From positions 1,302,001 through 1,366,000 of the forward strand of contig JAYWIR010000030.1 of assembly GCA_036172245.1 (NCBI GenBank): DNA of 64,000 nucleotides, in the 5' to 3' direction. Under the pieces are notes generated by a model that was not told the origin of the DNA, did no database searches, and worked only from the letters and a program-made list of their open reading frames with translations. This document shows positions 1 to 64,000 of this stretch, piece after piece; the first letter of the stretch is position 1, and each line of letters starts with the position of its first letter. Position numbers and translations under genes: made by a program. The stretch is from Raillietiella orientalis. Its lineage: Eukaryota.

Positions 1-460
1 CCCGGTGCTTCTTTTCCGTTTCCGATCCTGTGAGGCTGAAAGGGACAGGGGACTTCGAGGGTGCACATCCGATTCGCTTTCCGTATCACCAGATCCGGTC
101 TAGGGACAGTCTTGTTGGCCGACAACGACCTCCATCCTGCAAGGTTCTTCGGCGCTGCCGATGGCCTTCCGACTATGACGGCGTCCCGAGCTGTGTATAG
201 GGGAGAACCAGGAGAATCTCCCTGCAGGGGCGCATCCCGGAAGCTATGCAAAAGATGCCTGGCTTCTGTGGCATCATGCGGGCAGGATATGGCATCCTTC
301 CCGGCGGCAGAGACAGCTGCCTCCAGAGCCTCGCTTCCTCCCAAGAGCGGGTTCCAAGCAGCGTCCTTTTAGAGAGAAAACGGGTAGAGAACCATGGAAA
401 GCACATTCGCTTCCAGAATGGACACTGGGATTCCTCTCATCCCGCCCAGATGAAAAACAA
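1..460 (-). mobile_element. Decayed Utopia/NeSL-type non-LTR retrotransposon fragment (restriction-like endonuclease region), runs off the window start
   Basis: Bases 1-200 match 9929-10128 with only 3 differences seen. The minus strand reads YTARDAVIVGRP...PRPDLVIRKANRMCTLEVPCPF, which fits the RHN and PD..D/E motifs of RLE elements. The extent beyond 200 is uncertain. Confidence 0.6.
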
Positions 461-495
461 CAGGGGAGTCGAGAAATCTTCTAATGTTGCGCAGA

Positions 496-960
496 TCAAG
501 TCAGCGAAATAAAGACGGATCGAGAAACTTCAGCAAGGTTCCCAATGTATCGAGGAAAAGGATCCTCAGAATAGACAGATGAACAAGAGACTTCAGAAGC
601 ACAGATTAACAAAATGGGAAATCCCTCAAGCTGAACGATTTGTATAAGCGAGCAAGGCCCGCCGGTGCTGTCAGAGCGTAGTCCTTTGAGTTGGACTCCT
701 ATGGGAAGAGCAGGGAGTAAGCAAGCCATGCAAGTAACGGGCGCAGTCGGAGGATCAATACTTCAGAGGGATGTATTTGCTAATCACATGTGAAAAGAGA
801 ATCAGTTGAGAGATCAGGATGGAACAGAAGTTGCATGATAAGCATCCAGACTTTGGTGCGTTTTGTGAAATAATCTTTGCCTGAGCCTATAAGAGATCAA
901 GCAAACGAGTGCAATATCTCCCGGAGACGGATGAGGAATACAAAGTGAAAAGGACATTTT
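496..960 (-). pseudogene. Candidate endogenous viral element: Mononegavirales-like L protein fragment
   Basis: ORF 496..729 has EGFPILL...PRYIGNLAEVSRSVF, similar in motif and spacing to the remembered rhabdovirus L segment WGHP...SYAKALASDLARIVL. By-eye match only; adjoining frames have stops. Confidence 0.3.
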
Positions 961-3900
961 AATTTAGGCATTCTGTCCGGGAAGAAGAAGGCAGTGGCCA
1001 CCCGACGGTTTTTTGATTTTTCATTTTTTTTTCGCACGGAAAAATATTCCACCAGAGATGGAACTGCATCCAGATCGAACCGCCAGGCAGGTCCACTTGA
1101 GTACCAGAAAAGGACGAAATTGGACTTTATTTGATTCGCCTTGCCGCAAATTTGCTGCTTTGATGAAACTGCTTTTTCCTGAGATCAGAATCACTTCGGA
1201 AATACCGAGAAGGGAGAGAGAGAGAGAGAGAATTCTCTACCGGAAGGTTTTTAGTTCTTGAGACGTTTCCGGCGAAGACGACAAGCACCCTTTTATAGGG
1301 AGGACCGTTCCCCATCGGTAGCTCTTTGGTGTTCACGCAGCAACAGGAATGTTTTCATCGCCTTAGTGAGCTCCGATCCGAGTTTATGAAGTAAGCAACC
1401 CGACGGAAAACGTGTGAAAGCAGCACATGAGCACATGTGAGCATTTGTGTGGGTCTCCGAGGCATACCGATGCGTGCACACACCCTCGAACATGTTTCTC
1501 CGTGTATACACATTCGTAATGAACGCGAACTTTCTCGACGTTTTTCTCCCCCTTTTTGCGCCATATTTTACTCTCCTCGTTCCAAAATATCCGCGAGGAG
1601 TTGAGATTTGATGATGAAGTGGTCACGTTTCACATTTGCAGGAGCGCGTGTCATTTTCCCATGTGGCTCTTAGTCATCTGGAAGCAAGGGCGCGCATCTC
1701 GTGCTGGAGGAACTTTTCGAAAGTCTGCAGAAGGCTCCGCCAAGTCTTCGCCTTTGTGCTCTGACCAACTTTCCTCCGCGAACAAGAGGGCGTTTATTGG
1801 ATCGAGCAGGCGAATGCTTAATTGGATTGAATTCGTCCCACCAATGTCCCATGTGAAGTCAGCAGCTTAGTAGCTTTGATGTCTTTCTTCTATAGCTTGT
1901 GCTCTGGTGTCGGCTTTACGTGGAACACTCTCACTGGACACACACTTTGGAGAACGCATAACTACCGTGTTTATACCGCTTGCACTGATTCCAACGGAGG
2001 CCGTCAACCCGCGTAACTGGTCTGCAGATCACCCCTGTTGATCTCATAGACATATTGCACGCTCTCCAGCATCAGTACCACGGCTGGGAGGCCGCTGTTC
2101 CACTCTCGTCCGGACCGTCTCAGTCCCCTGTTCACCGCCATCTCAGATTTCGGCAGGCTTCCGACTGCTTTCCATAGGCTTTCCATTTAAGTATAAATTT
2201 TTCTAGATGCTTATGAATAATCCATACTTCTGTTTAGGAGGTCGATGGCAGATCCGCGCCGCGCTTCCTCAGAGGACACCATCTTGAACACTGATGGCAC
2301 CTGTGACATCTGGCGGAACTCCAAGAAACTGTATTATTGAAGGGTATGGTGTTCGTAGATGAGCACGCTGGATTTTATTCTTTTTCCACAATTTGGTCTC
2401 TACAAATCGGAATTACGGAGAAAACTCATCCAGCCAGGTAGCAAACTATTTACATACACACCTTCAGCGTCATGATTACATATTGAGGTGCGTGTGCACA
2501 TACACATTTATGTGGGTATAGTTTTCAACTAGCAATAATTTATGTGCACGAATAACACACACGTATGGAGCGAGCTTACTGAGGATTTACGTTTGAGCAC
2601 CGATCATCAGACGCAACGCCACATTTCGTAATGGAAGCTGCAGTCAGTCAGGAAGTGTGCTCGTCTGTTTTTCTGGATACTCCCCCCCCCCCCAGCGAAA
2701 ACAGAACTTCTAAAGTGTTTTCTCAACTTTCCACGAAAGTACATTAATGCTCGTAAACGGCTGAAAAGGGTCGTGCATTTTGCTGCCCAAGGACTTTCCT
2801 AACGTCATTTTAATGCTGCAGGACCGAGTTGTTGTGTCGGCACCGAAAGAATCGAAAGAGATTCTTTCTAGCTTCTGAGCGCGTTTTTTAACCTGTAGCA
2901 TGCAATATCTTTTTTTTTTCTTTTTCTTTTTCGCAGCTGGGGAATCCTCCCTATTGGAAGTACGGTCAGCCGGAATGGGGCCGGAAGTGCACGACGATGG
3001 GAACATGGAGGAAAAGAGAGTCGAGTTGGATTTTTTTTTCCGGGCCGACTTGGGCTTTTCCCTTTGCAGGCCTCGCAAACTTGTCAGAAGGCAAGAAGAA
3101 TGCAGAGCACAGAGAGGGGATGCTGGTCTTCTTCCTCTTGACGAAGAGCTCCCAGTAAACCGCCGCAGCCAGCGGCCTCCACGTGGGGGAGCGGAGGCGC
3201 GTAGCAGCACAAGAAAAATGCAAAGCATTTTCTGTCTCTTGCTGTTGTGGGTTCCAGGAATTTCCAAAAGAGCATCGCGTGTGTGTGTATTGCACTTTAT
3301 TAGAAACGGCACTGCGCCCGACTCCCCGTGCAAATTCAAAATGAGTAATCGAGAGAGAACGTTTTTTTTTTTTTGTTTTTGAGGTCTGTCGGAATCCAGG
3401 TCTTCCAGAATATTAGATGTGACGGATCCCTCTTTTCCCGAAATGACAGCAAAATTAGCAGCCCCCAGAAGTGCCCTCTTGGACGCGGAAAGTGTTTTGT
3501 TCTACGAGGCAAACTCGAAATTAGGTGATGAAGAGGGAACGGAGCACCCGAAAAGCAGAAGGCTTCTTCTTCCTTCTTTTTTTGGCTTTTTTTTTTCCCC
3601 CATTCCTTTCATCATCTTCTTGCATCTTCACAAATCACAGGTTCCTGCTTCAGTCGTTTCTCCTACGGATTTTCAAATTGTTTAAACAGCAAAAGGATCA
3701 GGATCAGCAGGAATTCGCTAATACCATTTATAGTTTCGAACATGCTCATTTGTTTCATTTCGGAACGTATCACTGATACGCTGACAGCCCCATGAATAAT
3801 ACATGCTGCATAGCCATCTCCGCGAAGAGATTCGTTGTATCTCTCTGCTCCTTCCTAGCACGAGCCTCTCTGTGTGAAAATTTAGGGGTGGAAAGTTTTC

Positions 3901-5771
3901 GGGAGTTTAGGGCGAAATATGCGAGCGATTCATGGGAAGGCTCGGAGATTCGAAGAGACGCGGTTGCACATTCCTCTCATCCCTCCAGGCTCCAGGCGCA
4001 GCACGTGCTCCAGGATCGTACCGTCGAAAATCCGTGTCGCCCGAAGGAGCGCGCAGCACGGTGGCAGCAGCAAGAGATGCTGCCTCAGAAACGACTCGCC
4101 CTCTCCACGAGCGTTTTGTAGAGGCGTGGTGTTTGGGAGGGAGGAGAGGGGAGCGGATGTGCTGACTCGCTCCGGTGGGTTTCGAACTTTCCAGCGATGC
4201 GCTTCCCCGCATTAGCATGATGACTGCTGCCCAAACGCAGGCAGTCTATCTTTGCGAGCTATCAGGAAAAGAGCAAATCTGAAGATTTCACGCCATTATT
4301 AATTAATAGGGCTTCCGGGGTCTGCTCGTCAATTTGCAGCAAACTCGGTCGGCCTGGAGCCTTCAGCCGGATTCCCATACGTCTGAATTAAAGAGTGATG
4401 CCGCGGAGATTCGAAACACGGTTTTCGAGAGATCTTCGCGGGAGCACAGGAAGGTGCCCGAGTCTGAACGCACGTTTCCAGAGGAGCGACGGCTTCGCAT
4501 GCGAAGTGCCACAGCCCTTTTCCCCATTTAACTGGGATTCGACCCGGGAGCAGGGGCGAATGGATCCGTTCGCAAAGAGGACGCCTTCGCACTCCCACGC
4601 AGTCCAGATACGGATGCGGCCCGCTTCGGAAGAACACACACGTTGCAAACTTCTCCTATTGCACAACCCGATCCCCAAACCTCGACTTCCGGTTCCGCGA
4701 AGGAGCCAGCTTGCCCAGAATTCGCTGTCAGCGTTCTTCTCTGCACTTGAAAGGTTGCTGCATTTTCGCAGAGCGCAGGCAGTTCTCCTGGTAATGCCCT
4801 GCGTATTGACGGCACTAAAAATTTGATGCTCCCGCCATGCTTTTAAGCAGAAGATAGTGGTATTTTTCTTAAATGAAGCTGAAGTGGAACATCCATACAT
4901 TCTTTCAGCATGGATCATTATCATGGACCCTCCTTTTATGTCGCCCGCTTTATCGAGGAAGTATTACGAGGAATCTTTTAGGACGCGGGTGGTACGAAAC
5001 TGCATCCGAATCAAGGTTCGCAAACTGCGAATGAAGATTCGGCCGTTACTGCTGCGGAGCTGTGCTCCGTCGCCTTGGTTCCCATCTCGGCCATGAACTC
5101 GGGAAACTTCAGGAACGGCACCAGCCGGAACTGTCAGAATTGTTCTCAGCAGTTGTGTAGAAACTTCCGTTCTTCCGAGCTGTCATCGGTTCCTCAAGCG
5201 ATGGTTCCTCAGGTGGTTGGAATGAGCGCTCGTCTCCCACCTAATCCGACCGTTGAGAAGTTGACCGATTTTCCGGGACACTGGAGCTGACCTTTCCCGT
5301 AAAATTCTTCGCGGAACGCTCGGAATCTCCGCTTCGACTCGTAGAACACTCGGGACCGCCGTTCGACCTCGGCAAATGAATCCTTTCGCTCCCTTTCCCC
5401 CATAAAGAGTTAAATATTTGCTCGTTTTCCTAATCCTCTGGCTGCTTGTTTCCGCTTGGATTTTCTCTGAGCCAGAAGTGAAATTTTGAGTGATGGACTG
5501 AGGTTCCATGCGGATTAATCTGAGTGAATTCCTCTACACGAAAGGTCGAAATCGCTCTCTTCTAGTTGTTTCTTTCCTCGTTTCCATTGATCTTTCAACA
5601 GCTTCTGAGAATTCCGTTGCCACTTTGCAGGGTGGGATGGGGTGAGGTGGGGGGACAACTCTCTACATATCCTTCTCGTCTTGCCGGATTTGTTTAATAT
5701 TTCTCCTCGGAAGACCGCTAATAAAAGATGCTTTTGCTGCTTCTTTCCATTTTCTTCACGGTTTGCTTCAA

Positions 5772-5805
<34 letters not shown>

Positions 5806-7049
5806 GTCTGAGCATCTATCAACAGATGTAACAAATGGCTTCCAAGTAAGCAGGCAAAAAGCGGCGTACACGGATCTGATTTATTCTGAGTACCACAAAA
5901 CCTCCCGTTGCCTGGAAATAACTGAGGAGCAAAGACAAATCCGCCCTTTCCATTCCTTCCTTTTAGAACTGATAGGGGCAGCTATCCTCCAAGAAAGGTA
6001 GAAATGCATGGAATCCGTTTGAAGACCAGAGCTTGTTCCGTGGTTGCCAAAGATGGCGAGCGGTTTGGGCTCAGAGCATTTTAACAGCCGTTGTGGGAAA
6101 CGTAGGCCGTTCCAAAGAAGCCATTCGAGAGAGGGGAAGCAGGAAGGAAAATTTGAATACGAGCAACCGGAAAGCCAAGCACCGCTGTCGAGCAGATGGA
6201 GTTGTCTCAAACAAGAACCCATCTCAGCATTCGTTTTTTATTTCCTCTGCACCTCTTGAGCCGCCTTGTTGTTCTTCCATTTCAGAAAATGAGGAGATTC
6301 AATTTATCTTCCAAATGCCTCGAGGATTTCATTCACAGCACGTATCATGTGGGGTCGAGTCTGAACTTGTGGTCTATCACGTTACTCTAACAACCAAGTC
6401 GTCTTCTGTACGAGGTCTGTGAAATTTAAATTTCAGCCATCGATTCCAATACACTTGAAAAAGCAAACAATCGTTCCAAAGCGATGCCACCATCGAGCGA
6501 GGCGCAAGGATTGGAAGCTGTGATCTGCGCCAGCAGATCCCCGGGACGAACACAGAACTCGGATCTGACACAAATGACAAACCGGAAATCAAAAAATCTT
6601 GGGGTTCTAATTGTGAGCAAATAAAAAAAAAAATTGTCGCGAAAGTTTCCCTCGGCAGCTGGAACCCAAATCAAAAGAACTGCCATAATTTCTGAAATTT
6701 AACAGCAGGGATGCTTGAAATAGCACAGCTTTCTTTTAGAATTGGTAGTTCTCTTGGCCTCTGTGAAAAGTAGTCGGGAACCGTGTTTACCTTTGGGATT
6801 TGGGCCATGGGATTTGTTATGAGAACAAACAGAAGTGTTTTTTACCCAAAGCATATATTTCCTTTGGAAATGTATTCTCACGAATGCATGGATGCGGTGC
6901 GATGCATCCAGAGATACATGAGATGTAGCTATGAAACAGACAACTCTGCTCCAGTTGCCAACAAGTCTGGAAACCGCTACCACTGCATTTGCCGCGATCA
7001 AATCAGGAGCCAATGACATCAAAATACGGGAGGAGGCTGTTGTGAGTTA

Positions 7050-7490
7050 TGATGGAAGATCATCCGCGGAAACTTTGGGATCGTCGTAGGTGAAGAAACG
7101 ACCGCCTGCGTGCACCCAGAACCTACGCATCCATCGCAGCAATCATACGACACTGCTCATGACCAACTGACCATCGTGTCTTTCGTTTGAAAGTGCACGG
7201 TAATAAAGGCACACTCTCTTACATCGGAAACAAATACCTGTCCTCTCTTGGCTGTCGTCTAAGGGTAGCTGCTGAACCACTGTTCATCTCGGCAAGTAAA
7301 TTCGTGTGGTTAATTCGCCGCTTGAGGAAGCAATGAAGATCAAGCTTCTCTTCAGTGTTAAGTGCAATGCGGATGCAATTCGAATTCCACTTCAAGATCC
7401 AAGAAAGACTCGCTGAAGAAGGAACGGTTTATCAGAACGGTTCCCAACTTTCCACTGGAGCGTCTCGTACCAGTTCCTTCTTGGCTGCCT
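7050..7490 (-). pseudogene. Second, more decayed copy of the candidate virga-like methyltransferase fragment
   Basis: 7367-7475 aligns without gaps to 8713-8821. The minus frame is GKLGTVLINRSFFSESFLDLEVEFELHPH versus GKLGTDLINRSFSSEAFLDLEVESKLHPH, with several synonymous changes (ccg/cca, aac/aat, ctg/cta, acc/aca, ttg/ctg). Frameshift and stops follow. Confidence 0.3.
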
Positions 7491-7760
7491 CACGTTCTGA
7501 CGAAAATATTTTCAATTCAGTTAAATTTTCATATAAAGAAGAGTCTTTTGGGAAATCACTATGTGAGTGGCATCCCACCTTCCCAAAATCTATCCAGTAA
7601 TATGTGGGATCAGCTTATCTTGATTCCGACCTAAAATCAGGTGTTTTTTTCTTTCCATTTTCTTTCCTGTTTGTGCTCTAAAACTATACCAGCACGAACT
7701 CATGAGATTTGTCGCTATCTTTGCTGACTACTTGTCGATACTAAGGAATGCCTGAAGCAA

Positions 7761-8454
7761 TTAAAATGTGTGCTGCAACCCAGAGAAACCCTTGGCATCG
7801 TGGCGAACGAACAGTTGCCAGCACCACTTGGTGGTGCTGGCAACTAGCTTTATGCTCAGCGCCAAAGCAAACATTCGAGTGGCAGATGACTGGCTTCTGG
7901 CGGACTTCTGTATTTTAGTGGTCGATGATGAAATGAACAAATTGAGATCAGCACAACAGAACCTCTGATAAGGACAGCAAAAAAACACTGCGAAAGTGAG
8001 GGACCACCACGGAAAGTCCAAGAAAGACTGGGAGAACAGGATGGCAACTAAAATGGATGGCAACCCTAATGCGCTAAGAGGGAAAAGTGATCACCTTTAC
8101 TATCACGAGAAATCACCTTCCTCTTAACTTATCATCCATATAAGCTGAATACGACCAACACCAGTAGATGTAGCTGCTCTTCCTGTCTTCAAGAGTCACG
8201 CGATAGTAATTACTGATAGGAGATGGAAATTCTAAGATTTGATAAATCCCACCGCAGACAAATATGAGGACAAGCCAGAATCGCAACGAAAAACATAAAT
8301 GCGCACGAGTCCAGAGTTGCTCATCACAAGCCTTCGAGTGGGTTTTGCCCTCTTCATTTAACGCGAGAAAAAAGCAGATTGCTTCTAGTGAAAGAAATCT
8401 GAATCGAATATGTTGAAGGTCATGAGGGACCAAGTACCAATGCTTAATTTCCAA
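7761..8454 (-). pseudogene. Decayed hydrophobic, membrane-protein-like coding relic of unknown origin
   Basis: Two consecutive minus ORFs with TM-like stretches (LCFSLRFWLVLIFVCGGIY; LPSILVAILFSQSFLDFPWWSLTFAVFF). No family recognised. Confidence 0.2.
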
Positions 8455-8459
8455 TCACA

Positions 8460-8838
8460 TCTGAAGGCAACAAACGATGCGAAATCACCTCAAGAGCTGA
8501 GCTTCCTTGCTGCAGGAGTGCCACAGTGCGACAGCTTTCAACAGATGCGGAGTGATAGGCAGACGCGAAGCTTGGAATATGGAGGTGCTGGAGGTGAAGA
8601 GAACGGTACAACCCAGAAGCATTCTGTGGGCTGCAAATCCCACCCTTGAGCTAAGGTCCAGCTCTAAAACTACACCTGCACGAACTGCTGGCATCTCTGC
8701 AATATTAAGTGTATGTGGATGCAATTTAGATTCCACTTCAAGATCCAAGAAAGCCTCGCTGGAGAAGGAACGATTTATTAGGTCTGTTCCCAGCTTTCCA
8801 CTCAAGTGTCTCATACCAGTTCTTATCCCATCGATCAC
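8460..8838 (-). pseudogene. Candidate endogenous viral element: alphavirus-supergroup (virga-like) replicase N-terminal methyltransferase
   Basis: ORF 8485..8838 has KLGTDLINRSFSSEA, FAAHRMLL and HLLKAVALWHSC in the order and approximate spacing of the remembered tobamovirus motifs SLVNDLAKRRLYDTA, LAGGLRSL and HLFKGRAYVHCC. The DIGG motif is not preserved. Confidence 0.45.
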
Positions 8839-9570
8839 ATCGCATTCATGAATTCATGAGAATGCATTTCCATTTGGTCGTCTTGTTCTGCCAAGAATGT
8901 CCTTCGTGGGTTCCTAGTTCTCAGCATCGTTCTTGCAGTCGCAAATCGTGGGTATCCATTTGAGAGCAGTGATTCTTTTTGGGAGGCGTGCACGACTCGA
9001 GGTCAAGAGATAGCGACGATGGTGGGCAAGGATTGCACCAATTGAGGAATTGTCGCTTCTGAGCTGCAGATGTGAAGCAGAATATGCCTCGGATCCTGAC
9101 TTGAACTGCGGCTGGACCGTAGGAAGTACGATGACCATTTGCACTTCATAGGGTTGATCACGCAAGGTCACTGTGATCATCATATTCTTCTTCCTGTACG
9201 AGTCCTCATTTCCTTGAAAGGGAGGAGGTGTTAAAGTGATGATACTTCCAGAGGAGAGAGAGAGAACGACAATAGGATAGAAGGGGAATAGTAGGTTGAG
9301 ATCTGAAGATCTCAACCGTGACAAAAGGCAACACTGTGACATCAGACAGAAAAGAAGTTACAAATGTGACAGAAAAGAAGACAACGATGATTTGATTCTT
9401 CACAGGAGCCAAAAATATACAGTAGTAGCGACACGAAGTCTTTGAGAAAGCATCTAAGAATAAGAACGAAGCACTAACAAGTTGATAAGAACCGACTCCA
9501 CCCTTCGGGTTGTTGCTCAAACACACACGCCACACTTTGAATTGAAAGATTACGCAACGCGATGACACTG

Positions 9571-9590
9571 ATTAAGCCCACGAGAGCAGA
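9571..9590 (-). other. U2 snRNA-like target remnant at the Utopia 3' junction
   Basis: The minus strand directly after AAATAAAA reads TCTGCTCTCGTGGGCTTAAT, similar to the U2 segment TCTGTTCTTATCAG(C/T)TTAAT that follows the known Utopia insertion site. Not a full U2 gene. Confidence 0.45.
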
Positions 9591-10128
9591 TTTTATTTCC
9601 CCAACTGCATTGCAGATATGCGAAGAAATTGAACCGGATGGCTCCTCCGAGTCTCTCTTTCGTGGGCTAACAGAGTGCTCAGTCTTCATGTGCTGAGAGA
9701 AGGACTCTCTTCTTCTTCCGCTGCTGTTCCCTTACGCAGATTGATAGGGTCATCTGGGAGGTGTCCGAAACGGTGTGTCCAGCAGATATCCCTGTCTCAT
9801 GGATACATCAAGCGACGCATTGTTTTCTCATACCGGTTCGTTTCGTGGGTCCCCCTATGCTGGCGCACCTGCAAGAAACGTACGCAGGTGAGCCTGAAGA
9901 CCTTTTCTCGTGAGCAGCAAGGCGATCTCCCGGTGCTTCCTTTCCGTTTCCGATCCTGTGAGGCTGAAAGGGACAGGGGACTTCGAGGGTGCACATCCGA
10001 TTCGCTTTCCGTATCACCAGATCCGGTCTAGGGACAGTCTTGTTGGCCGACAACGACCTCCATCCTGCAAGGTTCTTCGGCGCTGCCGATGGCCTTCCGA
10101 CTATGACGTCATCCCGAGCTGTGTATAG
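9591..10128 (-). mobile_element. Utopia/NeSL-type non-LTR retrotransposon 3' fragment (RLE domain, 3' UTR, A-rich tail), frameshifted
   Basis: Across frames: YTARDDVIVGRP, RPDLVIRKANRMCTLEVPCPF, KHREIALLLTRKGLQAHLRTFLAGAPA*GDPRNE and RYEKTMRRLMYP*DRDICWTHRFGH. This resembles the Utopia C-terminus (GALGxWDPxNE...MRRLMVSDTIRWSRDIYxEH). It ends in AAATAAAA plus a U2-like flank. Confidence 0.75.
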
Positions 10129-10129
10129 A

Positions 10130-10607
10130 AGAGAATAACTCATACATTGGTTCAGAACGTAAGGCAGGTTCTCATTCCAAAATACACGGCCTGCGGCATG
10201 ATCTTTCTGCTTGGGCCTTCTGGGCAGGCCCCGAATTGGAAGCAGGTTCAGTCTTGAGGCATGGATGAACTGGTGGTCAGCAGAGCGGAGATGAACTTCA
10301 GTTGTTGAGGAGTAACTATGAAGTCCAGTGCACTGCACAGCCTTTTCTTGGAGCTGAATGTTCGTCCATCCGCGTTCTCTTCTTGCGTAACGTACCGCAG
10401 CAGTGATGAGTTGTCATGAGTGCATGAGTCTTGCGGAGGGGAGGGAATGGGCAATCGCAGCCTTGAGGTGGATAGAAGGTTCCATCTTAAGCGCTCATCA
10501 CTACGGCTTTTTTGTATTTTGACCATCACAGATAAGGTTGGCATGAATAAGAACGGATTACAGGGACTGTGACTTGGATAAGGAGAATGGTGATTCGGTG
10601 ACATCAT
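10130..10607 (-). pseudogene. Candidate endogenous viral element: Mononegavirales-like L capping-domain fragment
   Basis: ERLRWNLL..PIPSPPQD followed, after a frame change, by GLHSYSSTTE...HASRL loosely parallels the LR..SW..P.P.E / YLGSxT / A.RL motifs. Weak, by eye. Confidence 0.22.
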
Positions 10608-10699
10608 TGGATTCTTTTTCGGGTTTCCTTTCTCACTTGGTCACGCTGATGTGTTTCTTTCTTTTCAAAAAAATGCGAAAGAAACTTGCGAAAACTTGG

Positions 10700-11750
10700 C
10701 AACCCGCGTTGTCAACCGCGTGGCCCTGAGCGTCGAGGGTTCGAATCCCCACGTGGAGGATCGACGCTAGAGAAGATGGGGATGCGTCGTGGGTTTCCAG
10801 TTTACCTTGCAAGATGACGCTGGTTCAACTGTTCGGGTGCGACACTGGTTGATACCCGGTCACGCTGGAGCATTTTATTTCTAAACCTACATGTCTATGA
10901 TAGAACGTTTGATCCTGCCACGTTACTCATAACTACGGGAAGGAACCTGCCGGGAAGTGGCACGCAGGCCAGCGGGCTCGCCCCGGCAGCAGAGGGAAAG
11001 GGAAAACAAGCAAAAAGAAAAAAAAGGAAACAACATACAGTCAAAAAAATGGGAGGGGTTCGAGAAAGGATCACTGTGTGCTGGAGGGCGCCCTCTGCAT
11101 CCTTGTAAGGACGCCGGCAAGTTCCTGTTTTATGGGTCCCAGATGGGCCATATGTCCTCATGAAGAGGATAGCCAAATAGATGGTGTCCCTATCGTTCTA
11201 GTTTCCTCTGGTATTGGTCCATGCAGCCACGATCCCACCTTGTGGGCAGCAAAGTGCTGCTAGGAATGCGGCACTAGTGGCAGCTGGAAACTCCGAATGC
11301 CCCCGTTGGCTGGTCGGGATGAGAAGTCGACCCTCCCTCCGAGGTCCCTCCAGGAACCAAGGAGCTAGTCGGTTTCCTTCGAGATTTTTCCTCTGGTTTC
11401 GAAATAGAGATTTCTTCCTCCCCTCAGGGCCCCTCAGACCCTCCATCGGCGTATCATGGAACTGTTTGGTCGGTATCTCTACAGAGTGTCAAGAAGTGCG
11501 CTGCTCTCTTCAGGGTGCACCCCTCCGAGAAAATGGGAAGCGTTCTCTTAGGGATTCTCTTCACAGGGGTAAGCAGGGAGCGCGAAGCTTTTCCGGGGGT
11601 CCCTCCAGAGGAGAAATTCAGGAGGGAATTCCTTTGGGATTATCTTCAGAGAAGAAACGAGGAGCAACCCTCCTCTGGGGTGACCACCGGAGAGAATAAG
11701 GAAGAGGTTCCCTTCGGGGTTTCCTACCAAGCTTAGGAATCCAGACTTCC
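10700..11750 (+). mobile_element. tRNA-headed SINE-like host repeat, copy 1 (interrupted by a Tx1-like insertion)
   Basis: B box GGTTCGAATCC at 10738-10748. The body is shared with copies at 37.0, 47.1, 58.3 and 62.3 kb. It resumes at 11267 and ends in degenerate ~35-45 bp tandem units (about 11500-11750). Confidence 0.65.
10850..11266 (-). mobile_element. Tx1/L1-like non-LTR retrotransposon, 5'-truncated (~420 bp), in the host-repeat target site
   Basis: Homologous to the 3' part of 47186-48366. Flanked by gggtgcgacactggt (10835-10849) and tgcggcactagt (11267-11278). Confidence 0.8.
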
Positions 11751-11879
11751 TGGATTCATAGGGTGGTTCCCTCCGGAGTTACTCCCTGATTTGTAGAGTC
11801 ACATGCTCCTCCGAGTGTCGTGGAAAAGAGCTTCGTGACCGTCCTCCCAAGGGAGCGAACGAAATTCAACGAGCCAAAA

Positions 11880-14800
11880 GGAAAGAAGAAGGACAAGAAA
11901 TAAATAAAAAAACGATGAGGGATAAGGAGGGGTCTTTGGCAGCGGTCGATCTTCCCTCTCTGCAGCCTTTTCGAGTTCTCTGGAGACTTCTCGGAGCAGG
12001 TGGGGACACCGGTCCTCACATGAAGGTGGGCGACTGCGAGCGCAGCTTCAGGACGGCGCGACCCGCCATCGCCAGTGGCCAAGCCACGCGAAGGCATGTC
12101 GCACTCGAGGGAGCGTCGCAAGGGATCCTTCGCAGTTATCCCCCGGGTGCGACAGCTTCCTTGCCGGTTTCTGGAGGTGTCGTGGCACGAAAAACCAGTT
12201 TTTGGAAGCGATTCGATCGTCCTGCACGTCCGGTAGGTGACTTCCCAGAGGCGGGGCGCAGTCGCTCTTGGCACCGGAAACCCCAGCGCACAAAGAGCAC
12301 CGCTTGGTGACCTCCACCTCCAGAGGAAGCGCCGAGGCCACGTAAGGGGCAGGGATCACCAGCTCTGCAGGAAACTCAATGAAAAGTCCTGTTCCCTCCC
12401 CCCTCCCTTCGATGCAGTCTCTTGGCCGGAAACCGAGGAGTGGAGGCGCCCACTAGGACTCCCCTCGTGCGCCAGTCACCATCGCTGGAGTTTGGTCACT
12501 CTCGCGATGGTGCAGGGGAATTTTCACCCTTCCGGCTGGCCACCGTCGTTGCTTGCCTTCGAGGCAGGCAGCAGTCCTGCAGCGCCGGTTTCACTCTTCC
12601 TCATAAGGAAGAACGGATGGTAGGTGTTAGGAGGTGTCCTCCTGTCATCCATGCAGACCTTCCTGGTTGGTGATAAGGATTCCAGCGATTGTAAGAGGGT
12701 TGCTGGTGGCGGCAACCCGAAAAGCGCTACCTTGTTCCTTCGTAGGGTTATTGGCTGGAGAATGCGACCCGCAGCGTCGCCAGAAGATGACGCCATCCTG
12801 CGTTCCGCAGCTGCCGGGAGGTGGCGGTCCAGAGAGGACGCTTTTCTGACTGCATCCAGTGATCGGAAGGATCCGTCGAGATACCGCCGACAGCGGGTTT
12901 TTCCGACGACGACAGGAGTGACGTCGAGAGTGGCTGGAGCCGAAGGGCTTCTGAGGTCGCGCGTCTCCGGAGATGCATCCTGGCCGCTTGAGGTCCCCTT
13001 TCCTTCCCTCCAGGGCCCATCAATGGGAATGAAAGGCCGCAGCCGTAGAGCGCCTGCGTGGATGCCAGTATCATGCAGAGAGCGACAGCAGCAGGGAAGG
13101 GGCCAAGAGACCCCTTGGGTTCTCGGACGGAGGGCGCGTCGCTGGGGGCTGGCGGCTTCGGGCCGGCAGACTCCAGGAGCTTCCCCTCCTTCCTCCCCCC
13201 TTGGTGTCCGTCCCGCCTCCGGGCATCTCACCTCTCGGTAGCCGGTGGGACGACCAGCTGGGCGAAGCGAGATCGCCGCCGCAGTGGGTGGCGTCGGGCT
13301 GACCATATGTCAGGATCTATCCGTTCTCTCCCCATCCGAGGAGAGCTCGGGAGAGAAGCGAAAGGGGCGAAGGACCGGAACGTAGAGAGAAGCCCTCAAA
13401 GTTCAAACCCTTTTCGCTAGAGGAAAGCGCCGCTCGAGGGAGACGGGAGCGGAGAGGAAAAGGATCGAAGAGCGTTAAAAAGCAGTCACCACAAAGGCCG
13501 GCACGTCTCCGGCGACACATCCAGGATCCCCTGGAAGCCTCTCACTCCACACACGCACCGGCAAGGAGAGTCTCGCGGTCAAACACGGTGTCCTCGGAAA
13601 CGGGAAGCGTGGGCGGCGGAGGGAGGTCCATGCACAGGGACGTTGGAGCCGAGAGAAAGAAAAGCCGCCCTCCGACGACCCGAAGCACCCCTAGGAAGGT
13701 CAAAGCCGAAGGAGGAGATTCCGGTCATCACGAAGTAAAGAAAGTTTGCCCGCCGCCAGCCTCGAGGCTCGAAGAGGCTCGAGTGGTCGATTTTTTTCGA
13801 TCCCGGAGGAACGCGGGTGACTTCCGGTCTCTCCAGGAGGGAGCGCGCGCGAATGGGACGCTTCGTTTCCTGAGCTCCACAAAAAGCCCCAGAGAGGGAG
13901 GGAAGAGGAAGGGGAAGAGCTCTTCCCACTTGTGCGGGTGCCGGCCGCTCCTGGAGAAGTGCGCCCCTCCTCGCGCGCACCTCGTTTGAAGGCTCTATCG
14001 GGCCGCCGCCGCGGGCAGAGTCCATGCCAGAGGAGGCTGTCAGGGAAACCGAGAACCTCCGTGTCAGGTCTGGCGCCATCGATTTCTCCATCGGAATGGA
14101 GAGGCCCCCAAGGAGTCAGCGGGAGCGCCGCCTCCCTTGGTCTCCGCCTCGCTCTCCCGCGAGGTGGAGTGCAACGCTGCCTCCGCAGCGAGCGCGAGGA
14201 GCCGTAGAAGCTTACTGTCTGTTCAGGATGGGGGATGCGGTATCCAGGAGACGGGGAGGACAATGTGAGCAGCAAACTAATTTCGATAGACCTCCTATAT
14301 CTATCTGCAGATCTCTTCATTTCTTTTGTCTCATTCCGGAGCTTTCGGCATCCGAAGGCCCCGAGCTGCTTGGGGAGGGGAGACGCCGGGCAGGGCCTGC
14401 ATCCCCTTTCGGCTCAGAAAGATGGACAAGCGGAGGGGGGAGGGAAGGGGGAAGGCAAGCTTCGGTTCCGCGTCTTGGAAGAAACGTCGCCGTGACGCGC
14501 GCGCGAGCGTCAGTTCGCTGTCTTTTTTTTTTTGATTCCAGTCGGGAGGAGGAAAGGGGTAAAGAACGGGAAAAAGGGAGTGGGGCCGGGGGCTTGTCCT
14601 CCGAAGAGAAGATGCAAGGACTAGTCGAGGGATCCTCTCATGGGAACTTCGAGAGGGGAGATCTGGAAGAGATAGAACGCAGCACTAAGTAATGGTCCAT
14701 CGTGGTGGACCCTCCTCCCAGCGGTGATATGTGACGCAAAGAGGCTGGCGAGGAGCGGGATGTCTCCTTTACACGGACGGGGCAGTGCTGCGGTCGCTCC

Positions 14801-15060
14801 TCGCGAGTGCGACCTCCCCGACTTCGGGCTGCCACTGAGTCATCGGATGCCCCTCCAGCCGGAAGAATAGGCGCAAGGGCACCACCTTCGGGGCTGCTGC
14901 TGCTGCTGCTGACAGCGGCACAGCATCCCGATAGAGCGCCGCGCTGCAAGAAGCAACTTTTCCGCCCGATCGGAGGGCAGAGCGCTATCTCAGTCCACGC
15001 TCGCTGCATCCCGACAAAGATGGAAAACTTCTGGCAATTCCGGAAGTTTCCGTGCACGAT
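11880..15060 (-). mobile_element. Long decayed L1-clade element (ORF1 knuckle, APE endonuclease, RT and C-terminal relics)
   Basis: Colinear minus-strand relics: KSCFLQRGALSGCC (~14.9 kb, knuckle-like), GAQETK (~13.9 kb), GYREVRCP and LSLSA*Y (~13.2-13.1 kb, RQGCP/YADD-like), RRYLDG, RKSETGAAGL, ALP..KRCSLC and a T-rich 3' UTR near 11.9 kb. Many frameshifts. Confidence 0.5.
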
Positions 15061-15299
15061 CCTGGTTACGGCAGTCTCCGCAGATTGCCCCTGAAGTTCC
15101 AGGCTGCAGGGGGAGGATGAGTGTTCGATTTTCGCAAAATATTCCCTTTTTTTTTCTTTTTTTATCTCGCCGCCATCTGTTCTTGGAGCCTTAATGTCTG
15201 CTTGCCCTTACCGGACCTGGCCCTGAAGATAACCTGTCATTTCAAAAAATACGGTCATCCCTTGAACAGCGCTTCCGCAACCGCAGCCGCTGAATCTTC

Positions 15300-16440
15300 T
15301 CCGACTGCTGGGGTTTCCATTTTCCACCCTCCGCGGGAAACCCACGAGCACCTACGAGCGATTTGCAAAGATGAAGACCAGCATTGGCTCCAGTAGCTCC
15401 AGCCCGGCCCAAAAAGATGGCCAGGAGCTGGGTTACCCACTGACGCGTACCGGCGCGTCATCTCCCCCTCAGGGAAGCGGCCGCCGACTGCGATGGACCA
15501 GCGAGCTTGCTTTCTCGCAGCCACCGAAGCCCTATCACTTCCAGTTCCGGAAAGTGTCGCTGGTCCAAAGTTTGCTGACGCTGCAACGCCGACGACCTCT
15601 GCTCAAGGACTTCTCCGGCACCCCAACCGAGGAGCTGGAGATGCTCCCGATGACGGCAGACTCCCAATGCTCTCCTTTCCCTGAACGGGTTGGCTCCCTC
15701 CTCCAGCGGGAAGGAACAGAAGCGCGAAAGCCTCGACTGGTCGACCGCTTCCAGCTCTTCTAGAGGATCTTCGGGCGAACACCATCGGGAGGTCACGGCT
15801 ATCGGATGCGCTTCCGGATGGGTGAATGAAGAATCGTCTCGAAGTCTTCGCCGCCTCCGGTCCGGGTTCTAAGGCCAATGACCCCTCCCTGAAGACGTCT
15901 CTGGCATGCTGACGTTGCATCAGGGACTCTCGTTCCCCTCCATCACTGGACGAAAGGGAGGGTTGCATCGAACTGTTCCGAGTGCTTCCCCTTCCAGCCT
16001 GCTAGGGCATTCCGTCGCCCTGCGGGCAAATTGGGAACGCTTTTTCTAGGTCCTTCCCTACCCACCTGGTGGACGACTCTCTCCGAACGTTCTTGAGCCC
16101 TTCTTTGTGCAAAGCGCCTTGCCGCCTCTGCTGTCTGAACGGTGTCATCGCTGCAAGATGCGAGGCCGAGAGCGGCCGCAACTGTTGGGAGCTATCTTCT
16201 TCCCCATCAGGTTTCTGTGAATCGCGTGGAGGCTGACTCACCTAGGAAGACACAAGGGAAAGCTCCCTGGCATCCTGCAAAGGATGGAGATGACCCAGCC
16301 CCACGGACTATGATTCCCTCGCCCACCTTTCTAGGACTGCAAACAGTTCTTTTTGTTTTCATTTTTGCTTCATTTTTTGCTCACCTCCCCCCCTTCCCTG
16401 CTAGTTATGGACCTCGTCAGCAACGAGGACTGTTGTACTC
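15300..16440 (+). mobile_element. Tx1/L1-like ORF2 3' fragment, diverged subfamily
   Basis: Contains catcactggacgaaaggg (HHWTKG), NCSEC and the shared ggcatcc...gatg ORF end followed by a T-rich UTR, as in the 26 and 38 kb copies. Confidence 0.7.
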
Positions 16441-16799
16441 CTTGGAACCGCTGTATGTTGATTTTTGACAAAGAAACGCCCCGGGAGATAATTCTGGCAA
16501 TATGCTGAATCTGCCGGTGGTAGGTCGTTTAGAATGCTGGAGGTGCGGATGGCACCTCTAGCGCAGAGCACCATCTGATCTCGTTGTGAAAGACGATGAT
16601 TTACAGCATTCACCAGCGAGATCTCATCCGTGGCAAGACAACCTAAGTCGTATTGAAATTTCGCCTATTTTTGTAGACGAGCATGACGGGCATTAAACAA
16701 AAGTGGTGCTTCCAGCTTCCTCGACCCTCTTCTACCTAAAGAGCAAACCGTTCCGAGATCTTGTTCTTTCATTCTCAGCCCGACTAATCCATCAATCAG

Positions 16800-17300
16800 G
16801 ATCCGCCTTCAGAATTCCCCAAGCCATCGGAAAAGTTCCTCAGGCTCACGCCTTCAAATAAATATGCCACAACCTTGATCTTTCAGTAATCGAGGGATCC
16901 TATGCCAGAAAATTCCACATCTTTGAGGCAGATCGAAGCGGAGGTACTGAGGAGTTGTTTGACTTCGCCGTTGTTCTGCGTTGCCTGTGCCAGCAACGCT
17001 CGTGCCCAGAGATACCGTATTGTGGAGATGAATGCCAAAGTGAGTTTCGTGGAGAAACGTGCCAGGTCTCAGGAGACACGAAGGTCACTCGCCTCATCCT
17101 TCGCTTCTTGCGCTCATTCCACCTTCGAAGGCGTGTTCACCTTGCTGCTTGGGCAAAATTCTTTGCGCTGCTATAGAGCTTTCAGGAATTTTTATGCAGC
17201 AACCGATAAAAAAAATCCATCGAGGAATTCCATCCCTCCTTGTGGACTCCATCAAAGCAATAAGAGAGGCCGAGGTTCTTCGGCGCTCTTTCCTTTGCTG
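16800..17300 (-). pseudogene. Protein-like relic, possibly a bunya-like L fragment
   Basis: The minus frame ARFSTKLTLAFISTIRYLWARALL resembles the TK...RY motif of bunyaviral L. Several stops; weak. Confidence 0.18.
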
Positions 17301-19859
17301 GTTTTACAAACTGTTGGCTTCGGTTGCAGAGCCGGACAAGCACTCATTTCGAGAATGCATGTCAAGTTCTTGAGAGAATCACTGAGGGTCACTGAGGTCA
17401 CGTGGGTTTGAATCTGATTTCTGAGGGGCATTTGCTGTAATCAATACTAAGTGGCACCCTGGTCCTAACCATTAGGGGACAAATGCTCTTCAGCCGGACC
17501 GACAGCGTCCCATTTAGAAAGGTGAAAAAGAGAGAGAACAAACAAACAAATAAATAAATGCAAAATTAGTTGTGCATGCGGTGTCCCGGGAAAAGATGGA
17601 TAGATATCAAAGATATATGACATCGTATAGGAAGAAGGAAGGGATTCAGTTCAGAACTCTTTCAGGAGATTGTGACAAGGCGTCCTGTGCGGCCAGCGTC
17701 ACTGACTTTCTTTAACACGCTTACAAGAGATGCGACTCCCCTGAAAGTCCAGCTTGCATTCGGCAACTGAGAGAATGATCCTGGTTTTCGGGAGGTTTGC
17801 TCGGCAAATGGCCAGCTCGTGAAGACTGCAGCAGAAAGGTCAAGGCCACAAACGTCCTTCGACAAGCACGACGAGACACCTACCGGAAGTGGGAAATTCG
17901 GACGGAAACTTTCTCTACGAGGCAGCTCGGTGGCAGAATTCCCATGCTGGTGGCCTCGTAGTAGGATAAACTTGTGGGTGTGTTTGGATTCACCTCCAGT
18001 ATGCACCTCCGTTTTTGCACAGTTCTCCGATCCAAGCTGCTCCCATCAGGGAATGAAAATTTCCTCACGAGAAAGGATTTCTTACAAAGACCCCGTAACC
18101 ACGTGTCTACCGAAGAGTTGCTCGGGCGAAGCATCCATACGGGATCAACCCAGACTGGAGCAGGACGCCATAAGGCGACCATACGATTCCTTCCTGGGAG
18201 TCTTCTCTTGTCAACGAGGATGTGCATGAGGTTCCCGCGTCATCTACAGCCGTAATAAAGTGACATCATCAAAACATCACCAGAAATAATTTACTTCGCG
18301 TCCTTAACCGGCCCTTAGAAATGAGAGTTCGCGTGAGAAACGTGCGAATAAGTTCGGTGCAGCAGTAGGTGATCGTCGATTTTTAAACTGAACTTTTTTG
18401 ATTCTCCGTTCTCAAAGGTCATAAACATCTCGGGGCTCACTCCATGAGATCGCTCTCATTCCATTGGATGCAACATTTGGGGGTTAGTTCCAGATTAACC
18501 ACTGTTGGTAAGCTGATGCTTACACCAGACAAAGACCGTTTCATGCCAGCAGTGTCATCTGCAAGAACAGCACATGTCGGTCGTAGGCGCATGGCGCATC
18601 AACGAAGACTCGCTTCTTTGCTTCAGCAATTCGCATGCTCCCGTTTTTCTCCCATTTCACAGAAACAGCCGCGAGCTGCGAGCAAGAGGTGAACAGCATG
18701 GCGACAAGGAAGCGGAATCTGTGAGCGTGAGATCCGCGTTTCAACGAATAACAAACCATGGTGGTCTCGGTGGTTAACATAACATCGGATACATCTGGAG
18801 AAAGGGGTGCAGCGGAAGCAAGGCTAAACTCTGGGAGGGAGAACCTAGAGATGCTAAACTCTGGGGATTCTAGAGATGTCGCTCTTATTTTAAATGTCTC
18901 ATTTCCCCCCCTCCCCTCTTTTCTTCCGGTATCAGCAACACTTCTCGCTTCGTATTCCTCGCACTTTGAAAATGTTTCCTTCCTCTATCCGAGCCCTCTT
19001 TTCACCTCCAAGACATTTCTTTTCTCTTTGCATTGGATAAGCTACAGTCATCCTCTTAAAAACTGTATCCTCGCAAGAAATTCGTTGGAGATCCGAAATG
19101 ACCGAGTCTGTGCGCCTACTTTGCCAGCATGGATGCAGCTAGGTGGGAGATCAGAAAAGCATGGGTCGCATTGCTTCGATGGGTGCGTATAGGCAATGCG
19201 GTATGTGAGATGATGTCTCCGTGTGTGAAAGCGCGATTGGCTTCGGATCGGTGAATGAATCTGTGCCATTCCCAGGAATTCAAATTCCACGGTTTCAGCG
19301 TTCAGGAGGTAGATGCCATTTTGATCTGACGCGTGAGAGCAAGCTCTCGCATCCGTGTGCAAGGTCCCACACTGCTGAGTGAGCATCCCGCTTTCTTTCT
19401 ACACAAAACCTTCCGCCATTTTACTACTCTTGGACTCCTGTCTTCAAGATTCTACCTAAGAGGCAGAGATCATCAAGATATATTGCATCCTCTCACAGAG
19501 GGATTTTTCACATCATTTACATCCACTAGTAATGTTTGTAGATAGCTCATTCGCCGTAACTGCATCACTTCTTTCCATAACCAGTGGTTTTTCCAAAAAA
19601 AATCCAGCTTTAACAGGATCACTCTTGAGGACACATCCCACTGATTATCAACAAAAACTTAAGTTGCTGCTGCAGATACACTGAGGATTGATTCGGTCGT
19701 TTGTAATGCAAACGACAACGAGCAAGCTCAGCGTGTGAGTAGTGTCCACGACTTCATCTTGCGATTCCAGGGTTCCGCAATGGGCTTTCTCCATGGGCTT
19801 CGTGAAACTGAAGCCCATGGAGATTTCTCCGAAATTCGACCCAGGTCCAGCATTTTAAC

Positions 19860-20080
19860 ATCAGTTCCTTTGACCACGACTCCACGAGGAAGCTCCATCC
19901 AATGAGTGCGGGAAGCACGTCGTACGTGAGCTTCTTCGTCGATAGAAAGCTATCAAAGAAGACCTTCCCGACTGATTTCTTAGAGAAGAGGTCAGTCCGG
20001 AAAGGAGGTCCCCCCGCCACTCCTGTTGATTTACCGTTCGCTCCATGGTTGTTGCGTCTGTAATACTAAGAGGTGGGAAA
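19860..20080 (-). pseudogene. Candidate Mononegavirales-like L fragment
   Basis: PPFRTDLFSKKSVGKVFFDSFLSTKKL resembles the remembered PRFLSEFKSGTFLG....SLFQNSRTI segment. By eye. Confidence 0.22.
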
Positions 20081-23000
20081 ATGTACGTTGGGATGGAGTA
20101 GGAAATAAGTAGCCATGTACAGATTGAGCTCACGTACAGATTCTTTTATAACATCGAATCGAATGGTATTCTACAGCATTCCCGTCCATCATCACGCATC
20201 AACTCATTTGCCACAACTACTCGTCCTTCTGATCCACAGTTCATTCGACAACCAGCCGCCATCCGAAAGAACATTCTGGAACCACCGTCTTTCACTGCTC
20301 TTAACTCAATCACGTGTCCTCAGCAGAATGGACAGGACTCACCAGGACTCGAGGCTCCCAGGAGAGCGTCTTTGGAATGAAAAACTGTTCCTGAGAAGGA
20401 AAGTGAAGCGGTAAATTGCAACTCGAACTTCGGAGAGGGGAAGAAAGATGCGTAGGCTGAGCTGAAATCAACGAAAGGAAATGCAATGCATTGTGCAGGC
20501 TGAATGGAAACATTTAGTGGCTGAATGAGGGAGAAAACGATGGGGATGGCCCTCGTCGTGCTCTTTCATCGGGACCAGGAATGATGCTAAATAAGAAAAT
20601 GCACAGAAAGACGTGAGGAACCAAACGTCGGTGCCTGTGGTTCCTTGAAGCTCCAGTAGGAAGGTCGAGATGTCGCTTTCTCCAATCGGCCTTCACGATG
20701 GGTGCATATCAACCTTGCACTCTTGGGACCGTGAGAGCTCACGTCCTTGTCCTCTTGCAGAATGGCGATGCGGGAAGTTGGCCTTCCTCGTCAGGCAGGG
20801 GTTACCACAGCGCTGCTAACGCAACACGATGCAGTCAATGCAGAGGCGGATGACGACGCCTGTGACGTGAAGGGGGGGGGGGGGGGGAACGATTATCGCT
20901 ATAGCAAAAGCTGAGGAATTCAACTGCTGCTCTCCAGAGCCATTGTGCGTGCCTCGGGCAGCGTTGCGGTCTTCCGCATTGAAAGGTTTGACGCGGGAGA
21001 GAGACCAGTCGAAGTTTCCACCGCAGGCATCTCGGTGGAGCTGTCACCGTCTGCATTGCATCTGAGGAGGAAGAAGGAACTGCTCACCCGTAAGCTAGGG
21101 AGACACCACCGATCTGCGAATTCCGTTGCCAGTTCAGATGCACCCGCTCCGCAGAGGCTTCATCCCTTCCCCTACTGGAATCTTCCATGCACACAGCGCT
21201 TCATCTCTCTCTCCAGGATAGAAACTCTTTCTTCATTGGAGCGCATGCAGAGTTTCGGGAGGAGTCGCAGAAGATGAGAAGTTTCACTTTTTGCCTGTCC
21301 TCGATGGAGGAAAGGAATGGAAACCTCGCTGGGTCTGAAGGAAGGGAATTCAGTTTTCATCCTGAGGCCCTGCGTTGCGAAAACACAGCAACCTCCTGCC
21401 ATGCTCATATTCCGTGGGGCGCAAGTGGGTGCATCCGCTGGGTGCTCCTATGGCAGATCTGTACTTTTTCGAATCAGAAAATAAAGGGTAAGAAAAAGGC
21501 AAGGACCCAAATCCTTAGGAGAAAAAAACAACGGGGCTCACCGAAAACCACAGTGGTTGTCAGCATCCACGAATGATCAAGAACGTCCACCATCTTCCAT
21601 CACCCCTCATTTCTCAGCTGCGTACGCAACATGTTGGCCACGATCGTGAAACCTTCATCAGAGTGAGAAGATGGCCTCAGGGGAATTAGCTAGTTGAAGA
21701 GTTTGTCGCTCCTGGCAGGCTGCCAAGGATGCGATTCTCGACCCAATGATTCTCTCTCGCTTTTCTCGTTCCAATTCTTCCCCATCTCCCTTACTATTTC
21801 CACAGAGCCATTTGCACCTCCAGCTAGAGCTCCCCCCCCCCTCCGAACAGACTGCATTTCTAAGAACGAGTTCCCATTTTGTATGCTTACTTATCTGTAG
21901 ACGACTAAATAAAATAAAATGTTTAGCCAGGAGCGTCTTCCTGATTGCAAGAATTTCGGGAACAGCGATACTCTTACTGGAGCTCTTAATCCTAAACGCT
22001 TCGACCCGGTCTTTCTCTATTTCTTCTATCAAGTGGTGACCTGACTGTTTACACAGAAACAAATCTGTAGCAACAGTGAGCGAGGTGATGAGGCTCGAAA
22101 GATCCTCAGCACGTCGCTGCAGGCCACACTGCACTACTCACGAATTTCTTCTTGAGCAGTGCAGTGGCGCCTGCAGCGGCAACCTCAACACCCTGCTGCC
22201 TGTGTGGCACGGTCGAGGCATGAAAAACGGTACCGAAAAGAGGACAGTACGATAGTAGTGTCATGCCCACGATCTTGTTCTTCAGATGGGACAAAGGACT
22301 TGCGGGATCAAGGGAGGAGCTTGCCTCCATCCTGCGCAGGCTGAGGAGGACTACTGGATCTTTTTTCCATTTCTTCATTTTGCCGCCCTTCTTTCGTTCC
22401 CTCACACAGACGTCTCTGGCCAGCCGGCTGGCACTTAGGCAGCAACTCCTTCCTTTTTCAGATTATCAAAGGACTGCCAAAGAGTCCTCTTCGTTTGCCA
22501 TTTCTGTTTACTGTTGAAATTTGCAATAAACGGCGAGCCCAGCGCGGCCTTTTCATGTCGGATTTCCGGGTCATCTATTGAAAATAAATAAGGAAAGTTT
22601 ACACAGCTGGAGAAGGATTGGTAGTGCGTGCCGGTCCGCAACCAGAACTCTACCCGCGGGATAGGGAACTACCAAGAATAAAGAAATATAAATACACAGA
22701 GAATGGGATGGACCGGTCTCACGGCAAAGAACGTTTTTTTCCGAGGGTCCGAGTTGGGCGGAGAGACGAGGTTGTAACCGTCCTTGCACCTCTCATCCCA
22801 GATTGAGCCACTTCATTGCCCCCTGGAGTAAACGGATGCAAACGGAGATAAATTAGTCCTTGGTCGTTCGAGTTTTCCATTCATCTGCACCCTCCGCCTG
22901 ACCTTTCTCAGTAGGCAGTCCCGAGAAGCCGTCCACTCTGGCAGATGACACCAGGGAAGGGCGTTTTTGGTGAAGTGACTCGTGCTCCAATGTCTCCTTC

Positions 23001-24469
23001 CCGTTTCCGGTCGTAGCGGGAGATCCTTCCACGAGCGAGGTCGCTGGAGATCTCAGCAGATCGGAACGTTCTGGACGCGGTGAGCACAGCGCAGGCCCCT
23101 CTTCGGAAACGCAGGTGTGACGGCAGTGCGCAGGTCCCGCATCAGCAGCGAGTGGAAGGGGAGAGAAACTCTTGGAAGGCAGGTCTGGCGCGCGCATGCA
23201 GGGCCCGATCGGTTCTCCAGGGCTGCCCTCGCGTGCTCTAGGAGACCAGGAGGAGAGAGGGCCATTGGATCGCAGCGTGGACTTCGCTTCCGGTACCGAG
23301 AGCAGGATCGATTCAGGAGATGCAAGCAGCCGGTCAACGGAACACCCGGTCCTCGATCTCCCACATGGAGCGATGTGGCCGGCCGGCGAAGCAACAGAAC
23401 GGATTCGTTCCCAATTTCCAGATCGACAGCAGCATGGCGATAATGTTATGAAGCCCTGCTAGGATAAATTATCGAGCATCGCCGAGAGATGGCGCAGCAT
23501 TAAGTTCGAGTTCGGGCATTAATCAAGCAGACTACGGAACCATGACAGGAGCTCCATCATTGCAGTATTAGGGAGATACTCGGGTACCATTATGCATGGC
23601 TGAAGCTCAACAGTGCCGTCATCATGGTCGAAGAAGAAGGGTACATTCGAATGCAGCAATAATTATGGCTCACTTAACAGCAGGACAACACGACATAACT
23701 CTTGACGAAATGGGGGGCATTCCATCACGGGGGGAACGATGTCTCAATTATGAAATTATCGGGGAAGCATTTGAGAAAGTGTTCCAGAAAATGTCCCGTG
23801 CTCGCTTCCTGCGCGTGTGGGCTCGGAACGTAAACAGCCGAAGCCTCTCGGAACGGAGAAGGCCGGAAGCGGCGCCGACACGCGAATGCGCGACCGGAGA
23901 AAGGGAACGCACGCGAAAACGCGACATGTCTTCCCCCTCCTTCTCCGGCAAAGTGCGGCCGACGGGGGTCTTCGCGGCGTGCACGCATCTGGCCGATGAC
24001 GAGCAGGAAGTAACGGAAAGGATAGAGCGGGAAGCGTGGCTCGGAAGAGACGCGATCTTCTTCTTAAAGCGCTCGAGGCACCAACGCTTCCACCGTTCCC
24101 CTTCCTCCTGATTCGGGAGAACTCGGAGGCTTACGTGGGCTTGAGAGAGGCACAAGGCAAAGCAGCAAAAACTATGGAACGGAGACCGCTCGGTGGCCAG
24201 AAGTGGCGAACCACCTCGAACACTTGCCGAAGTTCCTCCTAAATGAGCCCCCATTCGAATAGAAATCTTTATGAAAGAGCAGATCAAACCTCTTGACCCC
24301 TCACTGCATGCTCATCTCAGAAGGAATCATGAGCGACTCGAGAACTAAACACTGGACTGGTAACCTTTTCAACATGATATTTGCATGGCGTGTGGGGGAC
24401 AAGGAACTCTAACTCCAAGAGTTCATCTGCCCCACGCTGCTCCATGACTGGAAACACAAGAAGCGGAGA

Positions 24470-26192
24470 CGGATCCCAAGAGCAGCAAACGGGAACGCCT
24501 GGGGGGACAGGGGGCACTGGAGTCCTGGGTTGCCACTTTTCAGGTGCTCTCAGAGGAACTCTGTCCGCTACGGCAACTCTCCTCCTATCAAACCGCTGGG
24601 AGATATCCTGCAGGATTGGACTCAATGGACCCGGATAGTCTTTACTCCCCTTGCCGCAGCACTCTCTGCTCTCAGGGTAAACGATGACAGCAGCCAACCG
24701 GCAGGGTGAGAATTGTCCTGAAGAATTTCGGGAGTCCCGAAACTCTTGGGCGGCTGGAAGGACGAGCGAGTTGGAGGACGGCTCCACTCCTCGTTCCTGA
24801 GCGAAGGGACTCTTTCAGTGGAGCGACCTGCTCGGTTTATCACCCAGTCATGCTGAGTTGTTTACTACAAGAACATACATATGTAGATAAACATACATGT
24901 GTGGGGCCATCGGCCCCACATTATCCGACAATGCTGGGAACCTGCCGAGTAACCGGCACTCAGGCCGGCGAGGTTCGCCTCGGCAGCGGAGGGGAAGGGG
25001 GCAAACAAAAAGAAGAATAAAACAAAAAAATATATGCAAAAAATTGGAAGGGTTAGGGAAAGGATCATTGGGAGCTGGAGGGCGTCCTCTGCATCCTTTC
25101 CAGGATGCCGGCAAATTCATCCGAGTGTGTTCCAGGTGGGACCATCTTGCTACCGTCCTCATGAAGCGCAGGACACAGCAGATGGCGCCGTCCTCCTCTC
25201 GCGCCCTAGCTCCAGGCTGCCACGATCCTGCGTAGGCAGCAACAAAGAGCTGCTAGGGATGCGGCAGGCGAAAGGACATGGCGCACGAAGAGGCGCTTCA
25301 TCACATCCCTGGGATTGTCCGTCGATGCACCAAGGCCCGTTGCGTAACTCAACCACTGAGACCGGAGGGCAACACAGTCTACAAGCAGGTGAGGGAGCTG
25401 GGATTCCCGTTCACGGCTTAGGCAACAGTTGGGGCCCACAGCCCCCCAAGATCCAGTGGGATCAGCGGTCGTTGCACGGGAGACTCCAGTGCAACATCAG
25501 AGGTGCCGACTCTTGCCACTTCAGGGGGAGGACCCGGTTGTTCTTCAGCACTGGGGACCTCTCGAGGTCTTCCTGTAGCAGCTCACCCCAGCGCAATAAT
25601 TCCTTCGGTGGGACACTTGAGATCACAGCGTTCGTGAGCTGGCCTTTGGTCCAACCATCTAGTTTCCTCGTCTTCTGACTGACTTCGCAACTGGCCTCCC
25701 ATTTGTCCAGCTGGTTACTGCCCAGGTGCTCCCAGAGGGAAGGCAGTGCCGCGGCTAGGGAGGTTTTTTGAGTCCACGCACAGGTGTCGACCTGTTCGGT
25801 GTGCCCCCCTTAGAACTCGCAGTCCCCTCCCTGAGTGAGGACAGTCGCGTGTTTCCACCGCACGGAAACGGGATGTTCTGCTGTTTTGGCACTGGGGACT
25901 TCAGCTCAATCAGCTCAGACACCTGGTTTACGGAGGTTACCCTGGTTTACCTGGTCATTCCCAAAGAGTTTGAGGGCAGTGCTGACTGCAGTACCCTCGG
26001 TGACTTATGTCTGAGACTCGTCTCGGCGTTCCGCCACCCGGAGGGCACCACTTTGGATTTGCTGCGGTGCTTCTTCACGCAAGGAGGGTTTACGACAGAC
26101 GCCGTGGTTTCACACACGGATGCACCGGAGCATCTATTTCTCTTGCAGGAATCAATGAAGCCAAAAGGCTCACCGATGCCAATTATTACATT
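24470..26192 (+). mobile_element. L1-clade ORF2 C-terminal relic acting as host, split by the 24837-25787 insertion
   Basis: 24470-24836 plus 25788-26192 together match the reverse complement of the uninterrupted 38425-39240 segment. Confidence 0.65.
24837..25787 (-). mobile_element. Tx1/L1-like 5'-truncated insertion with a 13-bp target-site duplication
   Basis: TSD cgacctgctcggt (24824-24836) / cgacctgttcggt (25788-25800). Encodes GPNCCLSRERESQLPHLLVDCVALRSQW. 3' hairpin at 24900-24920. Confidence 0.85.
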
Positions 26193-26194
26193 AG

Positions 26195-27090
26195 GAAAAA
26201 GAGGGACAGCCAGCAAGGTCCATCACGTCCACAAAAGGGAAGAGGGATAAAACAAAACTAGAACAAAAAGAGACAAACTATAACAAACAATAAAAACTAG
26301 CAAAAAAAAAAGATTAGATGGGGGGAAGGGAAGGGGTCACATTTCGTGTTGAGTGAGGTCTCCTCATCCGTTGAAGGATGAGGCGAACCCTTCCTTCTTC
26401 CTTTCCAGGTGGGGCCACCTCAAAGCTATCCGCAGGAATCGGATGGCGTGCAGGACCCTTCCTCCCCCGTCATTCCGTCTTCTTTCGGCGTCGCACTTCG
26501 CCGCGGCGACCTCGCGCAAGCAGCACAGCGCTGCGATTGCGTCTGCGGAAGTCATGGCGTTTCTCACGAAGAGGGGCCTCAAAGAGTCTCTGGGATCGTC
26601 CATGGGGTCAAGAAGGGGCGCAGAGAAACATTCCCACGAGCCCCGGAGGGCGATGCACTGCATCATGAGGGGGGGGAATGTTTCCTCCTCCCCACACCTG
26701 GAACAGTGCCGTGATGCGCTTCCCCTCGTCCAGTGGTGCCGATGCGCATTGCACGGGAGATCCCAGTGCAGTATCAGCAGCGCCGCTTGCTGCCATTTAA
26801 GGGCATCAGCTTCCTGTCTATAAACACGGGGGGCGCTTCCAACTCTTCGGGCCGAATGGATAGGAGTTCTCGCCAACGTTCCAGTCCTTTGCAGACAGTT
26901 CTCACTCTTGCCGCGTCAGCCAACCGACAAGTAGTCCAGACACCGATAGGCTTCCTAGGGGCCGAGATCTTTCAGGAAACCTTCCATTTCTCCAATACGC
27001 AGGTGCTATTTATGATGGACTGTCCCCGGAAGGCTTTGTGGACCCAGAAAACCTCCTTTGCTGAGACACTGTTATCCCTGAGGCATAGCT
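26195..27090 (-). mobile_element. Tx1/L1-like ORF2 C-terminal fragment (zinc-binding zf-RVT-like region)
   Basis: ORF 26364..26876: LKWQQAALLILHWDLPCNAHRHHWTRGSASRHCSRCGEEETFPPLMMQC..LRGSW. Close homolog at 37725-38420. Confidence 0.85.
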
Positions 27091-27094
27091 AGGG

Positions 27095-27845
27095 CAGTCA
27101 TCAGCCTGCAAGATGGGAAATGAACTGTGAGATCTCAGGAATAAAGAAACTGTTGGGATACTGGATGGCGCGTCTGCTGGCTGACGCTTCCACCCCGTCA
27201 CCCTTGACAAGGGACTTCTCCTCTGGGAAGGATCTCCTCGAAATCCTGTTGGATGAAATGGAGACCCCCACTATTTCCCTGGACAGCTTCATACTTCCCC
27301 TGAAATGGCAGTTGCGACTGCCGCTTCGGTCCATCCCATGCAACGCACGATCCCATCACTGGACCAGGGGAAGTAAGGCCCCAGACTGTGCCAGGTGCGT
27401 TGAAAGAAAAACCTTCCCCTACACCTACTTTTGAAATGTGTTGCTCTCCGGTGTGTGTGGGAATGTTCGGCCACGTTCCTGAACTTCCTAGAAGATTGAC
27501 TACCCAAGAACCTCATTCAGACGCCTCTTCACTGTGACGGGATCGCCTGCCTCGGCGATCGCAGCTTCGTGCTGAGTACGCGGAATCACAGCTGCCAGAA
27601 TCCTCGACTACAGAAGCTGGAACATCTGAGAAGCCATGTCCTTCTTATCGTTTGTGAGGGTCGCGAAGAGATGGTCGCACCTGAGGCCATAACCAGGAGG
27701 AACTTGCCGGCATCCTTGAGATGATACAGAGGCCGCCAGGGAGGGCTCTGTAATCCCTTCCCTTCCCCTCCCTCCAAACATTTTAGTACTTTTTTTGTTT
27801 GATATTTATCTTTTTATTTTTGTGTCTGTTTCCTTCCCACTGATT
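27095..27845 (+). mobile_element. Tx1/L1-like ORF2 3' fragment, head-to-head with the previous copy
   Basis: ORF 27120..27434: LKWQLRLPLRSIPCNARSHHWTRGSKAPDCARCVERKTFP, then gaacttgccggcatcctt and a T-rich UTR. Confidence 0.75.
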
Positions 27846-27949
27846 TCCCTGCGCAGACCTCTTCTGGAGACTGATTTCGAGCAGAGAATTCTTCCGGAAC
27901 ATTCACGCGGAGATTCCGAGTCCACCTAAAAGACATCTCGTTCTCTGTC

Positions 27950-28900
27950 ACCACCTGAGAGACGGCAATCTGCTGCCTCTTCTCTCCCTCACCCTCACCT
28001 TTATACTTCCTTCCTGCTCCTTTTTCTCCCTTCTTCCTCCTCTTCGTCCCTTCCTCCTTCTTGCCAGCTTGTTTAGGATCCACCTTCTCCTTGTTCACGA
28101 ACAGAGAGACGCCGCACCTAAGCGTGTCGCTGCAACCCAAACGCTCGCCCTCGACTGAACAAGGGGACTAAGGCTTTTGCGCCGTGCAAGAACGGAAGTC
28201 TCATAGAGAGAGGAAGGATGGTCACTGGGTGGAAGACGTCCTTGCTTTGTTACCTCTGCCCGAGCAGGGGAAGAGGCGGAAGAGGAAACGGCAGCCGAAA
28301 GACGAAATGCGCAGACAATCGCGAGACGAGGAGCGCAGGTGACTGCCAGTGTCCGCACCACTCGCTCCACCATACTGAAGCCTCTGCCCAGATATATCGG
28401 TGGAAGCGCGTCCTCCACCGTCTGACCGATGAGGGACGGCAACAAAATGCGCACGGCAACTGCTCAAGAGTCTGAGAGGGAGGGAGTGCGAAGTTGGAGA
28501 CTCTGGGAATGGCGTACAGGCTTGGACGAGAGGATTTGACGTTTGTCCGTGCCCTGAGTCTGCCCTATGCCCGGTCATGAGGCAGGAAGATAGCCCTTCC
28601 GTGAGCACTCGAATCGAAGAGCCGGTCGAAACTCCGTGGCCCCGCCTTCGGAATGCGCATCCACCACCGAAGGTTCCTCCTCCACTGTCGCCGTCACCGC
28701 ACTTCTAAGATCTCCTGCTGCTGGAGAACCCTGGAGATCACCGAAGTAGAAGAATTTTTGCGATACCAGAAAGGAGGTTCGCGAGGTCTCCTGAGGATGC
28801 CCTGAGGATGTGATTGGCACCCGAGAAACTTCACGCCTGTGAAGAATTTCCCGATCGAAGGACGCCGAACCAGCAGATCCGCCGTGATACAGCCTCCGTT
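27950..28900 (-). mobile_element. Possible decayed LINE ORF1 region
   Basis: Knuckle-like WSEWCGHWQSP followed by a K/E/R-rich low-complexity tract. No clean motif. Confidence 0.22.
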
Positions 28901-30539
28901 TCCGGAGCCACCACTACCTCTGTGAGTGGGTGATGATATAACGTCGTCGTCACTGCTACGTAAAAGAAGAGCGGAGAAAATCGAGACAGTGACATGCAGG
29001 TACATCGACAGCCGGATGAGAAGAACAAGAGAACCAATGTGGACTTCAACAACAGTGGACACACACACTGTAACCATCTGATGGAAAGAACGACTATCAT
29101 GTGAAGGAAAGATCGGTGAATCTTTAGCTCACGTCCTCAGCAGACGTGTCAACAGCCATAGCAGCACAGGATGGGTCCACCGATGGTGATGAAAGACCCT
29201 CGAAAATCTCAGGCTAGTTCTAAGGATAATCTGAAAACAACCGACGAGCGGAGATCGTGCATTTAACTCATCATTCCTTGGTATCTCCTCGATTGCCTCG
29301 ATGCCCATGAAGGCAACTAAGAAAATTCTGCATTAAAAAAAAAAACAGCATCATAAAATCCATGTTCAGAGTATAAAAGACCAACAGAAGAGTTCGAGCA
29401 ATCGGTTTCGATGATTCGTGACAAAATATCTTCTCTTCAAAAGTGCCACAAGAGTCCATGATCAAACATCCAGAAAGCTGCTTTCTTTTCAATGCTGCAG
29501 CCTCTTCTCTTCAGTTCCCCCTGAGATCTTCGGAGGTTCTTTCGTTTGGGGAGGTGATCCACGAGATCTTTCCAATGTACATCCTGAGAATACATCATTT
29601 CTTTTCCGATGTACTTCAACTGCTCCTTACGAATTCTTGATCTCCTCAGCACATCATAATTTCGCTCACCTCCAGACCCCTGACAGCAATCGCTCTTACA
29701 ATAGGGGGCACCCCTTTTAGAAGCAAGGTGCTGAGCCAATCCTCAACACTTCTTTCTTGCATCTCGCAAGGCTGTCGATACACACTCTGAAAGGTAAGAG
29801 GCGTCCAGCTTCCAATCTTCCTGGAGCACTGCCCCTGTTCCCGGAATGGTCAGGTTGGCAGTCACCAACCCCCAGTGTTTCGGAGATGATTTCATTGATT
29901 CGGTTCACCAGCCCATCGTACCACTCTCCTCACTCGCCGTGTGGTTGTAGAGCACCTAATGTGGAGGACATGACCTACAGAATTCTCTTATCTTTCGCGC
30001 CTTCTGCAAAGGTGATCAGCGCCATCCCTGCTGAGATACTCGCGCAAGCAGAAGGCTCAGTCGCGCCGCAAGAGCAAAACCTGAGAGTCGCGGGTGCTGG
30101 TCATCGGATAGAAAATGCTCCGAAGGCTGCTTTTGTCCGAGGTAGGACGTGGTCTTCCCCTGACCCCAGTGCTTTCCGAAAGAAGCCCCCATGCTTGAGT
30201 CCAGCTGCTCGCACGATGAGTGAGAGTTCCCTCCCTTGTGAGCGCGTCTTCCAGGGCGTGTCGCCAAATGCTCTCCTGGACATCTCCCTCACGGACGTCC
30301 GCCCGTCTTCCGAGTGGTTCCGATGTCGCTGATGGGTTTGTTCCACTTTCCTGCAGCAGCTCCAGACATGAAATCCCTCGCGTCTTCATCCCTTGGTGGT
30401 GCCTGCAGTCGCCTTCCTACCACCGAACTCAAAGTCCTTGAGGACTGGAGTCCCCAAGAACCCTGAGTCAGACTTTACCAGGATCTTTGGTACATAATGA
30501 TTATTACGAAACTCAAGGTCTTTTTTTTTTTGACCTAAA

Positions 30540-31000
30540 TCTGGAACTGCCTCATCCAATAGTCTGGCCGTTTGATATCGCCGTCAAGGCGCAGGTTATC
30601 GGCTTCGTCAGGCTGATCGCCGAGGACGAGACATTCAATTGACTTATCCCTGTGGGTGTTGTGTTTTTGCCTCGGTTTTCGGCACACGTTGCTCTGCAGG
30701 CTGCAGGGTTTTCGCCTCACGTTGCTCTGGCGTCATGATCGGTGCATGTGCATTCCAACCTCTTGGATTCTCTAGGTCGTTGGTGGTGCCCCAGGACATA
30801 ACAGAAGGTTGGCACCAAAATGCTTCCTTGGGTACGACTCGCAATCCATTTTTGCTGTCGCTTCCTCAGTAAGCTGCCGTTTGGTGGTCTCTGCTGGATA
30901 TGGGCCTAAACCAAACAGTTTGCCCACGCCTTGCGGCACTCCCATGCCAGGTGGACTACCGTGAGAGAGTTCCTCTCGTTCCTCCTGGTTTCCGGTCCCA
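30540..31000 (-). mobile_element. Non-LTR reverse transcriptase relic (family distinct from the Tx1-like copies)
   Basis: The minus strand near 30807-30836 encodes QGSILVPTF then TTNDLE (PQGSILGP..F...NDL motif). Frameshifted; may extend to about 32.6 kb. Confidence 0.45.
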
Positions 31001-33989
31001 AAGTGCAGCTGTGCTCGTTCTCTATCATTTCTGGGCAGCCCAGGTCTCTGCTTGACTCCTCAAGCAGCCAAAGACGTTGCCAACGTCCATCTTCTGACTC
31101 AGCTGCCGAGGTCATCTGCTTCCGCGGTGTTCCCACTGAATGATTCTCTTGTCTTGCTCAGAGTGGGTTCCATGGGTGTGTTGTGTTGGCAGGCTGGGGA
31201 GCAAGTGGGTCTTCCTGCTTCTTTCCCCGGGGAACCAGAGGTCCATGCGGCCTGGAGAGTCCAGAGTTCTGCCTGCACAAACGTGTTTGCGTCCGAGTGT
31301 GGGTCCCCGACGAGCTTCTCGAAGGTTTCTCTTCCCTTTTCTCAGAGACCCATGCGGCAGCTTGGGTTGGATTGCTTCGAGTGCAGTCGGTAGGTCAGAG
31401 GATGCGATGCAAAGGCCCTACGGGGATCTCGTTGTGCCGTGGGGTCAAAACGACAGAACAGTTTTCGTTCCCGGGATCCCAGCGTACAGAGGGAGTCCTT
31501 TTCGCCGCAGACAGGCGACCTCGTCGTCACTCTCGAAGTCTGCTAGAGACGCAGTTTGCACTGAGGCGATCAACGCAGTCGCCAAGGAGCAACGCTCCTC
31601 ACACTTTTATTTTTTTTGACGCTAAAAACGATGTGGGCGGAGGGCGGAGGTCTGTCCTCGGATGCTTCGAGGCACACCGACCTTATTCTAAGCCTGAGGC
31701 ACATGCCAAGGACGTCTGTTAGAATTCCTTCCTCCGGATCCATTTCCCCCCATCGTAGCAGATCCCATCAGATCTCGAGGTTTGGTGTATTATCAATGCA
31801 TTCCCTCCTGAGAACAGTCGGGGAACTGGGGTGCTCTTTACTGCCTTAGGGTTTCCGGGACAAAGTGTCCCTCCACCTCTGCAGCGGGGGTCCTGCGATG
31901 CGTGTCCGCTGGCCTTAGGACTGACCTCATTGGTCTTCGACGGTTGATCCGGTATGGTCTTTGGATATCGCTGCGATTCATCGGATGTGTCGGCTGCTGC
32001 CTCTTCGGCGTCACCCTGGGTGGTTTCATTTCACAGACATCCCAAGACTTTTCCATCGATCTGCCCCAGAATGGGTTGACGCTCCATCTTTTGCTTCTCA
32101 AACTGACGTGGCGAGTGCTGCGTTGCAGGATGACTTTTGATCGTCTTCCGTCCTTCCTCTGTGGGATACGGCTTTGCTGTGGGTGGCAATTCCGCGCCTG
32201 CCTTTCCATGTTTCATCTCCAGATGATCTTTGTCTTTTTCCAGCAAGCACGGTTGCATCAATCCCATTTATTTGTCCCTGTCGAATGACGTGATGGAGGT
32301 CACTCGGTGGCTCGCTTGGTGCACCTTGGTCCACTCTGGTATGCTCCGGGCGCTTGCAATGATCTCGCTCTCACCTCCTCAGGTGGTTGCCTAGCAGGGC
32401 GTGCAGCGCCCCTAGTGGCACAGAAGTTGATTCCATGAGTGCTGAATCAGGTGAAACCATCGGCTTTTCCAATTCCATTGCGGCGCCTGTCGTTCCCGAT
32501 TCCTCCTTCTCCGTTCCAGCGGCGCTTGCGTTAGGGACTTCCCCTTGCGCCCTCATCGACTTGGCAGCTCGGTCAGCTTCCACCAAATGAGCATCGAGTG
32601 GCGCGGCCGAGTCTCCCCTGCCTGACCATACTGATTGCAGCATGCCCTCCCTAGGTCTGTGTGTTCTTTTTTTTCACATGCTCCAATGTGCACGGAGTTC
32701 GTGGATATCTCCATGCTGGAAACTCTCATTTTGCATTGTGGTCTCTGTTGCGTTCGTGCTCCAACGCGTCCATGGTGGATGTCGATATGAATGGGTGTGC
32801 ACGAAAGATTAGAGGACTTCCTGCCTATGACGTGCACCCTTCACATCCTGCACAAGTGTTTTCGAAACAACGTTGACTCCGTGCCTCCATTTGGTGTGCC
32901 ATTAGACTTTGTGCACCTCTGCGCTTACCTCTGCGTGCCCGGAAGCGAAGCGGCAGCTTGAAAGCTTGCGAACCGGCAGTCTATTGCGACGTCAGTGGAC
33001 TAAGGAATGATAGAAGTTCCTTCTGAAGTCTAACCTTTTCTATACTTTCTACTCATTTTTATTGATCGACTTTCATTCAACTTCTTCCTTGATTTGTCCA
33101 TCGTGCCGACGTTCCATTTTCAATTTCCCGGCTGCGAATTTTTTATTCCTGGGCGGCGCAAGTTAATGTCAATGTAGTACCCCTCTTGTTGTTGGTCTTA
33201 AAGCCTGCAGAACCTCGAACTTTCTGGAATTCCTCGAAGCTAGGAAGAACCGACCCCGTCTTCACGTACGGGGAGCTCGATGTCGAAAAATGCCAGTCTT
33301 GTGGTGCACTCAGCGCAACCACCTGGCGTGGAAAACAACAGCCATGCAAAAAAAGGATGACGGACGACAACGTGAAGCGGCCATCTTTCTGGATGCTGCT
33401 TCGGATTGCGGAACCGTCAACGAGGCGTGCATAGTTTCCTGGAAATAGCGATAGAATTTGCGCAAATTTGTCAGTCCGAGCTACAAAGTCCGAGCTCCGT
33501 GTCTAAAAAGATTTCTCCCACGGAGACCCGCAAGAACAAACAAGCAAACAAACCGGAACTCGATCTCTGGGAAACTCGAGCTGAATTCCACTTCCAGCGG
33601 GATCGCTATGAAGGGTGAGAATCTTCTTCATCCATTGCTTCACACTGAGAGAGAACACATTCCATACACGCACCCACCTTCAGAGTGTCCTGGTCTGCAG
33701 GGCATCTCTTTCTATGATCTTGACCATCCATTGGAAAAATAGGCTGCGAATGCCCATGATGTGTGTCTGATATCTGTTCTTCGCTCAAGAGATCGCTTCC
33801 CATCCTCAGATGTGTCGATCCTCAGACTGTGCCATTACCATACTTTCAAGTAGGGGGCACTGGCTAACAAATGAGTCATCGGAGCCATTCTTTTAGGTAG
33901 GGTTGTGGAGCCTGGAATTGGAGATTGCAAGAAAAGAACGGAAAGAAAGGAAAAGCAACGTAGCAGCCATTCGTGATTTTTTTTTTTTT

Positions 33990-34740
33990 TTTTCGAAATT
34001 AGGATAGAGATAGCCTCTTTTCCTTTCTGGTTTTGAGACGAAACAAAAATGAGGTTGGCATGACTCATTTTCATCCCTTGCGACCACCAAAGCAACTCCA
34101 GGCACTTGGTTGTTGTCCAAATAAGAAGCCCTTCTTGTCACCGTTGGTACGCTCCTCTTGGAAGTAACCCTGGTTATTCTAAAGGTCAACAGCTACAACA
34201 TGCTTAATGCCACCTTTTGAAACTCATGCGACCTTGGCGTGCAATGAGTGACGCACTCAAAATCAATCGGTTGGCTGTTTTGAGAATTCAGAAGAAGTAT
34301 GCTAGACTCATTAGACAACCGTTCAATGGAAACACGAACAGAGATCTTGGTGTCAGCTCTCTATAAACGCAGGAAAAAGTGGCCAAGCTGTAAAGTACCT
34401 ATGGAGAAGTTGCCCCTATTTGCATCCCAGGCACCCTTTCTTGAGAATGGCTTCCGCACCGGACTCGAGGCTTTCGGATGCAGCATACGATACTTGGAAA
34501 TGATCTTTAGAACAAGATAGAGTTTTTCCTATAGAGAAAGACCTCATCTGGACATCAGGAAGGAAATGCTGAGTAGGGAATGTTGCAGGATGGAAGGCTG
34601 GGAAGGAAAGTCCGACCCCTGTGATCACCATTTGTTTTGAATCTAGCAAGCTGCTCTCTCCAGACCAGAGTCAGAACGAAAGCTGCACGCTGAGCCAGTC
34701 GTTCAAGCTCCACCTGGAGATGGTATTCACACAGCAACTG
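33990..34740 (-). pseudogene. Quasi-open protein-like relic, possibly viral
   Basis: One minus frame runs about 170 codons with few stops (EKLYLVLKIISKYRMLHPK...FSRKGAWDANRGNFSIG...YLDNNQVPGVALVVARDE). Family not recognised. Confidence 0.18.
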
Positions 34741-37029
34741 GTTCGTAGGGTATTTGCGATCTTAAAATACGATGCGCTTCTTAAAATGATTTGTACACTA
34801 TTCGATCCACCAACTCTGAGGGTTTTCTCCTGATCCTGATCACGAAAGTGCCAAAATTACGAAGGCGGTAGCCACTCATTCGGTGCTTTTTTTCGAGATG
34901 CTGCATTCTTGGAAATGAGTTTTCAATGGAATTCAATTTCCTCCGCATCTTTCTGGAGAGAAAAAAAGAAGACCCCTCCTCTTTCAGGGCATTCACAACC
35001 TATCGATCCTTTCCTGATGTTTAGTCTGACCCTATTGATTCCCGGAACTCTCCTGAGTTGCAAAATCTCAAGAGGTAAACAATGCCATGATTCCTTTCAT
35101 CTCCAGGGGAATCGAGTGCACGTGATTCCCTTAACGGATGCACGGCTCCATGAGCTTCTTCGCTTTCCCTCTCTCTCCGCGTTAGCTAATCTGGCACTGT
35201 GTTTAATTAACAAAAAGCATCTCAAGAATATTCCAGGAAATCGTTTCTCTCTGCGAAGTGCCGTCGCTGGATTTCCGAGCGCCGGAAAGACTGTTTGTCT
35301 CCTCTGGTTCCAGGGATCCCGCAGGAAAAAGCGGCCGAATTCCAATGCAATGGGTCCATGAAGTTCGGATCCATTAGGAGCAGCGATCGATGATGCTGGA
35401 TGGCTGCTAACGAGTACTCCTCTATCATCATCTTTCCAAAAAATCTTCCGCCTGCAAGAATGGCCGTCAGCATGGTGGCGGCAGCCGCGGCCCTCGAAAA
35501 TGAGTGTGCAGGCAAACGTCTCGTGGAGCCTTCGGTTCGTTGCGGGAGTTCCCAGGACTTCTCGAAAGCCCCGCGAGCCGGTGGGCGCTCGTGTATCGAG
35601 GAAAAGAGCTAACCCAACAAACACGCAGCTTGCACAGTTGGGCTGTTTGAGCGGAGGGAAGGGGGGGAGAAGGAGGGAGATGGCAGGCAATCGGGTTTGG
35701 GATCCGTGGTCTGACCATGCGCCGACCGCCGAAACCGGGAACCAAATCGCATGTCAAGACGAGAGTCTACTCTGTGCTCCACTGGGATGAAACCGGGTTC
35801 CCAGGTATCCCCACGATTGCCATCAAGGGAAAACGGGAGCAGGGCAGAGCCCTTTGAACGAGGAAGAGGTGAAGGTGAGGCACGCAGGTCTCCGGTTCAA
35901 ATGCTTCCGGGTTCAAAATTCAGTTTCCCTGCGCGTTTGCTTTCTGCTTTCTTCTTCTACTTCTTCTTCGCGGTGGCACCTCACGGAAATTCGTGGAACA
36001 GAAGAACTTCTGAGCGTCTGCGCATCCACGCTTGGCGCTAAAAGGAACCACGCATAGAAAACCTCCAGAAAGAGATCCAAAAAAAGCGAAAAAGGAGAGA
36101 GGACTGGAAAGCTTCAGAAATGCCATTGCTGGAGCCCCAGTTCGCATACTTATCCCCATCTGTCAACAGGACATGGTAAGCAAGGGGATCAACGACGCGT
36201 GCAGCATGGTTCCCACACGGTCAAGACGTGCCTTAGGCAACACGGTAGCACTACGGAGACGAGATGCTAGAGAAGATGAACGGGATGAGGCTTCCACACA
36301 GGCATCCACGCTGCCTGGCCCCTACAAGAAGGAATCGGAGAGATGGATCCGGCTGCCGTGTCTCCGCTAAGATCCTTCCGCCCTTTTTTTTCTTTTTCTT
36401 CTCTTTCTTTCGTTCAATCTGGACGAAACGGGACATTAGGAGGAAGTTTCGCAAAGCCTGGAGCACGCGGAACGCAGCAGTCAGTCATCAGGCTGAGTCC
36501 TCTGCCCCGCAAATTGCTTGTCAGCTCCTCAAACACTGACAAAACTATGGAATGTTTCTACGACACTCTGGGATGTGGCATTTTTTTTTTTTCTTTTTAG
36601 CATCGACCGTTTCTCGAGCGACGAAATTGCTCCGTTCTTTCTGTTCTGTCCTTGATTAATGGATTCCGAAAATAGCAGTAAAACATCCTCGCGAAAACAA
36701 TACCGATAACTCTTCCGATTGCAGAAATGAAATTTTTCGTCAGTCCATTGATCTGATAGCTGGAGAGAAATTTTGATTAATTTTTGCCCATCATCGCTAA
36801 GGGGTGAAGCACGAGAGCGAGTTGGTCTACTTTCGTCTGTTCGTTTGTCTCTGCTCCATCATGCTGTGAAATAATTAGGCAGTGCTCCCAAATTAATTTT
36901 GCTTGTCTTCTATCCAATCAAAGCACACACACAACGAGAACGCTCCTCCTTTTTAGGATGATGGAAGCATTAAAAACACAAATCAATAGCGCCTAAATTA
37001 CCGGAGCTACAAACGCGTGAAATGCAGAC

Positions 37030-37284
37030 CCCGCGCCTGCGGCACCGCGGCTGCGGTCTCCGCTCGTGGCACCGTGCGCCGAGGGTTCGAATCCTCACGT
37101 GGAGGATCGACGGCGAGAACGTCTTTCTTTTCGAGTTGCCCCCGCAAGATGACGCTGGCTGGCCTATTCGGGTGCTGCACTGGTGGAAGCCGGAAGCCAC
37201 CGTTGACCGGTCGGGATTGGAAACTGACCCTCCGCCGTCCCTTCTAGGAATCAAGGAGTCGGTTCCCTCCCAAGCGTAAGAGGT
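37030..37284 (+). mobile_element. SINE-like host repeat, copy 2, with an EMPTY target site
   Basis: B box at 37084-37094. The sequence gggtgctgcactggt|ggaagccgg (37170-37193) joins the head directly to the downstream segment that follows the insertion in the other copies. Confidence 0.7.
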
Positions 37285-37720
37285 TTTCACCCGGTCATGC
37301 CTGGACGTGTACTTAAAGAAGAAACCCAAGGTCAGAGGGGAACAACAGTGTCCCCTCAATACAAGAGGCGCCTCAGACATGGAGAAGTTCATTCGGGATG
37401 GCCACCGGCACGCGGCCGTCTTCCAAAAAGCAGGGAACGGAGGGAGGGGATAGCAAATAAATAAAAAAAGACGGAAGGGAGGGGACAGGAATCTCTGGTG
37501 CCGAACGGTCCTTCCTTCCTAGAAGCGGCTTTGGGTGGTGTCGACTTCCCTGGCGACTTCTTGTGGCAGATGAGGCCATCCTGCTGCCGTCCTCATGAAG
37601 GCGGCTGCCCTGCTGGTGGTCTCCTTTCGCCGCGATCGTGACTCCAGAACATGGCGAGCTCGTACCATGGCGCGCGCATGCAACATCTCTTTGCTATCAC
37701 AGTGCCCTTCTCGTCTCCAA
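37285..37720 (-). mobile_element. 3' fragment of a related Tx1/L1-like family inserted in the host repeat
   Basis: Starts after gaggt with the shared terminal motif tttcacccggtcatgc, has a hairpin gagggga..tcccctc (37335-37357) and an A-rich UTR similar to the one at 11.9 kb. Confidence 0.55.
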
Positions 37721-37724
37721 AGGA

Positions 37725-38420
37725 TTGCAACGTTGGGGAGAACTCCTATCCATTCGGCCCGAAGAGTTGGAAATGCCCCCCGTGTTTATAGACAGGAAGC
37801 TGCTCCCCTTAAATGGCAGCAAGCGGCGCTGCTGATATTGCATTGGGGGTCTCCCGTGCAATGCGCGTCGGCACCACTGGACGAGGGGAAGCGCATCGCG
37901 GCACTGTTCCAGGTGTGGGGAGGAGGAAACATTCCCCCCCCCCTCATGGTGAAGAGCATCTCCCTCCGGGGCTCGTGGGAACGTTTCTTACGTCCCTTCC
38001 TGACCCTATGGACGATCCCAGAGACTCTTTGAGGCCCCTCTTCGTGCGGGACGCAGCCGCAATCGCAGCGCTGTGCTGCTTGCGCGAGGTCGCCGCGGCG
38101 AAGTGCGACGCCGAGAGAGGGCAGAGAGATGGGGAAGGGGGGGTCCTGCACGTTATGCGCTTTTTGAGGATAGCTTTGAGGTTGTCCCACCTGGAAAGGA
38201 AGAAGGAGGGACTCGCCGGCATCCTTCAATGGATGCGGAGGCCTCACCCACCACGAAATGTGATCCCTTCCCTTCCCCCCAACTCATTTTTTGTTTTGTT
38301 TTTGTTGTTGTTTTGTTGATCTTTATGGTTTGTTATAGTTTGTGTTCTTTTTGTTCTGATTTTGTTTCATCCCCCTTCCCCTTCGTGGGCGTGATGGACC
38401 TCTCACCCCCCCCCTTCTTT
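37725..38420 (+). mobile_element. Tx1/L1-like ORF2 C-terminal fragment
   Basis: RTPIHSARRVGNAPRVYRQEAAPLKWQQAALLILHW... is nearly the same peptide as in 26364..26876, in inverted orientation. Confidence 0.85.
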
Positions 38421-38424
38421 CTAG

Positions 38425-39240
38425 TGTAATAATTGGAATCGGTAGGCCATCGGTTCCATCTCCATCGATTCCTGTAGGAGAATAAAAGTCCCGGCGCACT
38501 CGGGTGTGAAATGACGGCCGCTCCTCTTCAGCCCGCTTTCTGAGAAGAAGCGTCGCAGCAAATCCGCAGCGGTGTCCTGCGGTCGACGGGTCGATGGAGC
38601 GAGTCTCCGCCACAAGTCCTCCAGGGCACTGCAGTCCAACAAAAGGTGCGAGAGCTTCTTCTTCTTCTTCAAGGCGAAGCTTTATGGTGGCGCTCCACCA
38701 TGGCGCAAATGCTGAATCACATTTGATCTCCCCCCACCTAAGACAGTTCGGGCAGGAGCTTCCCTGGAAGCCAGGTGTCTGCGCTGGTTGCACTGGAATC
38801 CCCTGTGAAGAAACAGCAGAACATTTTCACCGGACCGCGAATACGGAGGTTTCTACAGGGGAGTGACCACGAGTTCTTTGGGGACACAGCAAGCAGCTCA
38901 CTCCACCGAAGGAGTCCCTTCGCCCGGGAACGAGGAGTGGAGCCGTCCTCCAACTCGCTCGTCCTTCCAGCCGCCAAAGAGTTTCGGGACTCCCGAAATT
39001 CTTCAGGACAATCCTCACCCTGTTGGTTGGCTGCTGTGATCGTTTACCCTGAGGGCAGAGAGTGCTGCGGTAAGGGGAGCAAAGACTATCCGGGTCCATT
39101 GAGTCTAATCCTGCAGGATATCTCCCAGTGGTTTGCATAGGAGTTGCCGTAGCGGACGAAGTTCCTCTGGGCGCTCTTCTAAAGTGGCAACCTAGGACTC
39201 CAGTGCCTCCTGTCCCGCCAGGCGTTCCAGTTTGCTATTC
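38425..39240 (-). mobile_element. L1-clade ORF2 C-terminal relic, tail-to-tail with the previous element
   Basis: SCPNC and LSHLLLDCSALEDLWRRL zinc-binding motif. Uninterrupted counterpart of 24470-26192. Confidence 0.7.
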
Positions 39241-40402
39241 TTCTGGCTCGTCAGGGAAGGGATCACGAGTTCTTCGGGAGGCACCCCAACCGTAGGAGGA
39301 GCTTTCCTGAATTCCTGGGGTGGTCCTTGAAGAGTCGCACGCACCTTCGGGTGGTCTGAACAGTGGTGAAGAACTTCGTGGACCCTTGGCGAACTATTCT
39401 TCAGCGCTTTGCGAGCCAAAAAAGGAAAAAGAAAAAAGGGTTGGAAAGAAAGCAGCGAAAGCAGAAGAACTCCAAGGGATTTTTCCATTATCATTTCTTT
39501 CCTCCCTCTTGCCAGCTGTCGAGGACGGACGCAGTTCTCTGCGGATTCCGGAGACGCGCTCTTGCACGTTTCCGTGCAAACGGTTCACGCTCAGGCATCA
39601 GCCGGCAATCGCTTGGAAGTTCAAAGATTTTCTGCATTCAAGCTGCAGAGGAGCTGGAAGAAACCTGCACCCCCTCGAGGGGGACGAACGAAGTCAAATC
39701 GCGCTCGTCTCTGTGCTCCGACGCTCAGGAGCAATCGCACGGTTCCAATTTCTCGTCAGAGCGAGTGCCTGATGGACGCGAAGGGGTCCTTGGACGCTGC
39801 GCTCCCGGACGGGATCCGCTCTCGCGCAGCTGCGTCCGCAGCGAAGCCGAGAGAAGATTCGTCGAGGAAGAATCCCTGCAGAGCCCTCTCCTCGTCACCA
39901 TGGACAGCGAACCTCCCAGTTCGCTGCTCGCCCATCGCCAGCACGGTCGCCGTTCCTGAAGACGGAAAGCTCCTCGTCCGTTGGCGAGAATGTGGCGCCC
40001 ATGCGGCGCTCGTTTGTGCAAGAAGAGTTCGTGTTCTTCCTGTGGCCTCTCCTTTATAATTGCACATTTGAGTGGCATTTAAGATATGCTTTCGTTTATG
40101 AATGCCACAAATGTTTGCAATGTCCGTAAATATGCAGCATTTTGTAATGTGGTAAGGGTCAGTAAAAAAAAAAAAAAAAAAAGCGAAATAAAAATGAAAG
40201 TTATAAAAATTATTAAAAATGAAGAGAATTACCATAGTGCAGAGTCTCCATAGTCACTTTATTTACTAATAATGGGATTCTTTTTTAAAAAATCAATGCA
40301 CCTTACGATAATCCCGAAGAAATATGCACCAAATTTGGGATTAAAGTCCTCTGAGGCCGCTGGTGACAGTTTTCACATCTGACTTACTGCTGCTGCCTCC
40401 TA

Positions 40403-41280
40403 TCATGAGATGATGCATGTGAATTTCAAGAACGTAGAGTTGATGGCGTACGACCGTGGATGTAAAAGGGGTTTGAAGTGGATGACCGTCGGCCGATTTT
40501 GCCAGTAGCTGGGGCTACACTTAACTTTCTTGAGTTGAGACAATGTTGAGACAATCCCTTGCTCGAAAGGGAACTGCAGGTTCTGTGTGTGGCTATCCTG
40601 AGGAAATGGAATGATGTACTTCTGCACAGACATTTGGAAAGTAAGGAGCAAGGAAGATCTGGAGGTGGTAAGAGCTATTAGCAGAAGTTGATCGATCGTT
40701 GGTACTTCGAAGGACATGCCTTTTTTTTCGGATCTGCATGCCCTTGTCTTGGTTCTTCAGGACCAAACGTGATCTTTAGCAGATTGCGATTCGAAGTTCT
40801 AATGAAGATGCTGTTAGAGAAAGAGTAAAGTGAACTGCTTAGGAGTTTTACTATTTTTAGTCTAGAATGAGCTAAGCGTACTTTTGCATTCGCATAGGAT
40901 TTAATCATAAATTTATCTGAGATCGTGACTCACATATTGTAATCACTGATTGCAAGTCTCCCGTCAGTCTGGTGCAACATGAGATAGCCCGTGGTGCCGT
41001 GGATGTACCGGAGGCTGCATCCATCTTGAGCATGGTTTGTTCTAGCCAAGGTCGTTCGTTGGGAGTAGGTGACCGACGTCAGATTCTACAGCAACTCAGC
41101 AACGGTAGCACGTCGTCTGCTGCTTTCCGTTCTGAATGCCTCAGAGCGTCCAGAAAGTCCAGAAAGCGCATCAAGCTTGATCTGGACCAGTATTTTATGT
41201 ATCGCATTTGCTCTTCCATTTCTAAAGCTGTCACCCATCACTGACATTTGGGTGATTAAGAGATCACATCACATTGACGT
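40403..41280 (-). pseudogene. Candidate endogenous viral element: Mononega/Chu-like L N-terminal region
   Basis: About 290 codons readable with two stops and one frameshift at a poly-A run. AISDYNM*VTISDKF and SVQKYIIPFP loosely fit L-protein N-terminal motifs. Confidence 0.28.
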
Positions 41281-44200
41281 TTATAGGCTGTCTGGGAATC
41301 TCAACTAAGGACTTCATTAGTATCCAAAAATTGTATTATTGCTTGCTGTTCTTCCTTGATGAAACTTCCTAGGGAGAAATCGTTTCTCACATGTGGGAGT
41401 CAGGATACTGTGGGTGCTGACTTTTGTGTACATAATGAATGTACAGTGATGTGTTCCGAACAAAGTCAGAACACATCACTGTTACCTTCACCTATAGATT
41501 TCCCCTTGGCAGCCATTATTTCCAGCTTCCATTTTTCTTTTTTTTTTTTACCTGATAAAAAAAAACCTCGAGTTACATCTACGTCTCACTATCTTAACTA
41601 AAGTGCTCCACTCTGGTCCGAATTTCAAAATTCAGCGCGAAATTCTGGTAGAGCAAACGAAAGCAGATCTGTGAGAACAGGAAGATGATCGGAAAGGCTT
41701 TTGACGTGCATCAGTTTGGATTGGGTAGGAGGTCACTCACTGCTTCAGAGCTAGGCATGGAATCTCTGAATCTCTGAATTCCTGGTTTCATTTCACCTGC
41801 TCCCCTCCTTCGGAAAAACCATGGGAATAATTCCTGTATATGCCATCGAGAATAAGCTCACCACTCATGACCCTGTCTCGAGATGAGGTAATGCCTGTGA
41901 CGTCACGAAGCACCTTGAGGTAGGCGTAGGCAGACTCGCGGTTTTTTCCAGATTGTAAGCAGCCTCCTCCACAGCATTACCTCTAAAGACTTGCTTTGGA
42001 GGTAGCACCGCTCCATAGATGGCAAGAGATCTATAAACATCCTCATTTCCCTCTCATCGTTTGCCAGCGGACGCGTCCTGGTACCTCGCAACTGGTTGCA
42101 ACTTACATGAACCTCTCTCCTCGCGGAAACTCACAGGAAGATTGCTGGCATCCATAATGACCAAACTGGGAACCAGCAGACTTCTTGATTTCCTATGCAG
42201 ATCCCGATTCGTCAGTTACAGGCGGTTTGGGAACATTTCTTCTTTAGAGCTGATGTACCATGACCGCGCGTGCAGAGTGCAGGCAACGAAAGCAGGGAGG
42301 CTCAACTACCTTCGAGTACTTTCAGATGACAGGATTTTGCGTGCGAGATGCAACTTGTTTTCCTTATGCAAGTAATGAGCCGAAACCCCCAGAACGAGGG
42401 AAAATTAAATTTGTGGTCCCCGAATGCACTTGGGCGCGCTCTTCGTAAAGTATGGTACTGGTGCGCACGCCAAGACTCACTTGCTAGGAACGGGTATCTA
42501 AGAGACAGCGACCGAGAAGTAGGTGTGATGGGTCGCTTTTGAAGTGCTCTCTGAAATTTCGGATTCTGCGGATGCTCACTGTGTGAAACCACGAAAGGAG
42601 TCTCTGAGCCTCTTATTAGTCCCAAAGGGGAGAATCGAACTCTCGAAGCGTTTCTTTGTATTACTCTTTGATTTATCATTGGATTCTTGCTCACAGTCCA
42701 GGTAGTAAAAAGTTTATCAACACAGTAGTTATCCAGGATTCGGGAGATTAATTCTGGCTGGAAATCAACATCGCGTTAGCCATAAGAAATAATTGCTCCA
42801 GCGTGTTAATCCAATCAAAGAATTTCGCAATCATCCGCATCGCTGAAATTCAAAACTGACGTATCGATGTAATGAGCTATCATTGCTCACGTCATTTTGC
42901 CGACAACACCCAGCTGGCATCAAAGTGGCTGCATCCGTGGTCCGTGCTCGCAGTATGCCCACTCGTGGACGACGAATTTCGAAAGATGTTGAACGGTCCA
43001 CTGGAGGAGCTCTGAGGAAGCAGTTCGGAATGATTTCCGGAGAGTGAATGCTGAGAATACAAACCTCTGAATCATATTAGCCGTGCTTCCATGAAACAAG
43101 TCCTCGTGTTCTTGTTCCGTGGGCTGACCCCGCCAATACACTGAACTGTCCGCATCTAAAGAATTTCAGTGAGTCGTAGAACAAGGAACACCATCCTAGA
43201 TGCTTGGCGATGTCTCTGAGACGAAGAATGCCCTGCTGAAAGAGGGAAGAAGCAAGATCGAGGAAGCTTTCCAGAAAAGCGAGCCCCTACTCTGTCTTCT
43301 GAGCCAGGTGGGATGTCTGGGTTGGTTACATTCCTGCTCGGGAGGCCAGCGAATTTTCTTCACTTCAGAAATGAACGCAATCCCGTTGATGATTTACTCG
43401 CGAAAGTTTATAAATCATCCAGATTTGCCCTGCTTGGGGGCAGACCAAGAATCTGGAAGCTCGAGCAAGCGGCGCCCTGGTATTTATGTAACGCTGCATT
43501 CAAGGAAATGGAGTTATGTAAATGGAACGCAGAAGTCTTTTTGATGGTTTCAGGGGGGCACTGCTGACTTCTGATTCCGTCGGGCATCTGCGCTCCCTTG
43601 AAAAGCATTAGAAACGTGGACTCGTGAGTAAGCAAATGCCTCTTGCTGGATGCTGCTTCCTCTGCGTGTGCACTTTGGACCCCATCTACTTCCGCATAGA
43701 TCAAGCTAGCCATTATTTCGAGGAGTCACAACTCGGATCATCACCACCTTCTGTAGTTCGCTGACGCAGAAATTGCGTCGCCAAACGTGTTCCCGAACCT
43801 TGGAAACGAAATGATCGAACTACTACATTTCTTGCACAGGACCGAATTGCCGAAAAAGCATCATTAGATCGCATCATTAGAATGAGTGGTTCATTGGTTA
43901 TTGCCGGGAAGTTGGACTGGTGCTCGCCCTCCACGAGGTTTCGCGAAAGGAGAGCCATGCGCCTCTGCATGAGATGAGACAACTGTTTGTTCAAATTGGT
44001 CCAGGGCTCGTGTTTAGTACACTGATGATGGAAACTGCTGCAGCTGGTGAGGAGGTTCTTCCAAGAGAATTTGAGTGGAATCAAACAGTGGGCATTAGGA
44101 AGACAGCCGTTGTTGGCTGACTCCGAGAAACAACTGCCAAATGACCACACTCAAGAGCCTGATGGCATGCTAAGAAGAAAACGCCGTGATGCAAAGCATC

Positions 44201-46605
44201 CGGCACTGAGGAACGGCAAACATCTTCCAGAAAGAATTTTAAAATTTATCCCCTCATCCATCTTCCGCGGGAAAGTCTGAAATCCCTTAATCTTAACTCC
44301 CTGATCCTTTAATAAAACTCCTTAAATCCGTTTGATTTGGACTCCTTAATCTTTACTTATTATTGAAAAAGTGAGTTTTGGTGAGAATGGCATCTCTTTT
44401 ATCCGTCCTCAGGAGACGCCGAACGGACAACTTGAGATCCGGCGCTACCCAAACGCTCAGGAAGGAGTCGTACAGCGGGAGCAGCCTCCCTGGCTTGCTC
44501 CGAGCTTTCCCTTCGATAAAGAGCGCGTAATCCACCACCCAAAAAAAAAAAAAAAAAATCTTCGGGTCCTCACAAATGATCGACTTTCTAACAAATTGCA
44601 TGGGTGCAGCTAGCAGACGCGGATGAGACGGGAACCTCTGAATGTACCTTTGCAGTGGAATGTCAAGGTTTCCCGGAACGATATCCTGTGTCCATTTTTT
44701 AATTCATTCCGACGAATCCTCAATCCCTTTTGTTATCCTCTACAGGCTTGTGCCACGACCAGCTAGAATTAAGAGTATGTTCCCATATATAAAGTCTTCA
44801 ATAGTGAAGTCCTTTGAGCATTCTTGAGAAGACCATTCGCAAGTATCGCCGCCGCGTTCGTTAGGAAGGAATCTTTCTACTTTAGGGAGCAACGTCAGTT
44901 TCCTTGGTAACATCTCGTTCTCCATCGGGCTTATTGCTTTAGGAAGAACAGACGATCACATCCATAAGAGGATCGGGCTGCAAAGCGGGAGCTCAAAATA
45001 GTGCGCCATGGTAACCCATGGAAGCAACAGAGATCATGATCGCCTACGGTCACGAAAAAACTCAGCAGACTCACGAAAAAACTCAGAAAACAAGGGGTAT
45101 TCCCCAGTCAGATGGCCAAGGGGTGTCGGGAATTTGCCGCACGTGCTTCTCGAAGGATCCAGGCTGGGTCAGGGATGGAGGCGCATCCCTGAAGCACTCC
45201 AGCTCCCCAGTGCTTCCCGGCGTGTCCCGTTTAAGCAGCTGTTCCCTTCTCCAGACTTGCAAGCTGCCTTCCTGCTGGCGGTTCTCCGTCACCGCGTGAC
45301 AGCAGCAGTAGCTGCGAAGGCGAAGGCATGGTGTGACCGTCTCTTCTCGGACAGCCTCCTGTGATTGCTATTTCCGAACTAAGATGGCGGACGCACCAGC
45401 CACCCTCTTATTCCTTTCCTACGCGACCCTTAGCAATCATTCTGAGTAAACGATAGACCTCATTGTCTAGCTATTCATCGATTGATCGACCGACCCCTTC
45501 TTGTTCCTGTTTCAAGCGAGAGGCGTTCCTATGGTTTCGGTTTCTCTTTAACTGCACAAATGTCATGTCAGAGAAACGGACCAGAAATTCAGAATGAGGT
45601 CAGATGTTACGAGGAAGCCTTCAAAGGAAGGTGCAGGCATCGTCAGCATCTCCTGAAACGTAGTCTTCAAGGAAAGGTATGCGAGCCTTGAACTTTTCTG
45701 ACAGCAGCGCACATCCAAAGTCTTCGAGTGACTGCACCGCAAACTCCAGAAAACCTGAAACGCCCTCTCGGTGCAAACACTTTGCTGGTTGCTTAGATGT
45801 ATTTCAAGCTCTGCTTCTACCGCGCCCTATTCTCCAAGTATTGGGGTCGTTTCTTACCTGTCAGCTGACCACAGAGGGTCTTTTCCGAGCAACTCTCGTC
45901 GAAGAATCCTGCTCAAGTCTCTAGAAGACACGACCTCAATGTAAGCTTATGAAGAGCTAATTTGAGCTTCAAATCTCCAAGTACCAACGTGCGAAATACG
46001 GGATGCCTTGGTTCCCATGGCAAACTTTTCCGACTGTTGCCACAAATATTTGAGTCGGTAAACAAAGAGGGCACACAGGACTGAGATTTCGTGCTTTCAG
46101 CAAGATGGATATATCGCTTCCCACACATTTTTGTCCAGAGCTTCCAAGTAGCTCCGGAAGGAAGATGAAAACAGATGAAGAAAAAAACGATTTCCTCTTG
46201 CCCACTTTTCTTCAGCTGTTTCCCAGGTGTTAGGGGACGAGCAGTCAGCCGTCCAATGTTTCCATTACAGCCTCCCGAGGATGCTGTATGATGTATCCGA
46301 GCTACTCCTTGCGAATTTTCGATTTCCTCACCACCTCGGGATTTCTTGAGTCGTAGGATCACGGAGACCCTAAGAAGACGCGGTCTAGTTCTTATCATGT
46401 TAGGGGTGGTCAGTCCTTTAGAGACGAAGCGGAAACCCAGCCTCCTTCTGTGGCACTGCCTCTTCTGAGGCATTCGCATGGTTGCTGATGGTTGGTGGTG
46501 CACCTAAAGGTGCGTCTAAGGATGCGGTCTACAGATTCTTCCCGCCTTCCACACCTGCATTCGAGGTCAAGACTCATCCCAGATGAGAGGTTCGTAGGTG
46601 GCAGA

Positions 46606-46707
46606 AGCACTTCCGCCCTCAGTTCCCCACGAGCAGCATCTTTTCCGTGTTTTTCATCAGGACATGAGTTAACCCAGCACAGACAGGATAACTTGTGGAA
46701 TCGCCAG
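46606..46707. repeat. Diverged 102-bp direct repeat, copy 1
   Basis: Gapless alignment with 51589-51690. Confidence 0.75.
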
Positions 46708-47059
46708 GTACCAAATCTGCGAGTCCGTAACTCCCGTGGTCTGTGTTTTAGGAAAGTCGAAAGAGACAATCGCATCTGAAGATTTTCCAGACGAGTACAT
46801 AATGCCTCTTTTGGGAAAAGATTTTCTTCAGTGATGATCAACTGTGTTTCCGTCTGCAAGTAATCATTCTTTAACAGCTCACCTAAGAATTATGGAGCTT
46901 ACCAACTGGTCCAACAGAACATTGGAATGTGGAATGAACGCTCAAGCCGTGTAAACAGCTTGAGCGGAATCTTCTCCAAACTCGCACGTGTTATGAAAAA
47001 AAAAATTCCTATCAGAGATGGTCGTTACTCCTTCAGCAAGAGAAATCTCCGCGCACAGT

Positions 47060-48700
47060 ACCACTCGTTGCCGGTTCGAATCCCCAAGTGGAGAGCCGAC
47101 ACTAGAGAAAAGGGGGATGCGTCGTGGGTTTCCGGTTCATCCCGCAGGATGATGCTGGTTGGTCCCGTTAGGGTGCGGCACCAGTTGACACCCGGTCACC
47201 TCAAGGAGTTTATTTATAAAAAATAAACGTCTGTGACAGGACGTTTGATCCTGTCACGTTGCTTATAACTACGGGAAGGAACCTGCCGGGAACTGTCACG
47301 CAGGCCAGCGGGGTTCGCCTCGGCAGCACAGGGAAACGGGAGACAAACAACAAGAAAAAAAATAAAACAAAAAACATACAGTCAAAAAAATGGACGGAGT
47401 TCGGGAAGGGATCACTGTGTGCTGGAAAGCGTCCTCTGCATCCTTGTAAGGATGCCGGCTGTTTTATGGTTCCCAGATCTTGACGCTGTTCTCATAAAGA
47501 GGACAGCCAAATAGATGGCGTCCCTGTCGTTCTGACCCCCTCTGGCGTTGCTCCATGCAGCGACGGTCCCGCCGCGTAGGCAGCAAAGTGTTGCTAAGGA
47601 TGCCGTCTGCCGACGTTAGGGTGCCGCGCAGGAAGAGACACTTCGAAACGTCTCTGGCATCGCCGCCTGGGGTTCCAAGGGTCGCAGCAAAGCGTTCCCA
47701 AGGGGGATGAAGGGCAACGCAGTGCACTAGGAGGTGCGGGAGGGATTCCCTCTCCTTGCACCTGGCACAGTTCGGGTCCACCCCTCCCCACCGTGTTTAG
47801 TGATGCCGACGGGCGTTGCACGGGAGGCCCAGAGAGTGCAGCAGCATGAATGCCGACTCCTGCCACTTTAAGGGGTGGGTGCGGGTGGCTCATGAGAACC
47901 GGGGACCACTGCAGGTCTTCGTCCGGAATACGCAGTAGCACGCCCAGAGCAAAAGTCCACGAGGTCGACCAATCAGGGTCGCAGCGTCGTTGAGCTGACC
48001 CGTCGTCCACTCGCCCAGTTCCCATTGCATCACCTTATTCCTTATCATAAGAAGATGCAGATAACAATGGCATCTTGCATCCGAAGCAGCCGGAGCTGGA
48101 GATAATCTGCAAAGCTCGCCAGCCAGCGTGTTTCCACAGTAACCTTCCATCTAGTCTTAAGGCTGCTTCCGTGTGTTCCCTGAAGGAGGGCAGCACTGCG
48201 GCGAGGGAGGTTCTGCTTGCCCACGCACTCTTCACTGGATCTTCCAGGATCTCCCGGAGCGCAATTGACGTCTCCTCTACGTGCGCAGTTGTGGTTGCAC
48301 GCGTAGAAGAAACGTCTCACCTGTTCTGTGCTTGACTCCTGGATCCTCGACCACGTGCGAACAGTTGGGTGCGGCACTGGCGGAAGCTGGAAACCGCCGG
48401 ATATTTCCGTTGACTGGTATCGGGATTGAAAGTCGATCCTTTGGGGTCCCTTCCAGGAATCGAGGAGGCGTTTTTTTTCGAGGTTACCCCTCCGATTGTG
48501 AAAATGGAGCTGTACCATGGAGCTTGTTGATACTCCCCTCTCCTCTCTTCGGAGCTTGCCTCTCCTGAGTGTCACAGAAGAGCGCTACTCCCTTCGGAGG
48601 GAACGTCCTTCATAGAAATTTGGAGGCGTTCCATAGGGGTTCTCTTCAAAGGAGGAAACAAGGGCCTTTGCGTCCCTCGCTGGTTTCCTTCGGAGACAAC
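47060..48700 (+). mobile_element. SINE-like host repeat, copy 3 (interrupted)
   Basis: B box at 47073-47083. The host resumes at 48367 with gggtgcggcactggcggaagctgg. Confidence 0.65.
47186..48366 (-). mobile_element. Tx1/L1-like 5'-truncated insertion (~1.18 kb) in the host target site
   Basis: DPNCARCKERESLPHLLVHCVALHPPW. TSD gggtgcggcaccagt (47171-47185) / gggtgcggcactggc (48367-48381). Hairpin at 47233-47257. Confidence 0.88.
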
Positions 48701-51588
48701 ACACTTCACATCTGGAGAGGACTAGATTGGTCCATCCGCTAGGTCGAAGGTTGTAGAGAATTTCGATGAATTTCAAGAATGATTTTTAAGGACTCGGTCG
48801 TGTTCAGGTCAGGGACGTAAGCCATTCGATCCAATTTCTGGTATCTGCCTACTCTGTGGAGGATTCCAAGTCTTCCAGCGTGAGCTCAGCTAGATGGCCA
48901 TGTCCAAGGGAACTGTTTACGTGGGAGTCGGTATCTTGAGCAGTCTAACCGCGAAAGATGTTCTCTGAGGAAATGCAAATCTTCCGAGCTGCTGTGATTG
49001 GGGTTGTCATTTGTCATTTTTTTTCCTGGATAGTTCCTGGAACGGTTCACGCTGCACCCCCGTTCGAAGCGGATGCTTCCTGTGGCAGAAAGTACTTCCT
49101 CGGTATTGATATTGCCTACGTCATCTCGTTTCACTGCATCTTTTGAGGCTTCTTCATTATCCAATCTTATTGGTGTTTTGTGTCGGGCTTCTGCAACCCT
49201 CCCCCCCCCCCCCCACGCTTGTCGGCCACTGGAGCACGTCAAGTTAGTTTACTCTTCACCACGATGAGCTTCGCAAACTGTTGTCAAGGAAGATTGAGTC
49301 GAGGTGTCAGCTTACGGGAACGGATGCCCTATCTTTTTTTTTTTTTTTTCATACTTGGAACGGACTCAGCTTCCCGCGCGACTCCATTTTTCAAATCTCT
49401 GCTGTGAAAAAACAAGAAACATAACACACTTTAACAGATCTGCGTCGCATCTATTTTGGTGATCGAGTTCAAGTTGCAAGTATCGTTTCACCTCCCAGGC
49501 TGGATGAGCATCCTCAAGATCAAGAGCGGGTCACCGAAGAGCCGGGTTGCCAAAAGGGAAAGACCGCATATGAACAGGAGATTTCCAGAACGACGGTTCC
49601 GTTACCAGGTGCGAACACGGCAGGCCAGAGTTCAGAGTTGAACTTGAAAACATTGCTCCGCCGGAGAAAACGAATTGCTCGTCCGAGTTTCCTTGGCCAC
49701 GGCATGGTTGGTACACTGAGAATCGTTGCCGCCGGCCGATGTACGTTGTGCGTTGGATGGCTTCGCTTCTCCTCGGCAGAAAGTCGGAATTATTTCGAAC
49801 GCCGACGTAATCAATTGCGCAGCTAATTTTCCCATTTTGTGATCCTTTGCTCTTAAGATGGCCACTCGCGTAATTCACCCACGGGCACGTCATCTAAATA
49901 TGTGAGAAGAACTCATCCAGGTCATTCCGCACCCACAGATCCTATACGGATAAAGCATAGGCTGTGCATAGGTGTTTATTAAATGGATGCTTTTAATTAG
50001 AATGTTTTCAGAACTTTTGGTCGCACGTGCTGTTTCGATATGCATACGTAGGTATATGAAATAAATATATTCATATGCATACATTCTCACCGTGTGTTTC
50101 TCTCCGCGTATAGGGAGCTTTGGTAATTGGGCGCCGCCACCCAATGGCGGAACTGCATTTCTTGAATAGCCGATTTTTGCACCTGAATTTCACAGTATGT
50201 GCACATAAACATAAGGGATGTGAGTATATGGGCATGCAGGGAATATCCCTTGGGAATTTGCGCTTGAGGATTCCGACTGTTTGAGAAATGCGTGTTTGAA
50301 ATGATACTGTGACGATTTAATGATGTAATTGAGGGAGATGAGGTTCCTGTCCGTGTGAGACGATTCCGTCGGTCATCTGCCGGCGCCACACGGCATCTAC
50401 TGTGGTGGAGAGAACAATTTGAGACCCTCCAAAACAGGAAGAATCTTTGCTTGATGCCTTTCTTTCATATACAACTTTCTGGCTCAAGTGTACTGAGGAT
50501 CTTCGGTGCAGTCCGAACACTCCAGCAACCTTCCCATAGATGTTCGGAAATTTCTAGCCTCGATCTATTCTTTCTCATCAATCACAACTGCTTCTGACTT
50601 CTTGCTTCTTTGATCTCATCCGTTTCTAAAATGAGCTTCCCTTCTGGAAGGGAGTATTCTTAGCTGGAAGATTCTCGAAAACTTTGCATTCGCAAGTGCT
50701 GGACAGGTTCCCTGTTGTTATCATGAATCCTATGTGATGGACCAAAGGCCCCGCCGCGGTCGGATTGCTTCCTTGTAAGGGCGTCGGTCTTTACGGTGCT
50801 ACCATCACACAGAATCTTTGGGTGTTTCAAGATCACCCTCTCTTTTTCGGTGGCTGCTATCCGGAGAACACAAATGTAGAGGAATTACATCAATGTGCTT
50901 TCGAGCGGCAGTTGCGAACACCAAGAAAGGTACACGAAAGTATGTAAATGGAGAAGACACGTTTTTTTCTTGTTACGGAAAACATGAATGAAAGTGTAAT
51001 CGGTTCTGATCCTCTCGTGTTTACAGGAGAATTTAGGATGAATCAAAAACACAGGACCCCATTTAGGCAAATGGCTAAATATATCTTGGATCCCACAGAA
51101 AATAAAAAAAAATTCAACATGAGTTGTTTCTAAAAGAGAATTTTTAGACTTCAGATGAAGGTAGATTGCAGGTGAGATGCTCCACTAATAGAATTAATGC
51201 CTAGGGTTGGAACCTTCCCTATTCCGATATGAGAACCGTTGGTCCTGGTGATCTCGGGATCTTTCTCTTCCACAACCTCCACCACCGCGATCGAAATCCA
51301 GATGGCGCCAGAGCTTTCGTGATTTCCCGCCTCCTGCTATCCTTGCTGCATTTTACATCCCACAAAGTTCAGAAAAATTAATCTCTTCCATCCAGAACAC
51401 GTTAAAATGAGATTCTCAGAAGCAGAGTCTGCATTGTCATTCACGCTTGCATCAACGAGTTGCTGCAGATCCCAGTTTCAGTTTCCCGACTTCAGGAAGT
51501 CGGTGATGAAAGTTCCCTGACTTTTTAGCTCGCGAGAGGATAATGTGCAAATGCCGGAAGGAAAAGCATCCCATTCATAGGTGACATC

Positions 51589-51690
51589 AGCACTTCCGCC
51601 TTGCGTTCCCCACGAACAGCATCTTTTCCGTCTTTTTCGTCCAGACATGCGATAGCCCAGCACAGAAATGACAACCTCTGGAATCACCAG
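51589..51690. repeat. Diverged 102-bp direct repeat, copy 2
   Basis: Partner of 46606-46707. The minus frame is open here (LVIPEVVISVLGYRMSGRKRRKRCCSWG). Confidence 0.75.
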
Positions 51691-54600
51691 AATTCCTCCT
51701 TCGATCTTACTGAGATGAAGAAGTGTTGGAGTGTCTCTGTGATTTCTTGAAATACGGCGGGAATCCTGAAGACTCGAGTGGTAATGAAGCAACTAAAATC
51801 GAGCCGAATAAGGACAGGTGCTTTCCAGACTAAGGACTGCTTCCTTCTGATCACTGACGATCGCATGCCCACGCTTTCCGCATCGCACCACACGATTTTC
51901 CAAAAAAAAATCCTCGTTCTCGGTGGGTTGGAATTATTCGTCCCTCCCATACCTCCTCCGTCCCATAGTTTTTGGATCCAAATTTGTCATGTCAGCAGAC
52001 ATGGAAACCTCGAAAAATTCCCTGAAGGCTTTTTAAACAGATCCACAAATGGAGATAAATAGGTGTGCATGAAAAATTTATGTGCTGGGCTGACCAATCA
52101 CGGCATCGTCCTTTCTAGTTAATTTGTTCTCCCAAGTTGACCACACAGCGTTGTAAACGCTCGAGCCACGTTCCATCTGCTTGCCATCTAAGTGCATCTT
52201 CCTCCAACGTTAAACAGCACAATGGGTCATCTTTCTTCAGCAGCTCCTGAACAGGGTTGAGAAAGAGGCGGGTTCCAGTTGAAACAGGGCAATGTGATCC
52301 CGATGATTCAAATGCCACTCTGGTTAAAACTGGACATCAATCCCAAACGGGGGTGAATTCGAACTACTGCACCTTTCGGACCTGTCCACAAAGAAGGACT
52401 TCGATGAAAGCACTTGAGGTCAAATTAACCAAGGAGACAACAAAACGGTCTTCCTTCTATGCAGTTCTCTATTACAAACCGGCGTGGTGTGCGTGGATTT
52501 TCGGAAACGGCGAATAGTCACGTGCAGTTTCGGTTTCCACGTCTGTCGGCAGGTTTATTGGCACCACCTTATTTTATACAGGAACAAAAAAGACCTCTCG
52601 TTTCAATTTTTTTTCCTTCACCCCTTGTACCCTCAGATCTGATCCGTTCTTCCACGGATAAGGTGCTTCTCCATGGGGTTTCTGATGCGCTGTTCATTCA
52701 AAGAAGCACAGACTGACCAAAGCCAATTTAGACTGCTTTGGGTATACACCTCACAAGAATTGCGATGGGAATTCATCCTGGATTCCTTTCGGTGCGATGA
52801 ACTAGGGAAGGCAGGAAAACTGACTCGATATTCGGGTCCATGCGAGGACTATGTGAGCAGCTATCTATGAAAAAAAAGCATTTTTCGAATTTCCTACTGC
52901 GAACAGCCTCGGTGCCAGCCTGCTTTGTTTACTGTGCTCACATGCATGTGAAAGTGGGAAGATTTCGGGATCCGTAGGTCTCAAGGACTTTCCAATAACG
53001 GGAAGCCCGCTCCTTCCACGCCACGTGCATTGGCAGCATAGGTCACTTCTCCCTGCAAGGGTGCGCTTGTCAACGACTGGAAACTTCTCGCCATCATTTG
53101 ATCCAAGACGGTTCTGGGAGGTCTTCAGCATTTGTTTTCCTGCGTGGATTTCTACCGAAAGCTCTCGAGGGAGGAGCTCAGCGCCCCACAACTCTCTCAT
53201 GCCTGATACAGAGCGAATCTCCATTTGAAAAATGTATCCTTGCTTCCAAAACACGATAAACGCAACCTTGCAAGCTTCTTCTTCAGTTCCAAGTGCTGAC
53301 CTCCAGACGCTTCTGCCGTTTTCACTGGACCGAAAGCGCCTTCGTTGAGGAGTTCTGCATCCGACCGTGCTCACAGCACTTTCTGCTCACTCCGAAATGG
53401 CGACCATTTTCGAACGAGGTCACTAGGATCATCTTTCAGTTTGGAATTCATCTTGGAGGCAACAACTCCCAACGCATTTCCAATTTTGTTCCTTTCTTTC
53501 ATCCTTGCTGGTCACAGTCACGACTCTTCAAGTTCCATCCACAGACAGCAGTAGCATCGTGGCAGGTGGATAGCACACGGAAGAAAGAGCTTCTCTTGAT
53601 AAAGCATCCTCCATTCACACACTCTCCTCGAAATACATCATCGGCTGCGAGTTAGTGACGTCACAGGACCACGTCTTCACAAATTGGGCTCCTGACTGCA
53701 GCCAGGGGCTTCCAGACGTCTTGCAAAAAGACTCTTTTTCAGTCACAAGTGCAAAGACAGTCCAGACAAATGTTTGTTCAGCGGTAACCCAAACAAATTT
53801 CTCCCGAACCACATTTTCCTTGAGCAGAGTTCTGGCAGACAGGTGGTACGTTTACTTTTCGTCTATCATTAAGGATCCTGGTATGGCTGCCGCCGTGTTT
53901 TTGGGGGGTCACACTGTGCTTTTGGATGGTTTCTGAGCGTCTTTTCCACCAGATGCCGTGAATGCTGTAGTGCTTCACGAGAGAAGAAGGCGCTGATGCC
54001 ATGAGATCTGCTAACTACAGGGAAGCGTCGTAGTTGGACCGTTTGAAAGCGACTCCGCAAAAGTATTCCGCACAGCACAAATCTTTCCCACCGCCCCACG
54101 CATTTTCTGCATTCTCCACACTGTAGATCGAAAGGAATTTCAAATGCGTTTATTCAGACGTGTTTGGCAAGTGACCTTTCCATTGGAATCTTTTGGCTTT
54201 TTTTTTCTCGGTTCAAGAAAAATTGCTCCTAACGAGGAGATTCGGAAGCTAGTCTAAACACATGGCTGAGGGGGATTTCAAACATCAGGTTGGAAATCAG
54301 CGAGGGCATCCATAAGGACTGGTGATTGAGCAGCGACCATTCTTTAGCACTTATCCTCCAGTGTCCTTATTCCTCGCAGCGCGGCTTCCATGGAGCACAA
54401 GTCGGTGAGTCTTTTTAAAGTAATGAAATGATTGATCTTGCAGGCTTGTAATCGCATATATTTTCTGCAGTTTTCGAACACTATGAGACTATCAGAGTCT
54501 CTTCTCATTCTCTAATAAAGCTATCAGCTTTCCCGATCATAATCCACGGAAATCCTGCAACGGCCACTTCTTTCGATGGGCTGAAAAGCAGGTTAGAAAG

Positions 54601-54829
54601 CAGCATCCGTTCGTTCAAATAACCCAGACGAGGAAACAGCACTTTTATTTGTGCTCAGCCAGGAATCCTTTAACTCGATGCTTCCAATCTTCCCTGATAT
54701 GAATAAGGGAATAAAGCGAAGTTTTTGCGGAACTAGGGAACGATCCTACTATCGTGCTGTAGAATTTCGAATCCAATTTCGAAAGGAAAAGCCCTGAGAT
54801 TCAGCTTGTTACAGAGAATATAATGGAAA

Positions 54830-55810
54830 GGTAAGGGAAGACTGGCACAATGGAAAATCGATATATGAACAAGGGAAGGCTCATTGGAGGATTTGAAAAA
54901 TATTTTGCCAAGAGTGGCAGTCCTCGGTAACGAGACTTTGAGGAATTTGGTTCGCATTCCCCACGACACTCTTCCCACGAATCAGTTCATGTAGAAGAGA
55001 ACCAAGCTTAGTCTTCATGGTGATCTCATCCTGGCAAGAGTAGCCATCACATGGAATCTCTGCTGAAACACTTAGTAAAGCGAAAAGCAATGCAGTGCAG
55101 GCCACTGGAGATGTTGCTGAAGAGGATGGAGAGCAACAAAAGTCCAACTCTTATCGGCAAGTGAAGACTTTCAGGAAGGGTAGTTTTTTTTCCCACTGAG
55201 TAATCCCATGCACTCTTGTGAACAGTAGTTATACCTGGACAAATGGGCATTGAGCAAATGTACATTTATAAGAGAAAGAGTGCACCGAGATGGGAAACTC
55301 AACCACTGCAAAATAGGTCAGGGTCCAAAATTTTCGAAAATGATTTCATCATGAATAGACTGAGAATCCAAATGTCATGAAACTTTGATGGGATGTATCC
55401 CTCAGAGCCACACGTTCTTTTGAACACTCATTTCACTAACCAGTACATACCTTCTAGGGTGGGCGTAGAGGAAACACCTGCCTTAGGTATACTCCCAGGC
55501 ATTCTTGCTTGTTTAGTGAACGCTTGCTGATTTCCTAAGAGTCAATCCACTGTTTCAGAAATAGGGGTCGATGGTTCATTGAAATTGAAGGATAGGAGAT
55601 TCTCAAGCAGTGCTTTGGAGGCCACGTCCAAGTATGGACTTGAGAAGCCTAGAGGGTTTCCAAGTCCCAACACATCACTGGCATTTTTCTGATGCTCTCC
55701 TTCCACGGAGAGGAATCTCTGGAAATTCTTAGCTCTGTCACTCCACCTGGTAGGATCCATTTTTCTGTTCCTAAGAGATTTGGCAATCATCTCCTTGATT
55801 CCCCTGTTTT
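54830..55810 (-). pseudogene. Candidate endogenous viral element: bunyavirus (phenui-like) L polymerase fragment
   Basis: RNRKMDPTRWSDRAKNFQRFLSVEGE...VLGLGNP..GFSSPYLDVASKALLENLLS parallels the remembered phlebovirus L segment KNKEEETEPSSLSKMYKKIIELE...FLGYKDP...EFSVSYLKEACNHAKLVLRS. Downstream, NISSGLHCI (motif B-like TSSLLHTI) and CDGYSCQDE (motif C-like region) follow in order. Stops and frameshifts present. Confidence 0.55.
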
Positions 55811-57122
55811 CAGACGGGAAAATGGAACTTCCGTATCAGCTCACGAACGGTTTTAATCTTCGTGGATTTCTCAAGCTCTATCCTCACCTGGGCCATTAGT
55901 CGCACTTCAGTCAACACCTTCAGGCTTTCCGATGGCGATCGCTTTTGGGTGAATGAGAGGCCAAATCCAGGCAGTAAAGGTGTTTAAAGGTTTTAACACG
56001 CTAGAGTCAAATCGTAGTTCAAAGACCAAATTATCCATAAAATGTTTATGCTATGCTCTCTATTTGATACTTTGCACACACTCGTAGGAAAAGAAAATTT
56101 TTGATTGCTTCTTCTATTCTTCTCGTGATCGTAAAAAGGACCGGAAAAGCGCAACTTAAAACAAACGGATAATTAGATCTTTGATGATGATGCCAGTTGA
56201 GGAGAGTCCGGGGGAGAAATGTTTTGTCTTAATTGCCTTCTGAAATTGGTTTGGGGAATTGGATTCCAGAATGACCAACTCATTGCTTCTATTTGTATGA
56301 ATCTCGCAAAAAAGAAAAGAAAGGAACCCGCTGGTAAAAACCAAACCCTCCAGTCAGTACAGAACAAGGCAGAACGAATTAATATTTCCATAATTCCTGT
56401 GAACATGAAGCGGTCCAGGAATGGAGAGTCAGCTCTCCCTGAGATCGAATCAGCATCCCCAAACATCAGGTTTCCTTTTTGTGCCTTCTAACGCTGATGC
56501 CATGATGAGGTGTGTGAGTGGGAGTTGGGGTCAAGTGAAACTTTTGATTCCTTCCGAGCATGAAAGGTGTCTCGATGGAAATTACAACATGGAAACCAAA
56601 CCAGCTCTTCCCTACTGCGAAGCCAAAGTGGGGCACTGCAAGACCAAGGTTTTAAAAAAAAAAAATGCCCATGAGGAGCGCTCACTGGATTTCTCGGAGT
56701 TTTTGTGGGAAGCATCTGATCACCATCAGATGCTTCCGTCAGATCACCTACCACTCCTGAATGCGCCGTTTAGCATGCCGAAATTACCAGGGGAAGCACT
56801 CGAGTGCAAAGGTGCGAGGGGGCAGCAGCCGGATGCAGTCCAGCGATCCTTGATGTGCAAAAGAGATGGTTTGCCTGCGAATCCCTGCTTCGGTGTCTAC
56901 TCGCCGAAGATCACGTCAGTCCTGTGCACGATGCATCTCAAAGAAGTAAGCATCTCCGACTCCAAAGCACTCACATCAGAAGAAGGCGGTGCCTGATGTG
57001 GGACAGCATCGTGCGTCAAGCCACTTCGCATCGCTTGGCATTCGCTGCAAAGTCAGACTCGAGGTTTAAGCCGCCCGCCTCGTATTTTGAGATCTCGCTG
57101 CTGGGAGCCATGCTGATGGTAG

Positions 57123-57545
57123 TTGCTGGGAGTCAGCACGTTGGCGCGTCACGCCGAGAAGTCGTATACGGAGAGAGCTGGCGAGCTCCAAGTAGCTAAC
57201 CCTGCACACCTTAAGGATATTCTCGGACTGCAGATTGAGACATGGGGCTTGACTGAACCTCTTCCTTGCTTGCAGGAAGAGCACCGCCTTCCTGAGACGG
57301 AGCTGGCTGATGTGGGACATGACCACATCCTCAATTACTGCACCAGCTGTCACACGATGGTCATCAAACCACACGGCGAGCAGTGGGAACCTTTCGGGAA
57401 ATGGGATTTGGTTACTTACAACAAACTCATACCAGAAATAGGACTCAAGAATGAGACCAGGTCTGGTGAGCCAAGGAAAAGGATCCGTTGGGATGGTCCC
57501 AAGGCGATGGAAGACGCTAAGCAGAAACGGATGAGCAAATGCTGA
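57123..57545 (+). other. Unassigned 140-codon ORF with protein-like composition and a CxxCH motif
   Basis: HILNYCTSCHTMVIKPHGEQWEPFGKWDLVTYNKLIPEIG. No family recognised, and neither an ATG start nor splice support is established. Confidence 0.15.
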
Positions 57546-58269
57546 TGGGAGTTGGCCCTTTGTGCTCTTCGAACAGAGGGCCCCCTACAAAGAAGTAACC
57601 ACTGCGCCGTGGGATTCTTGGGACTGGAGGACCCAGACAGCTACGGCATGTAGAGGACGCTGAAGATCCTGCAAATGTAAGAAGATGGAATGGGAAAGAC
57701 GGTCTGCACGCACGTGCAGTATTCCGTTGACCTTTACCAGAAGCAAGAAATGGGTCAGTGACCAAACCAAGTCTGCCCTTTCGTTCGGATTCTCTGGGAA
57801 GAACGGATTCATCCAGAAAACGAGTAGGGTTAGCAAACCATTTCTTTTGGACATCACGCGAACCCTTCTCTTCGTGCGATGGAAGAATCCAATCCAAATT
57901 TGAGAATTGTCGAGTGAATCGTCGAGTTGGTCTCTCTCGAATAACGGAAAAGAAAAAAACACACACATGGGAATTCATTTTCTAATTTTCAAATTGTTGA
58001 AGGAAAGAGCAGTGCAACACCATGAATTGGTGACGGTCATGATCAGAACCGGAATGATTTTCCTATAGGTCAGGCGAATTATCCCAACCCATATTGCGTT
58101 GAATCCTTCCGTGCGGCTTCGTAATGGAAAAGAGTTATACAAATCAGCAATCACACAAGCATCCATTTATCCCTTCTAAAGTTCTGAGTTCCCCTCACCG
58201 ATCCCATTTTTTGTCCAAGAAGAACGCAAAAGGACAGGACTCTGGAGCTGAAATCTCAAGAATGAGCTC

Positions 58270-59290
58270 GCGCTGGCGGTCGCGCCGCTGAGGTGCCACC
58301 AACCGTTGCGGGTTCGAATCCCCACGTGGAGGATCGACTGTAGAGAAGATGAGGGTGAGTCTGGGTTTCCAGTCCATCCCGCAAGATGACGCTGGCTGGC
58401 CCATTCGGGTGAGCTGCACTAATTGACACCCAGTCACACCGAAACGTTTATTTATAAAAAATAAACGAACACGTCTGTGGCAGGACGTTTGATCCTGCCA
58501 CGTTACTTATGAATACGAGAAGGAATTTGCCTGGATCTGGCATGTAGGCCAGTGTGGCTCGCTCGGAAGCACAGGAAAAGGAGAGACAAACAAAAAGAAA
58601 AAAAAAAAAGGAAAAATACAGTCAAAGAATGGGGTGAGTGGGTGGGTGGGAAGGGATCACTGTGTGCTGGAGGGCGTCCTCTGCATCCTTGTAAGGATGC
58701 CGTCAAGTTCCTGTTTTATGGTCTCCAGATGGGGCCATCTTGACTTGCAGTACACTGATGGAAGACGGAAACCGGATGCCTCCGTTGACTGGCCAGGATT
58801 GACAGCTTACCTTCCGCAGTCCCTTCCTGAAATCAAGGAGCCGATTCCCTTAGGGGTTTCCCTCCGGTTGTCAAAATGAAGCTGTTCCCTCCCTCGGGGG
58901 AAGACCCATAATCGCGTACCATGGAACTGGTTGATACCCTCTTCGGAGGTTTGCCTCTCCAGAGTTAAAAAGCGTGTTGCTCCCTTAAGGAACGTCCTCC
59001 AGAGGAATTGGGAAGCGTTTCTTTGAGGTTCTCTTCAGAGGAGGAAACAAGCAGCGATTCCCTTGCGGGTTTCCTTCGGAAAGGAAATTCCAGGAGGAGG
59101 AGAACGATAGGAGGAGAGAGAGAGAAAGAAGGAAGAAGGAGGAGCGGATCCTTTTGCGGTTTCCTTCGGAAAAAAAATGTGCAGCAGTACCCTCCGGGGG
59201 TTCCTTCAGAGAGAATAAGGGAGTTCCAGGTTTGGGTTTCCCTATCAAGCATAAGAGGGAAACCTTTCTTCCCCCGGAGCCTTCCTGGGT
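58270..59290 (+). mobile_element. SINE-like host repeat, copy 4 (interrupted), with tandem-unit tail
   Basis: B box at 58311-58321. The host resumes at about 58747. Degenerate ttccttc(a/g)ga tandem units at about 58985-59290. Confidence 0.65.
58424..58746 (-). mobile_element. Tx1/L1-like 5'-truncated insertion (~320 bp) in the host target site
   Basis: Same 3' terminus as the other insertions, perfect hairpin gtggcagga-cgtttga-tcctgccac (58477-58501), degenerate TSD. Confidence 0.8.
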
Positions 59291-60732
59291 TCTCCCGGGT
59301 GTTTCCTCGCATGCCGAGAGCCTGGAGTACGTGACTAATTTGCAGCTGGATGCGTTCGGGAAGTGCTCTTTGACTGACGTCACACCAAAACCTACCGAGC
59401 CCACTAAGTCTTTGCTCCCTACAGCTTGCGTGCTTGTCCGAGAATCGGAGGTGCCTCCCAGCAACTACCCCAGTACGTCGCGTTTACTTTGCCATTGAGC
59501 CATGACCATGTCATCCTGCGCACGTCTTGTTGCTTCGTTCCGGAAGAGACACCAAGAAAACACCGTTCTTCACGCTGTGAAAGCATTCCGGTGCAGCTTT
59601 CTCGCGAGTTGGATCGTCCGATCTGCAGGGGAATTTTTTGCGACCCGCGTTGGTGTGCACGCGAACAGCACATGGTGGCCTGGACTCCTCCCGTCCAGAT
59701 CTTCACATCGAGCAAACAAGAGGCCGACGTATCCGACACGCTGCAGGTGTGCAAAAACATGCTGCCCAGGGAACGGAAGGAACGCTGCTTTGCTGTTGTA
59801 TTTGTCGAGGCAAGAAGAAAACACCCTTACTGCATCCAGGGTTCAATTTCTTTGTTGTCATCCTTGCGATTCCGGGGCGGTCTTCGAGAAAGCAGACGAA
59901 TCCTGGGGGAGCTTCGAAGAAGGGAGCTCACACATCCAGAAGAAAAAAACAACAGCAGCACGCACACGCACAAACAGCTTTCGAGTTTCTCCAGGATGGC
60001 GGCGGCTGGGAAAACAACTGCATTCCCTGTTCTCGCGGACTGATAAGAAATCGAATGATATTGAATTTTGCATTTCAGGAGTTCCCGGAGTTGTGAGGAT
60101 TCCCGACGTCGGAAAAGGAAGAGAGGTGATGTGCACGAGGCAGGTGGAATTGCTCTGGCTTCAAGCACCGGTGAAATTCGGTGCAGCTCTTGTGGCGGTA
60201 AAATTGCGTTTCCATCGCAGCACGTAGCTGAAACTGAAGTCAGCTGAAGGGTGCTGTCCAGGATGCCAGTGGCGCTGCCTAGGCTTCTTGAAATATTCTC
60301 TGTGTCGCACGAGGGTCCAATGAAATGGGGAAATGCATTCACCGGGAAGAAACATGGAAAGCAGTCCATTGGGAAACCTGGCATTTGTGATGATGGCCTG
60401 CACTCTTGGCAACATTCTCTGCAGGGTGTGACATAGCAGCAGCCTAACTGAAGACTTGACCTCACTTTGGTTCTTTCATTTGGGTTATGTCTCGCTATTT
60501 TTCTTCCCGCTTTCGTTCGCTTAGGAGCTCACTCAGCTCTTTGATACACTGTTCCCATGCTACTCAAAGTCAACTGCGTGTCAACTCTTCAAGTTCCTCC
60601 TTCAAGCTCTTCAAGCATCCTGGGAGGAGACGACCTTATAAATCCAGGAAGGCTCCGGAGGGAGGAGTCCATGTCCCTCTTACGCTTAGTAAGGGGACTC
60701 CGAAGGAAACCACCCATCCTGGTTGTCTCCTA

Positions 60733-61290
60733 TTTCCACCTGGACATGCCGGAACATTCATTAGAATTCAAAAGAAACTTAAATTGTGGTGGGACACGTG
60801 GTGGTTCTACCACACTCCGCTTGTGCGTGGACCTTCCGGGTCTTCGGTGAGCAGACCTGCGGGGCTCACCTCGACAGCGAAGGATGAGGGAAGAAAACAA
60901 AAAGGAAAGAGTAAATAAAAATCTTTGGAATGTTCGTAAAGGGGTCACTGCCCTCTGGAGGGGGTCTGCATCCTTTCCAAGATGACAGCAAAGTGCATCC
61001 GAATAGGTCTCAGGTGGGGCCCATCCTTCCACTATCCACAGAAAGCGAACTGCGAACTGGACGGCGTCCTTCCCGTTTCTTCCCCTGTCGGCTTCTCTCC
61101 AGCCCACCGCAATCCCGCGGATGCAGCAAATAAGGGGCTGCGGCTAGCTGCAGGGTGTCCCTCACGAAGAGGAGCTGTAAAACGTTCCTTGGAAAGGTGC
61201 CAACCGGGATTTGAAAGGCTCCCACAGGGGCCGGAGGGCAATACAGTCCACAGGTGAAGATTCGCGTTCCTCGTACCTGCGACAACCCTG
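60733..61290 (-). mobile_element. Tx1/L1-like 3' fragment, another subfamily
   Basis: Terminal motif tttccacctggacatgc, hairpin at 60785-60814, and the ctggaggggggtctgcatcc ORF end homologous to the 25 and 47 kb copies. Confidence 0.7.
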
Positions 61291-61309
61291 AAGTCTCAAC
61301 CTCTCCAGC

Positions 61310-62350
61310 CCCTCTCGCCTTGTCAGTCTCTTCGGGGAGGAACCCCGAAGGGAGACTCCTTATTCTCTCGCGAGGAGCCCCCCGAGGGAGCCACTATTTC
61401 TCACTCTTCGCCGGAGGGAACCAGCAAGGGAACCGTTCCCTGTTTCCTCCTCTCCTGAAGAAAACCCCGAAGGGACGCTTCCCAATTTCTCTGAAGGATC
61501 CCTCCCAAAGGGAGCGGCGCACTTCTTGACACTCTGGAGAGGCATCAAACAACCGGTTCCATGGTACTCCATGGTACTCGACGGATCCATTTTCTCAACC
61601 GGAGGGGAATCTTGAAGCTGCTTGATTCCTGGAAGGGACCTCGAAGGTCCAGCTTCCAATCCCGGCCGGTGAACGGTGGCATCCAGGGGTTTCCGACTTC
61701 CACCAGGGCTGCACCTCTTTCTAAGCGGCGGCCTCACGCCGGCTGCATCCCTAGCAGCACTGCGCTGCCTAAGCGGGATCGTGGTCGCATGGAGCAACGC
61801 CAGAGGCCAGAACGAGTACAGGGGCGCCATCTAGTTTTCTGTCCTCTTCTTGAGGACAGCGTCAAGGTGGCCCCATCTGGGAACCATAAAACAGGAACTT
61901 GCCGGCATCCTTACAAGCATGCAGAGGGAGCTCTCCAGCACACAGTGTTCCCTTACCGAACCCCTTATTTTTTTGGACTGTACGTTTTTTTTTTCGTTTT
62001 GTCTGTCTCTCCTTTTCCTGTGCTGCCGAGCGAGCCACACTGGCCTACATGCCAGATTCCGGCAGGTTCCTTCTCGTATTCATAAGTAACGTGGCAGGAT
62101 CAAACGTCCTGCCACAGACATATAGGTTTAGAAATAAAACGCCCCAGCGTGACCGGATGTCAACCAGTGCCACACACGAATGGACCAACCAGCATCATCT
62201 TGCAAGGGGGACTCAAAATCCACAACGCCTCCCCCCCCTTCATCCCTCACCCCATCCTCTCTGACGTTAATCCTTCACATGAGGATTCGAACCCGCAACG
62301 CCTGGTGGCACGCGCGAAGATCGCAGCTACGCGGCCGCCAACGCGAACGG
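61310..62350 (-). mobile_element. SINE-like host repeat, copy 5 (inverted, interrupted)
   Basis: Reverse B box ggattcgaacc at 62283-62293. The downstream segment and tandem tail lie at 61310-61715. Confidence 0.65.
61716..62162 (+). mobile_element. Tx1/L1-like 5'-truncated insertion (~450 bp) in the host target site
   Basis: TSD accagggctgcacc (61702-61715) / accagtgccacac (62163-62175). Hairpin at 62091-62115. AATAAAA near the 3' end. Confidence 0.82.
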
Positions 62351-63169
62351 AGAGACGTCCTCAGGATGCACGGCCCTGCACTGGATCGCAGGAAATCCAG
62401 ATATCCCTGATCCATCGTTTGCCAAATGAGTCCACGAGAGCCAACTCTGAGATGGTTCATCGTACGCAAGTTCAAGGAAACGATGAAAAAAAGTCCAAGA
62501 GCAGAAAAGAACAAAAAGATGAACGTTTTTTCAAGTTTTGGCGAGGACATTTCTTCTTCCTCCGACGTTCTTTCATCGGTAAACAGCAGACACAGTATGC
62601 AGAGATCGGAAGCCGCGACTATCAACCTCGCCTTTGAAGAAGAGGCTGAAAAGCTCAGCTTCCGATGGACCGTGAGCTGAGAGCCTGCTTCCGGGCTCGC
62701 ACAAGGTGATCATCTCTCATGGGGATGAGAATCCAGATCTGCTAAGATCCCTTCGCTCTCGGAGCAATCTCCTTCTCCGCATATCTCTTCCCCATTTTCT
62801 TTCCTTTTGCTCACAAGCTGTAGCGTCACAGGGGTGCTGTTTATCAAGGCTGCAGTTGCCGACTCTCTGGAAGATGTGTGCGGACATGCATACTCAGTGC
62901 ACTTCACGTCTCCAAGACGTCACCAGACGGCTCCAATCTCCACTGAAGCTGACTTGCGAAAGTTGATTGAAATTGGCCGCGTCTCGCAGCATGATCTGAA
63001 TCAGTTGCTGCTCCGTCTGCAACTGCCCTTCAGGTCCCCTTCCGTTTGCCTCCGTTTGCGCTGCCTCTGGGTTGCAGGAGCATTTGCGCTCTGACAGACC
63101 TTCTCTGGCTCAAAACTCCTGACTGTAGGTGATATCTCGAAAATCGAGTCCCCCGATGCATCGACCACT

Positions 63170-63980
63170 TCTCAGACTCATCCACATCGGAAAAAGACTG
63201 ACGGAGGTGTGTGGAACGAAGATATTGGACTATCCAAGGAGTGAAGGGAATAGACGACAGCTCGCTTCAGAAGCAATCAACGAAACTGCTGAGGATGACA
63301 CGAGCTTCCAAATGAGGTCAGCTTGAAGGAAGTCAGAAAGGCATTCAGAAAGCTTGGATTTTCCCTGACTCGCTCTTCGGCAAAGGAAATTCATTTTTGC
63401 GGCATTAGCTATAGGACAATGAGGAGATCTGTGAGCTCAGCAGGATGGTAAAGAAGGGATAGACTTCCAGAATGGCCAACAAAACCACATCCCTACGAAA
63501 GTTTCTTTAGTCTCACTCAATGTCAGCATCTTTCAGTGCAGCGGATCTATCCTTTCTGAGAAGGAGACCTAAGAGTCCAAGATACTAAAGACTTTGCTTT
63601 CGTTTTTTTTTATTTAAGTGAAGTGGCACTGACCTCATGGCATTCGAGGTTTTCTTTCCCTTGCATTCCATTTCACAACCCTGAGGAATCGTATACCAGG
63701 AGAGAAGGCGAGGACAACTCCTGCTCACGATCTGCTGATGAGTATTTTTTTCGCCTTTCTTTCACCCAAATCGAAAGGAAGTCGAAACAAAACAGTCTTC
63801 TCTCGGTCTCGCAATCAAAACCAACTCAGCATCCGGGATCGGAACAGGAGCATTGTCCTTCTAAGGAACAGGGCTCTCCCATGAACTTTGCTCACTCCTC
63901 CCGAAGCCAGGCGAACCTTGAAATTATCCAGAAGGTCGTCAGATGTGCTGATCCCTGTTTTGACAGCAGCTTTCTCCTGG
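63170..63980 (-). pseudogene. Protein-like relic, possibly the C-terminal half of a bunya-like L
   Basis: DDLLDNFKVRLASGGVSK and later TPWIVQYLRSTHLRQSF loosely resemble the KVHSPGV and FAWL..TLRDGPF segments. Heavily decayed. Confidence 0.18.
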
Positions 63981-64000
63981 AATCAAATTCTCATTCACGA

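Follow-up and report, generated by a model that had tools for sequence, protein, structure and literature searches.

LINE 3' ends at a single position of a SINE-like dispersed repeat: probable independent target-primed insertions into another interspersed element

The whole stretch of DNA that we analysed, 64 kb in length and referred to below as the window, contains five copies of a dispersed host repeat of ~480 bp, in both orientations, and host-repeat queries return these five only in the window. Four of them are interrupted at an identical nucleotide (...CACTGGT^) by a fragment that always runs antisense to the repeat, and the fifth (c2e) reads uninterrupted through the target site. The features are as follows, the filled copies being c1, c3, c4 and c5.

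10717..10834, plus strand: c1 host left arm, with the B box at 10738-10748
10835..10849, plus strand: c1 left target-site duplication, GGGTGCGACACTGGT
10850..11263, minus strand (LINE sense is minus): c1 putative LINE 3' fragment, 414 bp, 3' end at 10850
11264..11278, plus strand: c1 right duplication, GAATGCGGCACTAGT, of which the bases ATGC overlap the LINE sequence (microhomology)
11279..11583, plus strand: c1 host right arm
24837..25786, minus strand: related LINE B, with flanks GCGACCTGCTCGGT (24823-24836) and TCGACCTGTTCGGT (25787-25800) and its own hairpin at 24900-24920
37039..37268, plus strand: c2e, the empty-site host copy, with the B box at 37084-37094, the target 15-mer at 37170-37184 and the nick position at 37184^37185; its right arm is recognisable over ~81-100 bp only
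47055..47185, plus strand: c3 host left arm, with the B box at 47073-47083 and the left duplication at 47171-47185
47186..48366, minus strand: c3 putative LINE 3' fragment, 1181 bp, with the 3' UTR at 47186-47411, stop codon at 47412-47414, a CX2CX7HX4C motif at 47719-47769 and frameshifted coding remains to 48366
47232..47258, minus strand: c3 3' UTR hairpin, stem of 9-10 bp, loop UCAAACG
48367..48696, plus strand: c3 right duplication (48367-48381) and host right arm
58290..58423, plus strand: c4 host left arm, with the B box at 58311-58321 and the left duplication at 58407-58423
58424..58744, minus strand: c4 putative LINE 3' fragment, 321 bp
58745..59080, plus strand: c4 right duplication (58745-58759, TTGCAGTACACTGAT) and host right arm
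61408..61716, minus strand: c5 right duplication (61702-61716) and host right arm
61717..62162, plus strand (LINE sense is plus): c5 putative LINE 3' fragment, 446 bp, 3' end at 62162
62163..62338, minus strand (the host lies on this strand): c5 host left arm, with the B box at 62283-62293 and the left duplication at 62163-62177

No ORF of the window resembled a coding exon, and the sole Pfam match in the window at E up to 0.01 was to TMEM43 (E 0.0077), under that family's own cut-off. The CpG observed/expected ratio of the window is 0.83, which is not vertebrate-like. For the genome of Sarcocystis neurona, considered on account of base composition, numerous old LINEs and DNA elements have been reported (PMC4337577); none of our results links the window to this genus.

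The host repeat was described in the first-pass annotation as tRNA-headed and SINE-like. The B box GGTTCGAATCC is exact in 5/5 host copies (at 10738, 37084, 47073 and 58311 on the plus strand and at 62283 on the minus strand) and forms the longest invariant block in the host alignment; with one further match, carrying a single mismatch, at 4535 on the minus strand outside any host copy, the window holds 6 matches against 1.36 expected, and at least 6 were obtained in 0 of 100 shuffles. Host homology begins ~50-60 nt 5' of the B box, which places it where the B box of a tRNA-derived SINE is expected. The tRNA head itself, read from the B box, found no counterpart in an A box or cloverleaf. Rfam at the gathering cut-off and at E up to 10 returned neither a tRNA nor a SINE family for the whole window (tRNA being sought also on 36990-37140), ARAGORN at default settings made no tRNA call, and inspection of the host heads by eye gave no match to an A box. 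At -ps85, a noise-level threshold that gave 14 calls over the whole window, ARAGORN called two of the five heads; at -ps80, run on the excised heads, it called one of the five. The repeat terminates 3' in ...GGTTTCCTTCGG and has no A-rich tail; in the search of c1, c3, c4 and c5 for duplications bounding the host repeat itself, the best exact word in the outer flanks was of 7 bases (c1), with none of at least 7 in the other three. Judging from sequence features, the repeat, in which a Pol III B box is conserved, may be considered SINE-like, and its tRNA origin a candidate.

The junctions are highly uniform. The left one, ...GGT followed directly by TGAYAYCCRGTCAC, is common to 4/4 inserts, and the inserts, which share this one end, have exact lengths of 414 (c1), 1181 (c3), 321 (c4) and 446 bp (c5), in agreement with the earlier estimates of ~420, 1180, 320 and 450 bp. 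BLAST with the 1181-bp insert retrieved the three others (10850, 58424 and 62162), each from query base 1 and ending at query positions 418, 293 and 452. The 15-mer GGGTGCGGCACTGGT, allowing up to 3 mismatches, has 7 matches in the window against 1.21 expected, a number that 0 of 100 shuffles attained; six of them are the paired flanks of c1, c3 and c5, and the seventh is the one site of the empty copy, the flank copies of c4 being too decayed for this threshold and placed by alignment. Each insert is thus bounded by a decayed duplication of ~15 bp, the paired 15-mers of the four inserts being identical at 11/15, 12/15, 9/15 and 10/15 positions by hand count. Motif matches, BLAST and alignment therefore bear out the first-pass description of five host copies, four filled at one junction and the fifth empty, and everything it had named as the signature of target-primed reverse transcription (TPRT) of a non-LTR element was seen: the shared 3' end, variable 5' truncation and the duplication, together with the matching empty site.

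The four filled copies are separate loci, because the sequences outside the host repeat are unrelated in every pair of copies. The inserts are 78-85% identical pairwise over their common ~300 bp and the host arms 63-78%, and this greater likeness of the inserts, together with the unrelated outer flanks, argues for four independent target-primed insertions. The contrary scenario already raised in the first-pass annotation, in which a single composite of host repeat and LINE spread by amplification or duplication and its copies then lost internal segments, could draw on the high occupancy of the repeat (4/5 copies filled) and on the insert quartets, whose signal weakly prefers (c1,c3) against (c4,c5) with 12 sites vs 8 and 3. 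It would, however, need three independent deletions each ending exactly where the right-hand 15-mer starts, and it would have to accommodate the unrelated outer flanks, an intact empty site, hosts that have diverged more than their inserts and host quartets that are star-like with no favoured topology (3:2:1 and 5:4:4), so that we consider it extremely unlikely.

Three further candidates were rejected. 3' transduction, with the left arm carried along by the LINE, conflicts with the empty copy, where the two arms are contiguous, and with the presence of the right arm after each truncation point. Template-switch chimeras are a known class, as in the case of U6-L1; here the host repeat is resumed collinearly downstream of the insert in 4/4 cases, so that target specificity would have to be assumed in any event. 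A master SINE already bearing the LINE would require four different masters for the four truncation points.

The inserts appear to be the 3' end of a non-LTR retrotransposon, the term LINE being suggested by their anatomy, a weak motif match and conservation at the protein level. The antisense reading frame that carries the CX2CX7HX4C motif (47719-47769, minus strand) is conserved as protein among four diverged fragments of the window and a metagenome protein, P0001 (E 2.4e-8), and it is this conservation that indicates the coding nature and the strand of the insert. The motif region gave a sub-threshold match to Pfam zf-RVT (E 0.024), the only family hint obtained; a Cys-His motif after the RT is common to L1, Tx1 and other clades and does not discriminate among them. 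No RT or endonuclease domain, Exo_endo_phos included, was found in the 348 window ORFs of at least 80 aa. All copies are 5'-truncated, and even the longest, c3, covers no more than the C-terminal ~320 codons, a stretch in which no RT domain would be expected.

Relatives of this LINE tail are extremely rare among the proteins searched. An exhaustive HMMER search of 1.84 billion representative proteins returned one match, P0001, a protein of 87 aa on a 2870-bp contig of a JGI metagenome, and word-based searches among longer proteins with one fragment or alignment A1 as the query returned nothing. Scans of genome contigs and viral contigs with alignment A3 found no relatives, and a PDB profile search with the tail gave a chance-level match only (E 0.55). 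In the ESM Atlas the matches fell into nameless clusters, one set of which (4/30 matches) has zf-RVT in 25% of its members and may serve as a lead. The AlphaFold2 model of alignment A1 had a mean pLDDT of 50.8, too poor for a fold search. The data suggest that the retrotransposons of the source lineage are essentially undescribed at the protein level, since P0001 alone, of those 1.84 billion proteins, is related to the tail.

The 3' UTR is 226 nt long and the element is without poly(A). A hairpin located 55-80 nt from the element end is kept in 3/4 main-family copies, with one compensatory change (A-U in c3 vs G-C in c4 and c5), and is lost in c1 (fold z +0.5); in 4/5 sequences, counting the main family and relative B, the fold z-scores are -2.8 to -3.4. 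Relative B has a different 9-bp hairpin at the corresponding position. When a 20-nt block of the 3' UTR was used to scan metagenomes, 6 loci were obtained, each matching just 20-24 pattern bases, which is the level of chance.

Taken together, these observations probably reflect a now-dead LINE family that inserted independently, by TPRT, at one defined position of the ~480-bp dispersed repeat, the sample being four insertions in one 64-kb window picked for this very pattern. In this reading the B-box strand of the repeat was nicked between ...GCACTGGT and GGAAGC..., and cDNA synthesis began at the nick with the complement of the 3' end of the LINE RNA. Every insert accordingly begins with TGACACCCGGTCAC and runs antisense to the repeat. 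A variable stop of reverse transcription or of 5' joining yielded inserts of 321 to 1181 bp, and a cut of the second strand ~12-19 bp upstream duplicated GGGTGCGGCACTGGT; duplications of 12-19 bp are of the usual size for APE-type LINEs. The reverse transcriptase may recognise the 3' UTR structure, as a 'stringent' LINE would, and target recognition may extend beyond the GGT^G core, through the endonuclease or through another DNA-binding part of ORF2. Alternatively, the nicked target might pair with read-through transcripts bearing host-repeat sequence; that such pairing aids precision is stated in PMC4494074 for co-transcription of the R2 type.

How far the specificity extends can be judged from the two related LINE fragments, B and E, which lie in the window outside the host repeat and whose flanks likewise end in ...GGT^. 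LINE B has ~67% nucleotide identity to the main family and a homologous 3' end, TTATCACCCAGTCATGCTGAG. It is inserted in another repeat, X1, with an empty counterpart at 38888-38901 (minus strand) in a second X1 copy, and its anatomy matches that of the main family, including a 14-bp duplication and a target ending ...GGT^G. Since B and E are outside the host repeat, specificity is a property of the main family at most and not of the whole group. The endonuclease might then need a short core only (approximately GGT^G), the repeat being a favoured or abundant carrier and many copies lying elsewhere in the genome; the flanks of three different related families, ending CTGGT^, TCGGT^ and CTGGT^, would fit such a preference, as would a main-family sample of four insertions only. 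The CTGGTG core, however, occurs 36 times in the window with no main-family 3' end outside the host repeat, and 4/4 main-family inserts occupy four of the five host-repeat sites in one orientation, which a 6-bp core cannot yield; mere preference is therefore disfavoured, and we find it rather unlikely. The site-specific family proposed at first pass accordingly stands for the 64-kb window, where the main family uses one nucleotide in 4/4 copies.

Insertion at a fixed sequence position must also be weighed against positioning by distance. Like Dictyostelium TRE3 as characterised in PMC5006619, which integrates ~100 bp downstream of tRNA genes and has a zinc-finger tail on its ORF2, the window LINE has a Cys-His motif in its tail and lies ~100 bp past a Pol III B box: the nick is 101, 102, 102 and 120 bp beyond it in the filled copies. 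B-box factors could thus guide the LINE ~100 bp downstream, its 3' end facing the B box, with a weak local nick preference setting the base, and the invariance of the B box in the host alignment would be in keeping with this. TRE3 as reported there, however, scatters over tens to hundreds of bp (14-228 bp for TRE3-A) and TREs end in poly(A), whereas the window LINE is base-exact and has none. A distance-set, scattered integration window was not seen, the same position being used in 4/4 cases and the same sequence targeted in c5 even at a spacing of 120 bp; nor is there a B-box match (up to 1 mismatch) near the insertion sites of B or E. Tethering of this kind is very unlikely in our opinion. 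We give a small chance to the bolder picture of a LINE guided by the Pol III apparatus on the B box and nicking GGT^G ~100 bp downstream, which would be a TRE3-like system outside dictyostelids with a SINE family as its harbour and with LINE proteins nearly absent from public collections.

The reading that we prefer, TPRT into one defined position of the repeat, has its closest parallels in the Tx1 families presented in PMC4494074, where Tx1 is described as an animal clade. The targets given there are DNA transposons and LTR elements: Tx1 itself in the piggyBac-type Tx1D of Xenopus and, in crocodilians, Tx1-Mar in Mariner-N4_AMi, Tx1-9_AMi in Harbinger, and Tx1-8_Crp and Tx1-4_AMi in LTR elements. 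As in those families, the window LINE occupies one position, in one orientation, of another interspersed repeat; 5' truncation is common among the copies, families related to it have moved to other targets, and the copies are old (85-87% to the consensus there, 78-85% pairwise here). Unlike the targets in that account, the one in the window is neither a DNA transposon nor an LTR element; it is a repeat of SINE-like character that has a Pol III B box. The likeness to Tx1 is one of insertion habit, the window being without RT or APE sequence, and the clade could be Tx1 or L1, as suggested by the 'L1/Tx1-like' of the first-pass annotation, or another. Exact-nucleotide insertion into a multicopy sequence, with no dependence on poly(A), is also shared with R1, R2, Keno, Mutsu and Dewa (in part PMC4494074). 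The targets of these elements, in contrast, are functional genes in many copies that selection keeps uniform, whereas those in the window are decayed dispersed copies, 63-78% identical. The pairing had been thought at first pass to be undescribed, and our literature search for a LINE targeting a SINE indeed found no such paper; the principle, however, is already in print for the Tx1 families of PMC4494074. The case clearly adds an example to a habit already described, the use of one mobile element by another as its landing site.

From target-specific LINEs one can learn how selfish elements survive while sparing genes, and the endonucleases and 3' UTR recognition signals of such LINEs also serve as models for programmable insertion. 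A related family in the same 64 kb uses another target with the same GGT^G core, so that a genome-wide study could separate the contribution of the nick core from that of extended recognition. The target itself would be of a new type, a decayed, dispersed repeat of Pol III type as opposed to a gene array or a DNA transposon.

Four of the five copies of the SINE-like host repeat (c1, c3, c4 and c5) are broken, in the alignment, at the identical nucleotide, between ...CACTGGT and TGAYAYCCRGTCAC..., and all four are filled by a 3' fragment of one LINE, referred to here as the main family, lying antisense to the B-box strand. The four inserts are co-linear from their common end and differ at the other.

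10850–11263: insert in c1, 414 bp
47186–48366: insert in c3, 1181 bp
58424–58744: insert in c4, 321 bp
62162–61717: insert in c5, 446 bp

After every insert a second copy of GGGTGCGGCACTGGT is found where the host resumes, and the fifth host copy, c2e (37039–37268), runs through the site uninterrupted (...GGGTGCTGCACTGGT GGAAGCC...), so the shared junction, the target duplication and the empty site proposed in the first-pass annotation all stand. The GGGTGCGGCACTGGT pattern has seven matches at up to three mismatches in the window against 1.21 expected. Counted on the aligned strings, the paired flank copies are identical at 11/15 positions in c1, 12/15 in c3, 9/15 in c4, where both copies were located by alignment only, and 10/15 in c5; such imperfect agreement is to be expected of old duplications. 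The duplication in c3 may reach 18–19 bp.

The host repeat, as delimited by BLAST and MAFFT, comprises a left arm of 100–160 bp, the 15-nt target and a right arm of 300–320 bp, about 480 bp in total, and beyond these limits all pairs of copies are unrelated in sequence. BLAST with repeat and insert queries found no sixth copy in the window. The 11-nt GGTTCGAATCC of the B box occurs exactly at 10738, 37084, 47073 and 58311 on the plus strand and at 62283 on the minus strand, about 50–60 nt inside the repeat in every copy; with one near-match elsewhere, the motif search of the window gave six matches against 1.36 expected, a count reached in 0 of 100 shuffles. Pairwise identity between host copies is 63–78% in the left arm and 67–78% in the right; the copies are old. 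No invariant block of the host alignment is longer than the B box, whereas the repeat is otherwise about 25–35% diverged (22–37% between copies). Such conservation fits a SINE-like repeat whose source copies were under selection for a Pol III promoter. That it is intact in all five copies may reflect either such selection on the source copies or a motif that is still bound and maintained. The description of the repeat as tRNA-headed, on the other hand, could not be upheld, a tRNA origin not being demonstrated: Rfam gave no tRNA match even at E up to 10, ARAGORN at default settings called no tRNA, at a noise-level threshold it called two of the five host heads among 14 calls in total, and when the five heads were excised and run again a single poor cloverleaf resulted. 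Neither an A box nor an A-rich tail was seen, and no duplication was found to flank the repeat itself in the copies examined. In c2e, about 81–100 bp of the right arm (37188–37268) can be recognised against the other right arms before unrelated sequence begins, and a LINE fragment of X2, the second copy of a composite repeat X, lies about 450 bp away from this host copy.

The inserts appear to have arrived independently, as had been supposed, since the outer flanks are unrelated and the truncation points differ, each exactly abutting the duplication. Over their shared stretch of about 300 bp the inserts are 78–85% identical to each other, and in five of six pairs their divergence is below that of their hosts, the remaining pair (c1–c4, left arm) being equal. 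Counts of informative sites over quartets give no preferred grouping for the host (3:2:1 and 5:4:4) and, for the inserts, a mild preference for c1 with c3 and c4 with c5 (12:8:3); host and insert carry no congruent signal. A composite that was amplified and later shortened by deletions would demand three deletions ending at one same base, and is rejected. So are 3' transduction and template-switch chimeras, as the two arms of the host are collinear across the empty site and across each insert.

Related LINE fragments elsewhere in the window assist in the identification of the insert.

26364–26915, minus strand: fragment A, copy 1
37813–38319, plus strand: fragment A, copy 2
24837–25786: fragment B, about 67% identical to the main family, with the homologous 3' end TTATCACCCAGTCATGCTGAG
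27093–27930, plus strand: fragment D, older, with a decayed CX2C...Y motif; coding piece at 27093–27434
about 60725–61100, LINE sense on the minus strand: fragment E, older, with an apparent junction ...CCTGGT/TGTCTCC and a less certain end

Reading-frame pieces antisense to the host are conserved at the protein level between c3, both copies of A, B, D and the metagenome protein P0001, the common blocks including PRD..LFVR, AALCCLR and LAGIL.RMQRT. The c3 insert retains CX2CX7HX4C at 47719–47769, and its sole Pfam signal is zf-RVT (E 0.024; 15.7 bits, under the 27.5 cut-off), with which a lead from the ESM Atlas agrees. Its frame ends at 47412 and is followed by a 226-nt 3' UTR without poly(A). 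A hairpin of 9–10 bp, 55–80 nt from the end, is intact in c3, c4 and c5, with one pair differing between c3 (A-U) and the other two (G-C); c1 has lost it, and in the relative B another hairpin, of 9 bp, occupies the corresponding place. Fold z-scores were −2.8 to −3.4 in four of five sequences. The insertion anatomy, the frame and the 3' UTR features together identify the insert as the probable 3' end of a non-LTR retrotransposon, whose reverse transcriptase presumably reads its own 3' UTR. No RT or endonuclease domain that would place the LINE in Tx1, L1 or another clade was detected among the 348 ORFs of at least 80 aa in the window, and even the longest copy (c3) extends for just about 320 codons from the C-terminus. 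With the LINE tail as query, exhaustive HMMER searching of 1.84 billion representatives returned a single relative, the 87-aa P0001, and further protein, structure and locus searches returned none.

The cDNA was primed by the B-box strand, nicked after ...CACTGGT, and the other strand was cut 12–19 bp upstream; the 5' junction of c1 shows microhomology of 3–4 bases (ATGC). The short core is insufficient for targeting: the window has 36 CTGGTG sites, but the four main-family inserts all lie in the host repeat, in one orientation. Recognition presumably spans more of the 15–30 bp site. Either ORF2 may read the extended site, or transcripts reading through from resident copies may bring along host sequence beyond the LINE and anneal to the nicked target; a paper on Tx1 and SINEU cites such pairing as helping target-specific elements to insert precisely (PMC4494074).

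Guidance by the Pol III machinery would be another way to reach the site. The main family resembles Dictyostelium TRE3, which is described as inserting downstream of tRNA genes at a distance of about 100 bp (PMC5006619), in that its nick is located downstream of the B box, by 101, 102, 102 and 120 bp in the filled copies and by 90 bp in c2e, and its 3' end faces the B box. However, TRE3-A positions are reported there to spread over 14–228 bp and TREs to have poly(A), whereas the main family uses one base, the same in c5 despite the longer spacing, and has no poly(A) after its 3' UTR, so we regard TRE3-like targeting as very improbable.

Fragment B interrupts X1 (24478–26896), the first copy of X, with GCGACCTGCTCGGT and TCGACCTGTTCGGT on its two sides as a duplication of at least 14 bp; the inverted X2 (39242–37713) is empty at that point. 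B represents a second clean target-primed insertion, in which a relative of the main family used another target, likewise ending ...GGT^G. Both B and E lie outside the host repeat, and a motif search of the window found no B-box match (up to one mismatch) near either. The main family, B and E thus have flanks that all end in GGT^ and differ in wider context, as in the target switching described for Tx1 families (PMC4494074). In X itself, 24478–24845 is about 90% identical to 39242–38880, and 25984–26896, the C-terminal and 3' UTR part of LINE A, is about 81% identical to 38636–37713. The LINE 5' end lies at the same point in the two copies, so X was duplicated as a whole.

The window as a whole has a GC content of about 50%, almost no microsatellites and a dinucleotide composition that is not vertebrate-like (CpG o/e 0.83, TpA o/e 0.47, GA/TC about 1.22). 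None of its 348 ORFs carries a Pfam domain at E 0.01 above the domain's own cut-off, the only hit at E ≤ 0.01, TMEM43, being sub-threshold. A 207-bp direct repeat (1–207 and 9929–10135, 97.6% identity) is far younger than anything else seen in the window and may be longer, as it begins at base 1; no retroelement protein domain was found between its copies. Two short repeat pairs were also seen, 7344–7476 with 8691–8822 (83% identical) and 46591–46707 with 51574–51690 (82%).

Within the window the observation has good support. The suggestion that the pairing is undescribed is not established. The principle has been published: PMC4494074 describes Tx1 in Tx1D as a LINE with an interspersed repeat as fixed target, and likewise Tx1-Mar in Mariner-N4_AMi, Tx1-9_AMi in Harbinger elements, and Tx1-8_Crp and Tx1-4_AMi in LTR elements. 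A report of a LINE targeting a SINE was not found in full-text literature searches. Insertion of a LINE into another interspersed repeat is therefore an already known habit, of which the SINE-like target is a new instance.
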